Shown here: in pieces, positions 1 to 64,000 of the stretch | How the letters are laid out: every line of letters starts with the position of its first letter | How positions within the stretch are numbered: the stretch's first letter is position 1 | Origin: a virus | Length of the DNA: 64,000 nucleotides | IMG/VR virus record: IMGVR_UViG_3300017767_002783 | Coordinates: 1,249 to 65,248 of that record | Strand: one strand, 5' to 3' | Program-made: the position numbers and the translations under genes | The notes under the pieces: model-generated | The model's database searches: none | Seen by the model: only the letters and a program-made list of their open reading frames with translations | Told to the model about the DNA's origin: nothing

Positions 1-1227
1 ACGGATGATAATAAAGACACATCCAATATTTTTCAGTTATATTTACCGCCATATTTAATAGAAATGTTCGATAATTTTAAAATAGATTATAAGGCTGATT
101 CGGTTGATAACATTGAAAAAATGAATTTAAAACATAAATGGATTTATGTATTAGATGCACTTGGTGATCCTCGTGGTTGGTTAGGTAAATATTCTAAAGA
201 TGAAAATTCAATAAAGTCTGTATTTAGTGGTGTTAGTAAAAAGGCATTAAAACAGGTTCGAGACAATAAGGCCGTAATTATGATTTATCAGCCTATGGAA
301 GGTTACCCTACCAATTGGTTGGGTAATGATGTTTATGAAATAATTTATAAAGAAATTAAAAAATATAAATTAAATCCCAAAAATATTTTATATGTGACTG
401 GTAATTGGAAATTAAAAGAAGATTTCAAAAAGTGGAAACCCAAATCAAAATATTCTAAATCAGAAAATATTGTTGTATATAGTTTTAATAATGAAAGATA
501 TTTAGATTTTAGGAATAAATGGGAAGTTGCGGATTTAAATTCTAATAAAAAAAGAAGGGCATATTTTTTATGTTATAATAGGACACCACGAGGTCATAGA
601 ATGTATTTACTTTGTCTATTGCATGGTGCTGGTTTGATTCAAAAAGGATTTGTTTCATGTTCAGAAGTGCCTACGGATAAAAACTCACAAACTATTTTTA
701 GTGGGTTTCTACATAATTTAGGTGTTGGTGTCAATTTACGAAAAAATGCAATTCAACTAAGACAAGAATTTGCTAAAGGTTCACCCTACATAGTGGATGT
801 TGATGAATGGGGAACAAATCATTTTGATACATCACCACCTTGGCCATATGAAGAATCATTTTTTTCTGTAACCACTAATACTTTGTTTGAAGATGACGCA
901 TTATTTTTAGATGAAAAAATTTGGAAACCTATATTGAATTACCATCCTTTTATTTTTGTAGGATGTTATAATAGTTTAGAAAAACTCAAAGAGTTAGGGT
1001 TTAAAACATTTCATCCTTTTATAGACGAAAGTTATGATAAAGAAAAAAATCCTGTAAAGAGAATGTTAATGATTGTTAAAGAAATAGAAAGGTTGTGTAG
1101 TTATACGATGGAAGAAATGGAAAATTGGTATGAACAATTACTTCCAAGATTAAAATACAATCATCATCATTTATTTGATAGAAAAAACTTTAGTGAGTTT
1201 TTAAAAGTGATAAAACATGAAGTATAG
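1..1227 (+). CDS. DESYD-family glycosyltransferase-like protein, copy 1 (probably 5'-truncated by the window edge)
   Basis: C-terminal block SFFSVTTNT...DEKIWKP..YHPFIFVG...GFKTFHPFIDESYD. The frame is open from base 1 to the ATG at 64, so the true start may lie upstream of the window. Confidence 0.7.
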   Translation, partial: TDDNKDTSNIFQLYLPPYLIEMFDNFKIDYKADSVDNIEKMNLKHKWIYVLDALGDPRGWLGKYSKDENSIKSVFSGVSKKALKQVRDNKAVIMIYQPMEGYPTNWLGNDVYEIIYKEIKKYKLNPKNILYVTGNWKLKEDFKKWKPKSKYSKSENIVVYSFNNERYLDFRNKWEVADLNSNKKRRAYFLCYNRTPRGHRMYLLCLLHGAGLIQKGFVSCSEVPTDKNSQTIFSGFLHNLGVGVNLRKNAIQLRQEFAKGSPYIVDVDEWGTNHFDTSPPWPYEESFFSVTTNTLFEDDALFLDEKIWKPILNYHPFIFVGCYNSLEKLKELGFKTFHPFIDESYDKEKNPVKRMLMIVKEIERLCSYTMEEMENWYEQLLPRLKYNHHHLFDRKNFSEFLKVIKHEV

Positions 1228-2386
1228 TTTTATTTTTGATGATGATAATACATCTATGGGATTTCTTGAAAATGTAAGATTTGCAGGAATTGATATCAAT
1301 AGAAAATCAATTGACAATATAAAAGATGATTTAAATTATTATGTAATGTGGAGTGGTAGTGGGAATAGCATCGATAAGTCAAAGGTTGAGTTAATCAATC
1401 AAGGTAAAATGAAATTACTTTTGATTTCGGATGGTGAGGCGTTACAAGAAATGACATTAAATTGGGCCGTAGATGTTATTAAAGATTTTAAAATAGATTC
1501 AAAACAAGTTATTTTTATGTCTTATGATTTAAGAAGTGATGAAACATATAAGTTATTATTAAAAGAATTTTCTAAATTTAGAAAATATCCATTAAGTGTT
1601 ATTGGGATGGATACATATTGTTTTGAATCTCATTCAAATTTTGGTGATTTACCGCTACCAAATAAAGATAAAAAACCATACAAATATGTTTGTTATAATG
1701 CAAACGCAAAAGAATATAGAATGTTTATGGTTACTGAACTATTTAGACGAGGACTTGATAAACAAGGATTGATTTCTCTACTATTTAGATATGGTTCACC
1801 ACAACAGATGAGTAGTGATTTTGTAAGTGAATTAGGATTTAATACAAATAAAGAATTTGGTAAATTGGTTGATAGTTACGCTAAAACAGAAATGACTAAA
1901 CGAGTACCTTTAATTCTTGACCAAACTGTAAAACAAGTTGATAAAAATGATAGACCTGTTTCAGTTAATCATATAGAAAATTCATATTTTAATATAATAA
2001 CAGAAAGTTATATGTACAACAAATCATTACCACAATCTCATAAAACGATTTTTGAAATGAGTGAAAAAACATATAAGGCACTTATATGTCAACCATTTAT
2101 CCATTTGGGTAGTTATGGAGTTTTAGAGTATATGAAATCAATGGGATATAAAACTTTTCCTGAATTATTTGATGAAAGTTATGATGGTATAATAAATCAT
2201 ACAGATAGATTGTTAGCAGTTGTGAATTCGGTAGAAAAGGCCTGTAAAATTGATGATAGTGAATTTCATCATATTTATTGTAATGAAATTATACCAAAAG
2301 TTATTCACAATAGAAAATTGGCTAAATCTAAAAAAATTAAAGAAAAAATATGGAATAAGTTTATATCGGAGTTAGTAAAGTTATGA
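1217..2386 (+). CDS. DESYD-family glycosyltransferase-like protein, copy 2
   Basis: SYFNIITES...SEKTYK...PFIHLG...GYKTFPELFDESYD. Confidence 0.7.
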   Translation: MKYSFIFDDDNTSMGFLENVRFAGIDINRKSIDNIKDDLNYYVMWSGSGNSIDKSKVELINQGKMKLLLISDGEALQEMTLNWAVDVIKDFKIDSKQVIFMSYDLRSDETYKLLLKEFSKFRKYPLSVIGMDTYCFESHSNFGDLPLPNKDKKPYKYVCYNANAKEYRMFMVTELFRRGLDKQGLISLLFRYGSPQQMSSDFVSELGFNTNKEFGKLVDSYAKTEMTKRVPLILDQTVKQVDKNDRPVSVNHIENSYFNIITESYMYNKSLPQSHKTIFEMSEKTYKALICQPFIHLGSYGVLEYMKSMGYKTFPELFDESYDGIINHTDRLLAVVNSVEKACKIDDSEFHHIYCNEIIPKVIHNRKLAKSKKIKEKIWNKFISELVKL

Positions 2387-2904
2387 ATGATGATTGTACT
2401 GGATATTTAAAACCATTTTGGGATGATGAATACAAACATTTGAAGTATAAAAAAATGCCATTTAATAGTAAATATGATGTATCCAAATGGAGAGAAAAGG
2501 GTTATACACAAGATGAAAAATACTTTACAGGAGAAATGTGTAATTACAACGAAAAACAACCAAGTTGGAATGAAACATTTATTTCTTGGGCTAGATATCA
2601 ACACGGATTACATGATATTGGGTGTTGTTATTATCGTATGGTAACAAATGAAATATTACCAGTACACGGAGATGATTACAAACTTTATAGAGAAAAATTT
2701 AAAGTAGAACTTGTTGATTGTTATAGAATTTTAGTATTTTTAGAAGATTGGAAAAGTGGTCATTATTTTGAATTTAATAATAGGCCAGTAGTTGATTGGA
2801 AAAGTGGTGATTATTTTATATGGAATGATAAAGTTCCACATATGGCAGCAAATATTGGTATAGATGATAGATATACCTTACAAATAACAGGACATAAAAA
2901 ATGA
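2383..2904 (+). CDS. 2OG-Fe(II) oxygenase / cupin-like hydroxylase
   Basis: HxD (PVHGDD), distal His (PHMAANIG), RYTLQITG; double-stranded beta-helix pattern. Confidence 0.6.
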   Translation: MNDDCTGYLKPFWDDEYKHLKYKKMPFNSKYDVSKWREKGYTQDEKYFTGEMCNYNEKQPSWNETFISWARYQHGLHDIGCCYYRMVTNEILPVHGDDYKLYREKFKVELVDCYRILVFLEDWKSGHYFEFNNRPVVDWKSGDYFIWNDKVPHMAANIGIDDRYTLQITGHKK

Positions 2905-3635
2905 AAGTTTATAATCTTACAACCGAAAAATGTGCATCTAGATCTGTCGGTGGTGCCATAGAGGTTATATTGGGTGATAAGTATTTAAAAACTTATCCTG
3001 AAAAACATTCAAAAATATTTCCTAAATTTATACAATCTTATTATCATCTTACAACAGACGATTGGAATAATTTTGATAAATTATGTGATGATAATTATGT
3101 TTTTCAATTTGTGAGAAATCCGTTTGATAGATTTGTTTCTTCTTTTATAATGGCATATGGTGGAGATGAGGGACATAATTTTATAGCTGACGATATACCA
3201 AAACTTAGAAATCCAATATCAAAAGAAAATCAATTACTCTGTTTTAAAGATTTTTGTAAAAGAGTATCTGATAGTTTTAATGGTGGAAATTTTAATATGA
3301 ATTCACACGTCATGTTACAAACTGATTGTTTAAGTTTTACTGCTAGAACTCCGAAACATAATATTATGGAGTTTGATATATGTGATTATATTGAAAGAAA
3401 AAAATATAATATTTTTAAAGTAGAAAATTATGATGAAAGTCTTGAAACACTCACATCTGATTTTGAAAAAAATAATTTTGTTACTTTTAAATTTCTTAAA
3501 AATATTGGTAAAATAGGAGATAGGTCATCGAAGAAATTCAGTACTGATTATAGAGATTGGTATAATGATGAAACATATAATTTAATGAGTCCTCATTTTA
3601 AAAAAGAAATGGAGTTATTTAATTATGAATTTTAA
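2901..3635 (+). CDS. Sulfotransferase family protein (Sulfotransfer_2-like)
   Basis: PAPS-binding motifs EKCASRS (5'PSB) and FVRNPFDRFVSS (3'PB). Confidence 0.75.
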   Translation: MKVYNLTTEKCASRSVGGAIEVILGDKYLKTYPEKHSKIFPKFIQSYYHLTTDDWNNFDKLCDDNYVFQFVRNPFDRFVSSFIMAYGGDEGHNFIADDIPKLRNPISKENQLLCFKDFCKRVSDSFNGGNFNMNSHVMLQTDCLSFTARTPKHNIMEFDICDYIERKKYNIFKVENYDESLETLTSDFEKNNFVTFKFLKNIGKIGDRSSKKFSTDYRDWYNDETYNLMSPHFKKEMELFNYEF

Positions 3636-4923
3636 CAAAATATATTTACAAAATTTGTTTATAGAAAATCCACCACACACTTCTGCAGAATTACTTTTTG
3701 AATGGGATAGGCCTCCAGATAATTCTTTTCAAATGAGCCTATATTCTGAAATAGAAACTGCAAAAGAAACTAATAAGTATATATTATTAATTAATGTTAA
3801 CTTTGATCCTTGGTATCAATTTACAGAAAATAAAGATGTACGAGATGGAGTTTTAAAATCACTAAAAGAATTTTCAAATAAAGATGAAAGATTTAAAAAA
3901 TATGTCAAGGATGTGAAAAATAAAAAAGCCTTAATATGTTTTATATGTTATGAGCCGAGTAATTTTTACTTCGAACCATATACTGAATTATTTTTAAATT
4001 TTTGTAATTACTTAAAAGTAAATCAGAAAAGTACATTTTTTATGGTGCCAGAAGATTATCATGTAGATATAGAAACTAATGGGTTTGATGTAATATTTTA
4101 TCCAGGTCATACACCAAGAGGATTAGAAAATTATGAAGAATTAGATGAGTATGTAAACTTTTACAGGTTTTACAATAAACATACAAGAGATATGTACAGA
4201 GATAAACATTTTATTTCTACAAATAATGGTGGAAGAATAGGACGAACAAACATTTATAAAATCGTAGACGATAATAATTTATACGAAAAGGGGTATTTTT
4301 CATATCTACATACAGGAGATGATACCCTTGAAGGTTTAAAACAAAATTTAAATTGGTTTGGGCCAATTCAATGGTCACCACAATATTGGGATTATAAAGA
4401 AGAAAATAATTTAAAGTATGAAGAATTTGATGATGATTATGTACAGAAATTATATGACAAATTACCTATTGTATTAGATATAGAAAGAATAGCTTCAGGT
4501 GAAAAATATTATTTACAACCAGGTTTTTTAAATTCTTATTTTAATATAAATTGTGAGAGTTTTGAACAAAATGATGAGTGGAGTTATTGTAGTGAAAAAT
4601 CATTTAAACCATTAATTTCTTGTCAACCATTTATATTAGTGGCAGGACAAAATCATTTAAAAACTTATAAAAAGTGGGGATATAAAACTTTTCATCCTTA
4701 TATTGATGAGAGTTATGATGATGAACCAGATTACCATATACGGATGAAAATGATTGAAAATGAAATTTTAAGATTGTGTTCTTTTACTAAAAAAGAAATA
4801 CATGAATGGTATTGGAATATGAATGATATACTATTACACAATTTAAATAATTTTAAAAAAACTATAACTACCGATTCACAAAAACGATATAAGAAAATTG
4901 AGGACAAGTGGAAAAATATATAA
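3625..4923 (+). CDS. DESYD-family glycosyltransferase-like protein, copy 3
   Basis: SYFNINCES...SEKSFKP...QPFILVAG...GYKTFHPYIDESYD. Confidence 0.7.
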   Translation: MNFNKIYLQNLFIENPPHTSAELLFEWDRPPDNSFQMSLYSEIETAKETNKYILLINVNFDPWYQFTENKDVRDGVLKSLKEFSNKDERFKKYVKDVKNKKALICFICYEPSNFYFEPYTELFLNFCNYLKVNQKSTFFMVPEDYHVDIETNGFDVIFYPGHTPRGLENYEELDEYVNFYRFYNKHTRDMYRDKHFISTNNGGRIGRTNIYKIVDDNNLYEKGYFSYLHTGDDTLEGLKQNLNWFGPIQWSPQYWDYKEENNLKYEEFDDDYVQKLYDKLPIVLDIERIASGEKYYLQPGFLNSYFNINCESFEQNDEWSYCSEKSFKPLISCQPFILVAGQNHLKTYKKWGYKTFHPYIDESYDDEPDYHIRMKMIENEILRLCSFTKKEIHEWYWNMNDILLHNLNNFKKTITTDSQKRYKKIEDKWKNI

Positions 4924-5687
4924 TAACAAGTGGATGTAGTTATTCTGATGTTTCAATGGGAGCGTGGCCTAAACACATTGATGAATTTTTTCCTAATGTA
5001 ATTGTCAAGAATTATGGTTCTTGTGCAAGAGGAAATGACTACATTAGTCGAACAATAATATCATCAGTGCAAAAGTTGTTAGATGATGGTGTAAAACCAA
5101 ATAATATTTTTGTTTTGGGGTGTTGGTCTGGATTACAAAGACGAGATATATTAATAAATAAAGAAAGTGTTAAACAGCATTTTTCTTTATCTCATCATAC
5201 AAAAAAACAAAATGAGTTGGGATTTACAAATAAATTACCAATAGGTGAGTGGGAAGGATTTAACGAGGAATGGTGGAAACTTATATCAGAAGAACAAGGT
5301 ATAATAATTTCACTTGAGAATATTTTGAGAACAGAGTGGTTTTTAAGAGATAAAAAAATAAATTATAAATTTTTCAGTTTTGTTAATATTTTTGTAGATT
5401 CACATTACTTTGAGGAATGGAATCCAAAATATAATACAGAATCTAATACAAAAATTATTGAAAAATATCCAAATACTAAATATCTTTGGGATATGATAGA
5501 TTGGGATAAATGGTGGTTTTGGAAAAATTATGGTGGAGTCGGTAATTGGATATTAGAAAATGTTAAGGGTGGATATGATAAAGATGAGATTGGTGGAATG
5601 TTAGGACATAACCATCCAACTGAAAAAGGTCATAAAGAGTTTGCAGAAAAAATAGTATCTATTTTTATAAATGATACTTATAATTAA
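4908..5687 (+). CDS. SGNH/GDSL-like hydrolase or acyltransferase, copy 1
   Basis: N-terminal TSGCSYS, ARGNDYISR block, C-terminal NHP; GTG start. Confidence 0.6.
   Translation: MEKYIITSGCSYSDVSMGAWPKHIDEFFPNVIVKNYGSCARGNDYISRTIISSVQKLLDDGVKPNNIFVLGCWSGLQRRDILINKESVKQHFSLSHHTKKQNELGFTNKLPIGEWEGFNEEWWKLISEEQGIIISLENILRTEWFLRDKKINYKFFSFVNIFVDSHYFEEWNPKYNTESNTKIIEKYPNTKYLWDMIDWDKWWFWKNYGGVGNWILENVKGGYDKDEIGGMLGHNHPTEKGHKEFAEKIVSIFINDTYN
5674..5682 (+). promoter_or_regulatory. ATACTTATA candidate promoter motif
   Basis: Variant of the ATATTTATA motif seen repeatedly upstream of genes; 18 nt before an SD-led ATG. Confidence 0.35.
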
Positions 5688-5700
5688 CAAAGGAGTTATT

Positions 5701-5805
5701 ATGATAAAATATTTTAAATATCTTTGGTTTAAAGTTAAAGCTTGGTATCTTTACAAGAAGAAAATCAAAGAAATTAGAAAACGAGATCCGTTTATTTACA
5801 AATAA
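5701..5805 (+). CDS. Small basic hypothetical protein (34 aa, MIKYFKYLWFKVKAWYLYKKKIKEIRKRDPFIYK)
   Basis: Not in the ORF track. AGGAG at 5691-5695; exactly fills the gap between two genes. Confidence 0.6.
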   Translation: MIKYFKYLWFKVKAWYLYKKKIKEIRKRDPFIYK

Positions 5806-5806
5806 A

Positions 5807-6469
5807 ATGGAAATTATAGGTTTTGGTGATAGTTGGGTTGCTGGACACGGAGTAGAAGCTGACGAGAAGTATTCTGATGTTCCTAATGAAAAAGTACCTG
5901 ATGAGATATTAAAAATTCGTTTAAATGGTTCTTTAATTTCACAACTGGCAAATAAAGTAGATTGTACATGGAAAAACTATGGGTTATGTGGTGCAAGTAA
6001 TAGTGAGATTTATAATTCTTTTTTAGAATGGTATAATAGTGTAAAAGTTAATAGTAGATATGTAGTTATTGTTGGATTTACAGTTACAAGTCGTGATGTT
6101 ATACCATCTAAAACTGAAAAAGAACGAGGAATTAATCGAGAATTAATAGATGAATCTGATCAGATTAGACATTTACTACTTATTTATGATAAAATTTTAA
6201 AGTTATGTAAAGATAAAAATATTAATTGTATTTTTTTCAACGCGTGGGATTCAAGTTTGGATGATAAGTATGAAAACTTTTGGAAACCATCAGATACTAT
6301 GGCTAATTTTTTATTAAATAAAGAGAAGAATGTGTGGCAATATGATTGGGGAAAAAATAATTATTATAAACTTGTTGGTACACGAGGTGGTTGGCATCCA
6401 AATATTAAAGGTTATAAATACATTACAGAAGAATTATATAATTTTGGAGTGAAATTAAAAATATGGTAA
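5807..6469 (+). CDS. SGNH/GDSL-like protein, copy 2
   Basis: GFGDSWVAG, GASNSEIY, GGWHPN. Confidence 0.65.
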   Translation: MEIIGFGDSWVAGHGVEADEKYSDVPNEKVPDEILKIRLNGSLISQLANKVDCTWKNYGLCGASNSEIYNSFLEWYNSVKVNSRYVVIVGFTVTSRDVIPSKTEKERGINRELIDESDQIRHLLLIYDKILKLCKDKNINCIFFNAWDSSLDDKYENFWKPSDTMANFLLNKEKNVWQYDWGKNNYYKLVGTRGGWHPNIKGYKYITEELYNFGVKLKIW

Positions 6470-7338
6470 ATAGGTTATTAACAATGGGATGTAGTTTTAG
6501 TTGTAATTCTTATCCTGAAATTTTACAAAACATAATGGGTGATATAGAAGTTCATAATTGGTCACGACATTCTTGTGGAAACGAACACATAATGAGGTCG
6601 GTTATATTTGGTTGTCAACAACATTATCAACAATATAAAACTTATGATAATTTATATGTTATTGTACAATGGTCAGGATTGCATAGGGTAGAAAAATTAG
6701 TTACTAAAAAAGAAACCATAGAGTTTGATGATTATTTAGAAAATGCCGAAGTTACACCAATAGTAAATTGGGATGATGATTGGGAGAGTGGTAAAAAAAG
6801 AGAATCGGGTTGGTTGTTTGGAACGGGCTGGTTTCATTTACCAATTTGGAAAAAGTGGTTTCAAACCATAGAAACTGATGAACTTGCCTTTATTAGAACT
6901 ATGGAATGTATTTTAACACTACAACACTTTTTTAAATCAAATAATATAAATTATAAAATGATAAAGATGGAAAATATTTTTAATGATTATTCGGTTGATT
7001 ATTTAAAGGGGGCCACGATATCAGAACCCGATTCACAAGATTCTGGTGTGTTATGGAATCATTTGAGCACTTTAGATACCATTAAAAATGTTTCAAAGAA
7101 TACACCATTACTTAAAGATAAGTTTCCAAACGCCACTCATTTGTGGGATATGATTGATTGGTCTAAATGGTTTTTATATAAAAATGATTTGGTTGAGAAT
7201 GGTGGAATTTCAGAGTGGACTTTATTTGAGGGAAGTCGGCCTTGGTCTACCGAAGATGATGTACAACATCCAAGTATGGAAAATAGAGAATTATTTACAA
7301 GAAAAGTTTTATTAGAGGATATTGAGAAATGGAAATAA
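6463..7338 (+). CDS. SGNH/GDSL-like protein, copy 3
   Basis: TMGCSFS, SCGNEHIMR, VQWSG, DVQHPS (DxxH). Confidence 0.6.
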   Translation: MVNRLLTMGCSFSCNSYPEILQNIMGDIEVHNWSRHSCGNEHIMRSVIFGCQQHYQQYKTYDNLYVIVQWSGLHRVEKLVTKKETIEFDDYLENAEVTPIVNWDDDWESGKKRESGWLFGTGWFHLPIWKKWFQTIETDELAFIRTMECILTLQHFFKSNNINYKMIKMENIFNDYSVDYLKGATISEPDSQDSGVLWNHLSTLDTIKNVSKNTPLLKDKFPNATHLWDMIDWSKWFLYKNDLVENGGISEWTLFEGSRPWSTEDDVQHPSMENRELFTRKVLLEDIEKWK

Positions 7339-8291
7339 AAATTAAAGGAATTGATAGACATATTATAACAGGTGGTTGTAGTTTTACAAATTGTGCAAAA
7401 TCTTGGCCATATCATATAGACCAAGAAAAATATGGGTGGGTACACAATGTTGCAACACCAGGTGCTGGGCAGGCATTTATATCTCGTAGTGTTATTTACG
7501 AAATTGAACAGATGATAGGCAATGGTATCCGTACTGAAGATATTGATGTATTTGTAATGTGGTCAGGAATAGATAGGTATGAAATACTATCTACTCAAAA
7601 AGAAACGCCGATGCATCAACTCTATATAGAGGGTAATGATATGAATTGGTTAGAAAATTTTGTTTATAGAGATGGTGACAGAATTCCTTTTGAGGAATCT
7701 TGTTGGTTAAAAAGTTCGACTCGTGGTATGCAGTGGGAAAATAAACCTGTTGTTAAATTATTTGATACTTATTTTAAACACTTCCACACGGAAGAAGAAA
7801 GTTTTGTTAGAAGTCTTGAAAATATTTTAAGATTACAATGGTATCTTGAAAGTAAAGGTATAAACTACAAATTTATGTGTTGGCAAAACATCTTTAATAA
7901 ATATAGTTTTACCGTACCTAAAGGTTTTCCATCGGCAGGTGAAGTTAATGAAGGACATAATATTTGGTGTATGGGTTGGTTTGACAATTATCATTGGTCA
8001 CCAAATAGAATTTTTCCGAAGGATGTAACTTGTAAACTATCAAAAGATACACCTTTATTAAAAGACTTATATGAAAATTCAACTCATCTGTGGGATATGT
8101 TAGATTTAAACAGATGGTGGTTTTATGAAGATAATCAAATAGAATATGGTGGTTTGGCAGAATGGATTGTTTTGGGTAAACGACATCCTTTTGGAAATGG
8201 TCGTGAGGATCCAGGACATCCATCCGAAAAATCTCACGGAGTTTTTACAGAAGAAGTTATTTATAAATTATTAGAGGAGTTAAGAGGATGA
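7329..8291 (+). CDS. SGNH/GDSL-like protein, copy 4
   Basis: TGGCSFT, GAGQAFISR, VMWSG, DPGHPS (DxxH). Confidence 0.6.
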   Translation: MEIKIKGIDRHIITGGCSFTNCAKSWPYHIDQEKYGWVHNVATPGAGQAFISRSVIYEIEQMIGNGIRTEDIDVFVMWSGIDRYEILSTQKETPMHQLYIEGNDMNWLENFVYRDGDRIPFEESCWLKSSTRGMQWENKPVVKLFDTYFKHFHTEEESFVRSLENILRLQWYLESKGINYKFMCWQNIFNKYSFTVPKGFPSAGEVNEGHNIWCMGWFDNYHWSPNRIFPKDVTCKLSKDTPLLKDLYENSTHLWDMLDLNRWWFYEDNQIEYGGLAEWIVLGKRHPFGNGREDPGHPSEKSHGVFTEEVIYKLLEELRG

Positions 8292-9394
8292 AACATATAG
8301 TTACATCAGGTTGTAGTTTTTCAGAAGATACACACACTTGGTCTACGTTTGTTAGGTTATATAGTGAAGAATACCATCCATCAGAAAAAATAAAAGTTTG
8401 GAATTATGGATGTGGTTCTCGTGGAAATTTTTGGATTAGAAGGTCAATTAGTAGTAAGGTATTTGATTTACTACAAGAAGGTGTTAATCCAAGTGATATT
8501 TACGCTATAGCATCTTGGTCAACTTCATCAAGAATAGAAACACCATTTGACCACACTAAATGGCCAATAGATCCAGATATGGGTAATTTTGATCCATCTG
8601 ATGAGACCAAACCAGGTAGAGGACTTGAAAGATTCGGTGAAGTTAGATATCATAGGTATTTAGTATCAGACTTTGCTAGTAAATTCCATGACGGAAGTTC
8701 TTATGATGGTGGAGAAACATTTTGGACTTGCTGTCATCCTACTGTATATAAAACTCACGAAGAAGAAATGTTAAAATTCAATCAACATAAATATGCATCT
8801 TCGTTAGAAATAATAAATTATTATGACCAAATTTTATTCTTACAAAATTATTTAGATGTAAATAAAGTTAATTATATGTTTATGAGTATGAGAAATTTAA
8901 GACAAAATATATTTGGAGATGATTCTCTGAGTAATGAAGATTGGTGGTGTAAACAATTTAAGTGGAATGAAGATTCTAAATTTGAAATAAATAATTGTAA
9001 GTGTAGTCATTGTGAAGATTATAGAAGAAATGGTCATTGGTTAAAACCACAATATTCTCGAATGATTACTCCAAATGTCAAGGAATGTCCTATGATTGAA
9101 GAATCACTACCACATTTAAAACCAACCATTAAACAAATAAATTGGGATAAGTTTTGGTTTTATAAAAATGAACGAAACGATTATGGTGGTAATTTAGAAT
9201 GGACACATGAAAATACTGATTTTTGTTCTCCTAATCCAGAACCACATCATCCAATGCCACACTCTTGGTTAGAGTTCTTTTGGAATATTTTGAAACCAAG
9301 ATTAGAAAAAGATAAAGTTTATGTTAAAGGAGATGATAGTTTTTATGTAGATTTAACAACTCAATGGGGCAAATTTAAAGGAGATAATATATGA
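8288..9394 (+). CDS. SGNH/GDSL-like protein, copy 5
   Basis: TSGCSFS, SRGNFWIRR, ASWS, HHP. Confidence 0.55.
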   Translation: MKHIVTSGCSFSEDTHTWSTFVRLYSEEYHPSEKIKVWNYGCGSRGNFWIRRSISSKVFDLLQEGVNPSDIYAIASWSTSSRIETPFDHTKWPIDPDMGNFDPSDETKPGRGLERFGEVRYHRYLVSDFASKFHDGSSYDGGETFWTCCHPTVYKTHEEEMLKFNQHKYASSLEIINYYDQILFLQNYLDVNKVNYMFMSMRNLRQNIFGDDSLSNEDWWCKQFKWNEDSKFEINNCKCSHCEDYRRNGHWLKPQYSRMITPNVKECPMIEESLPHLKPTIKQINWDKFWFYKNERNDYGGNLEWTHENTDFCSPNPEPHHPMPHSWLEFFWNILKPRLEKDKVYVKGDDSFYVDLTTQWGKFKGDNI

Positions 9395-10878
9395 AAATAT
9401 TAGGGATAAACGGATTAAATCACGACGCTGCAGTGGCCCTTATAGAAGATGGTGAAGTATTATTTGCTGGTCATAGTGAGAGATATAGTGGGGTTAAAAA
9501 CGATTCTGATTTAAACAATGAGTTGATGGCTGATTGTTATCGATATGGTAGACCAGACAAAATTGCATATTTTGAACGACCATACTTAAAAAAACTTAGA
9601 CAATTAAAGGCAGGTCAGTATAGTGAAGTTCTTTCTACTAAAAATATTCCATATAATTATTTAAAAAAATGGATAGGAAATACTCCAATTGAATATGTTC
9701 AACATCATCAATCTCATGCAGCAGCAGGATACTACACGAGTCCTTATGAAGAATCTGCAATCGTAGTAATAGATGCAATAGGAGAGTTTGAGACTTGTAC
9801 GATTTGGTATGCTTGGGGAAGTCATTTTGAAAAACGATATAGTTTAAAATATCCAAAATCACTTGGTCTTTGGTATTCAGCAATGACTCAACGATTAGGA
9901 TTAAAACCGCAAGAAGATGAATACATCCTTATGGGAATGGCTGGTTGGGGGACGGTTAATGAGGAATTAAAACAAAACATACGAAATGATTTCTTTAACG
10001 ATAGTGATAAACTGATTGACCTAAAGAATAATTTACACAGAGGTTGTTTAGATTGGAATCCTGAATACTACAAAGATGATGATAGTGAACAATGGAAATT
10101 TGATATTGCAGCAAATGTCCAATCAATTTGTGAAGAAGAAATCGTAAAGGTATTTGAGTTGACAAAACAATTAGTACCCGAAACAGATAATTGTGTTTAC
10201 ATGGGTGGAGTTGCATTAAATTGTGTAGCAAACTCAATTATAGCCCGTGACCACTATCCTAATTTATGGATATTACCAAATCCAGGTGATGCAGGTTCAT
10301 CATTAGGTTCTGCAGCATATGTATTTGGTGAACACGTGAATTGGACTTCACCATTTACAGGTTATGATATAAAAGGAAAATATCCAACCACAAAAGTATT
10401 AAATGAATTGTTGAGGGGGAATATAGTAGGAGTGGCAAATGGTAGAGCAGAATTTGGGCCACGAGCTTTGGGTAATAGAAGTTTGTTGGCAGATCCAAGA
10501 GGTAAGAATATTAAAGACCAAATGAATGAAATTAAAAATAGACAAAAGTTTCGTCCCTTTGCACCATCGGTGCTGGAAGAGCACGCCCACGAAATATTTG
10601 ATATGCCAGTTCGTAAGTCTCAGTTTATGCAATTTACTGCACCTTGTAAATTTCCTAAGAAGTATCCAGCAATATGCCATGTTGATAATACTTCAAGAGT
10701 TCAAACCGTCAGTAAAGATGATAATCCTGGATATTATAAATTGATAAAAAGATTTTATGAGAAAACAGGATGTCCAATGGTTTTAAATACAAGTTTAAAC
10801 ATAAAAGGACAACCGATTGTAAACTCATATCATGATGGAGTAGAATTTACTAAAAAGTATAATGTGAAGGTGTTTTAA
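9391..10878 (+). CDS. Carbamoyltransferase (NodU/CmcH/TobZ family)
   Basis: ILGINGLNHDAAVAL, HSERYS..K.D, HHQSHAAAG, DAIGE, GGVALNC, AEFGPRALGNRS, LNTSLN. Confidence 0.92.
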   Translation: MKILGINGLNHDAAVALIEDGEVLFAGHSERYSGVKNDSDLNNELMADCYRYGRPDKIAYFERPYLKKLRQLKAGQYSEVLSTKNIPYNYLKKWIGNTPIEYVQHHQSHAAAGYYTSPYEESAIVVIDAIGEFETCTIWYAWGSHFEKRYSLKYPKSLGLWYSAMTQRLGLKPQEDEYILMGMAGWGTVNEELKQNIRNDFFNDSDKLIDLKNNLHRGCLDWNPEYYKDDDSEQWKFDIAANVQSICEEEIVKVFELTKQLVPETDNCVYMGGVALNCVANSIIARDHYPNLWILPNPGDAGSSLGSAAYVFGEHVNWTSPFTGYDIKGKYPTTKVLNELLRGNIVGVANGRAEFGPRALGNRSLLADPRGKNIKDQMNEIKNRQKFRPFAPSVLEEHAHEIFDMPVRKSQFMQFTAPCKFPKKYPAICHVDNTSRVQTVSKDDNPGYYKLIKRFYEKTGCPMVLNTSLNIKGQPIVNSYHDGVEFTKKYNVKVF

Positions 10879-11552
10879 TGAAAAGTATTGATATAATAAA
10901 AGAACTTGAAAAGTGGATAGTTGATAAAGGAAGTGGTGGATATACTGAAGGAGTAGATTCATATACTGAATATTATTCTGGTACAAATCCAATAGAAGGT
11001 ATTCAGCAAACTAAACAAGAAATAAAAGAGTTTGTAGAATATTTAAATGATAAATTTAATGGTGGTATTATTTTGGAAGTTGGATTGGGATATTTTGGTA
11101 GTACTCATTTTATATGGAGAATGATTTTTGATAAAGTTATCACAATTGAAAATCAAAATGATAGAATTAAAGAATTTGGTTTGAACACTCAAAAATATTA
11201 TAATAAGTGGATTTTAAATGATGGAAAAAGTTTCTTTATACATGGAGATTCGAATAGTCCAGGCACCGTAGGTGATTTATACAACTTAACTCAAAACGAA
11301 GAAATAGATATTGTGTTTATAGATGCTTTACATACTTATGAAGCAGTATTAACTGATTGGTTGGTTTATAGTCCACGAGTCAAGAGAGGTGGAATTGTGG
11401 CATTCCATGATTGTGAGAAAAGATTTCCACATCGTAAAGGAGTTGCGGATTTTATAGATGAATTAGAAAATGGAAACATAGATGGTAAAAAATATAAAAT
11501 GAATAAGATTGTACATTCAGCTGAACAAGGAATTTGTTGGTATATAAAATGA
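10878..11552 (+). CDS. Class I SAM-dependent methyltransferase (Methyltransf_24-like)
   Basis: LEVGLGYFGST motif I, FIDALHTYE, GGIVAFHD. Confidence 0.8.
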   Translation: MKSIDIIKELEKWIVDKGSGGYTEGVDSYTEYYSGTNPIEGIQQTKQEIKEFVEYLNDKFNGGIILEVGLGYFGSTHFIWRMIFDKVITIENQNDRIKEFGLNTQKYYNKWILNDGKSFFIHGDSNSPGTVGDLYNLTQNEEIDIVFIDALHTYEAVLTDWLVYSPRVKRGGIVAFHDCEKRFPHRKGVADFIDELENGNIDGKKYKMNKIVHSAEQGICWYIK

Positions 11553-12946
11553 ATTTATTTATATTTTTATCACAGATGGGTTCAAATCACCATTTTCGTA
11601 ATTTTGACAATATGGGTGATTGGAAAAAATATGCACACAATTGGGATTTTGATCTTTCCCATATAGCAAAAATAAAAAATGATAATTTAGATGTTGGATT
11701 ATTAGAATGGAAATTTGATTATCATCATAATCTTTTTAATAATTTTGCATTAGAGTCTAATATATTGGACAACCTTGATGGGGATAGACCTTGTGTTATT
11801 TTATGGGAATGTCGAGATGAAATTGGTGAATTAGTAAGATGGGAACAAAACAAAGACCATCCTTTAATAAAAAATTTATTTAGAAAATTAAAAAATAAAC
11901 AATCAAAATTGGTATTTTTTAATTGTGATGTCGGTCATGTTTATAATAAGGGAACTGAAAAGGACTTAGAGGATCCAGATTGGATGTATATAAAGGATTT
12001 CTTAAAAAGATATAATATTTCAGGTGAACAATTATCAATAATCGGGCCTGACAAATATGTCATTAGGGAAGATAGAGATAAGGTTGATAATGAAGGAGTA
12101 ACTTTTTATAATTTTCACAGACAGGCAGCATATCAAAAAATTTATAATTTTGATTATTATAAAAATTTTAACAAAGTGGTTCAGAGTACAAGACCATTTC
12201 TCAGACAAAAGAAATATCTATGTTTAAATAATAGTACAAGAGAACATAGAGCAGATATATTTACCTTTTTACATCAGAATAATTTTATGTCAGATGGTTA
12301 TCTTTCATATGGTTCATTTTACGGAGATACAGGTCCGAATAATCAAATATCTGCTGGGGTTTTATCAGAAAGTCAAATAGAAGATGTTTGGCACGATTTT
12401 AAAAATTTAAAATATAAAAAAAATAAAATAAAAGAAACTTTTAAACTTATTCCAAGACTTGTGGATAAGAAAGTAAATTGGACAGAAAATTTTGATGGTG
12501 ATATAGGTACGGTAATTAATCCATCATTATATTTAAGTTCATATTTTAACATTGTCACAGAAACAGATTTTGATATGGATTGGAGAGATATACAAATTAC
12601 ACATCTTACAGAAAAAACAATAAAACCCATTCATATGTTTCATCCTTTTATTATAATCGGGCCTTACAAATCATTAGAAGTTCTTAGAGATTATGGTTTT
12701 AAAACATTTAGTCCACATATTGACGAGAGTTATGATGATTGTAAAAATGCACACGAGAGGATGGAGTTAATCAAAAAAGAAATTTTAAGATTAAATTCTA
12801 TGAGTATAGAAGAATTAGATGTTTGGTATTGGAATATGTTCAATATTTTAAACCATAATTATAAACACTTACGACATCATAGTAGAAAACAGGTTACTAA
12901 TTTAGTAAATATTTTGGAGGAAAAATGGAAAAGCTTGATAAAATAA
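11549..12946 (+). CDS. DESYD-family glycosyltransferase-like protein, copy 4
   Basis: SYFNIVTET...TEKTIKP..FHPFIIIG...GFKTFSPHIDESYD; start placed at the ATGA overlap 11549. Confidence 0.7.
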   Translation: MNLFIFLSQMGSNHHFRNFDNMGDWKKYAHNWDFDLSHIAKIKNDNLDVGLLEWKFDYHHNLFNNFALESNILDNLDGDRPCVILWECRDEIGELVRWEQNKDHPLIKNLFRKLKNKQSKLVFFNCDVGHVYNKGTEKDLEDPDWMYIKDFLKRYNISGEQLSIIGPDKYVIREDRDKVDNEGVTFYNFHRQAAYQKIYNFDYYKNFNKVVQSTRPFLRQKKYLCLNNSTREHRADIFTFLHQNNFMSDGYLSYGSFYGDTGPNNQISAGVLSESQIEDVWHDFKNLKYKKNKIKETFKLIPRLVDKKVNWTENFDGDIGTVINPSLYLSSYFNIVTETDFDMDWRDIQITHLTEKTIKPIHMFHPFIIIGPYKSLEVLRDYGFKTFSPHIDESYDDCKNAHERMELIKKEILRLNSMSIEELDVWYWNMFNILNHNYKHLRHHSRKQVTNLVNILEEKWKSLIK

Positions 12947-13758
12947 AATATCTTTATGTTGGTGGAGATAGTTGGTCTCGTGGTGATGATTTACCAGAAG
13001 ATGAAACTTTAGCTGATTATCCTGATGGTCCTATGGGTAGACCAATTGGTAGGTATAGTGATGTTCTCGGTGAAAAAATTGGATGGGAAGTTATAAATGA
13101 ATCTCAAGGTGGTGGAAGTAACGATAGAACGGTTAGAAAAATGATTGATTGGTTTGCAAAAAATAAAGACAAGTGGGAAGAAACTTTCGTAGTTATTTGT
13201 TGGACACAATATACACGAGAAGAACTTTGGAATGATGTGATGGGAGAATATGAAACTCAACAATTCCAATCAACAGATTTAGACAAGAGAGAAGGTAAGT
13301 GGTTTGGTGAACAGGCAGATGAAATGTTAATCCAATCAGATGCTGGTTTAAAACCAACAAAAAAATGGTGGGAAACATATCTGATAAATTTTTATAATTT
13401 CGATAAGCGTTCACAAAACATGATTAGACAAATTATATTCTTACAGAGTTTTTTAAAGGCAAATAATATCCCTTATTATTTTCACAACGCATTTTCTAAT
13501 GATGCATACACACATAGTTCTTGGTTGATGTCGGAGTGGAGCGTTGATTATGATGAAGAAAAGTGGAAAGAAATAACAAGTATGATTGATTATAATTTTT
13601 ATCACCCAAATTCTTTTATGACTTGTATACAAGATTGGGAAGAAGATGGATTGATTGAAGAAGATAAGGGTTTATATCCAAATGGTGGACATCCTACATC
13701 TGTATCACATAAATTATTTGCAGATGAACTCTATAACGCAATAAAAAACAAATATTAA
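12925..13758 (+). CDS. SGNH/GDSL-like protein, copy 6
   Basis: VGGDSWS, GGSNDRTVR, ICWT, GGHPT. Confidence 0.65.
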   Translation: MEKLDKIKYLYVGGDSWSRGDDLPEDETLADYPDGPMGRPIGRYSDVLGEKIGWEVINESQGGGSNDRTVRKMIDWFAKNKDKWEETFVVICWTQYTREELWNDVMGEYETQQFQSTDLDKREGKWFGEQADEMLIQSDAGLKPTKKWWETYLINFYNFDKRSQNMIRQIIFLQSFLKANNIPYYFHNAFSNDAYTHSSWLMSEWSVDYDEEKWKEITSMIDYNFYHPNSFMTCIQDWEEDGLIEEDKGLYPNGGHPTSVSHKLFADELYNAIKNKY

Positions 13759-13760
13759 AG

Positions 13761-14483
13761 TTGGTTAAGTATACAAATATAAAAGATATACCTTGGTATA
13801 ATTTTACTCTTTTAAGATCGTCACATAGTGATAAAGATAGGGGGTGGAATGGTATTACATTTGCAAAACGAATGTATATAGATAATGAGAACAATCTTTT
13901 ATACACACTTTCTTCTGAAACTACTTTTTTACAAAAGGTGGCCGAAAGTAATATAGTAGAAAGAATGTCATACGGAGGTCTTACTGAAGCCAGAAGTTAT
14001 TGTGTTGAATCGTTTATAACAAATAACAATGAAGTTGTTGGTTATGTTCAAAAAATGTATGGTGGTGTGGACACTACTATATTTAACCTACTAATTGATA
14101 GTAAATATTCTCGATTGGCAGTTGATTTTATAAACCGATGGAAACGGGCAGTTAATAAATGTGATTTTTTTTGGGATTTGAGTGAAGTTAGAATTGATTC
14201 GGATGGAAATATACAACCTATTGATTTAGACGAAGGAATATTGAGTAGTGATAGAGGAGAGTGGCCATGGTGGACTCAGTTTAAAGGTTATTGGACTGAA
14301 CCTATGCAATTTCAAGAAACATTAGCCCGAAGTGGTATATTCCTCGGCCCAAAATTTGATTACGAAACTTATAAACAAACTCAATCACATAGATTTCAAG
14401 ATAAGTTTGCTGGATATTTAATTCCTATACCAAAATATAATTGGAAAAATTATCTTATCGAAATGAAAAAGAATAAAAAATGA
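13761..14483 (+). CDS. Hypothetical protein (weak kinase/phosphotransferase-like hints)
   Basis: 240 aa ORF with TTG start in operon context; GYVQKM and IQPIDLD loosely recall kinase hinge and DFG-like segments. Confidence 0.45.
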   Translation: MVKYTNIKDIPWYNFTLLRSSHSDKDRGWNGITFAKRMYIDNENNLLYTLSSETTFLQKVAESNIVERMSYGGLTEARSYCVESFITNNNEVVGYVQKMYGGVDTTIFNLLIDSKYSRLAVDFINRWKRAVNKCDFFWDLSEVRIDSDGNIQPIDLDEGILSSDRGEWPWWTQFKGYWTEPMQFQETLARSGIFLGPKFDYETYKQTQSHRFQDKFAGYLIPIPKYNWKNYLIEMKKNKK

Positions 14484-15496
14484 AAAAGATAATAGTAAAT
14501 CATGCAGGATTACTTGCACAATATAATAATGTTATACTATCAGTTTTAGAAGAATGTCCGACAGAAGAAGAATTTGAATTTGTATTCGATGATTTCTGGC
14601 CAAGTCCATTTGAACCAAAAGGAAATATTTTTTACAATGATAAGAGTATTTCGTGTAGTGATATAGGAGATTTAACAAATTTAAATCAAAATAAATCACG
14701 ATTAGATTTGGAAAAAACACAATTGATGTTATCTCGAAAATTTGTACCTTTGGATATTGTAAAACATTATAATAAAATAATAGATAAGTTCTTCAATCCA
14801 ACCGAAAAGTTAAATCAATCTTTTTCTAATATGTTAAATAAATACAAAATAGATACAACGAAAACTATTTTTGCATATTTTAGAGGAACAGATGGGGCAT
14901 ATGAAAGACCAGCTGGTTCTTTTCCAGTTTGGGGATATATGCCAATTTTAGATAAGATTTTAAACTCGGATACCGAGATAGACACAATAGTATTACAAAG
15001 TGATGCTGGTCACTTTTATTTTTATATACAAGACTATCTATGGAAAACTTATCCAAACATACGAGTTGTAATCATTGATGATGTGAATTTACCCAATACA
15101 ACTTGGGAATTTATATCAGAAAAAACAAATGATCATCCTTTTTACGGAAATGAACACGAGGATAGGATTAAAAAACATTCAGTATGGGTAACTGAACCAC
15201 AAACACATACTGAACATTTAGAGAGTGGGTTTTATGAAAGTCCAAATCAGTTCAGTTTATTTTGGACATCCATATCAATAATTTCATCAAAGTGTAAATA
15301 CTTTATTGGTAATAAAAGTAATTTTTCTTTGTTTAGTAATTTATATAGAAAAAATAGCAAAAATACGGCAATACTTGACGCACAACTTAAAGTAAAATTA
15401 AATTCGGATATAATGAGTGAAGAAGAATTTCAAGATAGTGATTATATGAAAACTAACTTTCCAGCAAGGAATAGGAATATATGGAAAACACAGTAA
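14480..15496 (+). CDS. NodZ/GT23-like (fucosyl)transferase
   Basis: FAYFRGTD (cf. GxHxRxxD), VLQSD, SKCKYFIGNKSNFS. Confidence 0.55.
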   Translation: MKKIIVNHAGLLAQYNNVILSVLEECPTEEEFEFVFDDFWPSPFEPKGNIFYNDKSISCSDIGDLTNLNQNKSRLDLEKTQLMLSRKFVPLDIVKHYNKIIDKFFNPTEKLNQSFSNMLNKYKIDTTKTIFAYFRGTDGAYERPAGSFPVWGYMPILDKILNSDTEIDTIVLQSDAGHFYFYIQDYLWKTYPNIRVVIIDDVNLPNTTWEFISEKTNDHPFYGNEHEDRIKKHSVWVTEPQTHTEHLESGFYESPNQFSLFWTSISIISSKCKYFIGNKSNFSLFSNLYRKNSKNTAILDAQLKVKLNSDIMSEEEFQDSDYMKTNFPARNRNIWKTQ

Positions 15497-16026
15497 AGGG
15501 TAGGTTCGATTCTGTAAATGAAACTTATCAACCTTATGTTAAAAAACATTTAGGTGAAAATTCATTACAAAATATTTTAACTTGTGGTGGTTCTGATGGT
15601 GCAGTAAATGTAGAACTTGAGCGTCACAAAGAATTTACTTATGAAAATATTTTTCACTATGAATTTAAAGATAGAGAAATTCATTTTGATGTAGTAATAA
15701 AAGATAATATTTTATGTCCTGAAGTCCCTATTGAATCTGTAAATTTGATTTATGCAGATGTTGGTGGACCAGGTTGTTATGATATGATAATGAAAGATGA
15801 CATAAAAAGTGGTGTTCTTAAAATACTTGAGGCTGGATTATATCAAAATAAACTTGGAATATTAGTTTTTTTATATTTTGACGGAGTAGGAATTGAACCT
15901 TTTTTAAATAGACAATATGGTGATTATAAATCAAAAGATTTTTTTAGTAAAGATGTTACTTGGTATGATAAATATAACAAGGGAACATATTCTCAAAGAT
16001 TAGATGGTGTGGTTTTTTATAAATGA
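15481..16026 (+). CDS. Hypothetical protein
   Basis: 181 aa ORF overlapping its neighbours in the operon; no motif recognised. Confidence 0.5.
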   Translation: MENTVKGRFDSVNETYQPYVKKHLGENSLQNILTCGGSDGAVNVELERHKEFTYENIFHYEFKDREIHFDVVIKDNILCPEVPIESVNLIYADVGGPGCYDMIMKDDIKSGVLKILEAGLYQNKLGILVFLYFDGVGIEPFLNRQYGDYKSKDFFSKDVTWYDKYNKGTYSQRLDGVVFYK

Positions 16027-17105
16027 GAAAGTATATTATAGTACGGAAATGGGCATGGACGAGTTTTTGGGATATTAGTTTTGGTAATCGAATAAGATTT
16101 TGGGAATTTGCACAGACCATTAATAAAATAAATAATTATAAATACACCCTTTTAGTACAGAGTGAAAACGTGGATGTGTGGGGTGAAAGTTATTTTATTA
16201 ATTATCCAAATACTATTGTAGTTAGATCATTTCCAACTATCAGTAATAAGAAGGTAAGACTTATTGATAATGCAAAGAATTATCATGAAGGAACTTTTGT
16301 ATTCGATGACGATGTTATTGATATAACACCATCCGTAGATAATTGGAACTATGTGAGACCTTTATGGGATGAGAATAATAGTAAAGTATCAACAAAAACC
16401 GACAATGTTGTTGCACAGGAATACCAAAAAACTGGTCATAGACCAATATTTGATATTGAAATATATGATAAAAAATTAGAAACTATTATTAAAGAAGAAG
16501 TTAAAGGTCGTGTGGGATTACACTTGAGGGGTGATACTCCAAATGGTCAATGGGATATTTACAAAAAACAACACCCAAATTCAAGAAAAGAATATATTAA
16601 ACAAGAACTTGATAAAATAGTGGATAGTGGATTTGACAAATTTTATTTATCTACTGATATTTTTGTTAAGCCTACTCAAAGGTTGATTAAAAAAGATTTT
16701 GTTAATTTTCATAAAGGTGTTTTGACAGACTTTGATGAAACCCATTGGAGTGAAGATTTAATAAATAAAGATGAGTATATTTGGAATGATGCATTTTATG
16801 AATATGATAAAGAAGAATATTTGTGGATAAATAGATTAAATACACCTGCGGATATAATGAAAGGAATTGGTGGTGAAAAACAATATAATTGGGTAAAAGA
16901 ATTATATGATGAGTATGATATAATTGATTATAGGAGTATTCTCAGTAAATATGATACTTTTTTAAATAATTGGAAAAAATTAAGATGTATTGATATAATT
17001 GATTTGTGGAGTTTGATTTATAGTGAAAAGTTTAGTGACCAAATGGGTAATAATGCTGGAACATTTTCTCGATTTGTCACTAATTACAGGAAAAAATTTG
17101 AATAG
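16023..17105 (+). CDS. NodZ/O-fucosyltransferase-like GT-B protein
   Basis: VGLHLRGD, KFYLSTD, IDLWSL...GTFSRF. Confidence 0.55.
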   Translation: MRKYIIVRKWAWTSFWDISFGNRIRFWEFAQTINKINNYKYTLLVQSENVDVWGESYFINYPNTIVVRSFPTISNKKVRLIDNAKNYHEGTFVFDDDVIDITPSVDNWNYVRPLWDENNSKVSTKTDNVVAQEYQKTGHRPIFDIEIYDKKLETIIKEEVKGRVGLHLRGDTPNGQWDIYKKQHPNSRKEYIKQELDKIVDSGFDKFYLSTDIFVKPTQRLIKKDFVNFHKGVLTDFDETHWSEDLINKDEYIWNDAFYEYDKEEYLWINRLNTPADIMKGIGGEKQYNWVKELYDEYDIIDYRSILSKYDTFLNNWKKLRCIDIIDLWSLIYSEKFSDQMGNNAGTFSRFVTNYRKKFE

Positions 17106-17120
17106 TTTTTAATTTTGTTT

Positions 17121-17129
17121 ATACTTATA
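17121..17129 (+). promoter_or_regulatory. ATACTTATA candidate promoter motif
   Basis: In the only sizeable intergenic gap of the glycan island, 7 nt before a structured leader. Confidence 0.4.
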
Positions 17130-17136
17130 TATAAGA

Positions 17137-17251
17137 AGTCTTGTAGAGATAACACGGGTAACCAATCCTGAAAGTCCAAACCCTCTACAAAGTAGACTAT
17201 AAACATGGGTGGCATCAAAGTAATTGGTGTCTCCGTTAAGGAGATTTTTTT
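17137..17251 (+). ncRNA. Candidate structured cis-regulatory 5' leader of the gmd-like gene
   Basis: agtc-ttgtagag (17137-17148) pairs with ctctacaa-[agta]-gact (17183-17198). Hairpin gtctcc/ggagat (17229-17245) buries the AGGAG SD and is followed by a T-run ending directly at the ATG. Confidence 0.45.
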
Positions 17252-18283
17252 ATGCGAGTTTTAATAACAGGTATTACAGGTTTTGTTGGTAGTCATATGG
17301 CTGACTATCTAATTGAAAATATTCCAAATGTAGAAATATTTGCTATCAGAAGATGGAGAAGTCGTGATGATAATATCAGACATTTGTACTCTGCTGGTAA
17401 ATATGGTGATGATAAACAAGACCATGTTCAATTTATTGAGGCAGATTTAGGTGATAGGGGAAGCTTGTCAAATGCGATAAAAATATCTAAACCAGATATT
17501 GTTTATCATTTTGCGGCTCAAAGTTTTCCTGAATCAAGTTTTCTCACGCCAGTTAGTACCCTTACAACAAATGTAATTGGTACTACCAATCTTTTAGAAG
17601 AATTAAAATTGGCAAAGGATAGAAATTATTGTAATCCTACAATAATAAGTGTTTCCTCATCCGAGGTATATGGTAATCCAAAGGAAGATGAAGTTCCAAT
17701 AACAGAAGATAACTGTATTAGAGCAGCCAATCCATACTCAATATCAAAAGTAGGACATGATTTAATGTCACAATATTATGCAAATGCATACGATATGAAA
17801 ATCATAATAACTCGTATGTTTTCCCATGAGGGTTCTCGTAGAGGAAAACGATTTGCACTATCGTGGTTTGCATATCAGATAGTAATGGCAGAAAAAGATG
17901 AAAACTTTCCACCATATGCCCCAAGTTTCCCAACACATCCTATTAAACACGGAAATCTCGATTCCGTTAGAACTTATAATCATATAGAAGATGCAGTTCA
18001 TGCCTATTGGTTGGCCGTAGATAAGTGTGATTCTGGTGAAGTTTATAATATAGGTGGTGATTACACTTGTACGGTTGGAGATGCATTAGATATGTTAATA
18101 TCAAAATCAATAAATCCTAAAGCCTTTATAAAAGAACTTGATCCTGCAAGAGTTAGACCAACTGATATTACATTACAAATACCAAGTAGTGATAAATTCC
18201 GAGAGAAAACAGGTTGGAAACCAATAAAAGGATTAGAAGAAATTTGTGATGATTTATTAAATTATTGGAGAAAAGTTTTATGA
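17252..18283 (+). CDS. gmd: GDP-mannose 4,6-dehydratase-like SDR
   Basis: LITGITGFVGSH, HFAAQSFP, SSSEVYG, NPYSISK (YxxxK), HGNLDSVR. Confidence 0.8.
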   Translation: MRVLITGITGFVGSHMADYLIENIPNVEIFAIRRWRSRDDNIRHLYSAGKYGDDKQDHVQFIEADLGDRGSLSNAIKISKPDIVYHFAAQSFPESSFLTPVSTLTTNVIGTTNLLEELKLAKDRNYCNPTIISVSSSEVYGNPKEDEVPITEDNCIRAANPYSISKVGHDLMSQYYANAYDMKIIITRMFSHEGSRRGKRFALSWFAYQIVMAEKDENFPPYAPSFPTHPIKHGNLDSVRTYNHIEDAVHAYWLAVDKCDSGEVYNIGGDYTCTVGDALDMLISKSINPKAFIKELDPARVRPTDITLQIPSSDKFREKTGWKPIKGLEEICDDLLNYWRKVL

Positions 18284-18756
18284 TTGAAGGATTAGAGACT
18301 TTTGAAATAGATGCTTGGGAAGATTTCAGAGGTGATATTTACACAACTTGGGATAGTGAAAAATATCCAAGACTAAATTGGAGACTTGATAAATTTTCAC
18401 ATTCACGAAAAAATACACTACGAGGTTTACACGGAGATGATAAAACTTGGAAACTTATAAATTGTGTACAAGGAGAATTTTACCTTATAGTTGCAGATAA
18501 TCGACCTAGCTCACCATCATATAGAGATTGGGATTCGTTTGTATTATCAGCTAAAAACAGAAAACAAGTTTTAGTTCCACCTGGTTGTGCAAATGGACAC
18601 TTTGTTCTAAGTGATGATTGTACATTTCATTACAAACAGGCATTTGATGGGAATTACAATGATATAGATAAACAATTTGTCATAAAATGGGATGATGAGA
18701 TGTGGTCATTCGAATGGCCCCACAACAATCCAACTTTATTTGGGAGAGACAGATGA
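18280..18756 (+). CDS. rmlC: dTDP-4-dehydrorhamnose 3,5-epimerase-like cupin
   Basis: DFRG, LRGLHG, VPPGCANGH, W.D...EWP; start at the ATGA overlap. Confidence 0.85.
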   Translation: MIEGLETFEIDAWEDFRGDIYTTWDSEKYPRLNWRLDKFSHSRKNTLRGLHGDDKTWKLINCVQGEFYLIVADNRPSSPSYRDWDSFVLSAKNRKQVLVPPGCANGHFVLSDDCTFHYKQAFDGNYNDIDKQFVIKWDDEMWSFEWPHNNPTLFGRDR

Positions 18757-19382
18757 ATATACCATACACATTAGAAAAAGTAAGAGATATTAAAATAACA
18801 GAATCCGATTTAATCGAATTTGAAGAAGAAGTCAAAGAGAAGTATGAAAATACTGAAATAAAAGCTCCTGTTCATTTAACTAAAAATAACGAAAAGGAAT
18901 TGATAGAAATATTTCAATATGTACATCCTGATGATTGGGTTTTTTGTGGACATAGAAATCACCATCATGCACTTTTACATGGTGTTCCACGAGACACACT
19001 AATGGATTTGGTAGTTCGTGGTAGAAGTATGAGTGTACATTCTAAAAAACCTAAGCTTTACTCATCTTCTATTGTGGGTGGAACTATATCTATTGCACTT
19101 GGTACGGCACTATCTTTAAAACGGAAGGGTTCTAAACAAAAGGCTTGGTGTTTTATAGGAGATATGGCCTTTGAAACGGGTATCTTTTATGAGGCACATA
19201 AATACGCAACTAATTTTGATTTACCATTACAATTTGTTGTTGAGGATAATAATATGAGTACCAATACACCAACAGATGAAACTTGGAATTATAAAAAAAG
19301 AGATATCCCATATGGTGTAATTTACTATCAATATGACAGAGGATTTCCACATCATGGAACAGGAAATTGGGTATTATTTTAA
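18753..19382 (+). CDS. ThDP-dependent dehydrogenase E1 alpha-like subunit (short)
   Basis: DWVFCGHRNHHHALLHG, SSIVGG, GDMAFETG...VEDNN ThDP motif; start at the ATGA overlap. Confidence 0.8.
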   Translation: MNIPYTLEKVRDIKITESDLIEFEEEVKEKYENTEIKAPVHLTKNNEKELIEIFQYVHPDDWVFCGHRNHHHALLHGVPRDTLMDLVVRGRSMSVHSKKPKLYSSSIVGGTISIALGTALSLKRKGSKQKAWCFIGDMAFETGIFYEAHKYATNFDLPLQFVVEDNNMSTNTPTDETWNYKKRDIPYGVIYYQYDRGFPHHGTGNWVLF

Positions 19383-19383
19383 T

Positions 19384-20127
19384 ATGAAATATTTGTATGT
19401 TGGTGGAGATAGTATGTCTGATGGTTCTTGTTTAATTGAATATTCTGATGAACGGATAAAAAGATTAAAATTAAAACACACGGAGTGGGATATTGGATTT
19501 GATGAGAGGTGGAGTAAATTACTTTCAGATAAACTTAATTTAGAAGAAATAAATCAGGCCAGACATGGTAATTCAAATGATAAAATATTTAGAACTACTA
19601 TGGATTGGGCACTTAACCATATTGAAGATTTAAGTGAAACTTTATTTGTTATTGGTTGGACAGGCTATGATAGATTTGAGTTTTATGATAATTACTTGGA
19701 TAGATATGTACAAGTTTCAAATGGAGAACCTACTCATAATGATAGGGATGACAAGAGATTACAAAAATATGTAATTCAGTATTGGAAAGAACATCACAAC
19801 AAAAAAGAAGTTAAGGATAATTACTTACGAAAAATAATTTCATTACAATCTTTTTTTCAATCAAATAATATATCTTACTTATTTTTTGATGCAATTGGAT
19901 TACAAGTTGATGTAATTAAAGAAAATAAATATAAGTTGTTTCTTGATAAAAATCATTGGTGGAATTATAATAAATCAATTAATAGTTTTCATCATATAGC
20001 AGAAAAATTAAAAAGTTTTGGAATTGATTTTAAAGATGACGAACACGGATATCACGGACATCCTGGTATTGAAGCACACGAGAAATTATCAGAAGAACTT
20101 TATGTAAAGGTTAAAAATATATTATGA
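19384..20127 (+). CDS. SGNH/GDSL-like protein, copy 7
   Basis: MKYLYVGGDSMS, GNSNDKIFR, IGWT, HGHPG. Confidence 0.65.
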   Translation: MKYLYVGGDSMSDGSCLIEYSDERIKRLKLKHTEWDIGFDERWSKLLSDKLNLEEINQARHGNSNDKIFRTTMDWALNHIEDLSETLFVIGWTGYDRFEFYDNYLDRYVQVSNGEPTHNDRDDKRLQKYVIQYWKEHHNKKEVKDNYLRKIISLQSFFQSNNISYLFFDAIGLQVDVIKENKYKLFLDKNHWWNYNKSINSFHHIAEKLKSFGIDFKDDEHGYHGHPGIEAHEKLSEELYVKVKNIL

Positions 20128-20654
20128 AATACAAAGATGAATTAATAAGAAGTATGGAGTGGTTGAGTGAGAAAGATGATACAGTTTTTCTTGGACAATC
20201 AGTTTTATATAGTGGTAATGCCATTTATAATACATTAAATACTTTACCATCAGAGAAAATGATAGAACTTCCTGTTTTTGAGGAAGTTCAAATGGGAATG
20301 AGTACAGGATTAGCATTAGATGGATATGTTCCAATTAGTTGTTTTCCACGATTTGATTTCTTAATGAGGTGTATGGATGCATTAATGAACCATTTAGACA
20401 AGGTTAAATATATGACAGAAAATATATTTCAACCAAAGGTCATTATTAGAACTTCCATTGGGGCTAAATTTCCATTGGATGGTGGGATACAACACACACG
20501 AGATTACACTCAGATGATGAAAGATAATTTAACAGAAATTGATGTAGTTTTATTAAATGAGCCTGAAGAAATATTTCCTGCATTTAAAAAGGCTTACGAA
20601 AACGAAGGTTCTACAATGATTGTGGAACAAGGAGATTTTTATAATGAAAAATAA
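20124..20654 (+). CDS. E1 beta / transketolase pyrimidine-binding-domain protein (short)
   Basis: FLGQSV, PVFEEVQMGMSTGLAL, PRFDFL, HLDK, QHTRD. Confidence 0.8.
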   Translation: MKYKDELIRSMEWLSEKDDTVFLGQSVLYSGNAIYNTLNTLPSEKMIELPVFEEVQMGMSTGLALDGYVPISCFPRFDFLMRCMDALMNHLDKVKYMTENIFQPKVIIRTSIGAKFPLDGGIQHTRDYTQMMKDNLTEIDVVLLNEPEEIFPAFKKAYENEGSTMIVEQGDFYNEK

Positions 20655-21555
20655 AAGTGTATTAGTAACAGGTGGTGGTGGAATGGTGGCACATTTTTTA
20701 ATAAAATTATTAAAAGATTTAGATGCTAATGTTACAAGAGTAGATTTACCAACTTCACAATTACCCGTTGATATCGAAGGTGATTTAAGAAGTAGAAAAT
20801 TTTGTGAAGAAATATGTGAAGGTAAAGATTTTATTTTTAATCTCGCCGGACTTAAAGGTTCACCAAAACGAGTGATAGAATCTCCAGCGACATTTAGTGT
20901 TCCACAAGTTCAGTTTGGTGCAAATATGGCTGAAGCAGCTTTTAATTCTAAATGTAAGTGGTATTTATACACAAGTTCAGTAGGTGTGTACCATCCCGCA
21001 GAAGTTTTTTACGAGGATGACGTATGGGAAACATTTCCGTCAAAACACGATTGGTATCCTGGCTGGGCAAAAAGAATGGGAGAATTAAATGTTCAATCGT
21101 ATATGGAAGAAACCAACAATAAAAATTGTTCAATAGTTAGACCTGCTAATGTATATGGTCCTTATGATAATTTTGGTGAATGGTCTATGGTTGTTCCATC
21201 ATTAATTAAAAAGGCCTTTGAAAATGATGTATTGGAAGTGTGGGGTGATGGTTCACCTATAAGAGATTTAATTTATGCTGAAGATGTGGCACGTGGAATG
21301 TTACATATGGTACAGAACGAAGTAAATGAACCAGTTAATCTTGCAAGTGGAACAGGAGTAACCATCAAGGAAGTTGCAGAAATAGTTTCTAAATATTTTG
21401 GTAAAGAGATTAAGTGGGATACTACAAAACCTATGGGTGATATGAAAAGAATAATGAGTACAGAACGTGCAGAAAGTTATGGGTTTACACCAAATGTATC
21501 TTTAACAGAAGGAATACATAATACCATTGAGTGGTATTTAAAAATCAATGAGTGA
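20644..21555 (+). CDS. NAD-dependent epimerase/reductase (GDP-fucose synthase-like SDR)
   Basis: VLVTGGGGMVA, YTSSVGVY, GWAKRMGE, RPANVYGPYDNF, WGDGSPIRDLIY. Confidence 0.8.
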   Translation: MKNKSVLVTGGGGMVAHFLIKLLKDLDANVTRVDLPTSQLPVDIEGDLRSRKFCEEICEGKDFIFNLAGLKGSPKRVIESPATFSVPQVQFGANMAEAAFNSKCKWYLYTSSVGVYHPAEVFYEDDVWETFPSKHDWYPGWAKRMGELNVQSYMEETNNKNCSIVRPANVYGPYDNFGEWSMVVPSLIKKAFENDVLEVWGDGSPIRDLIYAEDVARGMLHMVQNEVNEPVNLASGTGVTIKEVAEIVSKYFGKEIKWDTTKPMGDMKRIMSTERAESYGFTPNVSLTEGIHNTIEWYLKINE

Positions 21556-22612
21556 TGTAATAACACTAAAACGGATATTAGATGGTGGTAGAGGTTTGCC
21601 AACTCAAAAGGATCCGTATGATTGGTATAGGTGGTATAGTAAAATTGATTTCAATAAAAGAACACTTATTTTAACTCGTCACGAAGCTTCAGATGCTCTA
21701 AGAATAAAAAAATTGTTGGAAGTAATGAAAGATAGATATAACATGACTAAAGATGATTTTGTTATTATAGAGGGTAATCTTAATCTTCCACTTGATTTTG
21801 TTGAGAATTGGGATGAGTATTTATATTGTCCACTTGGAGATGGAGTAGGTTGGGAATATTATAAGAAATTTTTATTTCAAGAAAATGATAATAAACTTAA
21901 AACAAAGAAATTTTTATGTATGAACGGTTCATTTCAACCACATAGAGTAGTATTATTAGATGATTTATACAAAAATAATTGTTTAGAAGATTCTCATTAT
22001 TCAAATAATTTTGGTGGTGAGGAGTTTTATGATTGGGTTAAAAAACAAATAAAAATAGATTGGAACGCTGTATGGGCAAAAGTAGAACTTTCAAAGGATT
22101 TTTGGTCTGGTAACAAAAAAAGATTAGATGGTGCTGATGAAAGTGATGAACATCTGTCAATACAAACACATATTAAATATTTTCAAGATTCATATTTTTC
22201 TGTTGTTACGGAAACTTGGTTTAATAGTCAGATACCAGAGGAGTTAGTAAAAGATTATCCAAACACACCATTAAAAATAACTGAGAAAACTTGGAGAGCT
22301 TTATTTTTTCATCCATTTATAGTTTTGGGATGTCCTTATACATTAAGGTATTTAAAAGGTTTAGGATTTAAAACTTTTCCTGAATTTTTTGATGAGTCTT
22401 ATGATGAGATAGAAGATGTTCGTGGACGATATGATGCAGTATTAAATAACATTTTAGAACTTAATAAAAAATCTTTAGAAGAATTAAAAGAAATGTATGA
22501 TTCCGTTTACGATAAGATACTATACAATCAACGACTTTTTCATGATTGGGATAGAGACAAATTAGTATCGGATTTATATGAAAAAATTATGAAAAATCCA
22601 AATGAATTATAA
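21548..22612 (+). CDS. DESYD-family glycosyltransferase-like protein, copy 5
   Basis: SYFSVVTET...ITEKTWR..FHPFIVLG...GFKTFPEFFDESYD. Confidence 0.7.
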   Translation: MSDVITLKRILDGGRGLPTQKDPYDWYRWYSKIDFNKRTLILTRHEASDALRIKKLLEVMKDRYNMTKDDFVIIEGNLNLPLDFVENWDEYLYCPLGDGVGWEYYKKFLFQENDNKLKTKKFLCMNGSFQPHRVVLLDDLYKNNCLEDSHYSNNFGGEEFYDWVKKQIKIDWNAVWAKVELSKDFWSGNKKRLDGADESDEHLSIQTHIKYFQDSYFSVVTETWFNSQIPEELVKDYPNTPLKITEKTWRALFFHPFIVLGCPYTLRYLKGLGFKTFPEFFDESYDEIEDVRGRYDAVLNNILELNKKSLEELKEMYDSVYDKILYNQRLFHDWDRDKLVSDLYEKIMKNPNEL

Positions 22613-23255
22613 AATAAAATATAATAAAAACGGATATGTGGTAATTGATGATTTTTTACCTATTGATATTTACAATGAGATAGTAGATATTTTTCAAGAA
22701 GGTGAGTATGAAGAAATTGCACAATCATTTGATGATAGATATGAATTGTGGAATAGTGGTGATGAATATTTCCCATCAGTAGATGAGGTGTATACAAATC
22801 ATTTTTATGGAAGTCAAGGTGTATCTCATAGTCCACGAGTTTTGGAGATTTATAAAAAATATATAAAACCTATTATTGAATCTATTACGGATGGGAAGTC
22901 TGGCAAAGGTAGACATCAGGCAACAAAGTATAATAGAAATGGTAAAGATTTTTTAAGAACCCATGTAGATGATTATATGGGTTATATTGGATATGTGATG
23001 CATTTTCAAAAAGAAACTTGGAAATATGATTGGGGTGGATTACTACATATGTCAATTGATAATGATATTAAAACTATTTTACCACAACCAAACAGATTAG
23101 TGATACATAATCATTCTATGGGTATACCTCATTGGGTTACACCGACAAATAATTGGTCAAAGGAAAGTAGATATACACTTACTGGTTTTTGTATTAAAAA
23201 TGATGATAAGTTGCCCGAAACTTGGAGAAGTAGAGATGACTATTCCATACTTTGA
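22602..23255 (+). CDS. 2OG-Fe(II) oxygenase (prolyl-hydroxylase-like)
   Basis: THVDD (HxD), WKYDWGGLL, PQPNRLVI, HWVTP, RYTLTGF. Confidence 0.8.
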   Translation: MNYKIKYNKNGYVVIDDFLPIDIYNEIVDIFQEGEYEEIAQSFDDRYELWNSGDEYFPSVDEVYTNHFYGSQGVSHSPRVLEIYKKYIKPIIESITDGKSGKGRHQATKYNRNGKDFLRTHVDDYMGYIGYVMHFQKETWKYDWGGLLHMSIDNDIKTILPQPNRLVIHNHSMGIPHWVTPTNNWSKESRYTLTGFCIKNDDKLPETWRSRDDYSIL

Positions 23256-24111
23256 TGAAATAGAGTCGTGGGCTCGAAGAAAGTATATTAGAGAAGAACT
23301 TAGTGAAAAATCTTCTCTAAGTAAAATATTAGGATCTGATATGAATTTCGTAAAAAACGAAATTGAAAAACCCTTTTATGATTTTTTTATTAGAATTATG
23401 GAAAAGAATAATATTGAACACGATGATTTAGAAAAACTTCATAAACAATTTCCAAAAAGTTATTTTACTTTTGAGGGTGATGGTTATAAATCTGCTGTTA
23501 ATAAAGTAGGTGAATTATTATATAATCAAGATGAAAAATTTAAAAAAGAATATGTTGAGAAAGTATTAAAAAAGATTTATAAATTATTGGGAAAAGATTT
23601 TTATTTTCAATCCGTACCTAATTTTAGAGTTCATTTTCCTAATATGGAAAGTAGTATTTTTCCTATGTGGCATTCAGATTGGATGAACGGTCACCACACA
23701 CGAGAAATAAATATTTGGTGTCCTATTACACAAAATAAAGATTTAGGATTTAGAGTATTAGATTTAAAAACTTCTAAGAAAATTCTTTCTAAATATAATC
23801 ACGATTCTGAATACTTTTCTAAAAATAGAGAGGATACTGATTTAAAAAAATATTTACATAGTAAATCAAATAATCTTAAAGGATTAAAAGATGTTATGAT
23901 TTTTAATGGGTATTGTCTACACACGACTATGGACAGACCTAAAAATGATTTGACCACAAGAGTTTCGGTGGATTTTAGGCTAGTTTTATGTGATGATTAT
24001 CATTCAACACCCTATTTATTTAGGGGAGATGAACGATTTGCAAGAAAACAGGCAATATTTTCACCAGGAGGAAAATTTGGTTATGATCAGCATCCAATTA
24101 GTTATTATTAA
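23236..24111 (+). CDS. StrG/PhyH-like 2OG-Fe(II) oxygenase
   Basis: FQSVPNFRVHFP, WHSD (HxD), EINIWCP, LHTT, TRVSVDFR. Confidence 0.6.
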   Translation: MTIPYFDEIESWARRKYIREELSEKSSLSKILGSDMNFVKNEIEKPFYDFFIRIMEKNNIEHDDLEKLHKQFPKSYFTFEGDGYKSAVNKVGELLYNQDEKFKKEYVEKVLKKIYKLLGKDFYFQSVPNFRVHFPNMESSIFPMWHSDWMNGHHTREINIWCPITQNKDLGFRVLDLKTSKKILSKYNHDSEYFSKNREDTDLKKYLHSKSNNLKGLKDVMIFNGYCLHTTMDRPKNDLTTRVSVDFRLVLCDDYHSTPYLFRGDERFARKQAIFSPGGKFGYDQHPISYY

Positions 24112-24125
24112 AAAGGAGTTACAAA

Positions 24126-25052
24126 ATGCCAGCAGATAGTAGAACAAAAACTACAATAATAAAATTAAGAAAACATAAGAGAACAAAAGAAAAAACTTGT
24201 CTTGTTACCGCTTATGATTATCCACAATCACTAATAGCAGATAAGGCAGGTGTTGATGCAATACTTGTAGGTGATTCTTGTGGGATGACAACACACGGAT
24301 ACAAAACAACTATACCCGTTACAATGGATGAGATGATAAACCATTGTGAATCAGTATCACGAGGAGCAAAAGATGCTTTCTTAATCGGTGATATGCCTTA
24401 TATGTCCTACCAAGAATCAAATGAATTGGCAGTTAGAAACGCTGGAAGATTCATAGTTGCTGGTATGGATATGGTAAAGGTTGAGGGAGCAATGGTTGAT
24501 AGAATCAAGGCAATATGTGATTCAGGTATTATGGTTATGAGTCATTTGGGATTAACACCACATACTCGTGCTAAACTTGGTGGATATAAAGTTCAAGGTA
24601 AAACAGCAAAGAGTGCTGAGATAGTGTTAGACCAAGCAAAAAGATTACAAGATGCTGGATGTTCAGCATTATTATTAGAAGCAATGCCAACCGAACCAGC
24701 AGGAATAATAGCAGAAACACTTGATATACCAGTTTATGGTATTGGTGCAGGAGATAGAGTTGATGGACAACTTGTTATTCTTCACGATTTAGTAGGATTG
24801 TTTTGGGAGTTTAAATCTAAGTTTGTAAAGAGATATTGTGAAGCAGGTCAGTTGATACAATCGGCACTTGAAGATTATAAATCAGAAGTAAAGGGTGGTC
24901 AGTTTCCAGCAGAAGAAAACTTTTATGAAATTAAAGAAGAAGAACTTGAAAAACTACTTGGTGATACATCTTGGAAGTATGAAAAAGATAGGGTTGAGAA
25001 TTTAGCAAAACCCAAACATAGTGTTACACCAATAACTACAAAGAGGGATTAA
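24126..25052 (+). CDS. panB: 3-methyl-2-oxobutanoate hydroxymethyltransferase-like
   Basis: VTAYDYP, ILVGDS, GDMPYMSY, VKVEG, HLGLTP, GIGAG..DGQLVILHD; AGGAG SD at 24114-24118. Confidence 0.9.
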   Translation: MPADSRTKTTIIKLRKHKRTKEKTCLVTAYDYPQSLIADKAGVDAILVGDSCGMTTHGYKTTIPVTMDEMINHCESVSRGAKDAFLIGDMPYMSYQESNELAVRNAGRFIVAGMDMVKVEGAMVDRIKAICDSGIMVMSHLGLTPHTRAKLGGYKVQGKTAKSAEIVLDQAKRLQDAGCSALLLEAMPTEPAGIIAETLDIPVYGIGAGDRVDGQLVILHDLVGLFWEFKSKFVKRYCEAGQLIQSALEDYKSEVKGGQFPAEENFYEIKEEELEKLLGDTSWKYEKDRVENLAKPKHSVTPITTKRD

Positions 25053-26908
25053 TGAAAGTAGCAGATTATATAATAAACCATCTATCCGATATAGGGGTAA
25101 AAGAAATATTCGTTGTGTATGGACACGCTAACGGAGATTTAGTTGATGGATTTACGAGAAATGATAACATACGATACATAGCAACTATGCACGAACAAGG
25201 TGGTGGTTTTGCTGCCGAAGGTTATTCAAAAGTTAGTGGTGATATAGGAGTTGCAATGTCTACAAGTGGTCCTGGTGGAATGAATCTTGTCACACCAATC
25301 GGAAATTGTTTTTACGATAGTGTTCCGTGTTTATTTATAACTGGTCAAATTAATTCTCAGTTTATGAGACCTAATGAAAGTATCAGACAGATAGGATTTC
25401 AAGAGACAGATATAGTTGGAATAGTAGAACCTATTACAAAATATGCAAAGATGATAACAGATAAAAATGATGTTAAGTATGAACTTGAATATGCTATACA
25501 TAAAGCAAAAGAAGGTCGTCCTGGTCCTGTATTGTTAGATATACCATTAAATATTCAAAAACAAGATATAGAAGATGTTGATAGTTTGGTTGGATTTGAA
25601 GATACGGTTGGGGATACATATAATGTTTCTAAAATTGAGGAACAAGTTGATAACTTCATTAAAGATTTTAAAAATAGTGAAAGACCTTGTTTGATGATTG
25701 GTGGTGGAGTTAGATTAAGTGGTGCCATTGATGAATTATTACAACTCGGTAAAACTTTAAAGATTCCTATGTTTCCAACTTGGAACGCACTTGATGTTGT
25801 ATGTGATGATTATGAATATTTTGGTGGTAGGATTGGAACTTATGGTGGAAAAGGAAGAAACTTTGGAATCCAAAATTCTGATTTATTATTAGCAATAGGT
25901 AGTAGGATATCAGGTAGAATTACTGGTGGTAACATACATAGTTTTGCTAGAAATGCTAAAAAATATACGGTAGATGTTGATATACCTGGATTACAAAAGA
26001 AACTACAGCAAGTTCCATTTGATGAATGTATTTACTCAGATGCAAAATTATTTATTAATATTTTACAGAAAAAGTTATTAATTTTAGAGAGAACGGAAAC
26101 TTTACCTGATTTTACTTGGTGGGTAGATAGAGTAAAAGGTTGGAGAGATAAATATGATCCTGTAACAAAGGATATGTTTAAACCAACCAAGTATGTACAT
26201 CCATATGCATTTACTCGTATTCTATCAGAAGAAATGAAAAGTAATGATATATTCTGTGGTGATTGTGGGGGTAACATTGTGGTTACTAATCACGCATTTG
26301 AAACAAAAACTGGTCAAAGATACTTTACAAATAATGGAAACTCACCTATGGGATTCTCGTTTGCTGGTGGACTTGGAGCAGCAGTAGCAGCAGATAAATC
26401 ACAAAATGTAGTTTGTGTGATTGGTGATGGTGGATTCAATATGAATATACAAGAACTACAAACTTTATTAAATTATGACATTCCCTTAAAAACTATCATT
26501 ATGAATAATCATATTTATGGTATAACTAAGGCATTCCAAGAAACTAATTTTGAGGGTAGGATGGAAGCATGTGGGCCTATAGGATACAATCCACCAAACT
26601 TTAAAGATATTGTTGAGGCGTATAAAATACCTACGATGATAGTGGACGATGGTTCAGATTATGAAAAAGTCCGAGAACAGATTAGAGAGTTTTTGAATCA
26701 CGAAGGTCCTATTGTTATGGATTTAAATTGTCATGAATATCATAATTATAATCCAAAGATAATCGGTTGGGAAACACCAATCGAGGATATGTATCCTTAT
26801 TTAGAGGAAGATGAGTTCAGTTCAAATATGTATATTGAACCAATCAAATATCAAAATGGAAGATTTTATCCATCCAATACGAATGATGAAGAATGGGGTA
26901 ATGATTAA
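25052..26908 (+). CDS. Acetolactate-synthase-like ThDP enzyme (YerE-like)
   Basis: MHEQGGGFAAEGY, TSGPGGMN, FITGQ, RPGPVLLDIP, GDGGFNMNIQEL...NNHIYG. Confidence 0.85.
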   Translation: MKVADYIINHLSDIGVKEIFVVYGHANGDLVDGFTRNDNIRYIATMHEQGGGFAAEGYSKVSGDIGVAMSTSGPGGMNLVTPIGNCFYDSVPCLFITGQINSQFMRPNESIRQIGFQETDIVGIVEPITKYAKMITDKNDVKYELEYAIHKAKEGRPGPVLLDIPLNIQKQDIEDVDSLVGFEDTVGDTYNVSKIEEQVDNFIKDFKNSERPCLMIGGGVRLSGAIDELLQLGKTLKIPMFPTWNALDVVCDDYEYFGGRIGTYGGKGRNFGIQNSDLLLAIGSRISGRITGGNIHSFARNAKKYTVDVDIPGLQKKLQQVPFDECIYSDAKLFINILQKKLLILERTETLPDFTWWVDRVKGWRDKYDPVTKDMFKPTKYVHPYAFTRILSEEMKSNDIFCGDCGGNIVVTNHAFETKTGQRYFTNNGNSPMGFSFAGGLGAAVAADKSQNVVCVIGDGGFNMNIQELQTLLNYDIPLKTIIMNNHIYGITKAFQETNFEGRMEACGPIGYNPPNFKDIVEAYKIPTMIVDDGSDYEKVREQIREFLNHEGPIVMDLNCHEYHNYNPKIIGWETPIEDMYPYLEEDEFSSNMYIEPIKYQNGRFYPSNTNDEEWGND

Positions 26909-28092
26909 TGTTTAAATGGCAACTTATAAACGATAGTATAACTCAAGAAGATAAACAACAACTTATTGATTACATCAGTATCGATAATGCAAGATTTACT
27001 CAAGGAAGTAAAGTAAAAGAGTTTGAAAATGTTTGGTCGGAATGGTTAGATGTGAAACATAGTGTTTTTGTAAATTCAGGAGCCTCAGCAAATTACATAA
27101 TGGTTTCTATTATGAAAGAAATGAGGGGAGTTGGTGAAGTTATAGTTCCAACTTTAGGTTGGGTGAGTGATGTATCACCTATCGTGAATCTTGGATTAAA
27201 GCCAGTTTTTGTAGATGTTTCTTTGGAAACCTTTTCTACTGATTTAGAAAAGATAAAATCTTTGGTAAATAAAAATACAATTGGAGTTACACTTGTTCAT
27301 TGTTTGGGTTTCAACGCAATAACACACGAGTTGGTAAAATATTGTAAGGACAATGATTTATTCTTAATTGAGGATTGTTGTGAATCTCATGGTGCAACAT
27401 ACGAAGGTAATAAAATAGGAACTTTTGGTGATGTGTCTAATTTTTCATTTTATTTTGGACACCACATGACAACAATCGAAGGTGGTATGGTTTGTACAAA
27501 TGATGATGAAATATATCAATATGCAAAAATGTTTCGTTCACACGGAATGACTCGATTGGATTATTTACAAAATGATGAATTGGGAAGAAAATTACAAAAA
27601 AAATACGAAATATCACATCCTGATTTAAACCCACTTTTTACTTTTGCAGTACCAGGTTATAATATGAGAAATCAAGAATTAAATGCAATACTTGGTTTAT
27701 CTCAAATAAAAAGATTAGATTATAATATAGATAAACGAGTAGATAATTTATATCTTTGGTTAGGTAAATTAGATTCGTCTGTGTTCAAAACTGATTATCA
27801 AACAGATGGAAATAGTAATTTTGCACTACCATTAATAGTTTTAAACAATGATAAAGACAGATTTATTAGAGTATGTGATATATTAGAAGATAACCAAGTA
27901 GAATACAGAGTAGGAACTGCTGGTGGTGGTAATCAGGCTAAACAACCATATTTAGAAAAATATGATTACTATGCTGGTGATTTACCAAATTCTGATTACA
28001 TACATCAGTTTGGATTGTATGTTGGGAATCATCCTGAATTAAAAGAAAATCAAATAATAGAATTATGTACTAAATTAAATGAGGAGTCATAA
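26908..28092 (+). CDS. DegT/DnrJ-fold PLP enzyme of ColD/RfbH type (NDP-4-keto-6-deoxyhexose 3-dehydrase-like)
   Basis: VNSGASAN, IEDCCESHG, SFYFGHHMTTIEGG with His (27460-27462) at the usual PLP-Lys position. Confidence 0.8.
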   Translation: MFKWQLINDSITQEDKQQLIDYISIDNARFTQGSKVKEFENVWSEWLDVKHSVFVNSGASANYIMVSIMKEMRGVGEVIVPTLGWVSDVSPIVNLGLKPVFVDVSLETFSTDLEKIKSLVNKNTIGVTLVHCLGFNAITHELVKYCKDNDLFLIEDCCESHGATYEGNKIGTFGDVSNFSFYFGHHMTTIEGGMVCTNDDEIYQYAKMFRSHGMTRLDYLQNDELGRKLQKKYEISHPDLNPLFTFAVPGYNMRNQELNAILGLSQIKRLDYNIDKRVDNLYLWLGKLDSSVFKTDYQTDGNSNFALPLIVLNNDKDRFIRVCDILEDNQVEYRVGTAGGGNQAKQPYLEKYDYYAGDLPNSDYIHQFGLYVGNHPELKENQIIELCTKLNEES

Positions 28093-29043
28093 ATGTTTTA
28101 TAAAGATAAAAAAATTGTTGTAACGGGTGGAAGTGGTTTCGTAGGAACAAACTTTATACTTGAACTACTTGAAAGAGGTGCCGATGTTACCACTCACACT
28201 CATGTTAGACCTATGGAAATAGAAGATGATAGAATTAAAGTTATAGAAAATATAGATTTATTTAAACTTGAAGATTGTATTAAACTATTAGAAGGTGCTG
28301 ACTATGTTATTCATTGTGGTGGTTACATAACAAATCCATCAGAAGTAAGAACTAATGTTCAAGTATTGTTACATAACATTAATAGTACTGCAAATGTTTT
28401 AGAGGCCGCAGCAAAATGTGAACTTAAAGGTTATTTGGATATAAATAGTTCTACTGGTTATCCAGATAAACGATATCCAATTACAGAAGATGAATATTGG
28501 GATGAAGAACCACATGAATCTTACTTTGGTTATGGGTGGATGAGAAGGTATAGAGAAAAACTAATGGAGTTTGTAAGTGGATTTTCCAATTTAAAAATAG
28601 CCTTAGCAAGAGGAACTGCAATGTATGGGCCATTTGACAACTTTAATCCTAAAACTTGTCATGTAGTTCCTGCACTAATTAACAGAGTTTTAAGTGGTGA
28701 GGATCCGTTTGTGGTTTGGGGAACATCAGATGTTGTTAGGGATTTTTTATATGTCAGAGATGTAGTTGATGGTGGATTGTTAGTTTTAGAAAAGGGAGAA
28801 TCTATGAGACCATATAATGTTGGGGCTGGAACAGCAATTACAGTTGGTGATATTGTAGATGCAGTTTTAAAGGCCACAAATAAAAATCCAAAAGTACAAT
28901 ATGATGAAACAAAACCAACCACGATACCTTTTAGAATGGTAAGTACCGAAAGAATTAAAGATGAACTTGGATTTGAACCAAAGTGGTCTTTTGAAGAAGG
29001 AATTAAAAAAACTGTGGATTGGTATGTTAACAATAGGAGTTGA
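28093..29043 (+). CDS. NAD-dependent epimerase/reductase (WcaG/ColC-like SDR)
   Basis: VVTGGSGFVG, SSTGYP, YGWMRR, YGPFDNF, WGTSDVVRDFLY. Confidence 0.8.
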   Translation: MFYKDKKIVVTGGSGFVGTNFILELLERGADVTTHTHVRPMEIEDDRIKVIENIDLFKLEDCIKLLEGADYVIHCGGYITNPSEVRTNVQVLLHNINSTANVLEAAAKCELKGYLDINSSTGYPDKRYPITEDEYWDEEPHESYFGYGWMRRYREKLMEFVSGFSNLKIALARGTAMYGPFDNFNPKTCHVVPALINRVLSGEDPFVVWGTSDVVRDFLYVRDVVDGGLLVLEKGESMRPYNVGAGTAITVGDIVDAVLKATNKNPKVQYDETKPTTIPFRMVSTERIKDELGFEPKWSFEEGIKKTVDWYVNNRS

Positions 29044-30379
29044 TAAATTTTCAGATGAAGGCCCACCAAGAGTAACTACACAAGGAAGATTCACACCGAT
29101 AGATAATTGTATTGAGTATAAATCATTTGACTACTTCCCTTGTGATTCTGGTTTTGTAATTGGTGAATATTTTGAAAATCAAGATGTAGATATTAAATTA
29201 GTATCGAAAATAAAAAATGAAAAATATGTATATCCTGTATGTGTGAGAAATTTTGGACATTCGATAGGTATAGATATTTGGTCTAATAAGGATGTCAACA
29301 CATCATTTTTAGATTTTATTCCGAATACAACTTTAGAACATCTTCGTAATAATCAAGCAAAATTATTAGTATATTATGGATATGAAGAAGATTCTATACA
29401 TGGTGATTCTTTATTTAGATTGTATGATGAGTTTGTAAAAAAACTATTAAAAAAAGAAATACCATTAAAAAATGTAATATATAGTGATGCTAATGTATTG
29501 TTGAATGAAGAATCAGATATTAATGATATTAAAATGGTAGTTTCTAATTATTGTACTAATACCGTTGATAGATTTAATAACGAACATAAAAATAATTTAT
29601 ATCATGGTGGACATTCAAGAAGTATAGAAAATAGAGAAAAATGGGAAGATGGTGAGAATAATGTAAGAAGTAAATATTTTTTATGCTATAACAGACTTCC
29701 CAAAGAACATAGAGCATTAGTAGTTTTATCTTTAGATATCAATAATAATTTAGATAAAGGTATAGTATCATTTCCTGATTATGGTATGAGTAGTTGGGAT
29801 GTTGTTGACAAAGAGGAAGATTATTTAAAGTCGCAACATTACGGATATCTTTTAAATGATAAAGAGGTAGAAAGTAAGTACGAAAATGGGGCCGATGATC
29901 TCAAGAAAAAACTACCTTTAGTTTTAGATAAAAAAGATTTTACAGTATGTCATTCAGTTATTAATAATATTATTCCACATTATTTAGATACATATTTTAC
30001 TATATGTACAGAATCACATTTTGAAACACGAGAGAAAAATGGTAATTCAATAGGATTTACAGAAAAGACTTGGAAACCTATTCTCAATTTTCATCCGTTT
30101 GTTTATGTAGGTAACGCTGGTAGTTTGAAAAAATTAAAGGAATATGGTTTTAAAACATTTGAACCTTTTATTGATGAGTCATATGATAACATTGATGATA
30201 CAGGACAAAGATTTCTGGCTATAGAAAAAGAGATTAATAAATTATGTGAGAAATCATTAGAAGAATTACATGAATGGTATTGGTCAATAAAAGATATATT
30301 GAAACACAATTATAAGCACTTTTATAAAGTATACTCGGTGGAACAACGAAATAATTTTTTAAATGAAATATCCATATAG
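29024..30379 (+). CDS. DESYD-family glycosyltransferase-like protein, copy 6
   Basis: TYFTICTES...TEKTWKP..FHPFVYVG...GFKTFEPFIDESYD; likely start at ATG 29024. Confidence 0.7.
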   Translation: MLTIGVDKFSDEGPPRVTTQGRFTPIDNCIEYKSFDYFPCDSGFVIGEYFENQDVDIKLVSKIKNEKYVYPVCVRNFGHSIGIDIWSNKDVNTSFLDFIPNTTLEHLRNNQAKLLVYYGYEEDSIHGDSLFRLYDEFVKKLLKKEIPLKNVIYSDANVLLNEESDINDIKMVVSNYCTNTVDRFNNEHKNNLYHGGHSRSIENREKWEDGENNVRSKYFLCYNRLPKEHRALVVLSLDINNNLDKGIVSFPDYGMSSWDVVDKEEDYLKSQHYGYLLNDKEVESKYENGADDLKKKLPLVLDKKDFTVCHSVINNIIPHYLDTYFTICTESHFETREKNGNSIGFTEKTWKPILNFHPFVYVGNAGSLKKLKEYGFKTFEPFIDESYDNIDDTGQRFLAIEKEINKLCEKSLEELHEWYWSIKDILKHNYKHFYKVYSVEQRNNFLNEISI

Positions 30380-31832
30380 ACAATTTATACCTAAAGATTG
30401 TAGTTTAGAACCTTGTGTAAATTGGGAAATACATTACAAAACTAATAATCCATTTTTCGAAAATCCTATAACGAAATATGAAGATTTAAGTGATGAATAT
30501 ACAAATTTATTTTTTGTTAATATTCCGCCTTGGAATTTTGTAACTAAATCTATTGATTTTGATTGGTCTAATTACGAAAGAGTAAAAGATTTAGTAAACC
30601 AAAATAAATTAATATTGATATTAGATAGAAGAACTGAGCAAGTTTTACTTACGGTTCGTATTTACCTATTTGATTTATTTGAGAAAAGGGGATTTAACAC
30701 GGATAATATTTATATTTTTGATGGTAATATTAATTTCAAAATAAAAGATAAAGGAAATTGTTCGTTACCACTTGAAAATAATTTAACAATTGATTGGGCA
30801 CCATATAGATATTCAGAATGTTATTTGAAAATGTTTGATGATGTAGTTCCATACGATGAAAATCAAACTAATTATTTAACAAAGTATAGAAAGCCATTTA
30901 AGTATGTGACATTCAATGGTACATTACATCCATACCGAGCTGGATTAATTGCATATTTACTTCAACATAAACTTGATGAATATGGTTTAATATCTTGTGG
31001 TTCTTGTAAAGACCAACCAGACGAACTTGAAGATTTTATATATGAGTTTTTTGGTGTATTAAATTTAACAATATCTCAAGAAGAAGTCAAGGATTTTTTA
31101 TCAAAACTTCCTTTGTTATTAGACAAAGGTGCAACACATTCAAAACACGCTGATATCGATGAGGCACAATTATCACATATAACACATAAAGATTTTATTT
31201 TACCAAAAAATATAAAAAGAGTTTGGGAAAAATATGATTTGAGTGATGAGAAAATAGTTGATGAGATAGATAACATAGATGAAAAACGAATTGTTCAACA
31301 ATGGTTTGCTGGAAAAGATGCTGAATATCGACACGATAGAACAATTCAAAAATTTGGTTATGCACCATATGGTGGTTCAATAGTAGAAAATACTCCAGGA
31401 TATATAAATTATAAAAACTCTTATTTTTCAATTGTTACTGAAAGTCCACCGATAGATTTTATTGAACACGATCCTTATCTTGACGATAATATACATAGTA
31501 CTATTCATAAAAGTACAGACAAAACAATACAATCTTTGATGTTTCATCCGTGTATTTTTTATACAGCACCTTATCATTTAAAATATCTTAGGGGGCTGGG
31601 GTTTAAAACTTTTCCTGAATTGTTTGACGAGAGTTATGATGAAATAGAAGATTATGTAGAAAGGATTAAATTTGTAACATTAGAAGTACATAGAGTAATT
31701 AATATGTCATTTGATGAGTTACATGATATTTATATACAGTTATTACCAACAATTAAACACAATCAATCAGTTATGGAAAAAATTGACAAAGAACAGATAG
31801 TTTTAAATTCGTTACAGGAAATTAAAGTATGA
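30363..31832 (+). CDS. DESYD-family glycosyltransferase-like protein, copy 7
   Basis: SYFSIVTES...TDKTIQ..FHPCIFY...GFKTFPELFDESYD. Confidence 0.7.
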   Translation: MKYPYRQFIPKDCSLEPCVNWEIHYKTNNPFFENPITKYEDLSDEYTNLFFVNIPPWNFVTKSIDFDWSNYERVKDLVNQNKLILILDRRTEQVLLTVRIYLFDLFEKRGFNTDNIYIFDGNINFKIKDKGNCSLPLENNLTIDWAPYRYSECYLKMFDDVVPYDENQTNYLTKYRKPFKYVTFNGTLHPYRAGLIAYLLQHKLDEYGLISCGSCKDQPDELEDFIYEFFGVLNLTISQEEVKDFLSKLPLLLDKGATHSKHADIDEAQLSHITHKDFILPKNIKRVWEKYDLSDEKIVDEIDNIDEKRIVQQWFAGKDAEYRHDRTIQKFGYAPYGGSIVENTPGYINYKNSYFSIVTESPPIDFIEHDPYLDDNIHSTIHKSTDKTIQSLMFHPCIFYTAPYHLKYLRGLGFKTFPELFDESYDEIEDYVERIKFVTLEVHRVINMSFDELHDIYIQLLPTIKHNQSVMEKIDKEQIVLNSLQEIKV

Positions 31833-32950
31833 TTTTACATAAACCTTGGCCAGACGGATGGAACTATGGTGGAGTCGAAGTAATTAATAATTATTTTGAA
31901 AGACATTATGATAAGAAATTTGTAATCATACAATTTCCTTGGCCGTGTTATGACCAAGAGGAATATTGGAAATGTAGTTTTAAAGATAATTCTAATCATT
32001 CATCTTGGGTTAGTGCAAAACAGGCCTTATTAGAAGTTGAATTTGATTATCTTGTAATATATGAACCTGTGGAGTGGATGTTTCATAAAGATACCATTAA
32101 AGATTATTACAATTTTTTTAAGTGGTGTAACATACCAATGGAAAAAATAATATATCAAGGGCCAAATCATGGAATGTATAAATACTATGACCACATCAAT
32201 CTTGATAAGAAAATGAGATTTAATAGTGTTTCCTTTAACCATTGTTTAATATCATCTTTGGATACTCATAAGAATACACTTAACGATTATACAGAAGAAG
32301 TAAAATTTGACGGAAGTAAATTATTTATCTGTCCTATGAGTAGTAAAGGAGATCATCGTGAATTATTATATTATAAATTAAAAGAAAATAATTTGTTAAA
32401 GGATGGTCATGTTTCTGCAAGATGGAAAGAAGTTTATCTTGATGATTTGGGATTGGGCCCACACCGTGGTATCCATCAACAAGAAACATCACATTTAAGT
32501 TCAGTTCATTCCATACTTCCTTATTATAAAGATGCATTTTGTAGTGTAGTTACAGAATCAGAATATCATAAATTTAATATAAGATTTACAGAAAAATTTT
32601 ATTTTCCAATAATGTACAATCAACCATTTATGGTTTTGGGTTCACCAAGTCTATTAAAGTGGATTAAAAAATATGGATTTGAAACTTTTCCTGAATTGTT
32701 TGATGAGAGTTATGATGAAGAAAATGATTTGAAAAAACGGACAGAAATTATTATAGATAATTTAAAAAAACTACAAGACAAGTCAAATCAAGAATTACAA
32801 GATTTATTAGAAATGGTTAAACCTAAGATTATTCACAATAAAAAAATATTAAAAAAATACGCAAATTGTAATATAAATCAACATTCCTATACTGAATTAC
32901 TCAATGTTATGAAGTTGGCAATGGATGAACAAATTAGGAATGTGTTATGA
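31829..32950 (+). CDS. DESYD-family glycosyltransferase-like protein, copy 8
   Basis: AFCSVVTES...TEKFYFP..NQPFMVLG...GFETFPELFDESYD. Confidence 0.7.
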   Translation: MILHKPWPDGWNYGGVEVINNYFERHYDKKFVIIQFPWPCYDQEEYWKCSFKDNSNHSSWVSAKQALLEVEFDYLVIYEPVEWMFHKDTIKDYYNFFKWCNIPMEKIIYQGPNHGMYKYYDHINLDKKMRFNSVSFNHCLISSLDTHKNTLNDYTEEVKFDGSKLFICPMSSKGDHRELLYYKLKENNLLKDGHVSARWKEVYLDDLGLGPHRGIHQQETSHLSSVHSILPYYKDAFCSVVTESEYHKFNIRFTEKFYFPIMYNQPFMVLGSPSLLKWIKKYGFETFPELFDESYDEENDLKKRTEIIIDNLKKLQDKSNQELQDLLEMVKPKIIHNKKILKKYANCNINQHSYTELLNVMKLAMDEQIRNVL

Positions 32951-33756
32951 AATATTTATATACAAATGGTTGTAGCTTTGTTTGGGGAGATGAATTACAA
33001 AATCCAAATGATAGTAATTGGCAATTTACCCATCGATGGAGTAAAGTACTTTCAGATAAAATGGGAGTTGAAGAAATAAACCATTCACAAAATGGAAGTT
33101 CTAATAATAGAATTTATAGGACAACAAAAGATTGGATTTTTAATAATAAAGATAAGTTGAAAGATACTTTTATAGTTTTAGGTTGGTCACAATCGGTAAG
33201 AACAGAAAGGTATAATGATATTGCTAATATGTATGAATCAATAAATTTTGCTGTTCAACCAGAATATATGTCTGCTTCCAATAATAATGGAATGGATGCT
33301 AGTGGAGATCCCGCAGGTAATAAAGACCACGGCCCATTTTTAGGTATGTCACCATCACAAAACTTTTGGGAACAATATGTAAAGTATTATTTTGATGATA
33401 ATTATTTTAACGAAGAAACTGCCCTACGAGTATTTGCAATGCAACAATTATTAGAAAAATATAATATAAAATACTACTTTTATTTTTCTATGGAGAATAA
33501 TGTATTACATCACATACAAGGTAATTATGAAAATTTGTATAACCTTGATAAAATTTACCATCAATGTCAAGAAGATTGGATAATGGATGAGGTGAAAAAG
33601 AAAACAGGTGGTATTCTTGAGTGGGATAATAAAGTAAATACATTTAAAAATACTAAGGGTGGATGGAGTGGATTTAATGGTTCACATCCTGATGAAAAAT
33701 CACATTCATTATGGGCAGATTTTTTATATAAAGAATTTAGAAGGTTATACAAATGA
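32947..33756 (+). CDS. SGNH/GDSL-like protein, copy 8
   Basis: TNGCSFVWG, GSSNNRIYR, LGWS, GSHPD. Confidence 0.65.
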   Translation: MKYLYTNGCSFVWGDELQNPNDSNWQFTHRWSKVLSDKMGVEEINHSQNGSSNNRIYRTTKDWIFNNKDKLKDTFIVLGWSQSVRTERYNDIANMYESINFAVQPEYMSASNNNGMDASGDPAGNKDHGPFLGMSPSQNFWEQYVKYYFDDNYFNEETALRVFAMQQLLEKYNIKYYFYFSMENNVLHHIQGNYENLYNLDKIYHQCQEDWIMDEVKKKTGGILEWDNKVNTFKNTKGGWSGFNGSHPDEKSHSLWADFLYKEFRRLYK

Positions 33757-36677
33757 CGGATGTACTATTTATAAATCCTGCGAGTTCAAAAGAGGTATAT
33801 CAAAATCTTTCAAATGAATATTCTGCCATAGGAACACCATATTGGGCCTTATTATTAGCAGAATCTTGTCGTTCTAAAAAACACAAAGTAAAGATAATTG
33901 ATGTATTGGCAGAAAAACTTGATGATGATACATTCATTAAACGTGTTTTTGATATAAATCCAAAATTAATAGTCTTTTGTGTATATGGAGAAAATGTAAA
34001 TGGTGGAACTGCACAAATGGAAGGTGCACTTCGATTGTCTAAGTTATTAAAAGCAAAAGAATGGATACATCCGAGAGCTCCGATATCCTTTTTGGGTTCT
34101 CATGTACAGGCATTGCCTACTAAAGTTTTGAGAGAAGAATTGAGTGTTGATATTGTTTTTACAAACGAAGGTGTTTATTCTTTGTGGGAAATTTTAAAAC
34201 TAGATCGTGAAGAAATTTGGATTACGGATTATTTACAAAAAGTAAAAGGTATTGGTTATAGGATAGATGAATCACATAAAAAAACACAAATATTAACAGA
34301 ACCACAACAAGTTGTACCACAAGAAAGAATGGATATAGATTTACCTGGATATGCTTGGGATTTATTACCATATAAAGAAAAACCTTTTGATTTGTATCGT
34401 TCACCAATGTGGCATGCAGAATACGATGAGAAAAAAAGAACACCTTATGCTTCTATATACACATCGTTAGGTTGTGTATTTCAATGTGAATTTTGTATGA
34501 TTAATATGATTAATAGGGATGATAATGAAGAAATAGGTGTTGCCGGTAACTATAATAAAATGAGGTTTTGGTCAACTGAGTTTATATTAAAACAATTTGA
34601 TAAGTTGGTAGGGATGGGAGTAAAAACTATTAGAATTATTGATGAGATGTTTTTACTTAATCCAAAATATTATGTACCTTTATGTGAGGGATTGATAGAA
34701 AGAGGATATGGTTCTGAATTAATAATGTGGGCATATTCAAGAGTAGATACTATTAAAAAACCAAAAGTTTTAAAATTATTAAGAGATGCAGGAATAAGAT
34801 GGTTGGCACTTGGTATTGAAAGTTCACAGAAAAGTATAAGGTTAGAAGTTTCTAAAGGTAAATTTGAAGATGTAGACATTAAGGATGTGGTTAAAAAAGT
34901 AGAAGATGCCAATATTCATGTTATGGCAAATTATATCTTTGGTTTACCAACCGATACCTTAGATACTATGAAAGAAACCTTAGAGTTTAGTAAAGAATTA
35001 AATACCGTTGGGTGGAATGCCTACCCTGCAATATCATTGCCTGGTACTCAATGGTACAAAGATAGTTCAGATTACTTTTTAAATAAAAAATATAGTTCGT
35101 ATTCGTTTCACTCATACGATACAAAACCAACAACTTCAAAACAATTATCATCTGATGAAATATTAAAATTTAGAGATTCTGCGTGGAAAGAGTATCATAC
35201 TGATGAATTATTTTTAGATAAAATAGAGAATAAACTCGGTAAGGTTGCACGAAATAATATTGAAGAAATGAGTAAAGTTACTCTTGATAGAAAAGATAAC
35301 AAAGTACCAACTCGATTTGATGTTATAGAAATTATATGTGAAACTGGTGGATTTTGGAATAGTACAGACGACAGATTTCCATCACCAATTTTTAATCATT
35401 ATGAATATGGTGGAGCATATCCTAAAATCAATGATTATATAGGTGATGATTCTGCTGCTATAAAAGATGCAAGTTATAATAATGAGGGGGAACATTATGA
35501 TTCACCCATGATAACCAATCAAACTAATTTTAATGATTCTCAGTTTGATCAGAAAACACATAGTTATAAAAATTCAAATATAAAATATCCTTTGATATTA
35601 AATCATCATGGTGAAATATTAGAGAGGTGGATGGTAAATAAAATATTAAACGATTTAGAAAAAGTTGGGGTTGAATCAGGCAAAGTAAAAATTTTAGATA
35701 GTAATACTGCAAAAAATCTTCATCCTAATGTTGTTGGGGTAGATTCGGAATTTTATCAAATTGAATTTCTTGTTAGAAAAAAATATTTATTTGGTAACAA
35801 GATACCTTATACAGATGAGTATTTTAAATTTTTAGAAAATCATAGAAAACCAAAAACATATATTGCACTCTGTTCTACTTTGCACATACATAGAAAGTTT
35901 TCTTTAAATGAAATATTTAGAAGAAATATTTTAGATAAGGGGTATGTTTCAGCATACTTTGGAAATCAAGATGAAATTGATTATCATAATTCTTTGAAAA
36001 GTGCAGAAGAAATGAATAAAGCATATAATTCAACTGATACTGCAGTAGAAAATAATTGGTATCCAAATTCCTTTGAATATGAGGAATGGAAAAAACTTCC
36101 ATTAGTTTTAGATATGGTACAGCATATAAATCCAAGTGGAAAATTTACAGAAATGACCGATTCAACTGCCAGATTTGTAAATTTAGATGAATTTGATGAA
36201 ACAGAAATAAGGGCGTCTCTTGATAATAAATGGCCAATATTAGAGGATAAAAAGGCGATTCCACATAAGTATTTTGAGAATAGTTATTTTTCATTCGTAA
36301 TGGATTCAGTACTTGGTAGTGGTTTTGATAGTCCAAATGAATTTAAATTTATAACAGAAAAAGTTTATAGAACTATGCTATTACACCCTATGATTTTATT
36401 GGGATGTGCATATACATTAAAACATTTACGGAGTAGAGGATTTGAAACTTTTCCAGAAATGTTTGATGAAAGTTATGATGAAATTGAAAACGATAAGGAA
36501 AGATTTTTCTTTATAATGAACGAAGTAGAAAGAGTGTGTAATTTACCTAAAGAAGAATTACACGAAAAATATGTTTCTGTTTTACCTAAAATAAAACATA
36601 ATCAAGAAATTTTTTATAATTCAAAAGAACTTATTCATAAAGAGATGGATGAGTTAGAAAAGGAGTTAGTATCATGA
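33753..36677 (+). CDS. B12-binding radical SAM protein fused to a C-terminal DESYD-family domain (copy 9)
   Basis: N-terminal cobalamin-binding-like domain, CxxxCxxC (CVFQCEFC, 34473-34496), LGIES, NYIFGLP; C-terminus TEKVYR..LHPMILLG..GFETFPEMFDESYD. Confidence 0.8.
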   Translation: MTDVLFINPASSKEVYQNLSNEYSAIGTPYWALLLAESCRSKKHKVKIIDVLAEKLDDDTFIKRVFDINPKLIVFCVYGENVNGGTAQMEGALRLSKLLKAKEWIHPRAPISFLGSHVQALPTKVLREELSVDIVFTNEGVYSLWEILKLDREEIWITDYLQKVKGIGYRIDESHKKTQILTEPQQVVPQERMDIDLPGYAWDLLPYKEKPFDLYRSPMWHAEYDEKKRTPYASIYTSLGCVFQCEFCMINMINRDDNEEIGVAGNYNKMRFWSTEFILKQFDKLVGMGVKTIRIIDEMFLLNPKYYVPLCEGLIERGYGSELIMWAYSRVDTIKKPKVLKLLRDAGIRWLALGIESSQKSIRLEVSKGKFEDVDIKDVVKKVEDANIHVMANYIFGLPTDTLDTMKETLEFSKELNTVGWNAYPAISLPGTQWYKDSSDYFLNKKYSSYSFHSYDTKPTTSKQLSSDEILKFRDSAWKEYHTDELFLDKIENKLGKVARNNIEEMSKVTLDRKDNKVPTRFDVIEIICETGGFWNSTDDRFPSPIFNHYEYGGAYPKINDYIGDDSAAIKDASYNNEGEHYDSPMITNQTNFNDSQFDQKTHSYKNSNIKYPLILNHHGEILERWMVNKILNDLEKVGVESGKVKILDSNTAKNLHPNVVGVDSEFYQIEFLVRKKYLFGNKIPYTDEYFKFLENHRKPKTYIALCSTLHIHRKFSLNEIFRRNILDKGYVSAYFGNQDEIDYHNSLKSAEEMNKAYNSTDTAVENNWYPNSFEYEEWKKLPLVLDMVQHINPSGKFTEMTDSTARFVNLDEFDETEIRASLDNKWPILEDKKAIPHKYFENSYFSFVMDSVLGSGFDSPNEFKFITEKVYRTMLLHPMILLGCAYTLKHLRSRGFETFPEMFDESYDEIENDKERFFFIMNEVERVCNLPKEELHEKYVSVLPKIKHNQEIFYNSKELIHKEMDELEKELVS

Positions 36678-37954
36678 ATGTAGGATTTATAGGATTGGGT
36701 AAACTTGGTTTACCTTGTGCTTTGGCAGTAGAATCGAGAGGTCATAAAGTAGTAGGTTATGATCCTTCAGAACAAGTTAAAGAAATTGTCGATACAAAGA
36801 AACTTCAATATCAGGAAATATGGGCTCAAGACCATTTAGATAAAAGTAAGATAGAAATAAAATCGATAAGAGAAGTTGTACAGGAATCTGATATTATTTT
36901 CGTTCCGATTCAGACACCACACGGAGATGAATTTGAAGGAATTACACGGATACCAAAGCATAGAAAAGATTTTGATTACACTTATTTAAAACAAGGTATT
37001 AAAGATTTAGAAATAGAAATATGGGATGAACAGCGACCAAAAGTGGTTATTATTATTTCTACGGTTTTACCTGGTACAATCCGTAAAGAAATTAAACCAA
37101 TTATAGACCACAATCCATATTTTAAATTGTGTTACAATCCATTCTTTATTGCTATGGGAACAACAATGAGAGATTTTTTACATCCTGAATTTATTTTATT
37201 TGGTCAAGATGATGATTGGGCATTAAAAACTGCAAGAAAGTTTTACAAAACAATAACACATGCTCCTGTGTTTGAAACTACAATTGAAAATGCCGAATTG
37301 ATTAAGGTTTCTTACAATACTTTTATATCTACAAAATTATCTTTTGCAAATACCGTAATGGAAATGTGTCATAAACTACCTAATACCAATTGTGATGATG
37401 TGATGAATGCGTTATCACTTGGTACTAAAAGAATATTAGCCGAATCCTATTGGTCAGGTGGTATGGGAGATGGTGGTGGATGTCACCCAAGAGATAACAT
37501 AGCACTTAGTTGGTTATCACAAGAGTTAGATTTATCTCATGATTGGTTTGATAATATAATGAAACAACGAGAAAATCAAACTGATTGGTTAGCCGATTTG
37601 ATAGAAAAACATGCTGAAGATAGAGGAATAAATATACTCGGAAAATCTTTCAAACCTGAAACCAACATTGCAACAGGCAGTCCATCCATCTTATTACAGA
37701 ATATATTAGAAGAAAGAGGACATGGAGTATTTATATGGGATCCGTATGTTGATGAGCCTTGGGAAAAAATAAAGGAAATGTACGATGATAGTGAAACTGA
37801 GAATCATTCTCAATTATATTTTATCGGAACTAAACATCCTGAATTTACAAGTTTTCCGTTTGAAAAAGGTTCAGTAATAATTGATCCTTGGAGATACATT
37901 CCTACATCAGAGGACTATAAAGTTATTCACATCGGTATAGGCGAATCCATCTAA
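36674..37954 (+). CDS. ugd: UDP-glucose/GDP-mannose 6-dehydrogenase family
   Basis: GFIGLGKLG, FVPIQTP, STVLPGT, YNPFF, AELIKVSYN, GGGCHPRD, GKSFKPET. Confidence 0.88.
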   Translation: MNVGFIGLGKLGLPCALAVESRGHKVVGYDPSEQVKEIVDTKKLQYQEIWAQDHLDKSKIEIKSIREVVQESDIIFVPIQTPHGDEFEGITRIPKHRKDFDYTYLKQGIKDLEIEIWDEQRPKVVIIISTVLPGTIRKEIKPIIDHNPYFKLCYNPFFIAMGTTMRDFLHPEFILFGQDDDWALKTARKFYKTITHAPVFETTIENAELIKVSYNTFISTKLSFANTVMEMCHKLPNTNCDDVMNALSLGTKRILAESYWSGGMGDGGGCHPRDNIALSWLSQELDLSHDWFDNIMKQRENQTDWLADLIEKHAEDRGINILGKSFKPETNIATGSPSILLQNILEERGHGVFIWDPYVDEPWEKIKEMYDDSETENHSQLYFIGTKHPEFTSFPFEKGSVIIDPWRYIPTSEDYKVIHIGIGESI

Positions 37955-37979
37955 TAACTTCTAAAATTTTCCTTTTCTT

Positions 37980-37988
37980 ATATTTATT
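37980..37988 (+). promoter_or_regulatory. ATATTTATT candidate promoter motif
   Basis: Intergenic, at the boundary between the glycan island and the leader-motif genes. Confidence 0.4.
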
Positions 37989-38020
37989 AGTGAATCATTA
38001 CACCTAAACGGAGTTTGCTT

Positions 38021-38809
38021 ATGATAAAATTGGTAGATTTACTAAACGAAGGAGTTCGAGATCCAGGTATCTTTAAAGGTATATTCTTGGCTGGAGGACC
38101 TGGTAGTGGTAAATCCTATGTTGCAAAGGGTTTATTCGGTATTCCTGAAAAAATAAATGTTTCCAAGTATGGATTAAAAATGGTTAATCAAGACCAAGAA
38201 TTAGAAATGCTTTTAAAGAAATTTTATGGGCAAGATTCATCCGTAGATTACCTTAACATTCAAAAGTTTCCTGACGAATTATTTAAACAACTTACAGATC
38301 CAGATTATGCAGGATATAGTGGTTTACGAGGTTATGCTAAATCACTAAATAAACAGAGAATGGCACAATACTTGGAAGGTCGTTTGGGCGTTATTATCGA
38401 TGGAACTGGTCATAAATTTAAATCCGTACAAAAGAAAAGAAAAAGATTGATAGATTTAGGTTATGATACTTATATGGTTTTCGTAACAACCTCATTAGAA
38501 GTTGCACAGCAAAGAAACGAAACAAGACCACGAGTATTACCAGCAGATGTGGTAGAGGATAGTTGGAAAGATGTTCAGAAAAATATGGCATTCTTTCAAG
38601 GGTTGTTCGGTGGTAGTAATTTTTTAATTGTGGATAACAATAAACACTTAGAACCAAAACAGGCAGAAAAGAAATTTAAGATGTTAGTTGGTCAAGGAAT
38701 TGATAAGTTTATGAAAAAACCAGTTAAAAATAAAATAGCAAAAAAATGGATGAAACAACAAAGTTTAGTACCAAAAAAAGATTTAAAGCAAATGTTAAAA
38801 AGGAGTTAA
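38021..38809 (+). CDS. P-loop kinase (zeta-toxin/AAA_33/PNK-like) with MIKLVDLLNE leader
   Basis: Walker A LAGGPGSGKS, VIIDGTG, lid RNETRPR; GGAG precedes ATG 38021. Confidence 0.8.
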   Translation: MIKLVDLLNEGVRDPGIFKGIFLAGGPGSGKSYVAKGLFGIPEKINVSKYGLKMVNQDQELEMLLKKFYGQDSSVDYLNIQKFPDELFKQLTDPDYAGYSGLRGYAKSLNKQRMAQYLEGRLGVIIDGTGHKFKSVQKKRKRLIDLGYDTYMVFVTTSLEVAQQRNETRPRVLPADVVEDSWKDVQKNMAFFQGLFGGSNFLIVDNNKHLEPKQAEKKFKMLVGQGIDKFMKKPVKNKIAKKWMKQQSLVPKKDLKQMLKRS

Positions 38810-38810
38810 A

Positions 38811-39113
38811 ATGGCGTTTATAATAGTAGAACCTTGTGTGGGTACTTGCGATACAGCTTGTGTAGAAGTTTGTCCTGTTGATTGTATTCACGGACCTGAT
38901 GACAGAGAAGGTAGAGGAGATGAGGCAAAGGCAGATGGATTTAATCCTGACGGAAAACAACTTTACATCGATCCAGAAGAATGTATCGATTGTGGGGCTT
39001 GTGAGCCTGAATGTCCAGTTGAGGCGATTTTTGAAGAAGATGATGTTCCTGAAGAATGGGAAAAGTATACAAAATTAAATTATGAATTTTTTGGTAGAGA
39101 GTTCAATGATTAA
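38811..39113 (+). CDS. Dicluster (7Fe/8Fe, FdxA-like) ferredoxin
   Basis: CVGTCDTACVEVCPVDC and CIDCGACEPECP; AGGAG SD at 38801-38805. Confidence 0.92.
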   Translation: MAFIIVEPCVGTCDTACVEVCPVDCIHGPDDREGRGDEAKADGFNPDGKQLYIDPEECIDCGACEPECPVEAIFEEDDVPEEWEKYTKLNYEFFGREFND

Positions 39114-39465
39114 ACTTGTGGATATACTTAATGAGTATTCACATAACAACGGTTCAACGGGCGGTTCGGATGCGGGAGAACCCGAAACAGGTTGGACGAA
39201 TCCACGAAGAAAACGAAAGTTGGGAGTGGATAGTAGTAAACCCGAGCCTTGGTTTGAGAAGGGTAGATATACTCAACTTCATTTTCCAAAGGCGGATAAT
39301 CCATATGATGCAGCAAAAGGTAGAGGTGATGATAAGAGTATTCAGAGAGTTCAAGTGATAAAGAGAGTTATTAATACTGGACTTAAATATGAAGATTTTT
39401 ATGACACTATAGCAAGTTGGGATAAATATGGTGGTCAAGATTATTCAACGGATTTTGAGAAATAG
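39106..39465 (+). CDS. Hypothetical protein with MIKLVDILNE leader
   Basis: Start moved to ATG 39106, overlapping the ferredoxin stop. Confidence 0.6.
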   Translation: MIKLVDILNEYSHNNGSTGGSDAGEPETGWTNPRRKRKLGVDSSKPEPWFEKGRYTQLHFPKADNPYDAAKGRGDDKSIQRVQVIKRVINTGLKYEDFYDTIASWDKYGGQDYSTDFEK

Positions 39466-39466
39466 T

Positions 39467-40381
39467 ATGATTAAATTAAAACAATTATTAACAGAAGATT
39501 GGTTAGACGATAATAAGTGGTATCCTGCTCATACAAGAAAAACATTAGATAATATAAAATATGGGGATAAGATAGCACTCTATCCTAAATTACACGAAAA
39601 GATGTTTGGTAAAATACCTATTAGTTCATTTCATGTTACTAATCCAGACCACATAAAAACAATTGGTAAGATAATAGGTAAGAAAAAATCCATATCAACA
39701 TTCACTCGTGCTAACAATGACTCACCACTTGCTAAAGGTAGAGGTATTCAAACAGGTACGGGTGGAGTTATATTTTATGTTAGGGGAAACTTACTTGCTA
39801 AACGATACATGGACTTCGATACAGTACCCGATAAGACTGGTCGTAGATGGATAGAATCACATTACATAACTGGTGATAGAATGATTTTTAAAAATGCTAT
39901 GAAAAGAGCTGGATTCTTTAAGAAACTTGAAACAATGGAAAATAAAATTAGACGAATAGATGCGGTATTTCATGACTTATGGATGACAGATGATGAAATT
40001 GAATATGATGAATATAAAAAATTAACAGTAAAAGAAGCAGGACCTTATATTAGTAAATTTATAAAAGAGTGGTTTGATTGGCAAAACAAGTGGTTGGTAA
40101 AGAATAAATCAAAAATAAAGAAGAATCTTATAAATCCAGAAGATAAACCATCGGCATGGTGGAATGAAATTCTTATATATAATCCTAAGATTATAGATGT
40201 TTTTGTAATGGAGAGGATTACAAGGGATGGATATTGGATGCAACAATGGGGAGACAATAAACCAGGACCTTGGCAAAAAGAAATTCTCAAATATGTCCCC
40301 AAGAACAAAATAACAATCGGTACACCAGCAAAATTTAGAAAATGGTACAAGGACAGAGAAGGAATAATAGACCAAGTATGA
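39467..40381 (+). CDS. Hypothetical protein with MIKLKQLLTE leader
   Basis: Start moved to ATG 39467, one base after the upstream stop. Confidence 0.65.
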   Translation: MIKLKQLLTEDWLDDNKWYPAHTRKTLDNIKYGDKIALYPKLHEKMFGKIPISSFHVTNPDHIKTIGKIIGKKKSISTFTRANNDSPLAKGRGIQTGTGGVIFYVRGNLLAKRYMDFDTVPDKTGRRWIESHYITGDRMIFKNAMKRAGFFKKLETMENKIRRIDAVFHDLWMTDDEIEYDEYKKLTVKEAGPYISKFIKEWFDWQNKWLVKNKSKIKKNLINPEDKPSAWWNEILIYNPKIIDVFVMERITRDGYWMQQWGDNKPGPWQKEILKYVPKNKITIGTPAKFRKWYKDREGIIDQV

Positions 40382-41964
40382 TTTATCTTTCTAATTTAAT
40401 TCCGTTGAATGAGTATTCTAAATTTAGGCTCAACATCCCCTCTGACATCAGGAAGATACACAAGCTTTTTAAGAAAAACAAGAAAAAACTTTTTGTTGTG
40501 GGTGGAGCAGTAAGGGATGCAATATTAGGAAAGAGTCCAAAAGATTTTGATTTAGCCACCGATGCTAAACCCGATGAGGTATTACAAATAGCAAAAAAAG
40601 GTGGATTGAAAACCGTAGAGGTTGGAAAACAATTCGGTGTCGTGATAGTTGGTGGACACGAAATAGCAACATTCAGAAAGGATATTGGTAAAGGGAGACG
40701 CCCAAGTTCAGTTGATTATACCGACATCGAGGGTGATGTAAAAAGAAGGGATTTGACCATAAATGCGTTGTTCTACGATATGGATAGGGGTGAAATTGTA
40801 GACTTGGTTGGTGGTATAGCAGATTTAAAAAAGAAGAAGATTCGAACCGTTGGAAATGCTGTCGAAAGATTTGATGAAGATCCGTTAAGAAAGATGAGGG
40901 CATTAAGATTTCAAGGTGCACTCGGTGGTAAGTTAGGTAAGGAAACTGAAAGGGCACTAAGACAGAATCCAAGTCTTAAAGGTGTGAGTAAAGAAAGAAT
41001 CAGAGATGAGTTTGTCAAGTCGATTAGAAAGGCAAAATCACCCAAGAGGTATTTACAGCTTGCTGATTCGTTAGGATTTACAAAACAGATATTACCTGGA
41101 TTACAAGTTAAGATTCCATACATAAATGAAAACGATTATATTTTATTTTTAGCTTGGATTTTACGAAAAAATGATGTAAATTCAATAAGGAAATTAAATG
41201 GTTTAGCCTATCCTACTCAAGAAATAATTGATATTCAGTTTTTAAATTCATTACAGAATTTTAAACCTGAGAATATTTTTTTGATTAAAAAGTTTCAAGA
41301 AAAGACCAAATTGAGTAAAGGTCAAATTCTTAAATGGGGTAAGTACATTGGAAAAGATTTTAAAAAATTAATTAGATTTAAACTATCGGTAAGGGGTAGT
41401 GATGTTTCAAGTGATTTAAAAGGAAGGGACATCGGTAAAGCAATACAAAATATGGAAAAAGATAAATTCTTAAATGAAATAGCAGTTCGGAAAAAACCGA
41501 AGAAATTCAAAGACATTTATAACGCGTTACCAAGTGACTTGAAGAAACGCGTGTATAATCTAAAAAACTACGACCAGAGGAGAGATGCACATCCTGAAGG
41601 TAATGTTTTAAAACATACTATTGCTGTTACGAATAGGGCACTTAAAACAGGTGATATAGACTTCGCTCTATCAGCATTGTTTCACGATATAGGAAAAGAC
41701 TCAACTGCTAAATTACATCCAAAGAAAGGGTTTTGGACTCATTATGGACATGAGCATGTATCAGCTAAATTGGTTAAGAAATACGCCAAGTGGATAAAAT
41801 CAATGGGTGGTAATCCACTTGATATTTATTGGATAGTAAAACAACACATGAGAATGAAAGTATTTGATAAGATGAAATGGACAAAACAAGAAAAGATGAA
41901 AAAATTTAGAGCATTTGATAAGTTAAAGAAATTTACAACCTTCGATAAAGGTGGGAGAGTATAA
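40378..41964 (+). CDS. cca: Class II tRNA nucleotidyltransferase (CCA-adding / poly(A) polymerase family) with C-terminal HD domain
   Basis: VGGAVRDAILG, DFDLAT, RRDLTINAL, EDPLRKMRALRF; C-terminal HPEGNVLKHT and LFHDIGK; ATGA overlap start. Confidence 0.85.
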   Translation: MIYLSNLIPLNEYSKFRLNIPSDIRKIHKLFKKNKKKLFVVGGAVRDAILGKSPKDFDLATDAKPDEVLQIAKKGGLKTVEVGKQFGVVIVGGHEIATFRKDIGKGRRPSSVDYTDIEGDVKRRDLTINALFYDMDRGEIVDLVGGIADLKKKKIRTVGNAVERFDEDPLRKMRALRFQGALGGKLGKETERALRQNPSLKGVSKERIRDEFVKSIRKAKSPKRYLQLADSLGFTKQILPGLQVKIPYINENDYILFLAWILRKNDVNSIRKLNGLAYPTQEIIDIQFLNSLQNFKPENIFLIKKFQEKTKLSKGQILKWGKYIGKDFKKLIRFKLSVRGSDVSSDLKGRDIGKAIQNMEKDKFLNEIAVRKKPKKFKDIYNALPSDLKKRVYNLKNYDQRRDAHPEGNVLKHTIAVTNRALKTGDIDFALSALFHDIGKDSTAKLHPKKGFWTHYGHEHVSAKLVKKYAKWIKSMGGNPLDIYWIVKQHMRMKVFDKMKWTKQEKMKKFRAFDKLKKFTTFDKGGRV

Positions 41965-43694
41965 TGGATAAATTAACAAGAGAATTGATAAGAGATTTAC
42001 TACCCGAAGAAGATAGACCTAAGATTAAAAAGATTGTAGGAATCTATGGTGGTAGGTATCAACCATTTGGCCCACATCACTTAAAAACTTACAAGTGGTT
42101 AAAGTCAAAGGTAGATGATGCTTACATCACCACATCAGACATCAAAAAACCACCAAAACACCCTATGAATTACAGAGAAAAACTTCGTCATATGGTAAAG
42201 ATGGGTGTTCCTAAGAATCGTATTATAAAGGAAAAAGTTCCATTAGTGGCAAATAATGTGCTAAAAAAATACGATTCCGAGACTACAGCCGTGATATATA
42301 TATTTGGAGCTAAGGATGCTGGTAGATTGGCAGGTGGTAAAAAGAAAAGTGGTGGTTTATCGTATTTCCAAGATTATAGAAAACACAAGAATAATCTAAA
42401 AGGATATGAGGAACACGGATACTTTATGGTAGCTCCACATCAATCAGTTAGGGTTGGTGGAAAAGAAGTTAGTGGAACGGTAATGAGAGAATTACTCGGT
42501 TCACCTAAAATAGATGATAAAGAAAGACCTAAATTATTTAAACAGGCATTTGGTTATTTCGATAAAGGTGTTTATCAAATGATGACCAACAAGTTTAGAA
42601 AGTTATTTGAGATCAAAGAAAATTTACTTACAGAAAGATTAGTAGCCGCTAGAAACAAAGGACACTTGAAGAATGGTGGTAAGACAGCACTAACCACAGG
42701 TGGAATAATTTCAAAGTTTAAAGGTAGGGGGGATATATCGGACGCATTTAGTTTTGCTATGAAGGATTTGGAAAAGGCCATCGGTTCTCTTTCTGAAAAA
42801 CAAAGAAACAGAATATTCAAGAATGGTAAGGCTTGGATGAATCTTGAGGTTATGTGGCCAAAGTCATCTAATGTGATAAATTATGACAAGGCAGAAATCG
42901 TATTTCACGGAGCACTCGAATATGATGATGAAGGAAATGCAATTGGAGAGGTCAAAGATAGTGCAAGAATGTTAGCTGGTATGATTAAACAAGTCAACCA
43001 AAACATACAGAAACGATATAAGATTGGAAAACCTAATTTTTTAACCGTACCTAAACATCAAAATTTTGAAAAGAAGAAAAAGTATTTTATAAATAAGTTA
43101 AATAGATTACAGAAACAATATAACTTAAAAGATAGTGATTCACTTTCAGTATATCACCAAACCTATTGGGAAGAATTTATATTTAATGCAGCAAAACAAC
43201 ACGGATTTACAATTCCAAAGGCACCATTAAAAAAATTAACTAAAAGATGGGCATTTTTTGATAAGTCGTATAAAGTTCCAATGATTAAAAAAGATTTTAA
43301 AAATCATCCTGAATTTTTAGATTGGGTATTGACTACGGATAAAGTAGACCACGCAAAAATGGTTAAAAAGAATATGAAACCATTTGAGGAATTGTTCTTT
43401 GAAGTTGGTGCAGAAATAATGACAAATGTAAGTGGTTGGTTAGCAGCAAATCCTGACTCTACGGTTCAACGAGTAAAGAAACAATTAGATGCAGCAATTA
43501 AAGATGTGAGAAGTAAAAAGGATTTGAAAAAACTTAACACATTAAAATTACAATTGGATAAATTAAATAAGATTGGTGGTCTGAAGGCAATAGTTCCAAG
43601 TGAAGGAATAGTTTTTAAATACAACGGAAAGACATTTAAATTTACAGGAGCATTTGCACCTATTAATCAAATAACAGGATTGATGACATTCTAA
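41964..43694 (+). CDS. Cytidyltransferase-like (HIGH-type) domain fused to the C-terminal half of a ligase-like domain
   Basis: YGGRYQPFGPHH, HPMN, GAKDAGRL, SGTVMRELL; after LLTE comes RLVAARNKGHL...MNLEV...IVFHG...PSEGIVF...KFTGAFAPINQ. Confidence 0.65.
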   Translation: MDKLTRELIRDLLPEEDRPKIKKIVGIYGGRYQPFGPHHLKTYKWLKSKVDDAYITTSDIKKPPKHPMNYREKLRHMVKMGVPKNRIIKEKVPLVANNVLKKYDSETTAVIYIFGAKDAGRLAGGKKKSGGLSYFQDYRKHKNNLKGYEEHGYFMVAPHQSVRVGGKEVSGTVMRELLGSPKIDDKERPKLFKQAFGYFDKGVYQMMTNKFRKLFEIKENLLTERLVAARNKGHLKNGGKTALTTGGIISKFKGRGDISDAFSFAMKDLEKAIGSLSEKQRNRIFKNGKAWMNLEVMWPKSSNVINYDKAEIVFHGALEYDDEGNAIGEVKDSARMLAGMIKQVNQNIQKRYKIGKPNFLTVPKHQNFEKKKKYFINKLNRLQKQYNLKDSDSLSVYHQTYWEEFIFNAAKQHGFTIPKAPLKKLTKRWAFFDKSYKVPMIKKDFKNHPEFLDWVLTTDKVDHAKMVKKNMKPFEELFFEVGAEIMTNVSGWLAANPDSTVQRVKKQLDAAIKDVRSKKDLKKLNTLKLQLDKLNKIGGLKAIVPSEGIVFKYNGKTFKFTGAFAPINQITGLMTF

Positions 43695-43957
43695 TGGAAG
43701 ATTTCGAAGATATACAAGAAATCTTTAAGATGAAAAAAATGAATAATATTAAATTTATTATTAATATTATTGGTTTGGTAGGTGCATTAGGTGGTGGATG
43801 GTACAAGTTAGAAAATAGAGTATCAACATTAGAAACACAGATAGAACAAGAAAATAGTGTTAAGGCAATACAAGCCGAATTAGAATTAATGAAAAGAGAT
43901 CAAGAACTTGAGGACTTAAAATTTAAGTTTAAACTTGATTCGTTACAAAGGAGTTAG
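43694..43957 (+). CDS. Small membrane-anchored coiled-coil protein
   Basis: Hydrophobic IKFIINIIGLVGALGGGWY followed by a heptad-rich tail. Confidence 0.55.
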   Translation: MEDFEDIQEIFKMKKMNNIKFIINIIGLVGALGGGWYKLENRVSTLETQIEQENSVKAIQAELELMKRDQELEDLKFKFKLDSLQRS

Positions 43958-43960
43958 AGT

Positions 43961-44557
43961 ATGAGTGATAGTATTTTATCAACTAATCACAGAGAACGAG
44001 AAAGACAAATAGAAAATATTAAGCGTGTTGCTCGTGGTGATAAAGTTGAGAAAAAGATTTATGTTCAGATGGAAGATTTGGACGAAAAGAAAAAAAGAGA
44101 AGAAGAAGTAAGATTAGAACGAGAAAAGAAAAATGAACGCTCAGCTGCATTAAAGGATGCTAGAATGCCTTGGTTTTGTCCTAAGTGTAAAAAGGTAATG
44201 AAAAAACGATTAGATGATAAGATGTATAGATTACATCAACATTGTTTTGATTGTCAAATAACATTTGAAAATAAACTTCGTATCGAAGGAAAATACGAGA
44301 AGTGGGAAGAAAGTAAGGTGTTAAACAACCAACTTTCTTATATACGAGACCAAATTTCAAGTATAGAAGATTGGAAAGTAGAGGCTTCTAAACCAGTAGA
44401 GATTTATGATTCGGTTGGTGTTAAAGAAATAGAACTACAACAAGAAAAGTGGAGTCAGAATAAGGAACAAGTTGAAAAAATGTCTACCGAGGCCCTCGAA
44501 GAATTAAATAAAATTAAAGAAGAAGTTGAAGAAAAACTCAATAGTTTAGAAGTTTAA
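43961..44557 (+). CDS. Zinc-ribbon-containing hypothetical protein
   Basis: FCPKC...HQHCFDC. Confidence 0.65.
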   Translation: MSDSILSTNHRERERQIENIKRVARGDKVEKKIYVQMEDLDEKKKREEEVRLEREKKNERSAALKDARMPWFCPKCKKVMKKRLDDKMYRLHQHCFDCQITFENKLRIEGKYEKWEESKVLNNQLSYIRDQISSIEDWKVEASKPVEIYDSVGVKEIELQQEKWSQNKEQVEKMSTEALEELNKIKEEVEEKLNSLEV

Positions 44558-44565
44558 TATTTATA
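44557..44565 (+). promoter_or_regulatory. ATATTTATA candidate promoter motif
   Basis: Intergenic, 31 nt before the GTG at 44597. Confidence 0.45.
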
Positions 44566-44596
44566 TGTGTGAAACTATATATATCGGAGAAAATAA

Positions 44597-44857
44597 GTGA
44601 TTAAAATGAAGAAAATATTAGAAGAAAAGGTAGACCTTGATGATATTTCTATGAATCACCAAAAATTACTAAGGGTTGGAAGTAATTACATTTATAAGGC
44701 ACGAGATGGGAAACTTTGGTATGAACTTGAGGATGATATTAAAAAGAGTAAGAATAGAACTTTAATGAGATACTTTAAAAAATATGATGAAGCTCGTCTT
44801 AAACTTCAAAATGCTGGTGCAATGTTAACCAGGGCATTTGATTTGGAAAAAAGATGA
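44597..44857 (+). CDS. Hypothetical protein with MIKMKKILEE leader
   Basis: GGAG SD, GTG start. Confidence 0.6.
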   Translation: MIKMKKILEEKVDLDDISMNHQKLLRVGSNYIYKARDGKLWYELEDDIKKSKNRTLMRYFKKYDEARLKLQNAGAMLTRAFDLEKR

Positions 44858-45408
44858 TTAAATTAAAAGAATTAATAGTAGAACGAATTGTAACACATAG
44901 TGACTTTCATAAAGTCATAAATATGGCTAAAAAGGCAACTGGCGCTAAACCTAAAATACCATCAAAAACAATAAAACTTTGTAAAGAAGTAATGAAAGAT
45001 GGTTTTCATAAATTAGATTATAGAGGTAAGCCTGGTAAGAAAAGACAACCTACTAACTTAATGTATCAGTATTACGCTTATGTACAAGGATGGGGACATT
45101 CTAAATACAAAAATGATTGGGATTGGAGAAGTGATAAAGGTGATAAGATTTTAAATTGGGTTCAAACATCAGGATATAATGATGGTATATTTGATTATGA
45201 TTATTTAAAGTACCATGTAAATACTGATATGCAAGCATCGCAAGTTGTAGGAAATATCAGACCTGGTTCAAAAGATGAAGAACCAGCTTACTATTTAGTT
45301 AAAGATTATTTAAATAGTTTTAGTGCAAGACGAGGTGGTAGAGATGAGGATATGTTAGTTGCTAAAGTTCAATGGTGGTTAGATAAAAACAAAGTTGAAA
45401 CAAGATGA
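44854..45408 (+). CDS. Hypothetical protein with MIKLKELIVE leader
   Basis: ATGA overlap; leader motif. Confidence 0.6.
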   Translation: MIKLKELIVERIVTHSDFHKVINMAKKATGAKPKIPSKTIKLCKEVMKDGFHKLDYRGKPGKKRQPTNLMYQYYAYVQGWGHSKYKNDWDWRSDKGDKILNWVQTSGYNDGIFDYDYLKYHVNTDMQASQVVGNIRPGSKDEEPAYYLVKDYLNSFSARRGGRDEDMLVAKVQWWLDKNKVETR

Positions 45409-46154
45409 GAGATTACTTAAAAGAATTTAGTGATGATGTCATTGGTGATTTTTTAGTTGAGAATGATATTAAAGATATTTTAAATGAGGCTGGTTCGGCA
45501 ACAAATAATGCACCAACTGATGACGGGCCACCTACATTTTACAAATCTTTGGGACAATACAAATCCGAGTCTGAAGATTGGATACAATCATTACAGAATG
45601 ATTTAGGTTGGAAAGTAATTGATTATATACTAAGTGATGGAGCAATGGATCCAGAAGAAGATTACACTATGTCACATAGAGCAACAAATCCAATATCTCA
45701 CGGAGAGGTAAAAAAGTATAAAAAAACTTTACGGAATGTAATGGATAATTTGGGTTGGAAAGTCATGAAGTGGATGGGAGTTGATAAAGACCAACAAATG
45801 GCCGGCCCACCTATAGCATCAGGAATTGATGCTAAAACTCGTAAAGAAAATAACGAAGCAGATACTGATTTAGCGGCAAAGAAAACAAAAAAGAAATTTA
45901 AAGGTGGTCGTCCAAGACTTCATGTTGAGAAATATTCACCACTTTCAAAAGATTGGTGGGATGATGAACTTAGAGAATTAATCACAGAAGGTGGAGCATA
46001 CGGACATATGGCACATCCTTTTGATGATAAAAATTTAACATTTAAAGATTTAAAAAATATCATAGAAAGAGGTTTAGGTGGTCAGTTAGATAGGGAAGAT
46101 AATGTAACTGAAAAACTTGATGGACAAAACCTTATGATAAGTTGGAGAAATTAG
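45405..46154 (+). CDS. Modular protein ending in the N-terminal half of a ligase-like nucleotidyltransferase domain
   Basis: After LITE: GGAYGHMAHPF...TEKLDGQNLMISWRN*, with a KxDG motif-I-like sequence at 46110-46124. Confidence 0.6.
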   Translation: MRDYLKEFSDDVIGDFLVENDIKDILNEAGSATNNAPTDDGPPTFYKSLGQYKSESEDWIQSLQNDLGWKVIDYILSDGAMDPEEDYTMSHRATNPISHGEVKKYKKTLRNVMDNLGWKVMKWMGVDKDQQMAGPPIASGIDAKTRKENNEADTDLAAKKTKKKFKGGRPRLHVEKYSPLSKDWWDDELRELITEGGAYGHMAHPFDDKNLTFKDLKNIIERGLGGQLDREDNVTEKLDGQNLMISWRN

Positions 46155-46840
46155 TGAACATATTCGAAAAAGGATTGTGGAAATTAATTAACGAAGCTTC
46201 ACCAACGGGTACTTCAGGATATGGTGGATCTGGAATAACCACAGGAGATGCATGGCCCGATGGTTTATTTACCAAAAGAGGTGAAAGACGATATGTAGGA
46301 CCTGCAAGTTTAACTCGTGGAATGCAACAAGTTGATTTTCCAGCATCAGATAATATCTATGGGGGTCCTGATAGTCAGAATAATGAAAGACGGGCAAAAA
46401 GAGATGCAGGTAAACTTTACAAATATTTAAGTGATCCCGATGGTAATTCAGAAATTAAATCTGATGAGTTAAGAGATGACACACCACCATTATCACCGAG
46501 ACAAAGAACTTATGGAATACACGGATTTCACAGAAAACAAGAATATACCATTCCACCTGAAACAGCAAATTTTGTAACAACTGCTCAAACTTTAATTAAA
46601 CCAACAACACCACCAGAGGGAACAGAAAGTGGTGGAGTACCAGCAACACCTGAACCTGGTTCTAAGGAAATGGGAAGTGTAAGTGGATATAGACAAGCAC
46701 AGCAAGGTGGAGAATCGGTATTTGCAGGTAATAAAAAATTATGGAATAAATGGAAAGACCACAGAATAATGGGTGCAGTTAAAGGTAGAGAATGGAAAGG
46801 TGGTAAGTTAGTTGATTTGTTACCTAAAGGAGTTAAATAA
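46154..46840 (+). CDS. Gly/Pro/Thr-rich hypothetical protein (MNIFEKGLWKLINE leader)
   Basis: GTG start overlapping the upstream TAG; the track's TTG at 46142 is also possible. Confidence 0.55.
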   Translation: MNIFEKGLWKLINEASPTGTSGYGGSGITTGDAWPDGLFTKRGERRYVGPASLTRGMQQVDFPASDNIYGGPDSQNNERRAKRDAGKLYKYLSDPDGNSEIKSDELRDDTPPLSPRQRTYGIHGFHRKQEYTIPPETANFVTTAQTLIKPTTPPEGTESGGVPATPEPGSKEMGSVSGYRQAQQGGESVFAGNKKLWNKWKDHRIMGAVKGREWKGGKLVDLLPKGVK

Positions 46841-47127
46841 TGGCCATTACAATAGATATAAATGTTGGAGATACCATCTTAGGTGGTAGATTTAAAAACA
46901 AAAAAATTAAAGTAAAAGAAATTGGTAAAGATGATTATGGAATGCCAACAATAAACGGAAGAAAGGTAGTTAATTTTAGAATACCAAAACCCGTTGATGA
47001 AAAAATGGTTAGGGATAAGGACGGATTCGGAAAATATAAAAAAAATGATGATAGTGATTTTGATGAACCAGCTAAAACTAAAAAATTAGAGGGTAAATCT
47101 ACATACAAACAAATAATGGAGATGTAA
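46840..47127 (+). CDS. Small conserved-looking hypothetical protein
   Basis: VGDTILGGRFKNKKIKVKEIG..PTING; TAATG coupling. Confidence 0.6.
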   Translation: MAITIDINVGDTILGGRFKNKKIKVKEIGKDDYGMPTINGRKVVNFRIPKPVDEKMVRDKDGFGKYKKNDDSDFDEPAKTKKLEGKSTYKQIMEM

Positions 47128-47129
47128 AT

Positions 47130-47444
47130 ATGGACTTTTTAAAGAAACTCATAGTTGGTATTTTAGGACTTTTTGGATTAAGTACTATTTTAAGTGCTAA
47201 AAAATCAAAAGAAGTAGAGGAACTTGGTAAAGTAATTAAAGAACAGAAGAAAAAAGAAAAAGAAGTTGCAAAGGAAGTGGAAAAATTAGAAGAAAATAAA
47301 ACCAAAAACAAAAAAGAAATAACAAATTTAAAAAGAAAACTTACTCGTACTAAGAACGAGGTAAAAAAGATGGAAGTAACTTTCGAAAAGGATGCCGTAG
47401 ACGATGCAGCAGCTTTTTTAAGAAAGTTTTCAAAATCTAAATAA
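47130..47444 (+). CDS. N-terminal membrane anchor plus Lys/Glu-rich coiled coil (i-spanin-like?)
   Basis: LIVGILGLFGLSTIL followed by a charged heptad region. Confidence 0.55.
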   Translation: MDFLKKLIVGILGLFGLSTILSAKKSKEVEELGKVIKEQKKKEKEVAKEVEKLEENKTKNKKEITNLKRKLTRTKNEVKKMEVTFEKDAVDDAAAFLRKFSKSK

Positions 47445-47468
47445 TTATATATATAAGGAGAAAACAAT

Positions 47469-47735
47469 ATGAGCATGCACAGAGCAACACCTACAATTCG
47501 TGCAACTGGCGATTATAATAGAATAACAAAAGTTCCTTCTTCAACAACATTTCATGCGACTGGTTCAAATGCTGGTGCAGCATTTATATGTGAAGTAGTA
47601 ACTAATGTTGTTATTCATGCCGCAAATGGTGGAGTGATACCAGGAACATCTTTGTCAGCAGATACACTATATCCGATTGGAACAAAGAAAGTAGTGATTG
47701 GTGGAAGTGGTATAGTTTATGTATTACACAGATAG
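47469..47735 (+). CDS. Hypothetical beta-rich small protein
   Basis: AGGAG SD at 47456-47460; ATAATTATA variant upstream. Confidence 0.6.
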   Translation: MSMHRATPTIRATGDYNRITKVPSSTTFHATGSNAGAAFICEVVTNVVIHAANGGVIPGTSLSADTLYPIGTKKVVIGGSGIVYVLHR

Positions 47736-47738
47736 GTA

Positions 47739-48119
47739 ATGAATATGAAACACTTATGGATATTATTGTTATCCATACCATTGTTTGCACAAACAACTTT
47801 AACAGACGAACAGGTATTGGGAATAGCAAATCAAATTAAAGAATTACAATATTCTGATAGTACTAAATCAGCTCAGATTAAAATCTACGAAGGCTTAGTA
47901 ACGGAATATGAGGAACAGATGGAGTTAGATTCTTTACTACTTGTAGCAAAAGATAAACAGATTGTCTCGATAAAGGCACAAAATGAGGCTTACATAAAAA
48001 AGGCAAAACTGGCAAAACCGAGTTGGTACGAAAATAAATGGCTATACTTTACATATGGGGTGGCATCAGTAACCATTCCCACTTACTTTGGAATTAAAAT
48101 ATTGGATATAGCAGATTAA
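47739..48119 (+). CDS. Signal-peptide coiled-coil protein with C-terminal hydrophobic segment
   Basis: MKHLWILLLSIPLFAQ signal; C-terminal WLYFTYGVASVTIPTYFG. Confidence 0.6.
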   Translation: MNMKHLWILLLSIPLFAQTTLTDEQVLGIANQIKELQYSDSTKSAQIKIYEGLVTEYEEQMELDSLLLVAKDKQIVSIKAQNEAYIKKAKLAKPSWYENKWLYFTYGVASVTIPTYFGIKILDIAD

Positions 48120-49696
48120 TGACTGATAATAATAAAATAAAAGAAGTAATCAAAAAAGAGTATTTAAAATGTGCTAAAGATCCAGTATATTTTTTGAAAA
48201 AGTATGCTGTCATTCAGCATCCAATGAAAGGTAAAGTTCCATTTGAGTTATACCCATTTCAAGAAGCATCATTAAAAGATTTTAAGAATCATAATTATAA
48301 TGTTATTTTGAAAGCTCGTCAGTTAGGTATATCAACATTAACTGCTGGATACTCTTTATGGATGATGACATTTCAATCAGATAAGAACATATTGGTTATA
48401 GCAACCAAACAAGATACCGCTAAGAATTTGGTTACGAAGATTCGAGTGATGCATGCAAACCTACCGAGTTGGGTAAGGTCACAATGTGTTGAGGATAACA
48501 AACTCTCACTTAGATATTCAAATGGTTCACAAGTAAAGGCCGTATCATCTACTGAGGATGCAGGTCGTTCAGAGGCACTATCCTTACTCGTTATGGATGA
48601 GGCAGCATTTATCGATAAGATTGATACAATATGGACTGCTGCACAAAGTACATTATCTACTGGTGGTCAATGTATTGCACTATCCACACCAAATGGTGTT
48701 GGTAATTGGTTTCATAAAACTTGGGTTGGTGCAGAAAATGGAACTAATGATTGGAATATGATAAAACTTCATTGGACGGTTCATCCTGAACGAGAACAAG
48801 ATTGGAGAGATGAACAGGATAAGTTATTAGGACCAAGTGGAGCCGCACAAGAATGTGATTGTGACTTCATCACTTCTGGTCGTGGTGTTATTGATGCTAG
48901 AATTTTAGAAGAATATAAAAATACTTTAATTGAAAAACCAATCGAAAAAAGAGGAATGGATAGTAACTTGTGGATATACAGACAACCTAATTATACAAAG
49001 AATTATGTAGTTGCTGCTGATGTTGCTCGTGGTGATGGACAAGACTTTTCTGCATTTCATGTAATAGAAATAGAAAATATGGAACAAGTTGCAGAATACA
49101 AGGGAAAGATTTCTACCAAAGATTTTGGTAATTTATGTATGAATACCGCTCAAGAGTATAACAACGCATTACTTGTTATTGAGAACTCAAGTATTGGTTG
49201 GGCAGCAATTCAACAAGTAATTGATAGGGAATACGAAAACCTATTTTATACAAGTAAAGATTTAAGGTATGTTGATGTCGCAAGACAAGTAACAAACCGA
49301 TATAGAAATTCCGAAAGACAAATGGTTCCTGGATTCAGTATGACTATGAAAACAAGACCATTAGTAATCGCGAAATTAGAAGAATATTTTAGAGAAAAAT
49401 CTATCATCGTTCATTCAGATAGATTAATCGATGAATTATTTGTATTTATTTATCATAATAATAGAGCTGAGGCTATGGAAGGGTACAATGATGACCTTAC
49501 AATGAGTCTAGCAATAGGATTATGGGTAAGGGATACAGCACTTCGATTAAATGCCGAAGGAATGGCATTACAAAAAACAGTCTTAAATAAAATGTTAGAT
49601 TATGAAGCAGTTTACACACCATCAGATAACAAAACAGATGATTGGGTGATGGAAACTGGAAATACAAAAGAAGATCTAACTTGGTTAGTAAAATAA
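48119..49696 (+). CDS. terL: Large terminase subunit (T4 gp17-like)
   Basis: KARQLGISTL, Walker B LLVMDEAAF, LSTPNG, nuclease VAADVARGDG.DFS, GYNDDL. Confidence 0.95.
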   Translation: MTDNNKIKEVIKKEYLKCAKDPVYFLKKYAVIQHPMKGKVPFELYPFQEASLKDFKNHNYNVILKARQLGISTLTAGYSLWMMTFQSDKNILVIATKQDTAKNLVTKIRVMHANLPSWVRSQCVEDNKLSLRYSNGSQVKAVSSTEDAGRSEALSLLVMDEAAFIDKIDTIWTAAQSTLSTGGQCIALSTPNGVGNWFHKTWVGAENGTNDWNMIKLHWTVHPEREQDWRDEQDKLLGPSGAAQECDCDFITSGRGVIDARILEEYKNTLIEKPIEKRGMDSNLWIYRQPNYTKNYVVAADVARGDGQDFSAFHVIEIENMEQVAEYKGKISTKDFGNLCMNTAQEYNNALLVIENSSIGWAAIQQVIDREYENLFYTSKDLRYVDVARQVTNRYRNSERQMVPGFSMTMKTRPLVIAKLEEYFREKSIIVHSDRLIDELFVFIYHNNRAEAMEGYNDDLTMSLAIGLWVRDTALRLNAEGMALQKTVLNKMLDYEAVYTPSDNKTDDWVMETGNTKEDLTWLVK

Positions 49697-49708
49697 TAAG
49701 AGGATAAA

Positions 49709-51589
49709 ATGGCACAAACAAGCTTAAGAGCAAGATTAACACGACTTTTTTCTACAAATGTAATCGTAAGACATGCAGGTGGTAGAAAGTTAAAGATTGC
49801 CGATACAGACAGAGTACAAAGTGCTCAGAAAAATAGTCTTGTAGATAGGTGGTCAAGACTACACACCAATATGAATACTGGTGGGTACGGAGCATCACAG
49901 GCAATTAGTTTTCAAGCCCAAAGATTGGCTTTATTTAGAGATTACGAAGAAATGGATAACGATGCTATCATATCAAGTGCGTTAGATATTTACTCTGATG
50001 AATCAACAATGAAAAATGAGTATGGTAAAGTATTAGATATTCAAACTGAAAATGAGAATATTCATGATATTCTACATAATTTATTTTATGATGTATTGAA
50101 TATAGAATTTAATCTTTGGCCGTGGGTTCGTAACCTATGTAAGTATGGAGATTTTTATCTCTACTTAGATATAAAAGAAAAGTATGGAGTTACCAATGTA
50201 GTACCACTTTCAGCATATGATGTTACTCGTGTTGAGGGAGAAGATCCAGAAAATCCGTATAGAACAAAGTTTATTGTTGAGGATGGAGATTCGAGACATA
50301 GTTCTTCAATGAGTCAAAATAAGGAAATGGAAAATTTTGAAATTGCACATTTTCGTTTGTTATCAGATGCAAATTTTATACCATATGGTAAAGGTATGAT
50401 AGAAGGTGGTCGTAAGATTTGGAAACAATTATCTCTTATGGAAGATGCTATGTTGATTCATAGAATTATGAGAGCACCAGAAAAGAGAGTGTTTAAGATT
50501 GACATTGGAAATATTCCACCCGCAGAAGTCGAAAATTTTATGCAAAAGATTGTTAATAAAATGAAAAAGGCTCCTGTCATAGATACCACAACTGGTGATT
50601 ATAATTTAAAATACAACATACAAAATCTTACAGAAGATTTTTTCCTACCTGTTCGAGGTGGAGATAGTGGAACACAGATTGATAGTTTAGCAGGACTAAC
50701 ATATGAGGCAGTAGATGATATTGAATACCTAAGAAATAAATTAATGGCATCCCTAAAGATACCAAAGGCCTTTCTTGGTTATGATGAAGCCGCTGGTAGT
50801 AAGGCAACATTAGCAGCAGAAGATGTAAGGTTTGCAAGAACAATTGAAAGAATACAGAGAATCGTTACGAGTGAATTAACAAAGATTGCAATAGTTCATT
50901 TGTATTCACAAGGATATACAGATGCAGACCTTGTTGATTTTGAATTAAATTTAAAAAATCCATCTACGATTTACGAAGAAGAAAAGATTGAGTTGTGGAA
51001 TAACAAACAGAGTCTTGCTTCAAGTCTAATGGATTCTAAAATAGCAGACACAGAGTGGATTTATGATAATGTGTTTAAATTTTCAGAAGAAGAAAAAGAA
51101 AAAGTCAGACTTGGATTACTAAAAGACCAAAAACGGAAATTTAGATGGTCACAGATTGAAATGGAAGGTAATGATCCTGTTCAAAGTGAAGAAGCAGTTG
51201 GAACTCAAGGGGCGATGATGAATAATATGGGTGATGGAGAAGGACAGAGATTTTCTGGACCTCAACCACCAGGAGCAAGAACAGGAAGAACAAGTCGTGA
51301 ATTAGATATGGATATACCAGAAGATGGTTGGCCAGGAAGTGGTCGTCCAAAGGAAGGACCTAAACACAAGAAGGATTCAAGTGTAAGAGGTCGTGATCCA
51401 TTAGGTTCTCACGATAAGAGAAAAGGTAGTAGTGGTAGTCCAAAGTACGGACTTGCACTAGCTCACCTTGATAAATTAAAACAAGATTTAGGTAAAGTCA
51501 GTAAAGAAGAAGTAAAAATAATTACAGAAACTTCTGATGTAGAACAAGAATATAAGAATGAAGTATCATCGGGTAAAAGTGATACTTAA
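49709..51589 (+). CDS. gp20: Portal protein (T4 gp20-like)
   Basis: LMEDAMLIHRIMRAPEKRVFKIDIGNIP, EDFFLPVRGG..GTQIDSL, DIEYL..KL..SLKIPK. Confidence 0.93.
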   Translation: MAQTSLRARLTRLFSTNVIVRHAGGRKLKIADTDRVQSAQKNSLVDRWSRLHTNMNTGGYGASQAISFQAQRLALFRDYEEMDNDAIISSALDIYSDESTMKNEYGKVLDIQTENENIHDILHNLFYDVLNIEFNLWPWVRNLCKYGDFYLYLDIKEKYGVTNVVPLSAYDVTRVEGEDPENPYRTKFIVEDGDSRHSSSMSQNKEMENFEIAHFRLLSDANFIPYGKGMIEGGRKIWKQLSLMEDAMLIHRIMRAPEKRVFKIDIGNIPPAEVENFMQKIVNKMKKAPVIDTTTGDYNLKYNIQNLTEDFFLPVRGGDSGTQIDSLAGLTYEAVDDIEYLRNKLMASLKIPKAFLGYDEAAGSKATLAAEDVRFARTIERIQRIVTSELTKIAIVHLYSQGYTDADLVDFELNLKNPSTIYEEEKIELWNNKQSLASSLMDSKIADTEWIYDNVFKFSEEEKEKVRLGLLKDQKRKFRWSQIEMEGNDPVQSEEAVGTQGAMMNNMGDGEGQRFSGPQPPGARTGRTSRELDMDIPEDGWPGSGRPKEGPKHKKDSSVRGRDPLGSHDKRKGSSGSPKYGLALAHLDKLKQDLGKVSKEEVKIITETSDVEQEYKNEVSSGKSDT

Positions 51590-51612
51590 ATGATGAATTA
51601 TTAGAAGTTTTT

Positions 51613-51621
51613 ATATTTATA
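51613..51621 (+). promoter_or_regulatory. ATATTTATA candidate promoter motif
   Basis: Intergenic, upstream of AGGAG at 51642-51646. Confidence 0.45.
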
Positions 51622-51647
51622 GATGAAGAAATATACAATTTAGGAGC

Positions 51648-52520
51648 ATGAATATGGCCCAACGTGTCAAACACTCGAAAATAAAGAATACAGGAATACT
51701 CTTTGAGTTAATATCTCGTCAAATCACCGTAGATATAATGAATGGTGATGAAAAGAGTAAATCAGTAGAAATGCTAAAAAAATTCTTTAATGAGAATACA
51801 GAACTTGGTAAAGAGAATCAACTCTATCAAGTTTTACTTAAAGAAAATTACAATTCTACCCGCAAGGCAGAAAAATTAGTAGAGGCTGTCTTAAAGTCAA
51901 GAGAAAAATTACAGAATAAAAGACTGCGTACTGAAAAATATAATCTTATTAGAGAGATTAAATCAAATTATAACGTAGAGGATTTTTTTAGAGCAAGAAT
52001 ACCTAATTATAAGGTTTATGCTTCTATATATAAATCATTTATTAGTGAAACTACACCAATATTTGATCCAGTAAATGAAGTTGAAAGTAACTTTTCTATC
52101 ATAGAACACATTACTCGTAATAAAGTTAAGTCTAAAAATAAAGATAGTAAGGTCATTTCTGAATTTAAGAACGAAGATAAAGATTTAAGATTACTTTCTT
52201 ATCAGTTAATGGTAGATAACTTCAACGGTAAGTATAAAAAGTTAAACTCTATGCAAAGAAATCTTCTAAAAGAGTACATTAATAACATTTCTAATACTAA
52301 TTCTCTTAGAGAATTCGTAAATGGTGAAATTATAAAGGTAAAACAAATTCTAAGTAAGATTTTACCTAAAGTCTCAGATGATATCACAAAAATTAAATTA
52401 TCGGAGGCTATAAATCAAGTAGACTCTATAACAAAAGGTAAGATAGTTAAGGATAAACAAGTTGTTGCACTAATGAGGTATTATGAACTTATAAAGGAGT
52501 TGAGGAATGTCGCGTCCTAA
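51648..52520 (+). CDS. Conserved hypothetical head-module protein
   Basis: KHSKIKNTGILFEL; sits between portal and protease; SD present. Confidence 0.7.
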   Translation: MNMAQRVKHSKIKNTGILFELISRQITVDIMNGDEKSKSVEMLKKFFNENTELGKENQLYQVLLKENYNSTRKAEKLVEAVLKSREKLQNKRLRTEKYNLIREIKSNYNVEDFFRARIPNYKVYASIYKSFISETTPIFDPVNEVESNFSIIEHITRNKVKSKNKDSKVISEFKNEDKDLRLLSYQLMVDNFNGKYKKLNSMQRNLLKEYINNISNTNSLREFVNGEIIKVKQILSKILPKVSDDITKIKLSEAINQVDSITKGKIVKDKQVVALMRYYELIKELRNVAS

Positions 52521-53223
52521 CGGAGATACACTTCTTAATTTAATTCGTGAGTTAATTAAAAACGAATTGGATGAGGCAAATTCTACTGCAACAGCCGGTG
52601 GTGAATATCAAACACCACTTGCATTTAAAGGTGAGAAAAGAAAGGCGGGTAAGAAAAAGAAAAAGGCTGGATTTGATGGTGGACACCACGATCCGACCAT
52701 CGGTACTGATAATTTCGAACCAGAGGACCCTAAGTTAAGAAAAGAATCGGTAGTAAGTGAAGAAAAGAAAAATTCTAATAATCTTTACTTAGAATTTACT
52801 GATGCTCTACAAGATTTCAATGACAAATGTATTAAGATAGCTGATAAAATCACTAAATTAAAAGGTGATAAGACCGATGGAAAAATTTTAATGAAAAATG
52901 TTAAAAAACATCTTATACCACTTAGTAAGTTAATGAATAGTTGGAACAGAGGAGCTCAAAGTAATCCACATTTAACTACTGAAGGTAGATATCACGCTTG
53001 GAGAAATGATAATACCTTAACACCCAAGCAAAAAATTGGAATGGCAATGAGAGAGACTCGTGATAATCTATCAGAGTTAGAACGAGTTGTCAAGTATAAT
53101 GTAAAATTAAAAAATGAGTTAAATGTTGACTCAAGGTCATATTGGAAGAATACACATAAGGCTTTAAGTAAAATAAGTGAGAGATTAGTTAATTTAGCTA
53201 ATAAGGTTGGACAACTACATTAA
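52507..53223 (+). CDS. Hypothetical modular protein (ELDE|ANSTATAGGEYQTPLAF)
   Basis: LxE-punctuated modules; operon context. Confidence 0.65.
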   Translation: MSRPNGDTLLNLIRELIKNELDEANSTATAGGEYQTPLAFKGEKRKAGKKKKKAGFDGGHHDPTIGTDNFEPEDPKLRKESVVSEEKKNSNNLYLEFTDALQDFNDKCIKIADKITKLKGDKTDGKILMKNVKKHLIPLSKLMNSWNRGAQSNPHLTTEGRYHAWRNDNTLTPKQKIGMAMRETRDNLSELERVVKYNVKLKNELNVDSRSYWKNTHKALSKISERLVNLANKVGQLH

Positions 53224-53228
53224 AGATT

Positions 53229-53417
53229 ATGACATTCGAACAGAACAAAAAGTCTTTTATGGACTCTTTGTTCAGTATTTCAACGATGCTAAAGAGATGG
53301 CATACTGAAATACAGAGCAAAGATGTTGATAAAAACTATATGATTGAAAAGTTAACTGCGTGGATTAAAAAACTTGAAGAATTAAGACACGATATTATGA
53401 TGAGGAAAGATAAGTGA
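53229..53417 (+). CDS. Small hypothetical protein
   Basis: 62 aa, fills the gap, GTGA overlap with the next gene. Confidence 0.55.
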   Translation: MTFEQNKKSFMDSLFSISTMLKRWHTEIQSKDVDKNYMIEKLTAWIKKLEELRHDIMMRKDK

Positions 53418-53752
53418 TAAAACTCGGAGATTTATTAACAGAGGCAAGTATTTCGGAAGAAATGGGAGAGCTAAAACTCTACATTGACAACGATTCGAGT
53501 CTATATAGACAAAGATACATGCCAATATTGAAAAATTTGTCAAAAAAGAAGAAAAAGGGTAATTATCGTAAAACATTAGCCCAAAAAGCATTCATGTATC
53601 TAATTGACGATGGTGCAAAACGATATGTTAGGTCATACGGTGGAAATCACTTAGATGTTTTCCCAAAAAGACAAAGAAAGCAGTTAGCAAAGGATTATGT
53701 AGAAGAATTTGAACAAATTTTTAAAAATCAAGAATATGATTTTATGAGATAG
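53414..53752 (+). CDS. Hypothetical protein with MIKLGDLLTE leader
   Basis: GTG start; ELKLYIDND..LY.Q...NL.KK..KG.Y block. Confidence 0.65.
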   Translation: MIKLGDLLTEASISEEMGELKLYIDNDSSLYRQRYMPILKNLSKKKKKGNYRKTLAQKAFMYLIDDGAKRYVRSYGGNHLDVFPKRQRKQLAKDYVEEFEQIFKNQEYDFMR

Positions 53753-53761
53753 GAGATTAGC

Positions 53762-54562
53762 GTGTCAAAATTTAAAAAAATAATTAAAGAAGATTGGTGG
53801 AGTGATTTAAGTCCTGAAGGACAGGCAAAATACTTAAAAAGTAATCCTAATTCGAAAAAAGCACAATCGGCAAAAAAGAAAAAGAAAGATGAACCATCTG
53901 CAGCACCAAGTTGGACTGCTGATGATATGGATTCTATTTTTGGAACAAGAAATCAAAGTGGTGGGGGATGGCAAAAACCTCGTAATGATGCTGATAGAGC
54001 AGCTGATGATGAAGCAGATGATATGAAAACTCAAGACGCACAAGATTCAAGAGATGCGGAAGATAGAAAAGATGCAGGTATAAAACCAATTAAAGACGAT
54101 AAAGATACACAAAGAATGGGATCCAGTGTATTAAGTAAAATCGGTGGTACTCAAGATCCAGATAGATTAGAATTACAAGGTACACAAGAAGCAGATAATG
54201 GTCAAACTATTATTCAATGGAAAGACAAAGAAGATGGAATGATGGTGGGTGTAGATGCACAAGGTAACATTTATCAAGATGGTGATAGGCAAAATTATGG
54301 TATACAAGTTAGCACACAAAGTGATGTGTTTGGAGATGACCAAAATGCACAATTATTGTATAAACAAAAGAAAGCCCGTGAAACTGGAGGTACAGATCCA
54401 TATACAGGTAAAAAATATGATAAACCAACTGGAAGAACTGGAAAAGAATTAGACCAAGAAACTCTTACAATAGATGGTAAAGAATATCGTAAAATCAATG
54501 AAAGTGTAGAATCAAAACCAAAATATCAATTTTCAGAATTCTACCAAAGATTAAAGAGATAG
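53762..54562 (+). CDS. Low-complexity acidic hypothetical protein with MSKFKKIIKE leader
   Basis: AGGAG SD, GTG start; D/Q/G-rich body. Confidence 0.65.
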   Translation: MSKFKKIIKEDWWSDLSPEGQAKYLKSNPNSKKAQSAKKKKKDEPSAAPSWTADDMDSIFGTRNQSGGGWQKPRNDADRAADDEADDMKTQDAQDSRDAEDRKDAGIKPIKDDKDTQRMGSSVLSKIGGTQDPDRLELQGTQEADNGQTIIQWKDKEDGMMVGVDAQGNIYQDGDRQNYGIQVSTQSDVFGDDQNAQLLYKQKKARETGGTDPYTGKKYDKPTGRTGKELDQETLTIDGKEYRKINESVESKPKYQFSEFYQRLKR

Positions 54563-54572
54563 GAGTAATATA

Positions 54573-55193
54573 ATGTCAAAACAATTAATAGTAGATTATT
54601 TACCTTTTGAGATTTCAAGAGAACAGATAAACGAATCAATTAAACAGAATAATGGTCGTTTAGTGGTTCATGGTGTATTGCAGAGGTCAGATGCTAAGAA
54701 TCAAAATGGTAGAGTCTATCCACATGAGATTTTGGCAAGAGAATCGAGTAAGTATGATGAGGGTTTCATCAAACAGAAACGTGCAATGGGTGAGTTAGAC
54801 CATCCTGAATCATCAGTAGTTAATTTACAGAATGTATCTCATAATATTACCGAAATGCATTGGGAAGGTAAGAACTTAGTCGGTACGGTCGAGGTTCTTG
54901 GAACACCAAGTGGTAATATATTAACAGAATTATTTAAAGCAGGTATTAAGTTGGGTATCAGTTCTCGTGGAATGGGTTCAGTTCAACCAATGAGTGAGGG
55001 TGATGGACAACAAGTAGGAGATGATTTCGAATTAATAGCTTTTGATTTCGTATCAAATCCATCCACACACGGAGCTTTCTTATATCCTATGAAAGAAAGT
55101 GTTGGAAACGAAATACCAATTACCGAAGGTAGAACCTGTGGTAAGTATTGTAAAGTTGAAAGTATTATAAACGACATAATTAGAGGAGAGTAA
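54573..55193 (+). CDS. gp21: Prohead maturation protease (T4 gp21-like)
   Basis: [31 protein letters not shown]. Confidence 0.93.
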
Positions 55194-55194
55194 A

Positions 55195-55677
55195 ATGGCC
55201 AAACTAACAAAATTAATAAGTGAGAGTAAAGTCCTCAAACGAGAGTTTGGTGAAGCACTTCCTACTTTCAGTAGTGTAATGAAAAAACACCAAGAGAATA
55301 AATTTAAAGAAGATTTAGATGCTGTCGGTAAAGAGGATGATGATGTGGATAACGATGGTGATTCAGATAAAACTGATGATTATCTAAAAAATCGTAGAAA
55401 AGTAGTTGCTAAAGCTATCAAGAAGGATTCTGTAAAAGAAGATGCAATTCGTAAGCTTGTTCGTAACGAAATTAAAAATATAGTAGAGGCTGATGAGTTT
55501 GACCAACCTGTACCTGCACAAATAGAAAGATATTTAAAGAAATTTCTTAACGCAGTACAAGGTGCTAGACTTAATCGTAGAAGGGTAACAGCAATACTTG
55601 GTCGTGTTGTTAAACAGCTAAATATAGAACCAAGTGAATTGATGAGATATGTTAGAAAAGTCAAAAAGGGATTATAA
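55195..55677 (+). CDS. Hypothetical protein with [10 protein letters not shown] leader and DxDxDG-like motif
   Basis: AGGAG SD; [14 protein letters not shown]. Confidence 0.65.
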
Positions 55678-55865
55678 TGAATAAAGCTGATACATTTAAA
55701 ATGAACAAAAATTGGAGAAAGTTTAGACTTCAAACTAATGAAGAGCAAAAAACAGAATCTAAAATTAAATCCATTGTCAATTCAGTAAATGAACAAAATT
55801 TAAAGAACTTATCGGAAGAAGAATTAAATAAATTCTACACCGAGGTTAAAAAAATTATAAAATAA
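55677..55865 (+). CDS. Small hypothetical protein
   Basis: TAATG coupling at both ends. Confidence 0.55.
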   Translation: MNKADTFKMNKNWRKFRLQTNEEQKTESKIKSIVNSVNEQNLKNLSEEELNKFYTEVKKIIK

Positions 55866-55918
55866 TGAAAGATGGCCACCATACTTGACCATATAGTGGT
55901 GAAGAACATCCAGTTTGG

Positions 55919-57313
55919 ATGAAACACGAGGAAGAACCTTTGGACGATTACAATAAGCGTATGAAAGAATACATTAATGATATAGTCAAACAAGAAATTG
56001 TTAGTCTCGGTGAGGAAAAGAAACGAGATTACAAAAAAGAGTATGCTAAATATGGTTCATCCACTAAGGCTAAAAAATACAGAGCAGAATTAAATAAGTA
56101 CAATCGTAAGAAAGGTACTTATGGAAATGGTGATGGTAAAGATGCCTCACACAAAGGGGGAAAGATAGTGGGATTTGAATCACAATCTAAAAACAGAGGA
56201 CGAGCAGAAAAAAGTCGTTTGAAGAAAGAAGATATAAAAGAGAAATCAATACCACACGCAAATCCAAATTACAATATGGAAAAGACGATGCAAAAATTAG
56301 CAAAGTCATTAGGTATAAAATCCGTTGTGAGTATGTATACTGGTAGTGGTAGTTTGAGTTATTTTTTAGATGATGATAGAGAAGCAAAGAAACTACAAAA
56401 ATTTTTAAAAAGGTCATTCAAGAGAGTTCGACTAATACCATTAGACAAATCAAAAGGTGATGACGCAAATTGGGTAGTAGCGGCAGATATGTTAGGATTT
56501 GAATCCATAAATGAATCGGAACAAGATAAGATAAAACAATATTTGATGAAAAAAGGTGATAATGAAAAAGACGCCACAGAAAAATTAAGATATTACGATA
56601 TGGTTACAAAGATGTACAAGAAAGCCAACTCCACCAAAAAGGCTGAAATAATGTCATCATTATGGGCTAATGAAAATGTAGCACCTAATCACGATGGTAA
56701 ATCAGCACCATATGGTAGTGGGTATGAAGAAATGGACGAAGGTAGGTCTATAAAAGAAAATCTAATACCATTTTACAAATACATGGGTGATTTCTACGGA
56801 AAAAAAGGTATTTATCCTGATAAGAAAGGTAGAGATTTGAAAGTTGGAGATATAAACAAAGCCCTTTCAGTTTATCTCAAAAAGTATTCAAATGACACTT
56901 TCACGGGCGATAGTATTGATAGAGAAAGAATCCGTGATATTCTAATCAAGATGAGAAAGTTAGATCCTGATTACTCTAAAAAAGAATCCGTAAACGAGGG
57001 TGTTAGTCAATCTCAGGCACAAGAGATAATGAAACAACTTGGTGGTAGAAAATTTGAAATGTTAATGGGTGTGAAATCAAAGGGTATCGGTAAAGATGGA
57101 TTAATCCTACATATCGGTAGAAATTCAAAGAGAGTATCACACATCATTATTGATTTAGACAGAGGTAGAGATTTATACAACTTAACATTTGGAAAGATAT
57201 ACAAGTATCAATTCAAGGTCATAAAGAAACTTAAAGGTATATATGTAGACCAATTACATGATATGATTGAAAAGTATACTGGATTATACACAACATTTGG
57301 GAGTAGAAGATGA
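55919..57313 (+). CDS. Multi-module protein with a degenerate HNH-like module; may start at 55865 through an in-frame TGA
   Basis: RDYKKEY...DASH...S.NRG (HNH-like); modules separated by INE/VNE/IKE; final KQLGGRKF...DQL...YTGLY module. Confidence 0.65.
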   Translation: MKHEEEPLDDYNKRMKEYINDIVKQEIVSLGEEKKRDYKKEYAKYGSSTKAKKYRAELNKYNRKKGTYGNGDGKDASHKGGKIVGFESQSKNRGRAEKSRLKKEDIKEKSIPHANPNYNMEKTMQKLAKSLGIKSVVSMYTGSGSLSYFLDDDREAKKLQKFLKRSFKRVRLIPLDKSKGDDANWVVAADMLGFESINESEQDKIKQYLMKKGDNEKDATEKLRYYDMVTKMYKKANSTKKAEIMSSLWANENVAPNHDGKSAPYGSGYEEMDEGRSIKENLIPFYKYMGDFYGKKGIYPDKKGRDLKVGDINKALSVYLKKYSNDTFTGDSIDRERIRDILIKMRKLDPDYSKKESVNEGVSQSQAQEIMKQLGGRKFEMLMGVKSKGIGKDGLILHIGRNSKRVSHIIIDLDRGRDLYNLTFGKIYKYQFKVIKKLKGIYVDQLHDMIEKYTGLYTTFGSRR

Positions 57314-57777
57314 AAATATCAAGACTAAGAGAAATAATTAAAGAAGAAGTTCAAAGTGTTCTTACAGAGGGAACTCGTTGGTTGGTTGGTATTGAACAAC
57401 CAAATGGTAAAATTCTATCCACATACGGACATTACGATGGTTATCCTGAATGGGCAGGTAAACACTTGAAAAAGTATTATAGAAATCCGGCAGTAGTAAA
57501 ACAACTTTTAAAACTTGGAAGTGCAGGAATTTCTACAATTGGTAAGAAGATTAAAGGAAGTAAAGACCATTCATTTGAAAAACCTGAAAAAGATGTAACC
57601 GTATTTTATGGTAGAGATAGAGGTGAAAAGGGTAGAATGACAAGTAATTGGAGAAACAGAGACGCTGTAAAATTTGATAGTGGTGAGGAATATGCTTATA
57701 TCTACAATATGAAAGAGAAGAAATGGTATTACAAATCACGATATTCAAACCCAAGAGATTGGACGGAGTTAAGATAG
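57310..57777 (+). CDS. Hypothetical protein (TR..GI...G.I.S.YGHYDGYP type) with MKISRLREIIKEE leader
   Basis: ATGA overlap; HYDGYP motif. Confidence 0.65.
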   Translation: MKISRLREIIKEEVQSVLTEGTRWLVGIEQPNGKILSTYGHYDGYPEWAGKHLKKYYRNPAVVKQLLKLGSAGISTIGKKIKGSKDHSFEKPEKDVTVFYGRDRGEKGRMTSNWRNRDAVKFDSGEEYAYIYNMKEKKWYYKSRYSNPRDWTELR

Positions 57778-58178
57778 TGAAAAAATTAAAAGAAATATTA
57801 CACGAGAGTAAGTACCTTAAAAGAGAGTTCGGTGATAAATTACCGACATTGAATAGTGTGACGAAACAACATCAAGATTCTAAAGAACCAATTAACGAAT
57901 CTAAACTTCCTCAGTTTGGAAAACTAAGTGATGTATCCGATTATCACCGTAAGTGGGGAGATATGTTTAACGAGTTAGAAAGATTTAGAGATTACGGCCC
58001 AACAGAATCCGATATGTATGATTGGAATGATAGAAGTCATTACAACAATGTAACAAAAGAATTTCACGCTCATATGGATAAGGTAGGTAAGAAACTCAAT
58101 TCCGCATTAAGAGATATGGAAAATTCTTGGAAGGTGTGGGATACAATTTTAAAGAAACATCGTAAGAAAGACAAATAA
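57777..58178 (+). CDS. Hypothetical protein with MKKLKEILHE leader
   Basis: GTG at 57777 overlaps the upstream TAG; N-terminus resembles that of 55195. Confidence 0.6.
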   Translation: MKKLKEILHESKYLKREFGDKLPTLNSVTKQHQDSKEPINESKLPQFGKLSDVSDYHRKWGDMFNELERFRDYGPTESDMYDWNDRSHYNNVTKEFHAHMDKVGKKLNSALRDMENSWKVWDTILKKHRKKDK

Positions 58179-58191
58179 TTAGGAGAAAGTA

Positions 58192-58542
58192 ATGGCAAAA
58201 TTAGATGCATATTTAAACTTAGATTCAGCAACTGGAAGTTTATGGACACATTATGATGGGGCAAAGTTCAATCAGTTAACTGGTTCAGCATTAGATACAC
58301 AATTAGGATCATATGGGGCATTTGTATCAAATTCCGTCTATACTGGTCAGTATTCAGCATCAGATGGTTGGTCAGATACAAACAAGCAAAAATTAGCAGA
58401 ATGGTGTAGTGAAACTGATTTAGTAACTTGGACACATAAAAATAATATTAGAGGTGTAACACCACCAGCAGTACCAAGATATCAAGAAGCACACACAGCT
58501 TCGATATGGTTAGAGAGCTGGGATAATAACGATAATGTATAA
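58192..58542 (+). CDS. Hypothetical protein
   Basis: AGGAG SD; 116 aa. Confidence 0.6.
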   Translation: MAKLDAYLNLDSATGSLWTHYDGAKFNQLTGSALDTQLGSYGAFVSNSVYTGQYSASDGWSDTNKQKLAEWCSETDLVTWTHKNNIRGVTPPAVPRYQEAHTASIWLESWDNNDNV

Positions 58543-58546
58543 TTAG

Positions 58547-59563
58547 ATGCCTTTTAAATCTGAAAAACAAAGAAGATGGATGCACGCTAACAAACCTAAA
58601 ATGGCTAAAAAGTGGGAAAAAGAGGAGGCTCTAAAGGAAAAGATTCGTGGTATTATTAAACGAGAATTAGAGGCAACAAATTCTTCTGCAATACCAGTTT
58701 ATAAAACACCTATGGCATTTAAAAAATCTACATTTAAGGCAATTGGTATAGATGATGAAGATGATAGTGATGAATTATTAGGTGGGTTAAAGGATGTAAG
58801 AAAGAAAAACTCTAAGAAAGATAAAGAACAAAAAAAAATGAAAGAAATAAAAGACCACGAAGGTAAGATGGCAAAATCACAATTGGAAAGATCTATGAAG
58901 TATTCTAAGATGATTTACAATATGATACAGAATGTCGATAAGGGTAAGGGAGTTGAGTTTCCAGCTTGGGTTCAATCCAAACTAACTAAGGCAGAAGATT
59001 ACTTACAGAGTGTTTTTAATTATTTAGATGGTAAAGACGGATTAGAGGATAAATTTCAAGAGGGTGTAACCATAAAAACAATTGTAGAGGGTGTTAGAGT
59101 AAGAAATGGTGAATCAGCCAAACCAGGTATGTGGGAAGTTTTTGACAACCATTCAGGTAAAAGTATTAAAGTGGTTAAAACAGCATCATCAGCTACAAGG
59201 TTAATGAATAGGTTGATGAATAGTGGTCAGTATAACGAAATTGCAACCAAATGGGTAGGTGAAACAGTAGATGAAGCTATGCCTATGAAGATGAAACCAT
59301 TTAGTTCATCAGAGGCAAGACAACTTGTTAACCAAGACATTAAAAAGATGTCAAAACATTTAGGTAAAGCATCACAACAATCTATTAAACTTATGATGAA
59401 TGGTGTAAAGGGTGGTAAATATACTGCAATGGATATATCAAGAGGTTTAAAAGAAGGACCCGCCGGTAGAACACATTTCGGAGAACTTGGTTTTCTACAA
59501 CAATTGTGGAACAAAGTTCGTGATGGATTTAGAAGATATTCAAAAGAAAAAAAACTCAGTTAG
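58547..59563 (+). CDS. Multi-module hypothetical protein (MPFKSEKQRRWMHANKP...; HEGKMAKSQL...WVQSK)
   Basis: Several short modules separated by xxE junctions. Confidence 0.65.
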   Translation: MPFKSEKQRRWMHANKPKMAKKWEKEEALKEKIRGIIKRELEATNSSAIPVYKTPMAFKKSTFKAIGIDDEDDSDELLGGLKDVRKKNSKKDKEQKKMKEIKDHEGKMAKSQLERSMKYSKMIYNMIQNVDKGKGVEFPAWVQSKLTKAEDYLQSVFNYLDGKDGLEDKFQEGVTIKTIVEGVRVRNGESAKPGMWEVFDNHSGKSIKVVKTASSATRLMNRLMNSGQYNEIATKWVGETVDEAMPMKMKPFSSSEARQLVNQDIKKMSKHLGKASQQSIKLMMNGVKGGKYTAMDISRGLKEGPAGRTHFGELGFLQQLWNKVRDGFRRYSKEKKLS

Positions 59564-59566
59564 TAT

Positions 59567-59575
59567 ATATTTATA
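59567..59575 (+). promoter_or_regulatory. ATATTTATA candidate promoter motif
   Basis: Intergenic, 21 nt before ATG 59597 (AGGAG at 59584-59588). Confidence 0.45.
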
Positions 59576-59596
59576 GTTGATTAAGGAGAATCAAAA

Positions 59597-60262
59597 ATGG
59601 CTAAATTAAAAGATTTAATTAAAGAAAACGCAATGTTAGGTGGAGTCGTATCTAAACCTGCATTCTCAAATCTCAATATGGGATTTAGAACACAAAAAAG
59701 TTCCACAAAACTTACTGATATAGTAGAGGATGTTTACGGACAATCTACTCAAAAAGTAAATGTAAAGGAATTTGTACAAGAAATTGGACAATACAATTCC
59801 TATGGTAATGAGATTTATCGTGAAGGTAATCTTAAAGAATTAGCAAATAAACTTTCTCGTTTAGCAGAAACTGCAAAACAACATACTTTACAAGAAACCG
59901 AAGATTGGTTTGATAAAATCACGGTAAATCGTAATATGAAAGAACTAACTGGTCTCTCTGGTCAATTTAAGAAAGTTGCTACTGAGGCACAGGCATTACA
60001 AGAAAGAATGAGTGGTCTATATGAAGATATGGGACATATTCTTGGTAGATATTATGAAATTAATGAATCTAATCCTACTGATACTAACGAAAGTAATGGA
60101 GTGGAGGCAGACACAGTAAAAGAAGGTTCTTACGAAGATTTCTTTCAGTCAGCAATGAAAAAATTTAATATAAGTTCACCAGATGAACTTGATGATGATG
60201 AAAAAGTAAAATTTTTCAATTATGTAGATAAAAATTATTCTGCAAAATCAGAAACAGACTAA
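59597..60262 (+). CDS. Hypothetical head-associated protein with MAKLKDLIKE leader
   Basis: Coiled-coil middle; C-terminal Y..FF..A.KKF...SP..L...FFNYVDKNY module. Confidence 0.65.
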   Translation: MAKLKDLIKENAMLGGVVSKPAFSNLNMGFRTQKSSTKLTDIVEDVYGQSTQKVNVKEFVQEIGQYNSYGNEIYREGNLKELANKLSRLAETAKQHTLQETEDWFDKITVNRNMKELTGLSGQFKKVATEAQALQERMSGLYEDMGHILGRYYEINESNPTDTNESNGVEADTVKEGSYEDFFQSAMKKFNISSPDELDDDEKVKFFNYVDKNYSAKSETD

Positions 60263-60276
60263 AAAACGGAGGTTAC

Positions 60277-60540
60277 TTGGAAGTAAAAGTAAAAAAGAAT
60301 AATGTAGAGTTCGCTCTTAGGTTATTAAAAAGAAAAATTAAAGATAGTGGTTTAATGGTAGAGTTGAGAGAAAGACAATACTATAAAAAACCATCAGCAA
60401 AAAAGTCAGAACAGAGAAAGTTGGGAAAGGTTCGTAATTGGATTAAACAACACCAAATGAATCCAGATTGGTGTGGAGAACCACCAACAGCAGGACTAAA
60501 AGAAAAAATTAAGAAAGAACGATTACAATACAAAAAATAA
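60277..60540 (+). CDS. rpsU: Phage-encoded ribosomal protein bS21 homologue
   Basis: VKVKKNNVEFALRLLKRKIKDSG...ELRERQYYKKPS; GGAGG SD, TTG start. Confidence 0.85.
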   Translation: MEVKVKKNNVEFALRLLKRKIKDSGLMVELRERQYYKKPSAKKSEQRKLGKVRNWIKQHQMNPDWCGEPPTAGLKEKIKKERLQYKK

Positions 60541-60559
60541 CCGTTTTTCTAAGTTTTAT

Positions 60560-60568
60560 ATATTTATA
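60560..60568 (+). promoter_or_regulatory. ATATTTATA candidate promoter motif for the scaffold-capsid operon
   Basis: Intergenic, 10 nt before the first leader hairpin. Confidence 0.45.
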
Positions 60569-60578
60569 TACACAAGAA

Positions 60579-60676
60579 TATATCGTTCAATCGCATACGA
60601 TATACCGACTAATGTAAACCACATTAAAGTTCCTAATAACTTTATTAATTCCATTCCAAGTTTTTATGCTTGGGAT
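60579..60676 (+). promoter_or_regulatory. Four-hairpin structured 5' leader of the scaffold gene
   Basis: tatatcgt/acgatata (60579-60604), taatgt/acatta (60610-60626), taaagtt/aacttta (60625-60644), attccaag/cttgggat (60653-60676). Confidence 0.4.
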
Positions 60677-60696
60677 AAACTCTTAGGAGAAAAATA

Positions 60697-62058
60697 ATGG
60701 ATGATCTTTTAAAAGACGCAATAGCAGATGCTAAAGCAGTCAGAGAGACCGCACTTGCAAACGCTAAAATAGCTCTTGAAGAAGCATTTACTCCAAGGAT
60801 TCAATCTATGCTTTCAAAGAAGATTCAGTCTGAAATCGAAGATGAGGAAACTCCTCATGATGAAGATGAAATGGCTGGAGAAGAAGTACCTGAAGCACCT
60901 GAAGCACCTGCAGAAGAAGAACCTGAAGTGGCAGTAGAGCCAGAAGTTGGTGAAGAACCATCTGATGAAATAGCTGTAGCTGATGAAGAAGAAGATGCAC
61001 CTCACGATGAAATCGCTGATGCTGATGAAATGGCTATGGACGCCGATGAAATCGCTGATGCTGATGAAGGTGAAGGACACGATGCTGATGAAGGTGAAGA
61101 AGATGTGATTGAAATCAATGGTGTAAAGTACGCCCCAGTAGTATCTGAGGAAGAAGAAGAAGATGCTGACGAAATGTATAAAGAGGAAGAAGAAGTTGAT
61201 GAAGATGAACTCGACCTTGAATCTATTCTTAAAGAACTCGAAGATGAAGCCGATGAAGGTGAAGATGACGATGTTAATGAAGAATATGATGAAAATGCAG
61301 TCGGTGACGGACATGATTCAGACGAAGTTAAAACAGCTGATGAAGCTGAATTAGCCGAGAATGATGTATCTTCCGATATAGGTGCTGGTGATAACAAAGT
61401 CAATGATGAAGCAAATGACTCGTCTAAAACAGGAGCACAAGGTCCTGAAGGTGAAGGAAGTGATTCTGAATCTGGAAAAGAAGATGACAATCTTGAAGTA
61501 GTTGATGACTTAGTTGAAGTAAATGGGCAAAAGTATCGTGCAATTAAAGAAGAAGATGAGGAAGAAGTCAATGAAGAAGATGACAAAGACATCGACCTTG
61601 AAGAAATCTTAAAAGCACTTTCAGAAGGTGATGATGATGTAGATGAAGAAGAAGCAGAAAAGAAAGACGAAGCAATTTCTAAACTCACATCTGAACTTAA
61701 TGAACATCGCAATGTTGTTAAGTATCTTCGTTCAAAATTGAATGAAGTTAATCTACTTAATGCTAAACTCTTGTTTACTAACAAATTATTCCGTGCACAC
61801 GGTTTAAATAACGAACAGAAGTTAAAAGTGGTGGAAACTTTCGATAGAGCTAAAAACCTTAGAGAAGTCAAGTTGGTATTTTCAACTTTGGCAGAATCTT
61901 TTGGTAGCAAAACCGCAAAGCAGTCTAAACCAATTAAAGAGAGTAAAGGTTCAGCCTCTAAAGCAGTAGCTTCAACCAAACCTAAATCATCACCACAAGT
62001 GATTGAAGAAGGATTTGATATGAAGAAACGCTTTCAGAAGTTAGCTAATATTCTGTAA
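60697..62058 (+). CDS. Prohead scaffolding/core protein (gp22-like role)
   Basis: LLKDAIADAKAVRETALANAKIALEEAF N-terminus, long D/E-rich middle, LNEVNLLNAKLLF C-terminal coil; directly upstream of the capsid gene. Confidence 0.8.
   Translation: MDDLLKDAIADAKAVRETALANAKIALEEAFTPRIQSMLSKKIQSEIEDEETPHDEDEMAGEEVPEAPEAPAEEEPEVAVEPEVGEEPSDEIAVADEEEDAPHDEIADADEMAMDADEIADADEGEGHDADEGEEDVIEINGVKYAPVVSEEEEEDADEMYKEEEEVDEDELDLESILKELEDEADEGEDDDVNEEYDENAVGDGHDSDEVKTADEAELAENDVSSDIGAGDNKVNDEANDSSKTGAQGPEGEGSDSESGKEDDNLEVVDDLVEVNGQKYRAIKEEDEEEVNEEDDKDIDLEEILKALSEGDDDVDEEEAEKKDEAISKLTSELNEHRNVVKYLRSKLNEVNLLNAKLLFTNKLFRAHGLNNEQKLKVVETFDRAKNLREVKLVFSTLAESFGSKTAKQSKPIKESKGSASKAVASTKPKSSPQVIEEGFDMKKRFQKLANIL
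61006..61068 (+). repeat. 24-bp direct repeat (DEIADADE x2) inside the scaffold gene
   Basis: gatgaaatcgctgatgctgatgaa at 61006-61029 and 61045-61068. Confidence 0.7.
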
Positions 62059-62097
62059 TAGTAAAGTAATTAATAACAATTTTTTTGGAGAAAAAAA

Positions 62098-63714
62098 ATG
62101 GCAGACAATTTAAGTTCCATCGAAAATTTGATGGAATCATACGATTCTCAGAGAAGCCGTTTGGCAGAGACTCAAAAGTTAGTCAGTAAGTGGGAGCCTA
62201 CTGGACTACTTGAAGGTCTTACCGATACAAACAAACAGCATGGAATGGCTGTTCTTCTTGAAAATCAGGCACGTCAGTTAATTGATGAATCATCAAAGAC
62301 TGGTACTGCTTCGAATTCAGAAGAATGGAGTGGTGTTGCTTTACCATTGGTTCGTAGAATCTTTGGTGAATTAGCAGCTCAAGACTTTGTTAGTGTTCAA
62401 CCTATGAACCTACCAAGTGGTCTTATATTCTATCTTGATTTCAAGTATGGTACAGCCCAAACTGGTAATCATAACAAGAACTCGTTCATTCATGGTAATA
62501 CTTCAGCATCTAACGCAGACGCTAGTGGTGGTTTATATGGAGCAGGTAAATTTGGATATTCAATCAATGACCAAGCAACTGCAACGATAGCACCAACCGT
62601 AGCATCCGCTTCTTGGAAAGAAGTAGAATTTGAACAATCATTATCCGCATCAATTGCAACAACAGCATCTGATCAGATTATTAAAGGTACGGTCGCAAGG
62701 TCTAACTTTACTAACCCTGATGTTGAAGGTGTTCGTTCTTTTGTACTAAGTGGATCTGATATTACAGCAACCTACCCAGCTTATACATATTATGATGATA
62801 CTAATGTATATTTCTATTTTAAGACTGGTGATGGTGAATTAAATAGTGGTGTTGGTATTAAGTACCATTCACAACCAACTGATATCACTCGTGGTGATTT
62901 CGAACAAGATTCATTTACAACACCTGCACCTAACAGTGCTGATGATGTAGATATTCCTGAAATCGATATCGCACTTCGTTCAGTATCTATTGTTGCTAAG
63001 ACTCGTAAGTTAAAAGCAATATGGACTCCTGAACTAGCTCAAGACCTTAACGCTTATCATAGTGTTGATGCAGAAGCTGAATTGACTTCAATGTTAAGTG
63101 AGTACATCTCAATGGAAATTGATTTGGAAATCCTTGATATGTTGAAGCAAAACGCAAATGCAAAACACGAATATTGGTCAGCTAAAGTTGGATTTGAGTT
63201 TGATTCAGTAAGCAATGTCTTTAGTGAAGTTAGTGGTAACTCTAACGCTTACACTAAAGGTGAGTGGTTCCAGACTCTTGGTAACAAGATGCAGTCTGTT
63301 TCCAACGCAATCCATCAGAAAACTCTACGTGGTGGAGCTAATTTCATAGTGATTTCACCTGAAACAGCTACAATCATAGAGAGTATTCCTGGATACGCCG
63401 CTGATACCGATGGTGACGCGACTAATAACTCATATGCAATGGGTGTACAAAAAGTAGGTGCATTGAATAACAGATATACGGTTTATAAGAACCCTTATAT
63501 GTTAGAAAACGATGTCCTTATGGGTTTCAGAGGAAGTAACTTCCTTGAAACTGGAGCTGTATACGCACCATATGTACCATTAATCATGACTCCTCTTGTT
63601 TACGATCCTGTTAACTTTACACCAAGAAAAGGTGTGATGACAAGATACGCTAAGAAGATGGTAAGACCTGAATTCTATGGTAAAGTAATCGTCGCTGATA
63701 CACAATTTGTTTAA
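62098..63714 (+). CDS. gp23: Major capsid protein (T4 gp23-like)
   Basis: LPLVRR.FG.L.AQDFVSVQPMNLPSGLIFYLDF, AKTRKLKAIWTPELAQDL, YAPYVPL, PRKGVMTRYA. Confidence 0.95.
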   Translation: MADNLSSIENLMESYDSQRSRLAETQKLVSKWEPTGLLEGLTDTNKQHGMAVLLENQARQLIDESSKTGTASNSEEWSGVALPLVRRIFGELAAQDFVSVQPMNLPSGLIFYLDFKYGTAQTGNHNKNSFIHGNTSASNADASGGLYGAGKFGYSINDQATATIAPTVASASWKEVEFEQSLSASIATTASDQIIKGTVARSNFTNPDVEGVRSFVLSGSDITATYPAYTYYDDTNVYFYFKTGDGELNSGVGIKYHSQPTDITRGDFEQDSFTTPAPNSADDVDIPEIDIALRSVSIVAKTRKLKAIWTPELAQDLNAYHSVDAEAELTSMLSEYISMEIDLEILDMLKQNANAKHEYWSAKVGFEFDSVSNVFSEVSGNSNAYTKGEWFQTLGNKMQSVSNAIHQKTLRGGANFIVISPETATIIESIPGYAADTDGDATNNSYAMGVQKVGALNNRYTVYKNPYMLENDVLMGFRGSNFLETGAVYAPYVPLIMTPLVYDPVNFTPRKGVMTRYAKKMVRPEFYGKVIVADTQFV

Positions 63715-63740
63715 ATTGTAATTAATCAGTAGATCATATA

Positions 63741-63771
63741 AAAGAGGGGAGATTTATTTCTCCCCTTTTTT
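63741..63771 (+). terminator. Rho-independent terminator after the major capsid gene
   Basis: aggggaga/tctcccct 8-bp stem (63745-63766), 6-nt loop, T-tract. Confidence 0.8.
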
Positions 63772-63780
63772 ATTGCCGTT

Positions 63781-63789
63781 ATATTTATA
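63781..63789 (+). promoter_or_regulatory. ATATTTATA candidate promoter motif
   Basis: Immediately after the terminator, 31 nt before ATG 63821. Confidence 0.5.
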
Positions 63790-63820
63790 GATGACAAAGA
63801 ATATCCTTTAGGAGAATAAT

Positions 63821-64000
63821 ATGGAAGCTATATGGCCAGGAAGTGGTTCAGCAGTTAGTGGAAATACACCATTTGCACTATACGACAACGACACAACATT
63901 TCAATCAGATTCACCAAAATTTGCTAATTGGTGTGCAAAGAGACTTGGTTATCCAATTATGGCAATTGAATTACAAGATTCTCAATTTTATGCTTGTTTT
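63821..64000 (+). CDS. Neck/head-tail adaptor-like protein (gp13-like), 3'-truncated by the window
   Basis: AGGAG at 63810-63814; MEAIWPGSGS...KRLGYPIMAIELQDSQFYACF; RLGYP...EL pattern and position after the capsid gene. Confidence 0.6.
   Translation, partial: MEAIWPGSGSAVSGNTPFALYDNDTTFQSDSPKFANWCAKRLGYPIMAIELQDSQFYACF

Follow-up and report, generated by a model that had tools for sequence, protein, structure and literature searches.

Gene content and extent of the island

The window, meaning the whole stretch of DNA analysed here (64,000 nucleotides of IMG/VR record IMGVR_UViG_3300017767_002783), comes from an uncultured marine T4-like phage. Between positions 1 and 37954 it contains 37 plus-strand ORFs of 163-974 aa, which are co-oriented and mostly have overlapping stops and starts; gaps of more than 25 nt were found only at 5688-5806 and 17106-17251. 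A previous sequence-only reading had described an unbroken, co-oriented run of 38 genes, most of them carbohydrate-related. Orientation and tight packing agree with this description, whereas the count has to be lowered to 37. A sugar-related function was assigned to 34 of the 37 genes, including 15 for nucleotide-sugar or tailoring enzymes (Pfam/NCBIfam). The sole genes of this run without assignment are the following, none of which has a Pfam or NCBIfam match:

g03, 2383..2904 (+): 173 aa; kept in the closest relative, G002 (56% identity)
g15, 13761..14483 (+): 240 aa; absent from G002
g17, 15481..16026 (+): 181 aa; kept in G002 (51% identity)

Together, the 37 genes are predicted to encode soluble enzymes for unusual branched deoxy-sugars and a complex decorated glycan. 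No transmembrane segment was predicted in any of the 37 proteins (highest Kyte-Doolittle 19-residue mean 1.51, cut-off 1.6), as expected from the earlier remark that no obvious membrane protein is present. The island does not start with the window, however, and the limit of 38 kb proposed before is too small: it measures ~49 kb in all (~48 genes), with ~11 kb further left of the window, where three GT7-lectin fusions are encoded. It is flanked upstream by a tail-fibre chaperone gene (Peptidase_S74) and on the other side by packaging and head genes, with one strand used throughout. The T4-like head module was confirmed with three genes:

TerL: 48119-49696
Portal: 49709-51589
Major head protein: 62098-63714

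This module had been placed directly downstream of the sugar genes, but ~10 kb with a kinase, a ferredoxin, a CCA-adding enzyme and other genes lies between the island and TerL.

Transferases, SGNH-fold proteins and sugar synthesis

All-against-all BLAST and HMMs revealed two expanded families in the window, a nine-member family (family A) and DUF6071 with seven members. Including an eighth, SGNH-like protein and two FucT-like candidates, this gives 19, in agreement with the earlier estimate of about 19 transfer/acyl paralogues. The transferases are:

g01, 1..1227 (+): family A GT-B glycosyltransferase; open 5′ end, full protein 433 aa (P0001); G002 orthologue with 46% identity
g02, 1217..2386 (+): family A glycosyltransferase
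g05, 3625..4923 (+): family A glycosyltransferase
g13, 11534..12946 (+): family A glycosyltransferase
g25, 21548..22612 (+): family A glycosyltransferase, modelled member; GT-B fold matches
g32, 28961..30379 (+): family A glycosyltransferase; G002 orthologue
g33, 30363..31832 (+): family A glycosyltransferase; G002 orthologue
g34, 31829..32950 (+): family A glycosyltransferase
g36, 33753..36677 (+): fusion of a B12-binding radical-SAM domain (residues ~25-480) and a C-terminal family A glycosyltransferase domain (~584-972)
g16, 14480..15496 (+): candidate FucT-superfamily GT (GT11/GT23/NodZ-like); Atlas TM 0.56-0.66 to FUT8_N_cat / Glyco_transf_11 clusters; lead only
g18, 16023..17105 (+): candidate FucT-superfamily GT; Atlas feature score 0.92-0.96, TM 0.46-0.48 to NodZ/O-FucT-labelled clusters; lead only

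Based on an AF2 model of g25 (pLDDT 86.5), family A is an unnamed GT-B glycosyltransferase family that resembles GT10 fucosyltransferases in fold. VIA-align gave Z scores of 10.5 for T4 BGT, 9.5 for FUT11, 9.3 for FUT13, 8.9 for chlorovirus A075L and 8.8 for both H. pylori FucT and alpha-glucosyltransferase. The top Foldseek match was 2nzw FucT, and the GT10 alpha-1,3/4-fucosyltransferases (H. pylori FucT 2nzw/5zoi, FUT9, plant FUT11/13) were the best matches with this program, with GT10 entries also among the AFDB matches. In the conserved C-domain (donor side), a 'TEK' block includes an acidic-Lys pair and one Arg is invariant; these residues may resemble those that bind the donor in GT10. 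The N-domains, in contrast, are much more variable. Family A had no match to Pfam PF00852, nor did HMMs link it to a solved GT10. A C-terminal signature, GF(K/E)TFPxxFDESYD, is specific to the family, and a tblastn search with two of the paralogues in 50,697 deposited phage records, P-SSM2 and S-SCSM2R included, gave no match. Cellular homologues adjoin GT9, GT2, UGDH and MBOAT genes, an LPS/envelope-polysaccharide context.

The island thus has 11 GTs in the window (nine of family A and two candidates) and three upstream; the 13 GTs of S-SCSM2R have been described as perhaps the largest GT set of any marine phage (PMC12801897). The unusual size suggested before is therefore borne out by the literature, but the paralogue expansion is common to related phages (8-12 copies), and family A was found at at least 565 places in IMG/VR.

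The SGNH-fold proteins and other tailoring enzymes are:

g06, 4908..5687 (+): DUF6071 / SGNH-fold
g07, 5807..6469 (+): GDSL-motif protein, N-terminal FGDSWVAG; weak A3 HMM match (E 9e-4)
g08, 6463..7338 (+): DUF6071 / SGNH-fold
g09, 7329..8291 (+): DUF6071 / SGNH-fold, modelled member
g10, 8288..9394 (+): DUF6071 / SGNH-fold
g14, 12925..13758 (+): DUF6071 / SGNH-fold
g22, 19333..20127 (+): DUF6071 / SGNH-fold (68 bits)
g35, 32947..33756 (+): DUF6071 / SGNH-fold
g04, 2901..3635 (+): sulfotransferase-like (Sulfotransfer_2), 36.8 bits against a cut-off of 22; absent from G002
g11, 9391..10878 (+): NodU/CmcH-type O-carbamoyltransferase (193 and 136 bits)
g12, 10878..11552 (+): SAM methyltransferase (Methyltransf_24 / CmcI-like)
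g26, 22602..23255 (+): 2OG-Fe(II) oxygenase
g27, 23200..24111 (+): 2OG-Fe(II) oxygenase of 'sporadic carbohydrate cluster' type; TIGR04324 56 bits, below cut-off

The DUF6071 proteins adopt the SGNH fold, and their Gly-x-Ser, Asn and His-Pro are invariant. For the AF2 model of g09 (pLDDT 89), the best 50 PDB rows were all SGNH/GDSL (Z 8.8-12.2). By its N-terminal block, g07 is a distant relative. The eight proteins are acyl-esterase/transferase-like and may act by transfer or by hydrolysis.

Genes for nucleotide-sugar synthesis were found in two groups, followed by the final gene of the island:

g19, 17252..18283 (+): NDP-hexose 4,6-dehydratase; 86% identity to G002 orthologue
g20, 18265..18756 (+): RmlC-like cupin (3,5-epimerase or ketoisomerase)
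g21, 18702..19382 (+): short E1-alpha-like ThDP subunit; homologues in 44/79 viral family A loci
g23, 20124..20654 (+): short E1-beta-like (transketolase pyrimidine-binding) subunit; homologues in 34/79 viral family A loci
g24, 20620..21555 (+): SDR; best NCBIfam match GDP-L-fucose synthase
g28, 24126..25052 (+): PanB (3-methyl-2-oxobutanoate hydroxymethyltransferase), 315 and 271 bits, above both cut-offs; absent from G002
g29, 25052..26908 (+): YerE-like ThDP carboligase, acetolactate-synthase (ALS) family
g30, 26908..28092 (+): ColD-type PMP-dependent NDP-4-keto-6-deoxyhexose 3-dehydratase
g31, 28093..29043 (+): SDR, GDP-fucose-synthase-like (ColC/YerF-type reductase candidate)
g37, 36674..37954 (+): UDP-glucose/GDP-mannose dehydrogenase family

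The modifications listed in the sequence-only reading have a family-level basis in these genes: deoxy in g19 and g30, branched in the g21/g23 ThDP pair and in g29, carbamoylated in g11, sulfated in g04, methylated in g12 and the B12-radical-SAM part of g36, and acylated in the eight SGNH-fold proteins, be they transferases or hydrolases.

Two candidate routes to C-branched deoxy-sugars are present, for which we infer sugar identities and nucleotide carrier as follows. Host NDP-hexoses would be the feedstock; no nucleotidyltransferase was found in five records (that of the window and those of four relatives, including one complete genome). From these, g19 would make an NDP-4-keto-6-deoxyhexose. 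In one branch, the cupin g20, the split ThDP pair g21/g23 and the reductase g24 could add a two-carbon C-branch; this cassette accompanies family A in many phages. In the other, g30 would strip the 3-OH by ColD chemistry, an alpha-keto acid would then serve g29 as the source of an acyl branch, and the product would be reduced by g31. Because PanB (g28) is encoded directly upstream, we propose its product (ketopantoate or an analogue) as donor for g29, which would result in a new long-branched 3,6-dideoxyhexose. A uronic acid may be supplied by g37. That the 6-deoxy-sugars are GDP-linked is suggested by the FucT-like folds together with the ColD-like enzyme and Fcl-like reductases.

The best PDB match of g29 was JanthE (8rph, 282 bits; true ALS up to 227 bits), which has been described as YerE-like (PMC12188165). 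g30 scored 179 bits with ColD and 143 bits with E1, and has His-His at the aminotransferase Lys position. As in the YerE, ErwE and JanthE pathways for yersiniose, erwiniose and caryophyllose (PMC9306805, PMC12188165), an ALS-family ThDP enzyme adjoins a 3-dehydratase, which in those pathways makes the 4-keto-3,6-dideoxy acceptor (here g30), a reductase and a gene able to make a functionalised alpha-keto acid. Unlike them, the island has a ColD-like 3-dehydratase instead of E1/E3, PanB instead of an aldolase and no CDP-glucose synthase, and it lies in a phage instead of an O-antigen or antibiotic cluster.

Conservation, DNA integrity and a promoter-like motif

In four related phage records (one complete, 216 kb), 8-12 family A copies were found upstream of the terminase gene. 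Backbone proteins of the closest relative, G002, are 75-96% identical, yet clear orthologues were detected for just three transferases. Several island genes are present in only one of the two phages, and g37 is 91% identical to a gene at the opposite end of the G002 island. The position of the island is conserved among related phages, while its content is reshuffled. Such turnover next to a conserved backbone, with few GT orthologues and gene presence/absence, would be expected of a structure that is exposed and diversifying.

A bacterial polysaccharide locus joined to a phage head module by misassembly at ~38 kb could also explain the gene content. AT skew indeed climbs there from ~0.08 to ~0.2, and one ENA contig of 116.5 kb stops ~0.5 kb short of the junction. 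This break falls in g37 and likely reflects assembly-graph branching caused by the 91%-identical copy elsewhere in the related phage. On the other hand, the same gene order across the junction is found in at least five independent assemblies, and 37954-38015 is bridged by single contigs (7.8 kb and 4.9 kb, one mismatch each) from two viral-fraction runs of two studies, in which depth is even (~25-30 on either side). There is no break in GC or GC skew, and related phages have the same island-then-terminase layout. The coverage check proposed earlier thus revealed no break, and a chimera is practically excluded.

The motif TATAYTTATW has six exact plus-strand matches in the window, all intergenic, compared to 2.4% intergenic DNA. 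Four lie in the portal-to-major-head-protein region; the other two are at the island:

Intergenic leader, 17106..17251 (+): promoter-like motif TATACTTATA at 17120-17129, 123 nt before the g19 start
Promoter-like motif TATATTTATT, 37979..37988 (+): opens the next gene block at the right island border; kept in G002

In the g19 leader, the motif, its spacing and leader blocks are all conserved in G002. No exact copy was found in the island's first half. Its occurrence both at head-region genes and before g19 suggests that the island may be expressed late; contigs from RNA libraries were uninformative on timing and strand.

Putative acceptor of the glycan

Bac_transf, Glycos_transf_4, Polysacc_synt and ABC2_membrane were not found in the window's record or its four relatives, although positive controls worked. 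No priming transferase, flippase or ABC exporter was thus found in these five records, and the ~49 kb island also lacks a polymerase and a ligase. This agrees with the earlier claims that Wzx/Wzy and ABC transporters are missing and, given the soluble proteins, that the system is cytoplasmic. The 11 soluble transferases of the window would add sugars singly, with a contribution of the three GT7-lectin fusions. The chain could then be decorated by the eight SGNH-fold enzymes, the carbamoyl-, sulfo- and methyltransferases, the two 2OG oxygenases and the B12-radical-SAM enzyme. The earlier reading allowed the virion, phage DNA or a host molecule as acceptor. Of these, the evidence indirectly favours the virion, with proteins of the head decoration, capsid or fibres as putative acceptors. 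We give about even chances to a self-contained, lipid-carrier-free assembly in the cytoplasm that places a late, complex and strain-variable oligosaccharide on the phage's own virion proteins. The location of the island between structural genes, the shared motif, the gene turnover relative to G002 and the presence of island DNA in viral-fraction metagenomes support this reading, and there is precedent in mycobacteriophages with a glycosylated capsid and tail tube (Freeman 2023, as summarised in PMC12619734). Against it, LPS/O-antigen assembly on lipid carriers at the face of the membrane also employs soluble GT-B enzymes, cellular homologues of family A sit in an envelope-polysaccharide context, and the top-scoring fold match, although tied with fucosyltransferases, is a DNA glucosyltransferase.

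The phage enzymes might instead make new NDP-sugars and use them to lengthen a host acceptor, either undecaprenyl-linked or the LPS core, with export by the host priming enzyme, flippase and ligase; the altered surface could for example block superinfection or grazing. Cyanophage 'LPS clusters' are classically interpreted in this way, among them comparable sets in P-SSM2 (24 genes in two clusters, PMC1079782) and S-SCSM2R (22 genes including the 13 GTs, PMC12801897), and peripheral GTs of O-antigen pathways are likewise predicted to be soluble. We nevertheless consider host-envelope remodelling rather unlikely, as the export genes missing from the island are not found elsewhere in the complete relative either, the window has no lysogeny gene, and a surface change just before lysis, as the motif before the sugar operon would imply, is of little use. 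An oligosaccharide on a modified phage base, protecting against restriction and CRISPR, is improbable. T4 with its glucosyl-hmC, the 5hmC glycans described from metaviromes and phage YerA41 with a thymidine adduct of ~1 kDa would be models, and oligosaccharide-like adducts have precedent (PMC9023294; preprint 10.1101/2023.12.21.572611); the T4 beta- and alpha-glucosyltransferase matches and the two oxygenases would fit. However, searches of the complete relative yielded no ThyA-family hydroxymethylase, and those of the five records no C5-cytosine methyltransferase. Tet_JBP gave no match either, in a search whose control was also silent, and the types matched by g26/g27 are prolyl-hydroxylase-like and 'carbohydrate cluster' rather than TET/JBP. 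The tied fold scores and the motif pointing to late expression also argue against DNA, and 11-14 GTs with sulfation, carbamoylation and acyl handling go far beyond the DNA glycans that we found described. Finally, YerE-type branched sugars, carbamoyl and B12-radical-SAM methyl chemistry are typical of glycosylated natural products (PMC9306805), and NCBIfam matches to natural-product radical-SAM methylases were obtained. That the product is a glycosylated small molecule (for example for signalling, storage or anti-defence) or a glycoconjugate, free or anchored to lipid, is still very improbable: no genes that would form an aglycone (PKS, NRPS, terpene) lie in the island, the number of GTs (~14) implies a long chain, and hypervariability and a position among structural genes better fit an exposed structure.

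Compared to known systems, the island resembles mycobacteriophages Che8, Corndog and Myrna, in which soluble GTs and methyltransferases are encoded in the structural region without export genes (Freeman et al. 2023, as summarised in PMC12619734 and PMC12801897). According to these summaries, such GTs are proposed or shown to decorate capsid/tail proteins in the cytoplasm, whereas the glycan of the island is predicted from its genes. Unlike these phages, the island has ~48 genes, 11-14 GTs, its own branched-deoxy-sugar synthesis, sulfation, carbamoylation and SGNH enzymes. The cyanomyovirus clusters of P-SSM2 and S-SCSM2R likewise belong to marine T4-like phages and contain large epimerase/dehydratase/GT sets of putative function, including GT10/GT11 types. 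In contrast to these, the island forms one block of about double the size, in which two expanded families not reported in those cyanophages predominate, and it carries acyl-branched-sugar chemistry. Phage DNA glycosylation (T4 alpha/beta-GT, the 5hmC glycan clusters of Pyle et al., YerA41) also relies on soluble GT-B enzymes, with T4 BGT as top VIA-align match, but the island lacks ThyA-like hydroxymethylase or C5-MT and 5mYOX neighbours, differs in scale and tailoring chemistry and shares its promoter-like motif with head-region genes. The mycobacteriophage glycosylation operons contain only a few genes each.

The glycans of the chlorovirus PBCV-1 capsid and the Mimivirus fibrils are virus-encoded and made in the cytoplasm, independently of the ER and lipid carriers. 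Giant-virus glycosylation combines many GTs with rare-sugar synthesis and methylation, and the clusters differ between lineages. PBCV-1 and Mimivirus are eukaryotic viruses with different GT families, and the likeness to the island, with A075L among the best family A matches, is at fold level.

A sugar-gene island and a head module in one phage genome

The window spans bases 1249-65248 of a viral contig 65.8 kb long. Its G+C content is low (0.26-0.37) and nearly all genes are carried on the plus strand. Downstream of the 38 kb run of sugar genes, referred to here as the island, the following genes were located.

Genes downstream of the island
38811-39113, 4Fe-4S ferredoxin of 100 aa, directly past the island
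48119-49696, plus strand, large terminase (TerL)
49709-51589, plus strand, portal
62098-63714, plus strand, major head protein (MCP) of the T4 type

The MCP is 52-56% identical to the proteins of a 484 kb uncultured phage, Microcystis phage Mel-JY01, the Flavobacterium 'immuto' phages and, as a more distant relative than these three, Rhodothermus phage RM378. The nearest cultured MCP relatives are phages of Microcystis and Flavobacterium, with only 52-53% identity. When both halves of the window were searched by megablast against 50,697 deposited phage records, no match at the DNA level was found. On the basis of the T4-type MCP relatives and this lack of a DNA-level match, the source is a marine myovirus that is uncultured and only distantly akin to T4. 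Flavobacteriales and Pelagibacterales gave matches in metagenome-assembled genomes (MAGs), but on short contigs, possibly viral ones that were binned in error. The ferredoxin could supply the radical-SAM enzyme; G002, the closest of four related viral records, has no such gene at the equivalent site. For the preceding ORF (38015-38809), gene callers place the start later.

The sequence-only reading of this DNA had proposed a coverage check at 37954-38021 for a chimera with host DNA. When this was run, no break was observed: depth was flat at ~25-30 on either side of the 38 kb junction in two viral-fraction runs, and five independent contigs cross 37954 from the island into the following genes. 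Single contigs of 7.8 kb and 4.9 kb, from two viral-fraction runs of two studies, bridge the junction with one mismatch each. In addition, exact copies of the g25 and g37 proteins are found on many independent contigs (ENA, JGI, TARA and Logan) with unchanged gene order, and a 9.7 kb piece of the island occurs near-verbatim in 14 or more DNA runs, which come from at least nine studies and include viral-fraction metagenomes. The bridging assemblies and the even depth exclude a chimera with host DNA at ~38 kb; the island and the head module belong to one real phage genome.

A 116.5 kb ENA contig (L100) ends ~0.5 kb short of the junction, within g37. In G002 a 91%-identical copy of g37 lies at the opposite end of the island, which would branch the assembly graph near this break. 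The same contig splits two island genes that are intact in contigs L101 and L097 (282 aa into 87+178 and 389 aa into 277+84), reflecting either assembly errors or natural frameshift variants. Depth rises two- to three-fold across part of the gene for the CCA-adding enzyme (40020-41221) in the two viral-fraction runs, probably by cross-mapping of related phages.

Gene content and predicted chemistry of the island

The sequence-only reading had described an unbroken run of 38 co-oriented genes over 1-37954. The co-oriented run and its overall description were correct in substance, with 37 plus-strand ORFs spanning 1-37954, mostly with overlapping stop and start codons; the count was one too high, and on longer contigs the island continues ~11 kb to the left of the window start (L101:6356-17307). 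Fifteen of the 37 proteins were named by Pfam and NCBIfam, and most others fall into two paralogue families (family A and DUF6071) according to all-against-all BLAST and HMMs.

Named island genes (window, plus strand) and genes left of the window
g04, sulfotransferase-like protein
g11, NodU/CmcH-type carbamoyltransferase
g12, CmcI-like methyltransferase
g19, NDP-hexose 4,6-dehydratase
g20, RmlC-like cupin
g21 and g23, short E1-alpha-like and short E1-beta-like ThDP subunits
g24 and g31, GDP-fucose-synthase-like SDRs
g26 and g27, 2OG-Fe(II) oxygenases
g28, bona fide PanB, exceeding both NCBIfam cut-offs
g29, acetolactate-synthase-family ThDP enzyme
g30, DegT-family enzyme
g37, UDP-glucose/GDP-mannose dehydrogenase (UGDH)
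L101:6356-17307, left of the window, three paralogous fusions of GT7 (Glyco_transf_7N/7C) with a lectin-like Laminin_G_3 domain
L101:6356-17307, left of the window, radical-SAM protein of 828 aa
L101:6356-17307, left of the window, second Methyltransf_24 protein and several unknowns

Still further left lies a Peptidase_S74 protein, a self-cleaving chaperone typical of tail fibres. The whole island thus measures ~49 kb with ~48 genes and is flanked by fibre genes on one side and packaging and head genes on the other. At its right border the AT skew steps from ~0.08 to ~0.2 (1-38000 versus 38000-64000), while GC content and GC skew are continuous; the step may reflect a differing protein composition or a differing history of the island. 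By HMM comparison, g03, g15, g16, g17, g18 and g27 showed no relation to either paralogue family. The g16 model resembles ESM Atlas clusters that are 84-100% FUT8_N_cat or Glyco_transf_11 (TM 0.56-0.66), and g18 shows a weaker likeness to the fucosyltransferase superfamily. From these models, both are leads as candidate members of the GT11/GT23/NodZ/O-FucT superfamily. For g03, g15 and g17 no family assignment was obtained.

The nine family A paralogues share a conserved C-terminal half with the signature SYFxxxTE...TEKxxKP...HPF...G...GF(K/E)TFPxxFDESYD, and their N-terminal halves are highly variable. In g36 the family A domain is joined to a B12-radical-SAM enzyme. A profile search found more than 700 metagenomic homologues, none named and none with a Pfam domain; at E<=0.01 none of the nine paralogues matched Pfam, including PF00852 (Glyco_transf_10), and the profile retrieved no GT10 chain from the PDB at E<=10. 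Marginal PDB matches to beta-hemolysins were confined to the low-complexity N-region and were discarded. An AlphaFold (AF2) model of g25, built with 70 sequences, has a pLDDT of 86.5 and a two-Rossmann GT-B fold. Its best Foldseek match was 2nzw, the alpha-1,3-fucosyltransferase of H. pylori (HpFucT), followed by other GT-B proteins, all weak with E ~0.01. VIA Z scores were 10.5 for T4 beta-glucosyltransferase, 9.5 for FUT11, 9.3 for FUT13, 8.9 for chlorovirus A075L, 8.8 for HpFucT and 8.7 for FUT9, and in the AlphaFold DB the family's own unnamed clusters came first, with GT10 and other fucosyltransferases after them. Among the 70 sequences, R133 and K247 are invariant and E246 of the 'TEK' block is at least 90% conserved; they are candidate counterparts of the donor-binding Arg and Glu-Lys residues in the GT10 C-domain. 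Family A can be read as a putative new GT-B family, GT10-like by modelled fold and outside GT10 by sequence.

IMG/VR contains at least 565 sites that match family A. Since tblastn with g32 and g25 found no match in the 50,697 deposited phage records, no cultured relative carries it. At most of 79 fetched viral family A loci DUF6071 is also present within 10 kb, and homologues of g19, g20, g21, g23, g24 or g31 occur within that distance at 30-48 of them. Only 34 loci with the strict motif were found in 185,579 species-representative genomes. Clearly chromosomal loci have one or two copies, and their neighbours (GT9, GT2, UGDH, DegT or MBOAT genes) place them in an envelope-polysaccharide context. 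Cellular homologues belong mostly to Alphaproteobacteria and Bdellovibrionota; neighbours on three chromosomal contigs of bacterial MAGs (L106, L107 and L111) include GT9 heptosyltransferase and asparagine-synthase-like genes.

The seven DUF6071 paralogues appear to be SGNH proteins. The model of g09 (pLDDT 89) has an SGNH flavodoxin-like fold, and its best 50 VIA rows are all SGNH/GDSL esterases, carbohydrate esterases or peptidoglycan O-acetyltransferases (Z 8.8-12.2); its Foldseek rows are mainly SGNH/GDSL families too. G25, S27, N74 and H243-P244 are invariant in all seven, and these Gly-x-Ser, Asn and His-Pro positions match, in turn, blocks I, III and V of SGNH enzymes; the G and S of block I are invariant in 37 sequences. 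A conserved Asp three residues before the block V His was not seen in the alignment of the seven paralogues, and some SGNH enzymes function with a Ser-His dyad. The distant relative g07 begins with a canonical FGDSxxxG, and the ESM Atlas clusters closest to g22 are all viral, with Lipase_GDSL in a minority. No mention of DUF6071 was found in the literature searched. Judged by these motifs, its members are putative acyl-handling enzymes that would add or remove acyl groups.

Two cassettes point to unusual sugars. The closest match of g30 is ColD (179 bits), followed by the CDP-hexose E1 dehydrase (143 bits), and like ColD, a PMP-dependent GDP-4-keto-6-deoxymannose 3-dehydratase, it carries His-His where aminotransferases have the Schiff-base Lys. 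Because of this replacement and the match to ColD, g30 is assigned as a 3-deoxygenase and not as an aminotransferase. The best PDB match of g29 is JanthE (8rph, 282 bits), with true acetolactate synthases at 227 bits, and g29 scores under the ALS equivalog cut-offs. JanthE is a YerE-like enzyme that couples alpha-keto acids of various lengths to ketones (PMC12188165). YerE-type enzymes put acyl branches onto NDP-4-keto-3,6-dideoxyhexoses, and for longer branches the functionalised keto acids are supplied by genes nearby (PMC9306805). As in this pathway, the island has both a YerE-like carboligase (g29) and an acceptor-supplying 3-dehydratase (g30); in contrast to it, the phage lacks its own NDP-hexose synthase, such as a CDP-glucose synthase. 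The genes g28-g31 are contiguous and translationally coupled. The product of PanB is a hydroxymethylated alpha-keto acid. Given this arrangement and the identity of g28, we propose that the 4,6-dehydratase product would lose its 3-OH through g30, that g29 would attach an acyl branch, for which the PanB product is a possible source, and that g31 would reduce the branched sugar.

The second cassette (g19, g20, the split E1-like pair g21/g23, and g24) is more widespread than g28-g31 and resembles a pathway for adding a two-carbon branch. GDP-linked 6-deoxy-sugars, with GDP as the candidate nucleotide, are suggested alike by the likeness of the transferases to fucosyltransferases, by the ColD-like enzyme and by the Fcl-like reductases. 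As no nucleotidyltransferase (NTP_transferase) was found in any of the five records, namely the window's record and its four relatives, host NDP-hexose pools must feed the pathway.

Turnover in relatives and a shared promoter-like motif

The synteny comparison suggested by the earlier reading was carried out on the four related records. Each has 8-12 family A genes; three records gather them in one block of ~40 kb, and the complete record (G005, a 216 kb genome) has them in two regions. In the four records that contain a terminase, these genes lie upstream of TerL, which is 70-90% identical to that of the window. The backbone of G002 is collinear over 38-55 kb with 75-96% protein identity. Some island genes are still similar in G002, namely UGDH (91%), the dehydratase (86%) and the carbamoyltransferase (93% over two thirds of its length), but island gene order differs, and G002 has no counterpart of PanB, the YerE-like enzyme, the sulfotransferase or g15/g16. 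Island transferases of the two phages are 25-46% identical, and their tree contains only three orthologous pairs with very long branches elsewhere. Island content thus changes far faster than the backbone, a pattern that favours an exposed, selected structure.

The sequence TATAYTTATW has six exact plus-strand copies in the window, all six intergenic, although intergenic DNA makes up 2.4% of it.

Copies of TATAYTTATW
17120, 37979, 51612, 59566, 60559 and 63780, plus strand, 22-129 nt ahead of a start codon

Four copies lie in the portal-to-MCP region, another stands at the head of the gene block that follows the island, and the remaining copy is found 123 nt before g19. G002 has three plus-strand copies, all three intergenic, likewise ahead of a start codon and at corresponding sites, again with one 123 nt before the sugar operon. 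The motif is a candidate late-type promoter, and its presence before both the sugar operon and head-region genes, conserved in G002, suggests that the operon may be switched on together with the head genes. Contigs from RNA libraries (X15 and X16) span the island and head genes with similar depth, but such contigs are blind to strand, timing and DNA carry-over.

A 146-nt leader (17106-17251) is conserved in G002 (L094:6362-6527) with 78% column identity, even though a different gene follows it there. The blocks GATAACA.GGG, GACTATAAACA and GGTGTC are retained, and compensatory changes may be present in one stem. A search of the whole window with Rfam at gathering thresholds gave no match, so the leader matches no known riboswitch.

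The favoured glycan acceptor and known systems

As the sequence-only reading had claimed, export machinery is missing. Priming transferases (Bac_transf, Glycos_transf_4), Polysacc_synt and ABC2_membrane were absent from the five records, including the complete G005, with positive controls working, and none of the 37 island proteins is a transmembrane candidate. In contrast to Wzx/Wzy- or ABC-dependent loci, the island therefore has no priming transferase, flippase, ABC exporter or TM protein. Its soluble transferases sit inside the virion structural region, co-oriented between the Peptidase_S74 gene and TerL, portal and MCP. Mycobacteriophages are a known case of virion glycosylation, and their soluble transferases likewise lie in the structural gene region. 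The absence of genes for lipid-carrier start and export, the head-gene motif and the rapid turnover on a stable backbone favour the virion as the most likely acceptor. The late timing suggested by the motif would also fit decoration of the particle; it does not fit DNA modification or surface remodelling, which would both be expected early.

Remodelling of the host surface, as proposed for cyanophage P-SSM2 (PMC1079782), would be compatible with soluble transferases, which can act on host lipid carriers, and with the envelope-polysaccharide loci in which cellular family A homologues are located. We give it a lower probability than the virion, though still an appreciable one. A glycan on the phage genome is a good deal less probable. 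Large DNA glycans do have a precedent in YerA41, whose thymidine adduct is ~1 kDa in size (PMC9023294), and for this reason we keep this explanation at a low probability. Known DNA-glycan pathways are entered through a ThyA-family hydroxymethylase or a C5-cytosine methylase (preprint 10.1101/2023.12.21.572611). Unlike T4- or 5mYOX-type clusters, the island phages yielded neither: PF00303 was not found in the complete G005 and PF00145 in none of the five records. A search with PF12851 (Tet_JBP) gave no match, its positive control being equally silent. The fold match to T4 beta-glucosyltransferase was tied with fucosyltransferases, and the motif-based late timing does not suit DNA modification.

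With the virion as the favoured acceptor, a fuller picture can be offered tentatively, as a possibility that is still doubtful as a whole. Virions of this marine jumbo-class T4-like clade would be coated with an O-antigen-like, strain-variable and heavily tailored oligosaccharide, built wholly in the cytoplasm by a virus-dominated unnamed transferase family and a virus-specific SGNH family, and including a new acyl-branched 3,6-dideoxy-sugar with a PanB-derived branch. This would be the largest phage glycosylation system known and a bacterial-virus counterpart of the glycan machinery of giant viruses.

Phage particles are usually regarded as bare protein, and in the literature searched no virion glycans were found documented outside mycobacteriophages. 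Large sugar-gene sets are already known in marine T4-like phages: P-SSM2 carries 24 sugar genes (PMC1079782), and S-SCSM2R has 22 genes with 13 glycosyltransferases, called by its authors possibly the highest count in a marine phage (PMC12801897). New here are the scale, with one ~49 kb block and 14 candidate glycosyltransferases; two expanded, virus-dominated and uncharacterised families (A and DUF6071); and a position conserved across the clade while content turns over rapidly. The predicted acyl-branched-sugar logic involving PanB and the putative promoter-like link between the sugar operon and head-region genes are new as well. A glycan on the particle would bear on adsorption, evasion of grazers and enzymes, particle sticking and the diversification of marine phages. 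Handles for further work are the unnamed transferase family, known from 565 or more viral loci but from no cultured phage, the assignment of fold and catalytic motif for DUF6071, and a testable route from PanB to a YerE-like enzyme for a new branched sugar. The phage was found near-identical in at least nine marine studies, and between about a quarter and a third of its genome is given over to glycan synthesis.

Follow-up and report, generated by a model that had tools for sequence, protein, structure and literature searches.

A pseudoknotted leader RNA in front of sugar operons of marine phages is probably a new riboswitch-like OFF switch

Introduction

What is held in the 146-nt gap that precedes a long string of sugar-tailoring genes in an uncultured marine phage? 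The gap lies between an ORF whose family was not recognised (16023–17105) and the gene of an NDP-sugar 4,6-dehydratase-like SDR. The stretch of DNA analysed here (the window) covers 64 kb of an IMG/VR virus record of 65.8 kb. It has about 30% G+C, carries all of its genes on the + strand and encodes a T4-type large terminase, portal and major head protein. The large terminase is about 55% identical to the terminases of Microcystis phage Mel-JY01 and Flavobacterium 'immuto' phages. A first-pass annotation had described the gap as a GC-richer island and as the only long gap in 38 kb, and both descriptions hold. The core of the motif reported below has 42% G+C against about 30% for the window, and 146 nt is the longest distance between listed ORFs in that region. 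The other long gap in the first 38 kb (5688–5806) contains a 34-codon ORF with its own SD.

To our knowledge, no validated riboswitch senses a nucleotide sugar, and for wcaG and manA, two orphan motifs from this niche, no ligand has emerged since 2010. Marine T4-like phages and metagenomes contain wcaG, an orphan riboswitch candidate, in the 5' UTRs of exopolysaccharide/nucleotide-sugar genes; manA (RF01745) precedes mannose/fructose and nucleotide-sugar-related genes in sequences of marine phages and metagenomes (PMC2864571). A survey of pelagimyophages and cyanomyophages, made with a scanner for known classes, gave no riboswitches (PMC7029224).

Results

Structure of the leader in the window

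The stems drawn in the first-pass annotation were recovered (Table 1). The 12-bp bulged stem is formed by AGTCT/AGACT (P1a) and GTAGA(G)/(C)TCTAC (P1b, 3' side from 17183), and it encloses the CGGG/CCTG hairpin (P2). The 6-pair hairpin at 17229–17245 with the SD in its 3' arm was found again by a terminator consensus scan, and seven T run from it into the ATG at 17252. A pseudoknot and the P3 antiterminator were both absent from that annotation.

In single-sequence folding, the leader was no better than shuffled sequences (z = -0.89 for the + strand and -0.59 for the - strand). The evidence that it is not random therefore comes from the comparison with other phages and not from its folding energy. 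A tRNA/tmRNA scan found none, and blastn of 16000–19000 against isolated phages gave no match. The window's own sequence is present in sequencing runs from 15 studies. A leader peptide was considered and rejected: the 19-codon frame that begins with the ATG at 17205 has no SD, and most homologues lack this ATG.

Table 1. Positions of the leader elements and of the first gene in the window.
Feature	Position	Strand	Remarks
AT-rich box (TAYTTATATAT type)	17122–17132	+	promoter-like; ends 4 nt before the core
Motif core	17137–17214		78 nt
P1a 5' strand (AGTCT)	17137–17141	+	pairs with 17194–17198; first four pairs invariant
P1b 5' strand (GTAGAG)	17143–17148	+	pairs with 17183/17184–17188
J1/2 junction (ATAACA, core UAAC)	17149–17154	+	conserved
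P2 hairpin (CGGG ... CCTG)	17155–17170	+	4/4 pairs covary (17155–58 with 17167–70)
AAAG(U/A) single-stranded linker	17171–17175	+	invariant in the alignment, but part of most search patterns
Pseudoknot 5' strand (CCA-AA-CCC)	17176–17183	+	covariation; C-rich, inside the P1 loop
P1b 3' strand (TCTAC)	17184–17188	+	covariation as for P1b
P1a 3' strand (AGACT) and AUAAA tail	17194–17203	+	tail conserved
Antiterminator (extended P3)	17205–09 with 17232–36	+	free fold
Pseudoknot 3' strand (GGGTGG)	17207–17212	+	covariation; G-rich, just 3' of P1; alternatively 5' side of the antiterminator
P3 hairpin	17211–17231 (17211–18 with 17224–31)	+	folding; 5' arm starts inside the pseudoknot 3' strand
Terminator-like hairpin	17229–17251	+	SD GGAG 17240–43 in the 3' arm, then seven T 17245–51
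NDP-sugar 4,6-dehydratase-like SDR	17252–18283	+	Pfam GDP_Man_Dehyd 3e-65; first regulated gene

A motif family in marine phages

An exact 21-mer from the stem led to a second phage contig, in which a near-identical element stands ahead of an RmlC-like epimerase gene. Among homologues of the downstream SDR, the closest one, at 90% identity, is preceded by a diverged copy of the motif in which compensatory changes are visible. Scans with degenerate patterns gave 25 stretches in viral sequences, about 20 of them true motifs, more than 119 stretches in metagenomes, and 45 stretches in 185,579 prokaryote species genomes, among which one was a true motif (L205). L205 is a 14.7-kb contig of a gammaproteobacterial MAG, and its aptamer is identical to that of several viral contigs. 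It is probably a mis-binned phage contig and provides no clue to the host.

A covariance model was built from 72 distinct cores. Among the pattern-scan matches listed, it matches 91 loci with E-values from 8e-15 to 3e-5, which correspond to 77 distinct core sequences. The model also caught a diverged member that had been missed by every pattern. All source samples are marine viral or metagenome contigs, and the carriers are about ninety uncultured marine phages. The model finds exactly one copy in the window, and no second copy was found in the window or its parent record. One copy each was also found in five related phage records, one of which is 216 kb long and rated 100% complete.

The way of collection affects how conservation is to be read. 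Most patterns fixed AAAG.CC.AACC and GACTATAAA, so that the conservation of those letters is partly by construction, and the more divergent members are under-sampled by a pattern-based collection, a bias that was only partly controlled. Control scans relaxed these requirements. The first gapped scan used a pattern without the AAAG block, and all four true matches carried the block. In a scan without the GACTATAAA requirement, GACTATAAA was present in 17 of the 18 true matches. GACUAUAAA was found in 17/18 true matches of a scan that did not require it, and the exception was GACAUUAAA.

Covariation of the core

Homologous leaders conserve both sequence and structure and contain compensatory changes, which was the check proposed in the first-pass annotation. 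In the alignments, 94.4% (MAFFT) and 96.4% (model-guided) of the cells form standard base pairs, versus about 80% with shuffled partners and 34–46% with slid partners. The covariation score was 0.377, against a mean of about 0.117–0.13 in shuffles (0/500 reached the observed value) and at most 0.078 with slid partners, or 0.071 in the model-guided alignment. The MAFFT alignment, which is independent of the model-guided one, gave the same covariation outcome.

The individual helices behave differently. In P1a, only the fifth pair varies besides the four invariant ones, and it covaries (CG 22, UA 16, AU 4). In P1b (17143–47 with 17184–88), 5/5 pairs are changed on both sides and 98.7% of the cells are paired. 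P2 varies in length while the core is kept, from a 3-bp CUC-UUCG-GAG hairpin to insertions of 14 to about 55 nt, and the insert of about 55 nt is branched. The pseudoknot joins 17176–78 with 17210–12 and 17181–83 with 17207–09, with an AA bulge between these two halves. The search filters had fixed four of the six pairs, which are uninformative, but the two free pairs covary (UA 41/AU 18/CG 12 and GC 44/CG 29/UA 2). The unpaired UAAC, AAAG, AA bulge and AUAAA tail are highly conserved, partly by construction. The UAAC of J1/2 is at least 90% conserved in the alignment, although it was absent from most search patterns. The covariation supports a predicted fold of two nested stems P1a/P1b, a variable P2 and a pseudoknot.

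Comparison with known RNAs

The Rfam search proposed in the first-pass annotation was run with Rfam 15 (4227 covariance models) on the whole window, and zero matches reached the gathering score. With the threshold relaxed to E up to 10, the matches near the gap (16950–17400) were to unrelated families and at chance level. In 8 homologous loci, nothing was found at the motif. The wcaG and manA models gave no match at E up to 10 in 16950–17400 and none at E up to 1 in the 8 homologous loci. In five whole phage records, neither matched at the motif, and the best wcaG matches lay elsewhere with at most 13 bits, while the gathering score of wcaG (RF01761) is 42 bits. In the other direction, a genuine wcaG RNA of phage S-SCSM1 scored 37 bits on RF01761 and at most 7 bits on the model of the new motif. 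The two RNAs are alike in standing in the 5' UTR of polysaccharide/nucleotide-sugar genes in marine T4-like phages, but they differ in architecture: the wcaG model has three successive hairpins, two UGGYG boxes and no pseudoknot, whereas the new motif has a nested P1/P2 fold closed by a pseudoknot. Membership in wcaG was rejected on these grounds. The manA model did not match the new motif either, and manA is by description a larger multi-stem junction (PMC2864571). That the leader is a diverged member of wcaG or manA, for which the identical habitat, phage type and regulated gene class would speak (PMC2864571), is thus hardly credible when neither model matches and wcaG is built differently. 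The Ocean-VI motif (Weinberg 2010, not in Rfam), which is sRNA-like and linked to methionine genes, was also considered and is unlike the new motif in its description. The conserved strings of the new motif are absent from the first 200 of the 438 supplementary files of PMC2864571, except for GACUAUAAA in some flanks. No description of the motif was found in the literature outside subscription journals.

Two kinds of known leader share parts of its architecture. In the H-type pseudoknot riboswitches SAM-II/SAM-V and preQ1-II, the SD is concealed within the pseudoknot. As in these riboswitches, the 3' tail of the new motif pairs with the P1 loop, an A-rich strand follows P1, and the 3' strand is the SD itself in two lineages. 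In contrast, there is no Rfam match to them, the conserved letters and the embedded P2 are different, the platform is mostly of the terminator/antiterminator type, and the context is nucleotide-sugar genes rather than SAM or queuosine. The T4 gene 32 mRNA leader is a pseudoknotted, protein-bound translational operator through which the product autoregulates its own single gene. It resembles the new motif as a pseudoknotted 5' leader that controls the downstream gene in a T4-like phage; unlike it, the new motif has a terminator switch attached and is followed by nine unrelated types of first gene. The motif is an uncatalogued family within a well-known kind of regulator.

Genes downstream of the motif

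In the window, the SDR gene opens a string of sugar-tailoring genes of about 20 kb, which includes DegT-type, acetolactate-synthase-like and PanB-like enzymes and a 2OG oxygenase. The gene had earlier been labelled gmd, a name that is not proven, as the protein reaches 113 bits where the gmd equivalog model requires 415. It falls below every NCBIfam equivalog cut-off, so that its scores do not point to a particular nucleotide carrier.

Across the family, the motif and the next start codon are always on the same strand. The distance from the core end to the start codon is 34–81 nt when the true starts are read, and -6 to 81 nt in automatic calls. A first gene could be called in 87 cases, and each falls into one of nine families of enzymes that tailor NDP-sugars. 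The 4,6-dehydratase-like SDR (27 loci), an RmlC-like cupin (23 loci, or 24 with the mis-called L146) and a DUF6071-like protein (15 loci) are the most frequent. They are followed by a second SDR family (9 loci), a B12-binding radical SAM enzyme (4 loci), a 2OG-Fe(II) oxygenase (3 loci), an Fcl-like SDR (2 loci), a transketolase-like subunit (2 loci) and a GT92-type glycosyltransferase (1 locus). The core regulon was defined on the 17 loci with at least 6 kb downstream. Among these, the thiamine-dependent E1 alpha-like subunit was present in 17, the RmlC-like protein in 16, the Fcl-like SDR in 16 and the E1 beta-like subunit in 14.

Transcript start and RNA coverage

A TAYTTATATAT box is found in 60 of the 76 distinct upstream flanks, with TTATAT ending 1–10 nt ahead of the core's first A. 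In other lineages, the T4-late-like TATAAATA takes its place. In the window, the box upstream of the motif is the only exact match, and near-matches are slightly enriched (28 versus 18.3 expected; 3 of 100 shuffles reach 28). The box position suggests a promoter from which the RNA would start at P1.

Contigs from RNA libraries cover the leader; they are assemblies and carry no start, end, strand or level information. Six RNA runs contain the stretch, and the contigs of four of them were aligned to it. In two metatranscriptome runs, the contigs begin at 17149 and 17207 with nothing upstream, at differing places and low depth. In two oligo-dT runs, the contigs cover the upstream gene too. In one RNA-library contig, the upstream gene and the leader are continuous, so the leader may also be reached by read-through from upstream.

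Expression platforms

In the computed free fold of the window, 17205–09 pairs with 17232–36 and uses up the 5' arm of the terminator (-12.1 kcal/mol). When 17207–12 is blocked, a short P3 and the terminator (17231–34 with 17240–43) form instead at -10.6 to -11.2 kcal/mol, so that the blocked state costs about 1–1.5 kcal/mol. These two structures are mutually exclusive by computation. The 3' pseudoknot strand can thus pair either in the pseudoknot or with the 5' arm of the terminator, and formation of the pseudoknot predicts the terminator together with a hidden SD. In effect, the G-rich strand of the pseudoknot would mimic the SD, and both would compete for one C-rich arm.

In the majority arrangement of the family, P3 is followed by a hairpin with the SD as its 3' arm and then by a U-run that reaches the start codon. 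A terminator-like hairpin with a U-run is present in 64 of the 67 distinct platforms. In 52 of these 64, the pseudoknot strand takes up the terminator arm in the free fold and the terminator is lost, which is a result of computed folding only. In the other 12, the minimum-energy fold retains the terminator whether the pseudoknot strand is free or blocked. The median energy cost of the blocked state across the platforms is 0.6 kcal/mol.

Two further arrangements were found. The lineages L099 and L221/L223 have no terminator; the 3' strand of their pseudoknot, AGGAGG, is the SD itself, and the ATG follows 3–5 nt after GGAGGCA. In the third arrangement (L158, L160 type), a strong terminator is followed by a separate SD hairpin. 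In all three arrangements, formation of the pseudoknot is predicted to be the OFF state.

Discussion

A conserved cis-acting structured leader is an assignment we make with high confidence, whatever its effector may be. The earlier interpretation as a riboswitch-like or protein-bound attenuator, possibly a new motif, gains support from the conserved family, the sugar-gene context and the lack of an Rfam match. We consider a small-molecule OFF riboswitch in front of the sugar operon to be a likely reading, though one that leaves real room for doubt, and the RNA is probably a new riboswitch-like OFF switch that would sense a metabolite of the sugar pathway.

In the proposed mechanism, transcription would probably start just 3' of the AT-rich box. 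The first 78 nt would fold into a compact H-type pseudoknot, in which P1a and P1b enclose P2 and the C-rich strand, and the C-rich strand pairs with the G-rich strand just outside P1. The pseudoknot would be stabilised by an effector, for which a small metabolite connected with the NDP-sugar pathway is the likeliest candidate. The G-rich strand would then be locked, 17231–17234 would pair with the SD, and the terminator with its seven U would form, so that transcription would stop with the SD hidden. With the effector absent, the G-rich strand would extend P3 through the 5' arm of the terminator. This antiterminator would let RNA polymerase read into the operon with the SD free.

Several features are those of a riboswitch. 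A single sensor coupled to several platform types is a classical riboswitch signature, and here one sensor is joined to three. The pairings of the platform overlap the sensor domain in the computed folds of the window and of 52 of the 64 platforms. The structured domain combines covariation with conserved unpaired positions, and it has a fixed 5' UTR position on the same strand as functionally related genes. Several points count against the riboswitch reading: it is not evident why a lytic phage should need to keep its sugar pathway under metabolite feedback, the single-sequence fold energy is ordinary, the terminator is kept regardless in 12/64 platforms, the conservation of some letters owes part to the search patterns, and the leader may be reached by read-through from upstream.

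The same terminator/antiterminator logic could be operated by a protein, if a phage or host RNA-binding protein stabilised or melted the pseudoknot. All of the structural evidence fits such an attenuator equally well, and the conserved single-stranded UAAC, AAAG and AUAAA could be protein contacts. T4-like phages use translational repressors; in T4, the pseudoknotted leader of gene 32 is the target of the gene's own protein, and the leaders of ribosomal-protein genes behave similarly. However, autoregulation by the product is unlikely when the first gene comes from nine unrelated families, and no RNA-binding or regulator-like protein is among the genes common to the downstream clusters. The core is also kept across differing promoter boxes and platforms, which a universal small molecule fits more easily. 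We therefore take protein-dependent attenuation to be unlikely, while still a serious competitor.

A leader that works with no effector, by fixed termination, by an effect on mRNA stability or translation, or by responding to temperature, transcription speed or ribosome loading, appears improbable. Its states are nearly isoenergetic, with the small median cost given above, so kinetics alone could partition the transcripts, and the 12 platforms with a terminator that is stable regardless would suit it. In contrast, conservation extends to about 25 unpaired positions, one strand serves two different platform types, and a pseudoknot whose visible role is limited to competing for the antiterminator strand exceeds what a constitutive attenuator would require. 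The promoter-like box, the terminator-like end and the RNA-library contigs over the leader would also be expected of a stand-alone, trans-acting small RNA of about 115 nt, which would run from its own promoter to the terminator at 17245–17251 and stand by the sugar genes only incidentally or secondarily. Such an RNA is very improbable here, as the 3' arm of the terminator doubles as the SD of the downstream gene, whose ATG directly follows the U-run, L099 and L221 have no terminator and use the pseudoknot strand as the SD, and the motif keeps a fixed distance and strand with respect to the gene.

The small-molecule OFF riboswitch remains the preferred reading. Tentatively, and with more doubt than confidence, it could represent the first class of riboswitch for a nucleotide-activated sugar, namely the end product or a 4-keto-6-deoxy intermediate of a branched deoxysugar pathway, and a class confined to phages.

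The motif is a cleaner test case than wcaG and manA, being 78 nt long, single-copy and strongly covarying, and its transparent predicted OFF logic and narrow regulon limit the candidate ligands. It can serve as a practical marker for the starts of sugar operons in viral metagenomes, and it indicates that Rfam still lacks regulatory RNAs specific to phages. In the large marine phages that carry it, RNA structure appears to control the sugar-tailoring clusters. If the sensing of a nucleotide sugar is true, a lytic marine phage would throttle a 20-kb glycan-building operon by its own product pool.

Genes downstream of the motif

The first gene downstream of the leader motif had been labeled gmd in the first-pass annotation. 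The gene scored 98–125 bits against Gmd, RmlB, CDP-glucose dehydratase and LegB, far under the equivalog cut-off of every one of them. Among the 17 long loci carrying the motif (at least 6 kb downstream), genes for an RmlC-like protein, a split thiamine-dependent E1 alpha/beta pair and Fcl-like SDRs were found downstream in 14–17 of 17, and the PanB-like, ALS-like and DegT-like genes of the window's cluster were rare. This pattern defines a core pathway that is conserved and a decoration that varies.

Coordinates of features (window positions unless a contig is named)
Feature	Position	Strand	Remark
First gene downstream of the motif	17252-18283		labeled gmd in the first-pass annotation
Recurrent downstream genes	18265-21555 and 28093-29043
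Member with ~55-nt insertion in P2	L085:1093-1224
Member with ~55-nt insertion in P2	L064:11276-11403
Member with ~55-nt insertion in P2	L067:210-337
Long inter-ORF gap	5688-5806		contains the small ORF
Small ORF	within 5702-5806	+	34 codons; basic and aromatic residues abundant

Structural variation and occurrence of the motif

The insertion in hairpin P2 of three members folds as a branched domain; the core and the pseudoknot strands are retained in these loci, as is the SDR gene downstream. Among 185,579 prokaryote species genomes the only true motif was found in L205 (NZZP01000015.1), a 14.7-kb contig from a gammaproteobacterial MAG. Its aptamer is identical to that of several viral contigs, so L205 probably comes from a phage and was binned with the MAG.

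A metatranscriptome contig of the RNA-library run X17 has the reverse complement of 17183-17212 fused directly to 17149-17304, and the joint lies exactly at the base of helix P1b (G17148:C17183). It resembles a snap-back of the cDNA at a hairpin of stable RNA structure, but this is a single contig of low depth.

Besides the gap with the leader, just one long gap separates listed ORFs within the first 38 kb of the window, and it holds a small ORF with an AAGGAG SD 6 nt upstream; the ORF is absent from the ORF list because it is below the listing threshold.

Elements at the 5' side of the motif

In the alignment wcaG.sto (supplement of PMC2864571), the 5' flank of some wcaG RNAs, a separate riboswitch candidate, carries a mini-hairpin AGUCU-loop-AGACU followed by AUAAAAG, letters identical to stem P1a and the AUAAA tail of the motif. 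The mini-hairpin was not present at the wcaG locus of phage S-SCSM1. This likeness in letters may be due to chance, or marine T4-like phages may have a 5' module or promoter-proximal element in common.

Some lineages (L088, L054 and relatives) carry, in place of the promoter-like TAYTTATATAT box, a TATAAATA box of the T4-late type that lies about 7 nt upstream of the core. With this swap, one leader would be placed under different promoter classes in different phages.

Follow-up and report, generated by a model that had tools for sequence, protein, structure and literature searches.

A ten-residue N-terminal leader on unrelated proteins of an uncultured marine T4-like phage, most likely a T4-type capsid-targeting and cleavage signal

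At least 10 to 13 genes of an uncultured marine T4-like phage encode otherwise unrelated proteins that begin with a common ten-residue leader, which most likely serves capsid targeting and cleavage as in T4 and here belongs to a new lineage. Comparison with known phages makes it quite likely that in this lineage the leader takes the place of the T4 capsid targeting sequence (CTS) and propeptide, with docking, cleavage, retention and injection as steps that we infer here from sequence. An earlier note on this DNA had proposed such a targeting and cleavage code, and its reading is supported by an encoded S77 protease and gp23-type capsid protein, by the match of the key leader positions to those of T4, by constant mature starts in relatives, and by the published virion table of phage Atu_ph07. 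Given that the leader is most likely T4's load-then-cut signal, the proteins injected by this phage group could be predicted from sequence, provided that it acts as a packaging signal.

A shared leader in the window

The window is the whole stretch of DNA analysed (64,000 nucleotides), and all 13 N-termini that the earlier note had listed in it were found at their coordinates. We described the leader by the expression ^M.K[LIMFV]..[LIVM][LIVM].E and applied it at all 6925 ATG, GTG and TTG codons of the 65.8-kb contig, read in six frames. It matched exactly the ten core leaders, all belonging to genes on the + strand and of the form M-x-K-h-x-x-h-h-x-E, and nothing else among these codons; hydrophobic residues at positions 4, 7 and 8 and Glu at position 10, as had been proposed for the core set, therefore hold for all ten. 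By chance, the amino-acid frequencies of the proteome would give 0.007 matches over the starts of 72 genes (Poisson P about 1e-28). Inside proteins, K-h-x-x-h-h-x-E was observed 3 times against 2.1 expected, and this absence of enrichment indicates that the motif is strictly N-terminal. The core leader was carried by 0/37 genes of the glycan island and by 10/35 of the remaining genes (Fisher P = 3e-4), in agreement with the earlier remark that the island lacks the motif. The genes with a core leader are as follows.

38021..38809, + strand: leader MIKLVDLLNE, then P-loop kinase (AAA_33 / Zeta-toxin type)
39106..39465, + strand: leader MIKLVDILNE, then 109-aa protein; orthologues in relatives retain the leader
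39467..40381, + strand: leader MIKLKQLLTE, then basic protein, 294 aa
44597..44857, + strand: leader MIKMKKILEE (GTG start), then basic protein, 76 aa
44854..45408, + strand: leader MIKLKELIVE, then basic protein, 174 aa
53414..53752, + strand: leader MIKLGDLLTE (GTG start), then conserved basic 102-aa protein a short way 5' of the protease gene
53762..54562, + strand: leader MSKFKKIIKE (GTG start), then acidic 256-aa protein beginning DWWSD
55195..55677, + strand: 10-residue core leader, then FGxPLPT-type second module, then variable body
57777..58178, + strand: leader MKKLKEILHE (GTG start), then FGxxLPT module, then variable body
59597..60262, + strand: leader MAKLKDLIKE, then acidic protein, 211 aa

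Each tagged protein of the window possesses one recognisable domain or none, and most are without an enzyme domain; family searches gave no match for the 109-aa protein at 39106 or the 294-aa protein at 39467. The 53414 product, a candidate prohead-core protein, has the leader in 20/20 orthologues. All-against-all BLASTP of the mature parts found likeness only between 55195 and 57777, over 26 further residues. The claim that sequences after the Glu are unrelated thus stood for all other pairs and failed for this one, in which residues 11-36 are common (65% identity) and constitute a second conserved module. Mature parts were basic in 8/10 core-tagged proteins, a count that covers only the tagged proteins of the phage, and AT-rich proteomes contain many basic proteins.

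Longer variants and looser candidate starts occur in the same region, bringing the tagged total to 10-16 genes in 26 kb (10 core, 3 longer variants and 2-3 looser starts).

40378..41964, + strand: 12-residue variant leader MIYLSNLIPLNE, then CCA-adding enzyme (PolyA_pol head, RNA-binding and HD domains)
41964..43694, + strand: looser candidate leader MDKLTRELIRDLLPE, then cytidylyltransferase-like protein
46154..46840, + strand: 14-residue variant leader MNIFEKGLWKLINE (GTG start), then 214-aa protein
52507..53223, + strand: candidate N-terminus ending TLLNLIRE at residue 15
57310..57777, + strand: 20-residue variant presequence MKISRLREIIKE...LTE, then phrog_1987 domain beginning GTRW

Relatives of the 46154 protein have the canonical leader MKKLK[DN]L[IL]KE. 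The start of 41964 may weakly be called a leader from its sequence, and MDKLTEFLVKPFLTE, which resembles it, precedes the kinase in some relatives. The start of 52507 is likewise a weak candidate, and 45405 has a looser leader-like start.

Most leader-gene starts either overlap the preceding stop codon or have a GGAG-type Shine-Dalgarno sequence 8-14 nt before them, and GTG is the start codon at 44597, 46154, 53414, 53762 and 57777. Codon 3 is invariably AAA, while Leu4 is encoded by TTA, TTG, CTT, CTC or CTA, and comparison of the leader genes showed no conservation of the DNA 5' of the leaders. The mixed synonymous Leu4 codons and the unconserved upstream DNA indicate selection on the peptide and not a DNA repeat. 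The leaders are more amphipathic than other N-termini, and contain neither a hydrophobic core nor a signal-peptidase site.

Presequences and mature starts in relatives

The scan of genome and relatives that the earlier note had suggested was carried out by regular expression and bore the pattern out: in addition to the ten matches here, 80 related viral contigs gave 128 leader matches on the coding strand and 3 on the opposite strand, all three in short junk ORFs. Five large contigs had 3-10 matches each, on the coding strand only, with 0-1 for a reversed-pattern control. The lineage-wide consensus is MIKLKDLLxE, the mature parts of tagged proteins in relatives fall into 17 unrelated clusters, and hundreds of tagged clusters occur in metagenomes. 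Two further phages, Flavobacterium phage immuto and LR756508 (484 kb), have the leader as well.

Four families, namely the kinase, the CCA-adding enzyme, the phrog_1987 domain and the DWWSD protein, combine varying presequences, each ending [LIV]-x-E, with constant mature starts. Among the best 120 homologues of the kinase, [LIVM]xE immediately precedes the conserved G..D.GIFK start in 118/120, and 97 have the exact core leader. The same constant start follows varied presequences in HTVC008M, Melnitz (leader MKTFAELQE), RsoM2USA (leader MTTFKEYLLE) and Atu_ph07. Orthologues of the CCA-adding enzyme have at least 8 presequences, including MIKLRTLLPLNE, each of which ends in [LI]xE where the conserved mature part begins; the GTRW start of the phrog_1987 domain is preceded by three presequence types in relatives, and in relatives of the DWWSD protein the DWWSD start is unchanged and is preceded by the leader, the FGxPLPT module and ..LKE, in that order. 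Some relatives fuse several modules into one polypeptide, and where fusion has made the leader internal the [LI]xE junction is still kept. For the ligase-like family, the same position is occupied by LLM instead of [LI]xE in a sister clade, so that this boundary may belong to the fold.

A published virion mass-spectrometry (MS) table provides data on Atu_ph07, a cultured jumbo phage. All 16/16 of its annotated genes with an analogous 8-residue leader are in that table, the gene-to-table mapping having been checked by exact molecular weights; Atu_ph07 is only distantly related and its leader differs in sequence, many of the 16 are paralogues, and the preparation had been purified with PEG. One of the 16, gp53 (87 kDa), carries a homologue of the tagged kinase at 38021 and peaks in the gel band where proteins of about 21 kDa peak. 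The leaderless CCA enzyme of this phage, gp18, is absent from the published virion table.

Comparison with T4 and other systems

The head machinery that a T4-type process would use is encoded in the window.

54573..55193, + strand: prohead maturation protease, Peptidase_S77 (T4 gp21 family), with Pfam, PHROG and PDB matches
60697..62058, + strand: very acidic scaffold-like protein, directly 5' of the capsid gene; 13 [LI]xE sites
62098..63714, + strand: major capsid protein (Gp23 family, Pfam Gp23 4e-78); N-terminal propeptide ends LIDE64|S

The protease matched Pfam PF03420 (3e-26), PHROG 207 (9e-51) and PDB 5JBL (1e-13), and the motifs surrounding the catalytic His and Ser align with those of 5JBL. 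The capsid propeptide aligns to that of T4 gp23, its I-D-E end falling where the T4 protein is cut; relatives, immuto and LR756508 retain [LIV]xE there, with S or A as the next residue. The scaffold-like protein, for which a family search gave no match, parallels T4 gp22 in position and composition. The protease itself contains INE21 and ITE185 sites. In a proteome rich in Lys, Ile, Leu and Glu, [LI]xE carries little information, and predicted sites outside the leader are therefore weak.

In T4, the CTS is MKTYQEFIAE and internal proteins are basic (PMC8442874). Suppressor analysis of the IPIII CTS assigned residues 4 and 7 to targeting and residues 8 and 10 to processing, and gp21 cleaves after L/I-x-E (PMC9026906). 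Both phages thus have an N-terminal peptide of about ten residues common to otherwise unrelated proteins, with the conserved positions here (hydrophobic 4, 7 and 8; Glu 10) being T4's functional positions and with the L/I-x-E end alike. A gp21-family protease is encoded by both, as is a capsid protein of the gp23 family, and in both the cargo, predicted for the present phage, consists mostly of small, basic, fast-evolving proteins with an enzyme included (Alt in T4). By contrast, the sequence here is MIKLKDLLxE, far more genes are tagged, and candidate RNA-end-processing enzymes are among the predicted cargo; several leader classes, the second module (FGxPLPT) and fusions of polyprotein type that contain internal sites, read from sequence alone, also set this lineage apart. 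A 10-residue peptide is removed from T4 gp24 (PMC9958956). This peptide, MAKINELLRE, fits the window's expression exactly and resembles the 55195 leader and MAKLKDLIKE at 59597, the latter being near-identical in form; however, no tagged protein is a gp23/gp24 paralogue, and the tagged bodies are unrelated to T4 core proteins. Homology between the leader and the T4 CTS cannot be established because ten residues are too few; the gp24 peptide fits the expression, and the Melnitz and RsoM2USA leaders are intermediate in form.

In giant phages (phiKZ gp175, 201phi2-1, SPN3US gp245), many proteins of the head interior are cleaved behind the Glu of a three-residue motif, by a protease of diverged gp21 type (PMC9026906). 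Large internal protein sets and cleavage after Glu, predicted here, are common to both, whereas the giant-phage motif is S/A/G-x-E, their propeptides are long and heterogeneous, and a uniform N-terminal leader is not described for them. Polyvalent proteins of phages and conjugative elements carry effector enzymes, including zeta-toxin-type kinases and ADP-ribosyltransferases, predicted to be packaged and delivered with DNA (Iyer et al. 2017, PMC5512222). Multi-module fusions are shared with some relatives of our phage, but polypeptides with two to fifteen effector domains were not found among the tagged proteins of the window, which have one recognisable domain or none, and the short address-and-cleavage peptide that defines the present system is not described in that work.

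We then weighed other explanations of the leader. It is unlikely to be merely a protease-removable propeptide of assembly proteins, that is, of core or scaffold accessories to be degraded or expelled, with no transferable tag and no retained or injected cargo. Several tagged genes do flank the protease exactly like T4 gp67, gp68 and gp22, T4 core proteins likewise begin with LxE-ending peptides, the 53414 family is conserved in the manner of a structural gene, and the general lack of enzyme domains fits such a role. However, a scaffolding role is implausible for either the P-loop kinase or the CCA-adding enzyme, a kinase homologue is present in mature Atu_ph07 virions, and the mature parts represent at least 17 unrelated, fast-turning-over families, like T4 internal proteins.

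A different process, such as recognition by a modifying enzyme (RiPP-like), a degron or enhancement of translation initiation by A-rich early codons, is very unlikely to be what the shared N-terminus serves. A translation effect would agree with the invariant AAA codon, A/T-rich early codons being known to favour translation, but leaves Glu10, the hydrophobic residues and the synonymous Leu codons unexplained; and although the large gene at 33753 may encode a radical-SAM-type enzyme, the tag accompanies the S77 protease locus across 80 contigs, of which the majority have no glycan island. The junction retained in fusions, and the T4 and Atu_ph07 data tying such leaders to virions, argue in the same direction. 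The chance that the leader targets the membrane or periplasm, or the tail or baseplate instead of the head interior, is slighter still: it would form an amphipathic N-terminal helix and some immuto leader-like genes adjoin baseplate and tail genes, but it lacks the hydrophobic core and signal-peptidase site and ends in the head-protease motif, and leader genes cluster around the protease and, in this lineage, adjoin head and not tail genes.

Under the T4-type reading, the leader would fold into a short amphipathic helix whose hydrophobic face (residues 1/2, 4, 7 and 8) would dock the new protein on the scaffolding core, with the gp23-type shell assembling around it. The activated S77 protease would then cut after Glu10 at [LI]-x-E, as well as after LIDE64 of the capsid propeptide and at the scaffold sites, and leader and scaffold fragments would exit the head. 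The mature, mostly basic proteins would stay in the head alongside the DNA and probably pass into the host cell when it is infected. Some proteins have longer presequences that are modular, the leader being joined by a conserved module of about 25 residues (FGxPLPT) or by an extra small domain, with each unit bounded by a further [LIM]-x-E site. Tentatively, and with rather less likelihood, this would amount in a very abundant marine lineage to a multi-tier presequence code (ten-residue address, the module and small domains being optional) that loads hundreds of unrelated families into the head. Their cargo might include an RNA-end-processing set (PNK/PSTK-like kinase, CCA-adding enzyme with HD phosphoesterase domain, possibly a nucleotidyltransferase and a ligase-like protein), injected together with the DNA so that tRNAs cleaved by defence nucleases of the host are repaired ahead of any phage gene expression.

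A promoter-like motif near the protease block

51612..51621, + strand: promoter-like motif TATATTTATA before the tightly packed block 51648-59563

This block contains the protease and five leader genes. Further copies of TATATTTATA lie at 37979, 59566, 60559 and 63780, and 5/5 + strand matches are intergenic. A heuristic search found no exact copy directly 5' of leader genes in relatives. Across the 80 relatives the motif occurred 89 times on the coding strand and 0 times on the opposite strand.

A ten-residue leader in the head-gene region

Of the 65.8 kb of an IMG/VR viral contig, the window covers 64 kb; its G+C content is about 30% and every gene lies on the + strand.

Main features of the window (position, strand, feature)
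1-38 kb, +, sugar-metabolism (glycan) island
from 38 kb onward, +, small genes without known function and a T4-like head module
48119, +, large terminase, in the head module
49709, +, portal, in the head module
54573, +, prohead protease of the Peptidase_S77 / T4 gp21 family (Pfam 3e-26; PDB 5JBL 1e-13)
60277-60540, +, ribosomal protein S21 homologue, head-module gene flanked by a leader gene and the scaffold gene
60697, +, very acidic scaffold-like protein with 13 [LI]xE sites
62098, +, major capsid protein, Gp23 family

The capsid protein has its closest cultured neighbours in Microcystis phage Mel-JY01 and Flavobacterium phage immuto, at 53% identity, and in Rhodothermus phage RM378, at 37%; that of LR756508, an uncultured phage of 484 kb, is 56% identical. 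No cultured phage was matched when 10 kb of the window was searched with megablast.

An earlier note had listed 13 N-termini, ten with a shared ten-residue leader that has Glu at residue 10 (such as MIKLVDLLNE of the gene starting at 38021) and three variants, and all 13 were present at their gene starts. Scanned at every one of the 6925 possible start codons of the six frames, the core pattern M-x-K-[LIMFV]-x-x-[LIVM]-[LIVM]-x-E matched the ten core genes exclusively, where proteome composition predicts 0.007 such N-termini in 72 genes (Poisson P about 1e-28). Inside proteins the motif occurred 3 times versus 2.1 expected, and this closeness to expectation indicates an N-terminal signal rather than a compositional habit. 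Leu4 is encoded by five kinds of codons representing both Leu codon families, and the DNA upstream of leader genes is unrelated except for the ribosome-binding site, indicating selection on the peptide. A DNA-repeat explanation was rejected on the codon evidence, and a signal peptide because the leader has no hydrophobic core. The helical hydrophobic moment of the leaders is 0.39, versus 0.27 for other N-termini (P = 2e-8).

The motif had been described as missing from the glycan island, and indeed 0 of 37 island genes carry it versus 10 of 35 other genes (P = 3e-4). That sequences past Glu10 are unrelated held in general and failed for the pair 55195/57777, which has 26 more residues in common. 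A relaxed scan (h-x-x-h-h-x-E in the first 30 residues of each protein) recovered the previously listed variants 46154 and 57310 and yielded extra, weaker candidates at 41964, 45405 and 52507; the variant leader at 40378 differs in spacing. For 45405 and the C-terminal part of 41964, Pfam returned no ligase or other family, so an earlier proposal of a split ligase gained no support from this search. A ferredoxin gene with 2x[4Fe-4S] (38811-39113) is leaderless and is flanked by two leader-bearing genes, and the tag is therefore gene-specific rather than a regional property.

Mature starts behind variable presequences

In four families the presequence, meaning everything before the conserved mature start, is free to vary and its end is always [LIV]-x-E; cleavage at this Glu is predicted from comparison of the four. 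The family of the kinase at 38021 has more than 7900 metagenome hits, and [LIVM]xE immediately precedes G..D.GIFK in 118 of the 120 best metagenome homologues, with the exact core leader in 97 of the 120. Longer kinase forms carry the leader, an extra domain of ~90 residues and ..GSILNE before the same mature start. In cultured T4-like phages, the kinase presequence is MIPFILKE (Pelagibacter phage HTVC008M), MKTFAELQE (Methylophilales phage Melnitz) or MTTFKEYLLE (Ralstonia phage RsoM2USA, whose proteomics covered the most abundant bands only and is silent on the kinase homologue), while an internal ..SEVTE precedes the mature start in Agrobacterium phage Atu_ph07. Against solved structures, a profile search with the kinase produced nothing stronger than L-seryl-tRNA(Sec) kinase at E = 0.008, a weak match, and its AlphaFold2 model was poor (mean pLDDT 56, from a shallow alignment).

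The CCA-adding enzyme (40378) has at least eight distinct presequences, such as MIKLRTLLPLNE, some with an inserted small domain, and every one ends in [LI]xE just ahead of the conserved start. No account of a virion-packaged tRNA nucleotidyltransferase turned up in a literature search. In the phrog_1987 domain protein (57310), GTRW is preceded by three presequence types, each ending in [LI][NT]E. The DWWSD protein (53762) has the leader alone in the window, and the leader plus an FGxPLPT module ending in ..LKE in relatives. A ligase-like block, GGAYGHMxHPFDD.., occurs in the window (45990-46154) and many relatives, and in the window a KxDG-like EKLDG comes next. This block is ambiguous as a fifth cleavage case, because [LI]xE stands ahead of it in the window's clade and LLM in the sister clade.

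The window capsid propeptide aligns to the T4 gp23 propeptide, with LIDE64|S as its last residues. At the same position it ends in IDE|S in relatives, VSE|A in immuto and LKE|A in LR756508, so the motif has been kept despite sequence drift. [LI]xE-type sites are also found near both ends of the window protease 54573, and sites near both protease ends have been discussed likewise for gp21 (PMC9026906).

A small leaderless gene (46840-47127; ..GDTILGGRFKNKK..GMPTINGRKV..) has counterparts inserted between the leader and the CCA enzyme or kinase in relatives (L094, L111, L113 and L138; protein P0081), and may serve as a mobile unit from which presequences or polyproteins are built.

Leaders in relatives and in a jumbo-phage virion

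IMG/VR contains 222 contigs encoding a protease 74-98% identical to that of the window, and leaders were counted in 80 that were fetched. On the coding strand the core leader appeared 128 times; the other strand had 3 copies, each within a junk ORF of 20 codons. The lineage consensus is MIKLKDLLxE, and the relatives' mature parts fall into 17 mutually unrelated clusters. Written as a DNA pattern, the leader has 3-10 copies in each of five larger contigs, on the coding strand only, versus 0-1 for a reversed-pattern control. The leader is also present in immuto (e.g. MIKLIDLLTE) and LR756508. The genes of immuto (MW353176) whose products are predicted protease substrates begin at 24977, 25506, 81481, 102250, 103322, 109824, 111667 and 113144. 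Leader genes are concentrated within ~1.2 kb upstream and 5 kb downstream of the protease, with a second cluster 8.5-10 kb upstream, and none lies in the terminase/portal gene stretch. In our literature search, no paper described the leader for this lineage.

Directly after the leader, 55195, 57777 and proteins of many relatives have a conserved block of ~25 residues, S-K-[WY]-x-x-R-x-[FW]-G-[DE]-x-L-P-T-[LF]-x-x-[VY]-M. Another [MI]-x-E often marks its end, and the bodies beyond it are unrelated and can reach several hundred residues.

FGxPLPT-type modules
55225-55302, +, window, directly after the leader of 55195
57807-57884, +, window, directly after the leader of 57777
L005-L084, modules in relatives

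A 36-position profile of leader plus block, searched against cluster representatives at 50% identity in public data, matched 661 representatives at E <= 1e-3 and 195 at E <= 1e-10, with the match beginning at the N-terminus in 139 of the 150 best. The mature parts behind it form at least 35 unrelated clusters with a Pfam domain in almost none. We propose that the module may be a second docking element.

The T4-core jumbo phage Atu_ph07 encodes a gp21 homologue, and its virion ESI-MS/MS table (Supplementary Table S5) lists roughly one protein in five (PMC6102473). GenBank proteins were assigned to its gp numbers via exact molecular-weight matches. The window-kinase homologue (Zeta_toxin/AAA_33, residues 261-403) is contained in gp53, which has 31 unique peptides in the virion table (PMC6102473). 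This 87-kDa protein peaks in gel band 9, where ~21-kDa gp127 and gp701 also peak (PMC6102473), and its segment from VTE252 to LTE458 would be about 23 kDa. The proteins gp53-gp63 all begin with M-[RK]-[WL]-x-x-L-x-E. As a DNA pattern, this 8-residue leader has 17 matches in the 490-kb genome versus 0-1 for the reversed-pattern control; 16 are annotated gene starts (gp53-63, gp381, gp394, gp408, gp482 and gp487) and the remaining one is a 21-codon junk ORF.

Leader genes of Atu_ph07 (MF403008.1)
39.5-50.6 kb (L163)
290373, 295047, 304780 (L165)
350502, 353336 (L166)

All sixteen leaders fit M-[KRQ]-[WYL]-x-x-L-x-E and all sixteen proteins are in the virion table, a count to be read with many of them being paralogues and the phage being distant from the window's lineage. 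The CCA enzyme of this phage, gp18, has no leader and is missing from the table. The paper makes no mention of leaders or processing (PMC6102473). Read in this way, the proteome suggests that T4-core phages, jumbo phages among them, follow a general and under-appreciated rule of short leaders ending in LxE. The 39467 protein has no similarity to the gp55-62 family; Pfam gave no support to an Alt-like ADP-ribosyltransferase reading of these Atu_ph07 proteins, the sole ART-PolyVal match being sub-threshold and on gp381.

A T4-type reading, its alternatives and expression

Packaging in T4 needs no more of IPIII than its first ten residues, MKTYQEFIAE (PMC8442874), and suppressor analysis assigned residues 4 and 7 mainly to targeting and residues 8 and 10 to processing, with gp21 cleaving after L/I-x-E (PMC9026906). 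These four key positions of the capsid targeting sequence (CTS) are exactly those conserved in the window leaders, and a gp21-family protease is encoded there, in agreement with the earlier note. T4 gp24 loses a 10-residue peptide (PMC9958956), which from the T4 genome is MAKINELLRE; it satisfies the window's core pattern and resembles MAKLKDLIKE (59597) and the leader of 55195. From these parallels, together with the capsid propeptide, the scaffold and protease sites and the helical character of the leaders, we read the leader as a probable T4-type address-and-cleavage peptide, whose mechanism would be that of the T4 CTS and gp21. A review has suggested that T4-like phages may load varied proteins via CTSs (PMC9026906). 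The present work adds two things, the comparison of constant mature starts and a new look at the Atu_ph07 proteome. The leader system stands out by how many families are tagged, by having several leader classes and an FGxPLPT module, by its polyprotein-like fusions, and by the candidate enzymes for RNA-end processing in the putative cargo.

The main rival holds that the peptide is a mere propeptide of assembly proteins, with nothing retained or injected. For at least part of the set, the enzymes in the cargo and the virion data of Atu_ph07 oppose this, and we consider it improbable. That the leader is instead a tag for another enzyme, a degron or a translation enhancer appears less probable still, as it would leave unexplained Glu10, the retention of the junction in fusions and the linkage to the protease locus. 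Bearing on the modifying-enzyme form of this rival only, the 974-aa gene that ends the glycan island (33753-36677) has an N-terminus that may resemble that of B12-binding radical-SAM enzymes. Targeting of the proteins elsewhere has little support and is the least probable of these alternatives.

Injected proteins are a phage's first weapons against host defences. If the tag works as in T4, the proteins injected by a large, abundant group of uncultured marine phages would be predictable from sequence alone, and most in the predicted set have no known function. The tag would also offer a ready means of loading foreign proteins into phages that infect marine Bacteroidota-type or other hosts, a use to which the T4 CTS is put in E. 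coli.

As for expression, the window has 20 copies of the T4 late promoter TATAAATA where 15.7 are expected, which is no enrichment. The actual strand-specific intergenic motif is the reverse-complement-like TATATTTATA; in the 80 relatives its exact form has 89 copies on the coding strand and none on the opposite one. In the window, TATATTTAT[AT] has five copies on the + strand, all intergenic, and looks like a putative promoter of head operons.

Copies of TATATTTAT[AT] in the window
37979, +, precedes 38021
51612, +, precedes 51648
59566, +, precedes 59597
60559, +, precedes the scaffold gene
63780, +, precedes the gene after the capsid gene

A 53-nt gap before ORF 55919 (55865-55921) has no obvious ribosome-binding site. 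Behind one copy of the promoter-like motif, 51648-59563 forms one tightly packed gene block; because it contains the protease and five leader genes, co-expression of leader genes with head genes is likely, as judged from this gene arrangement.
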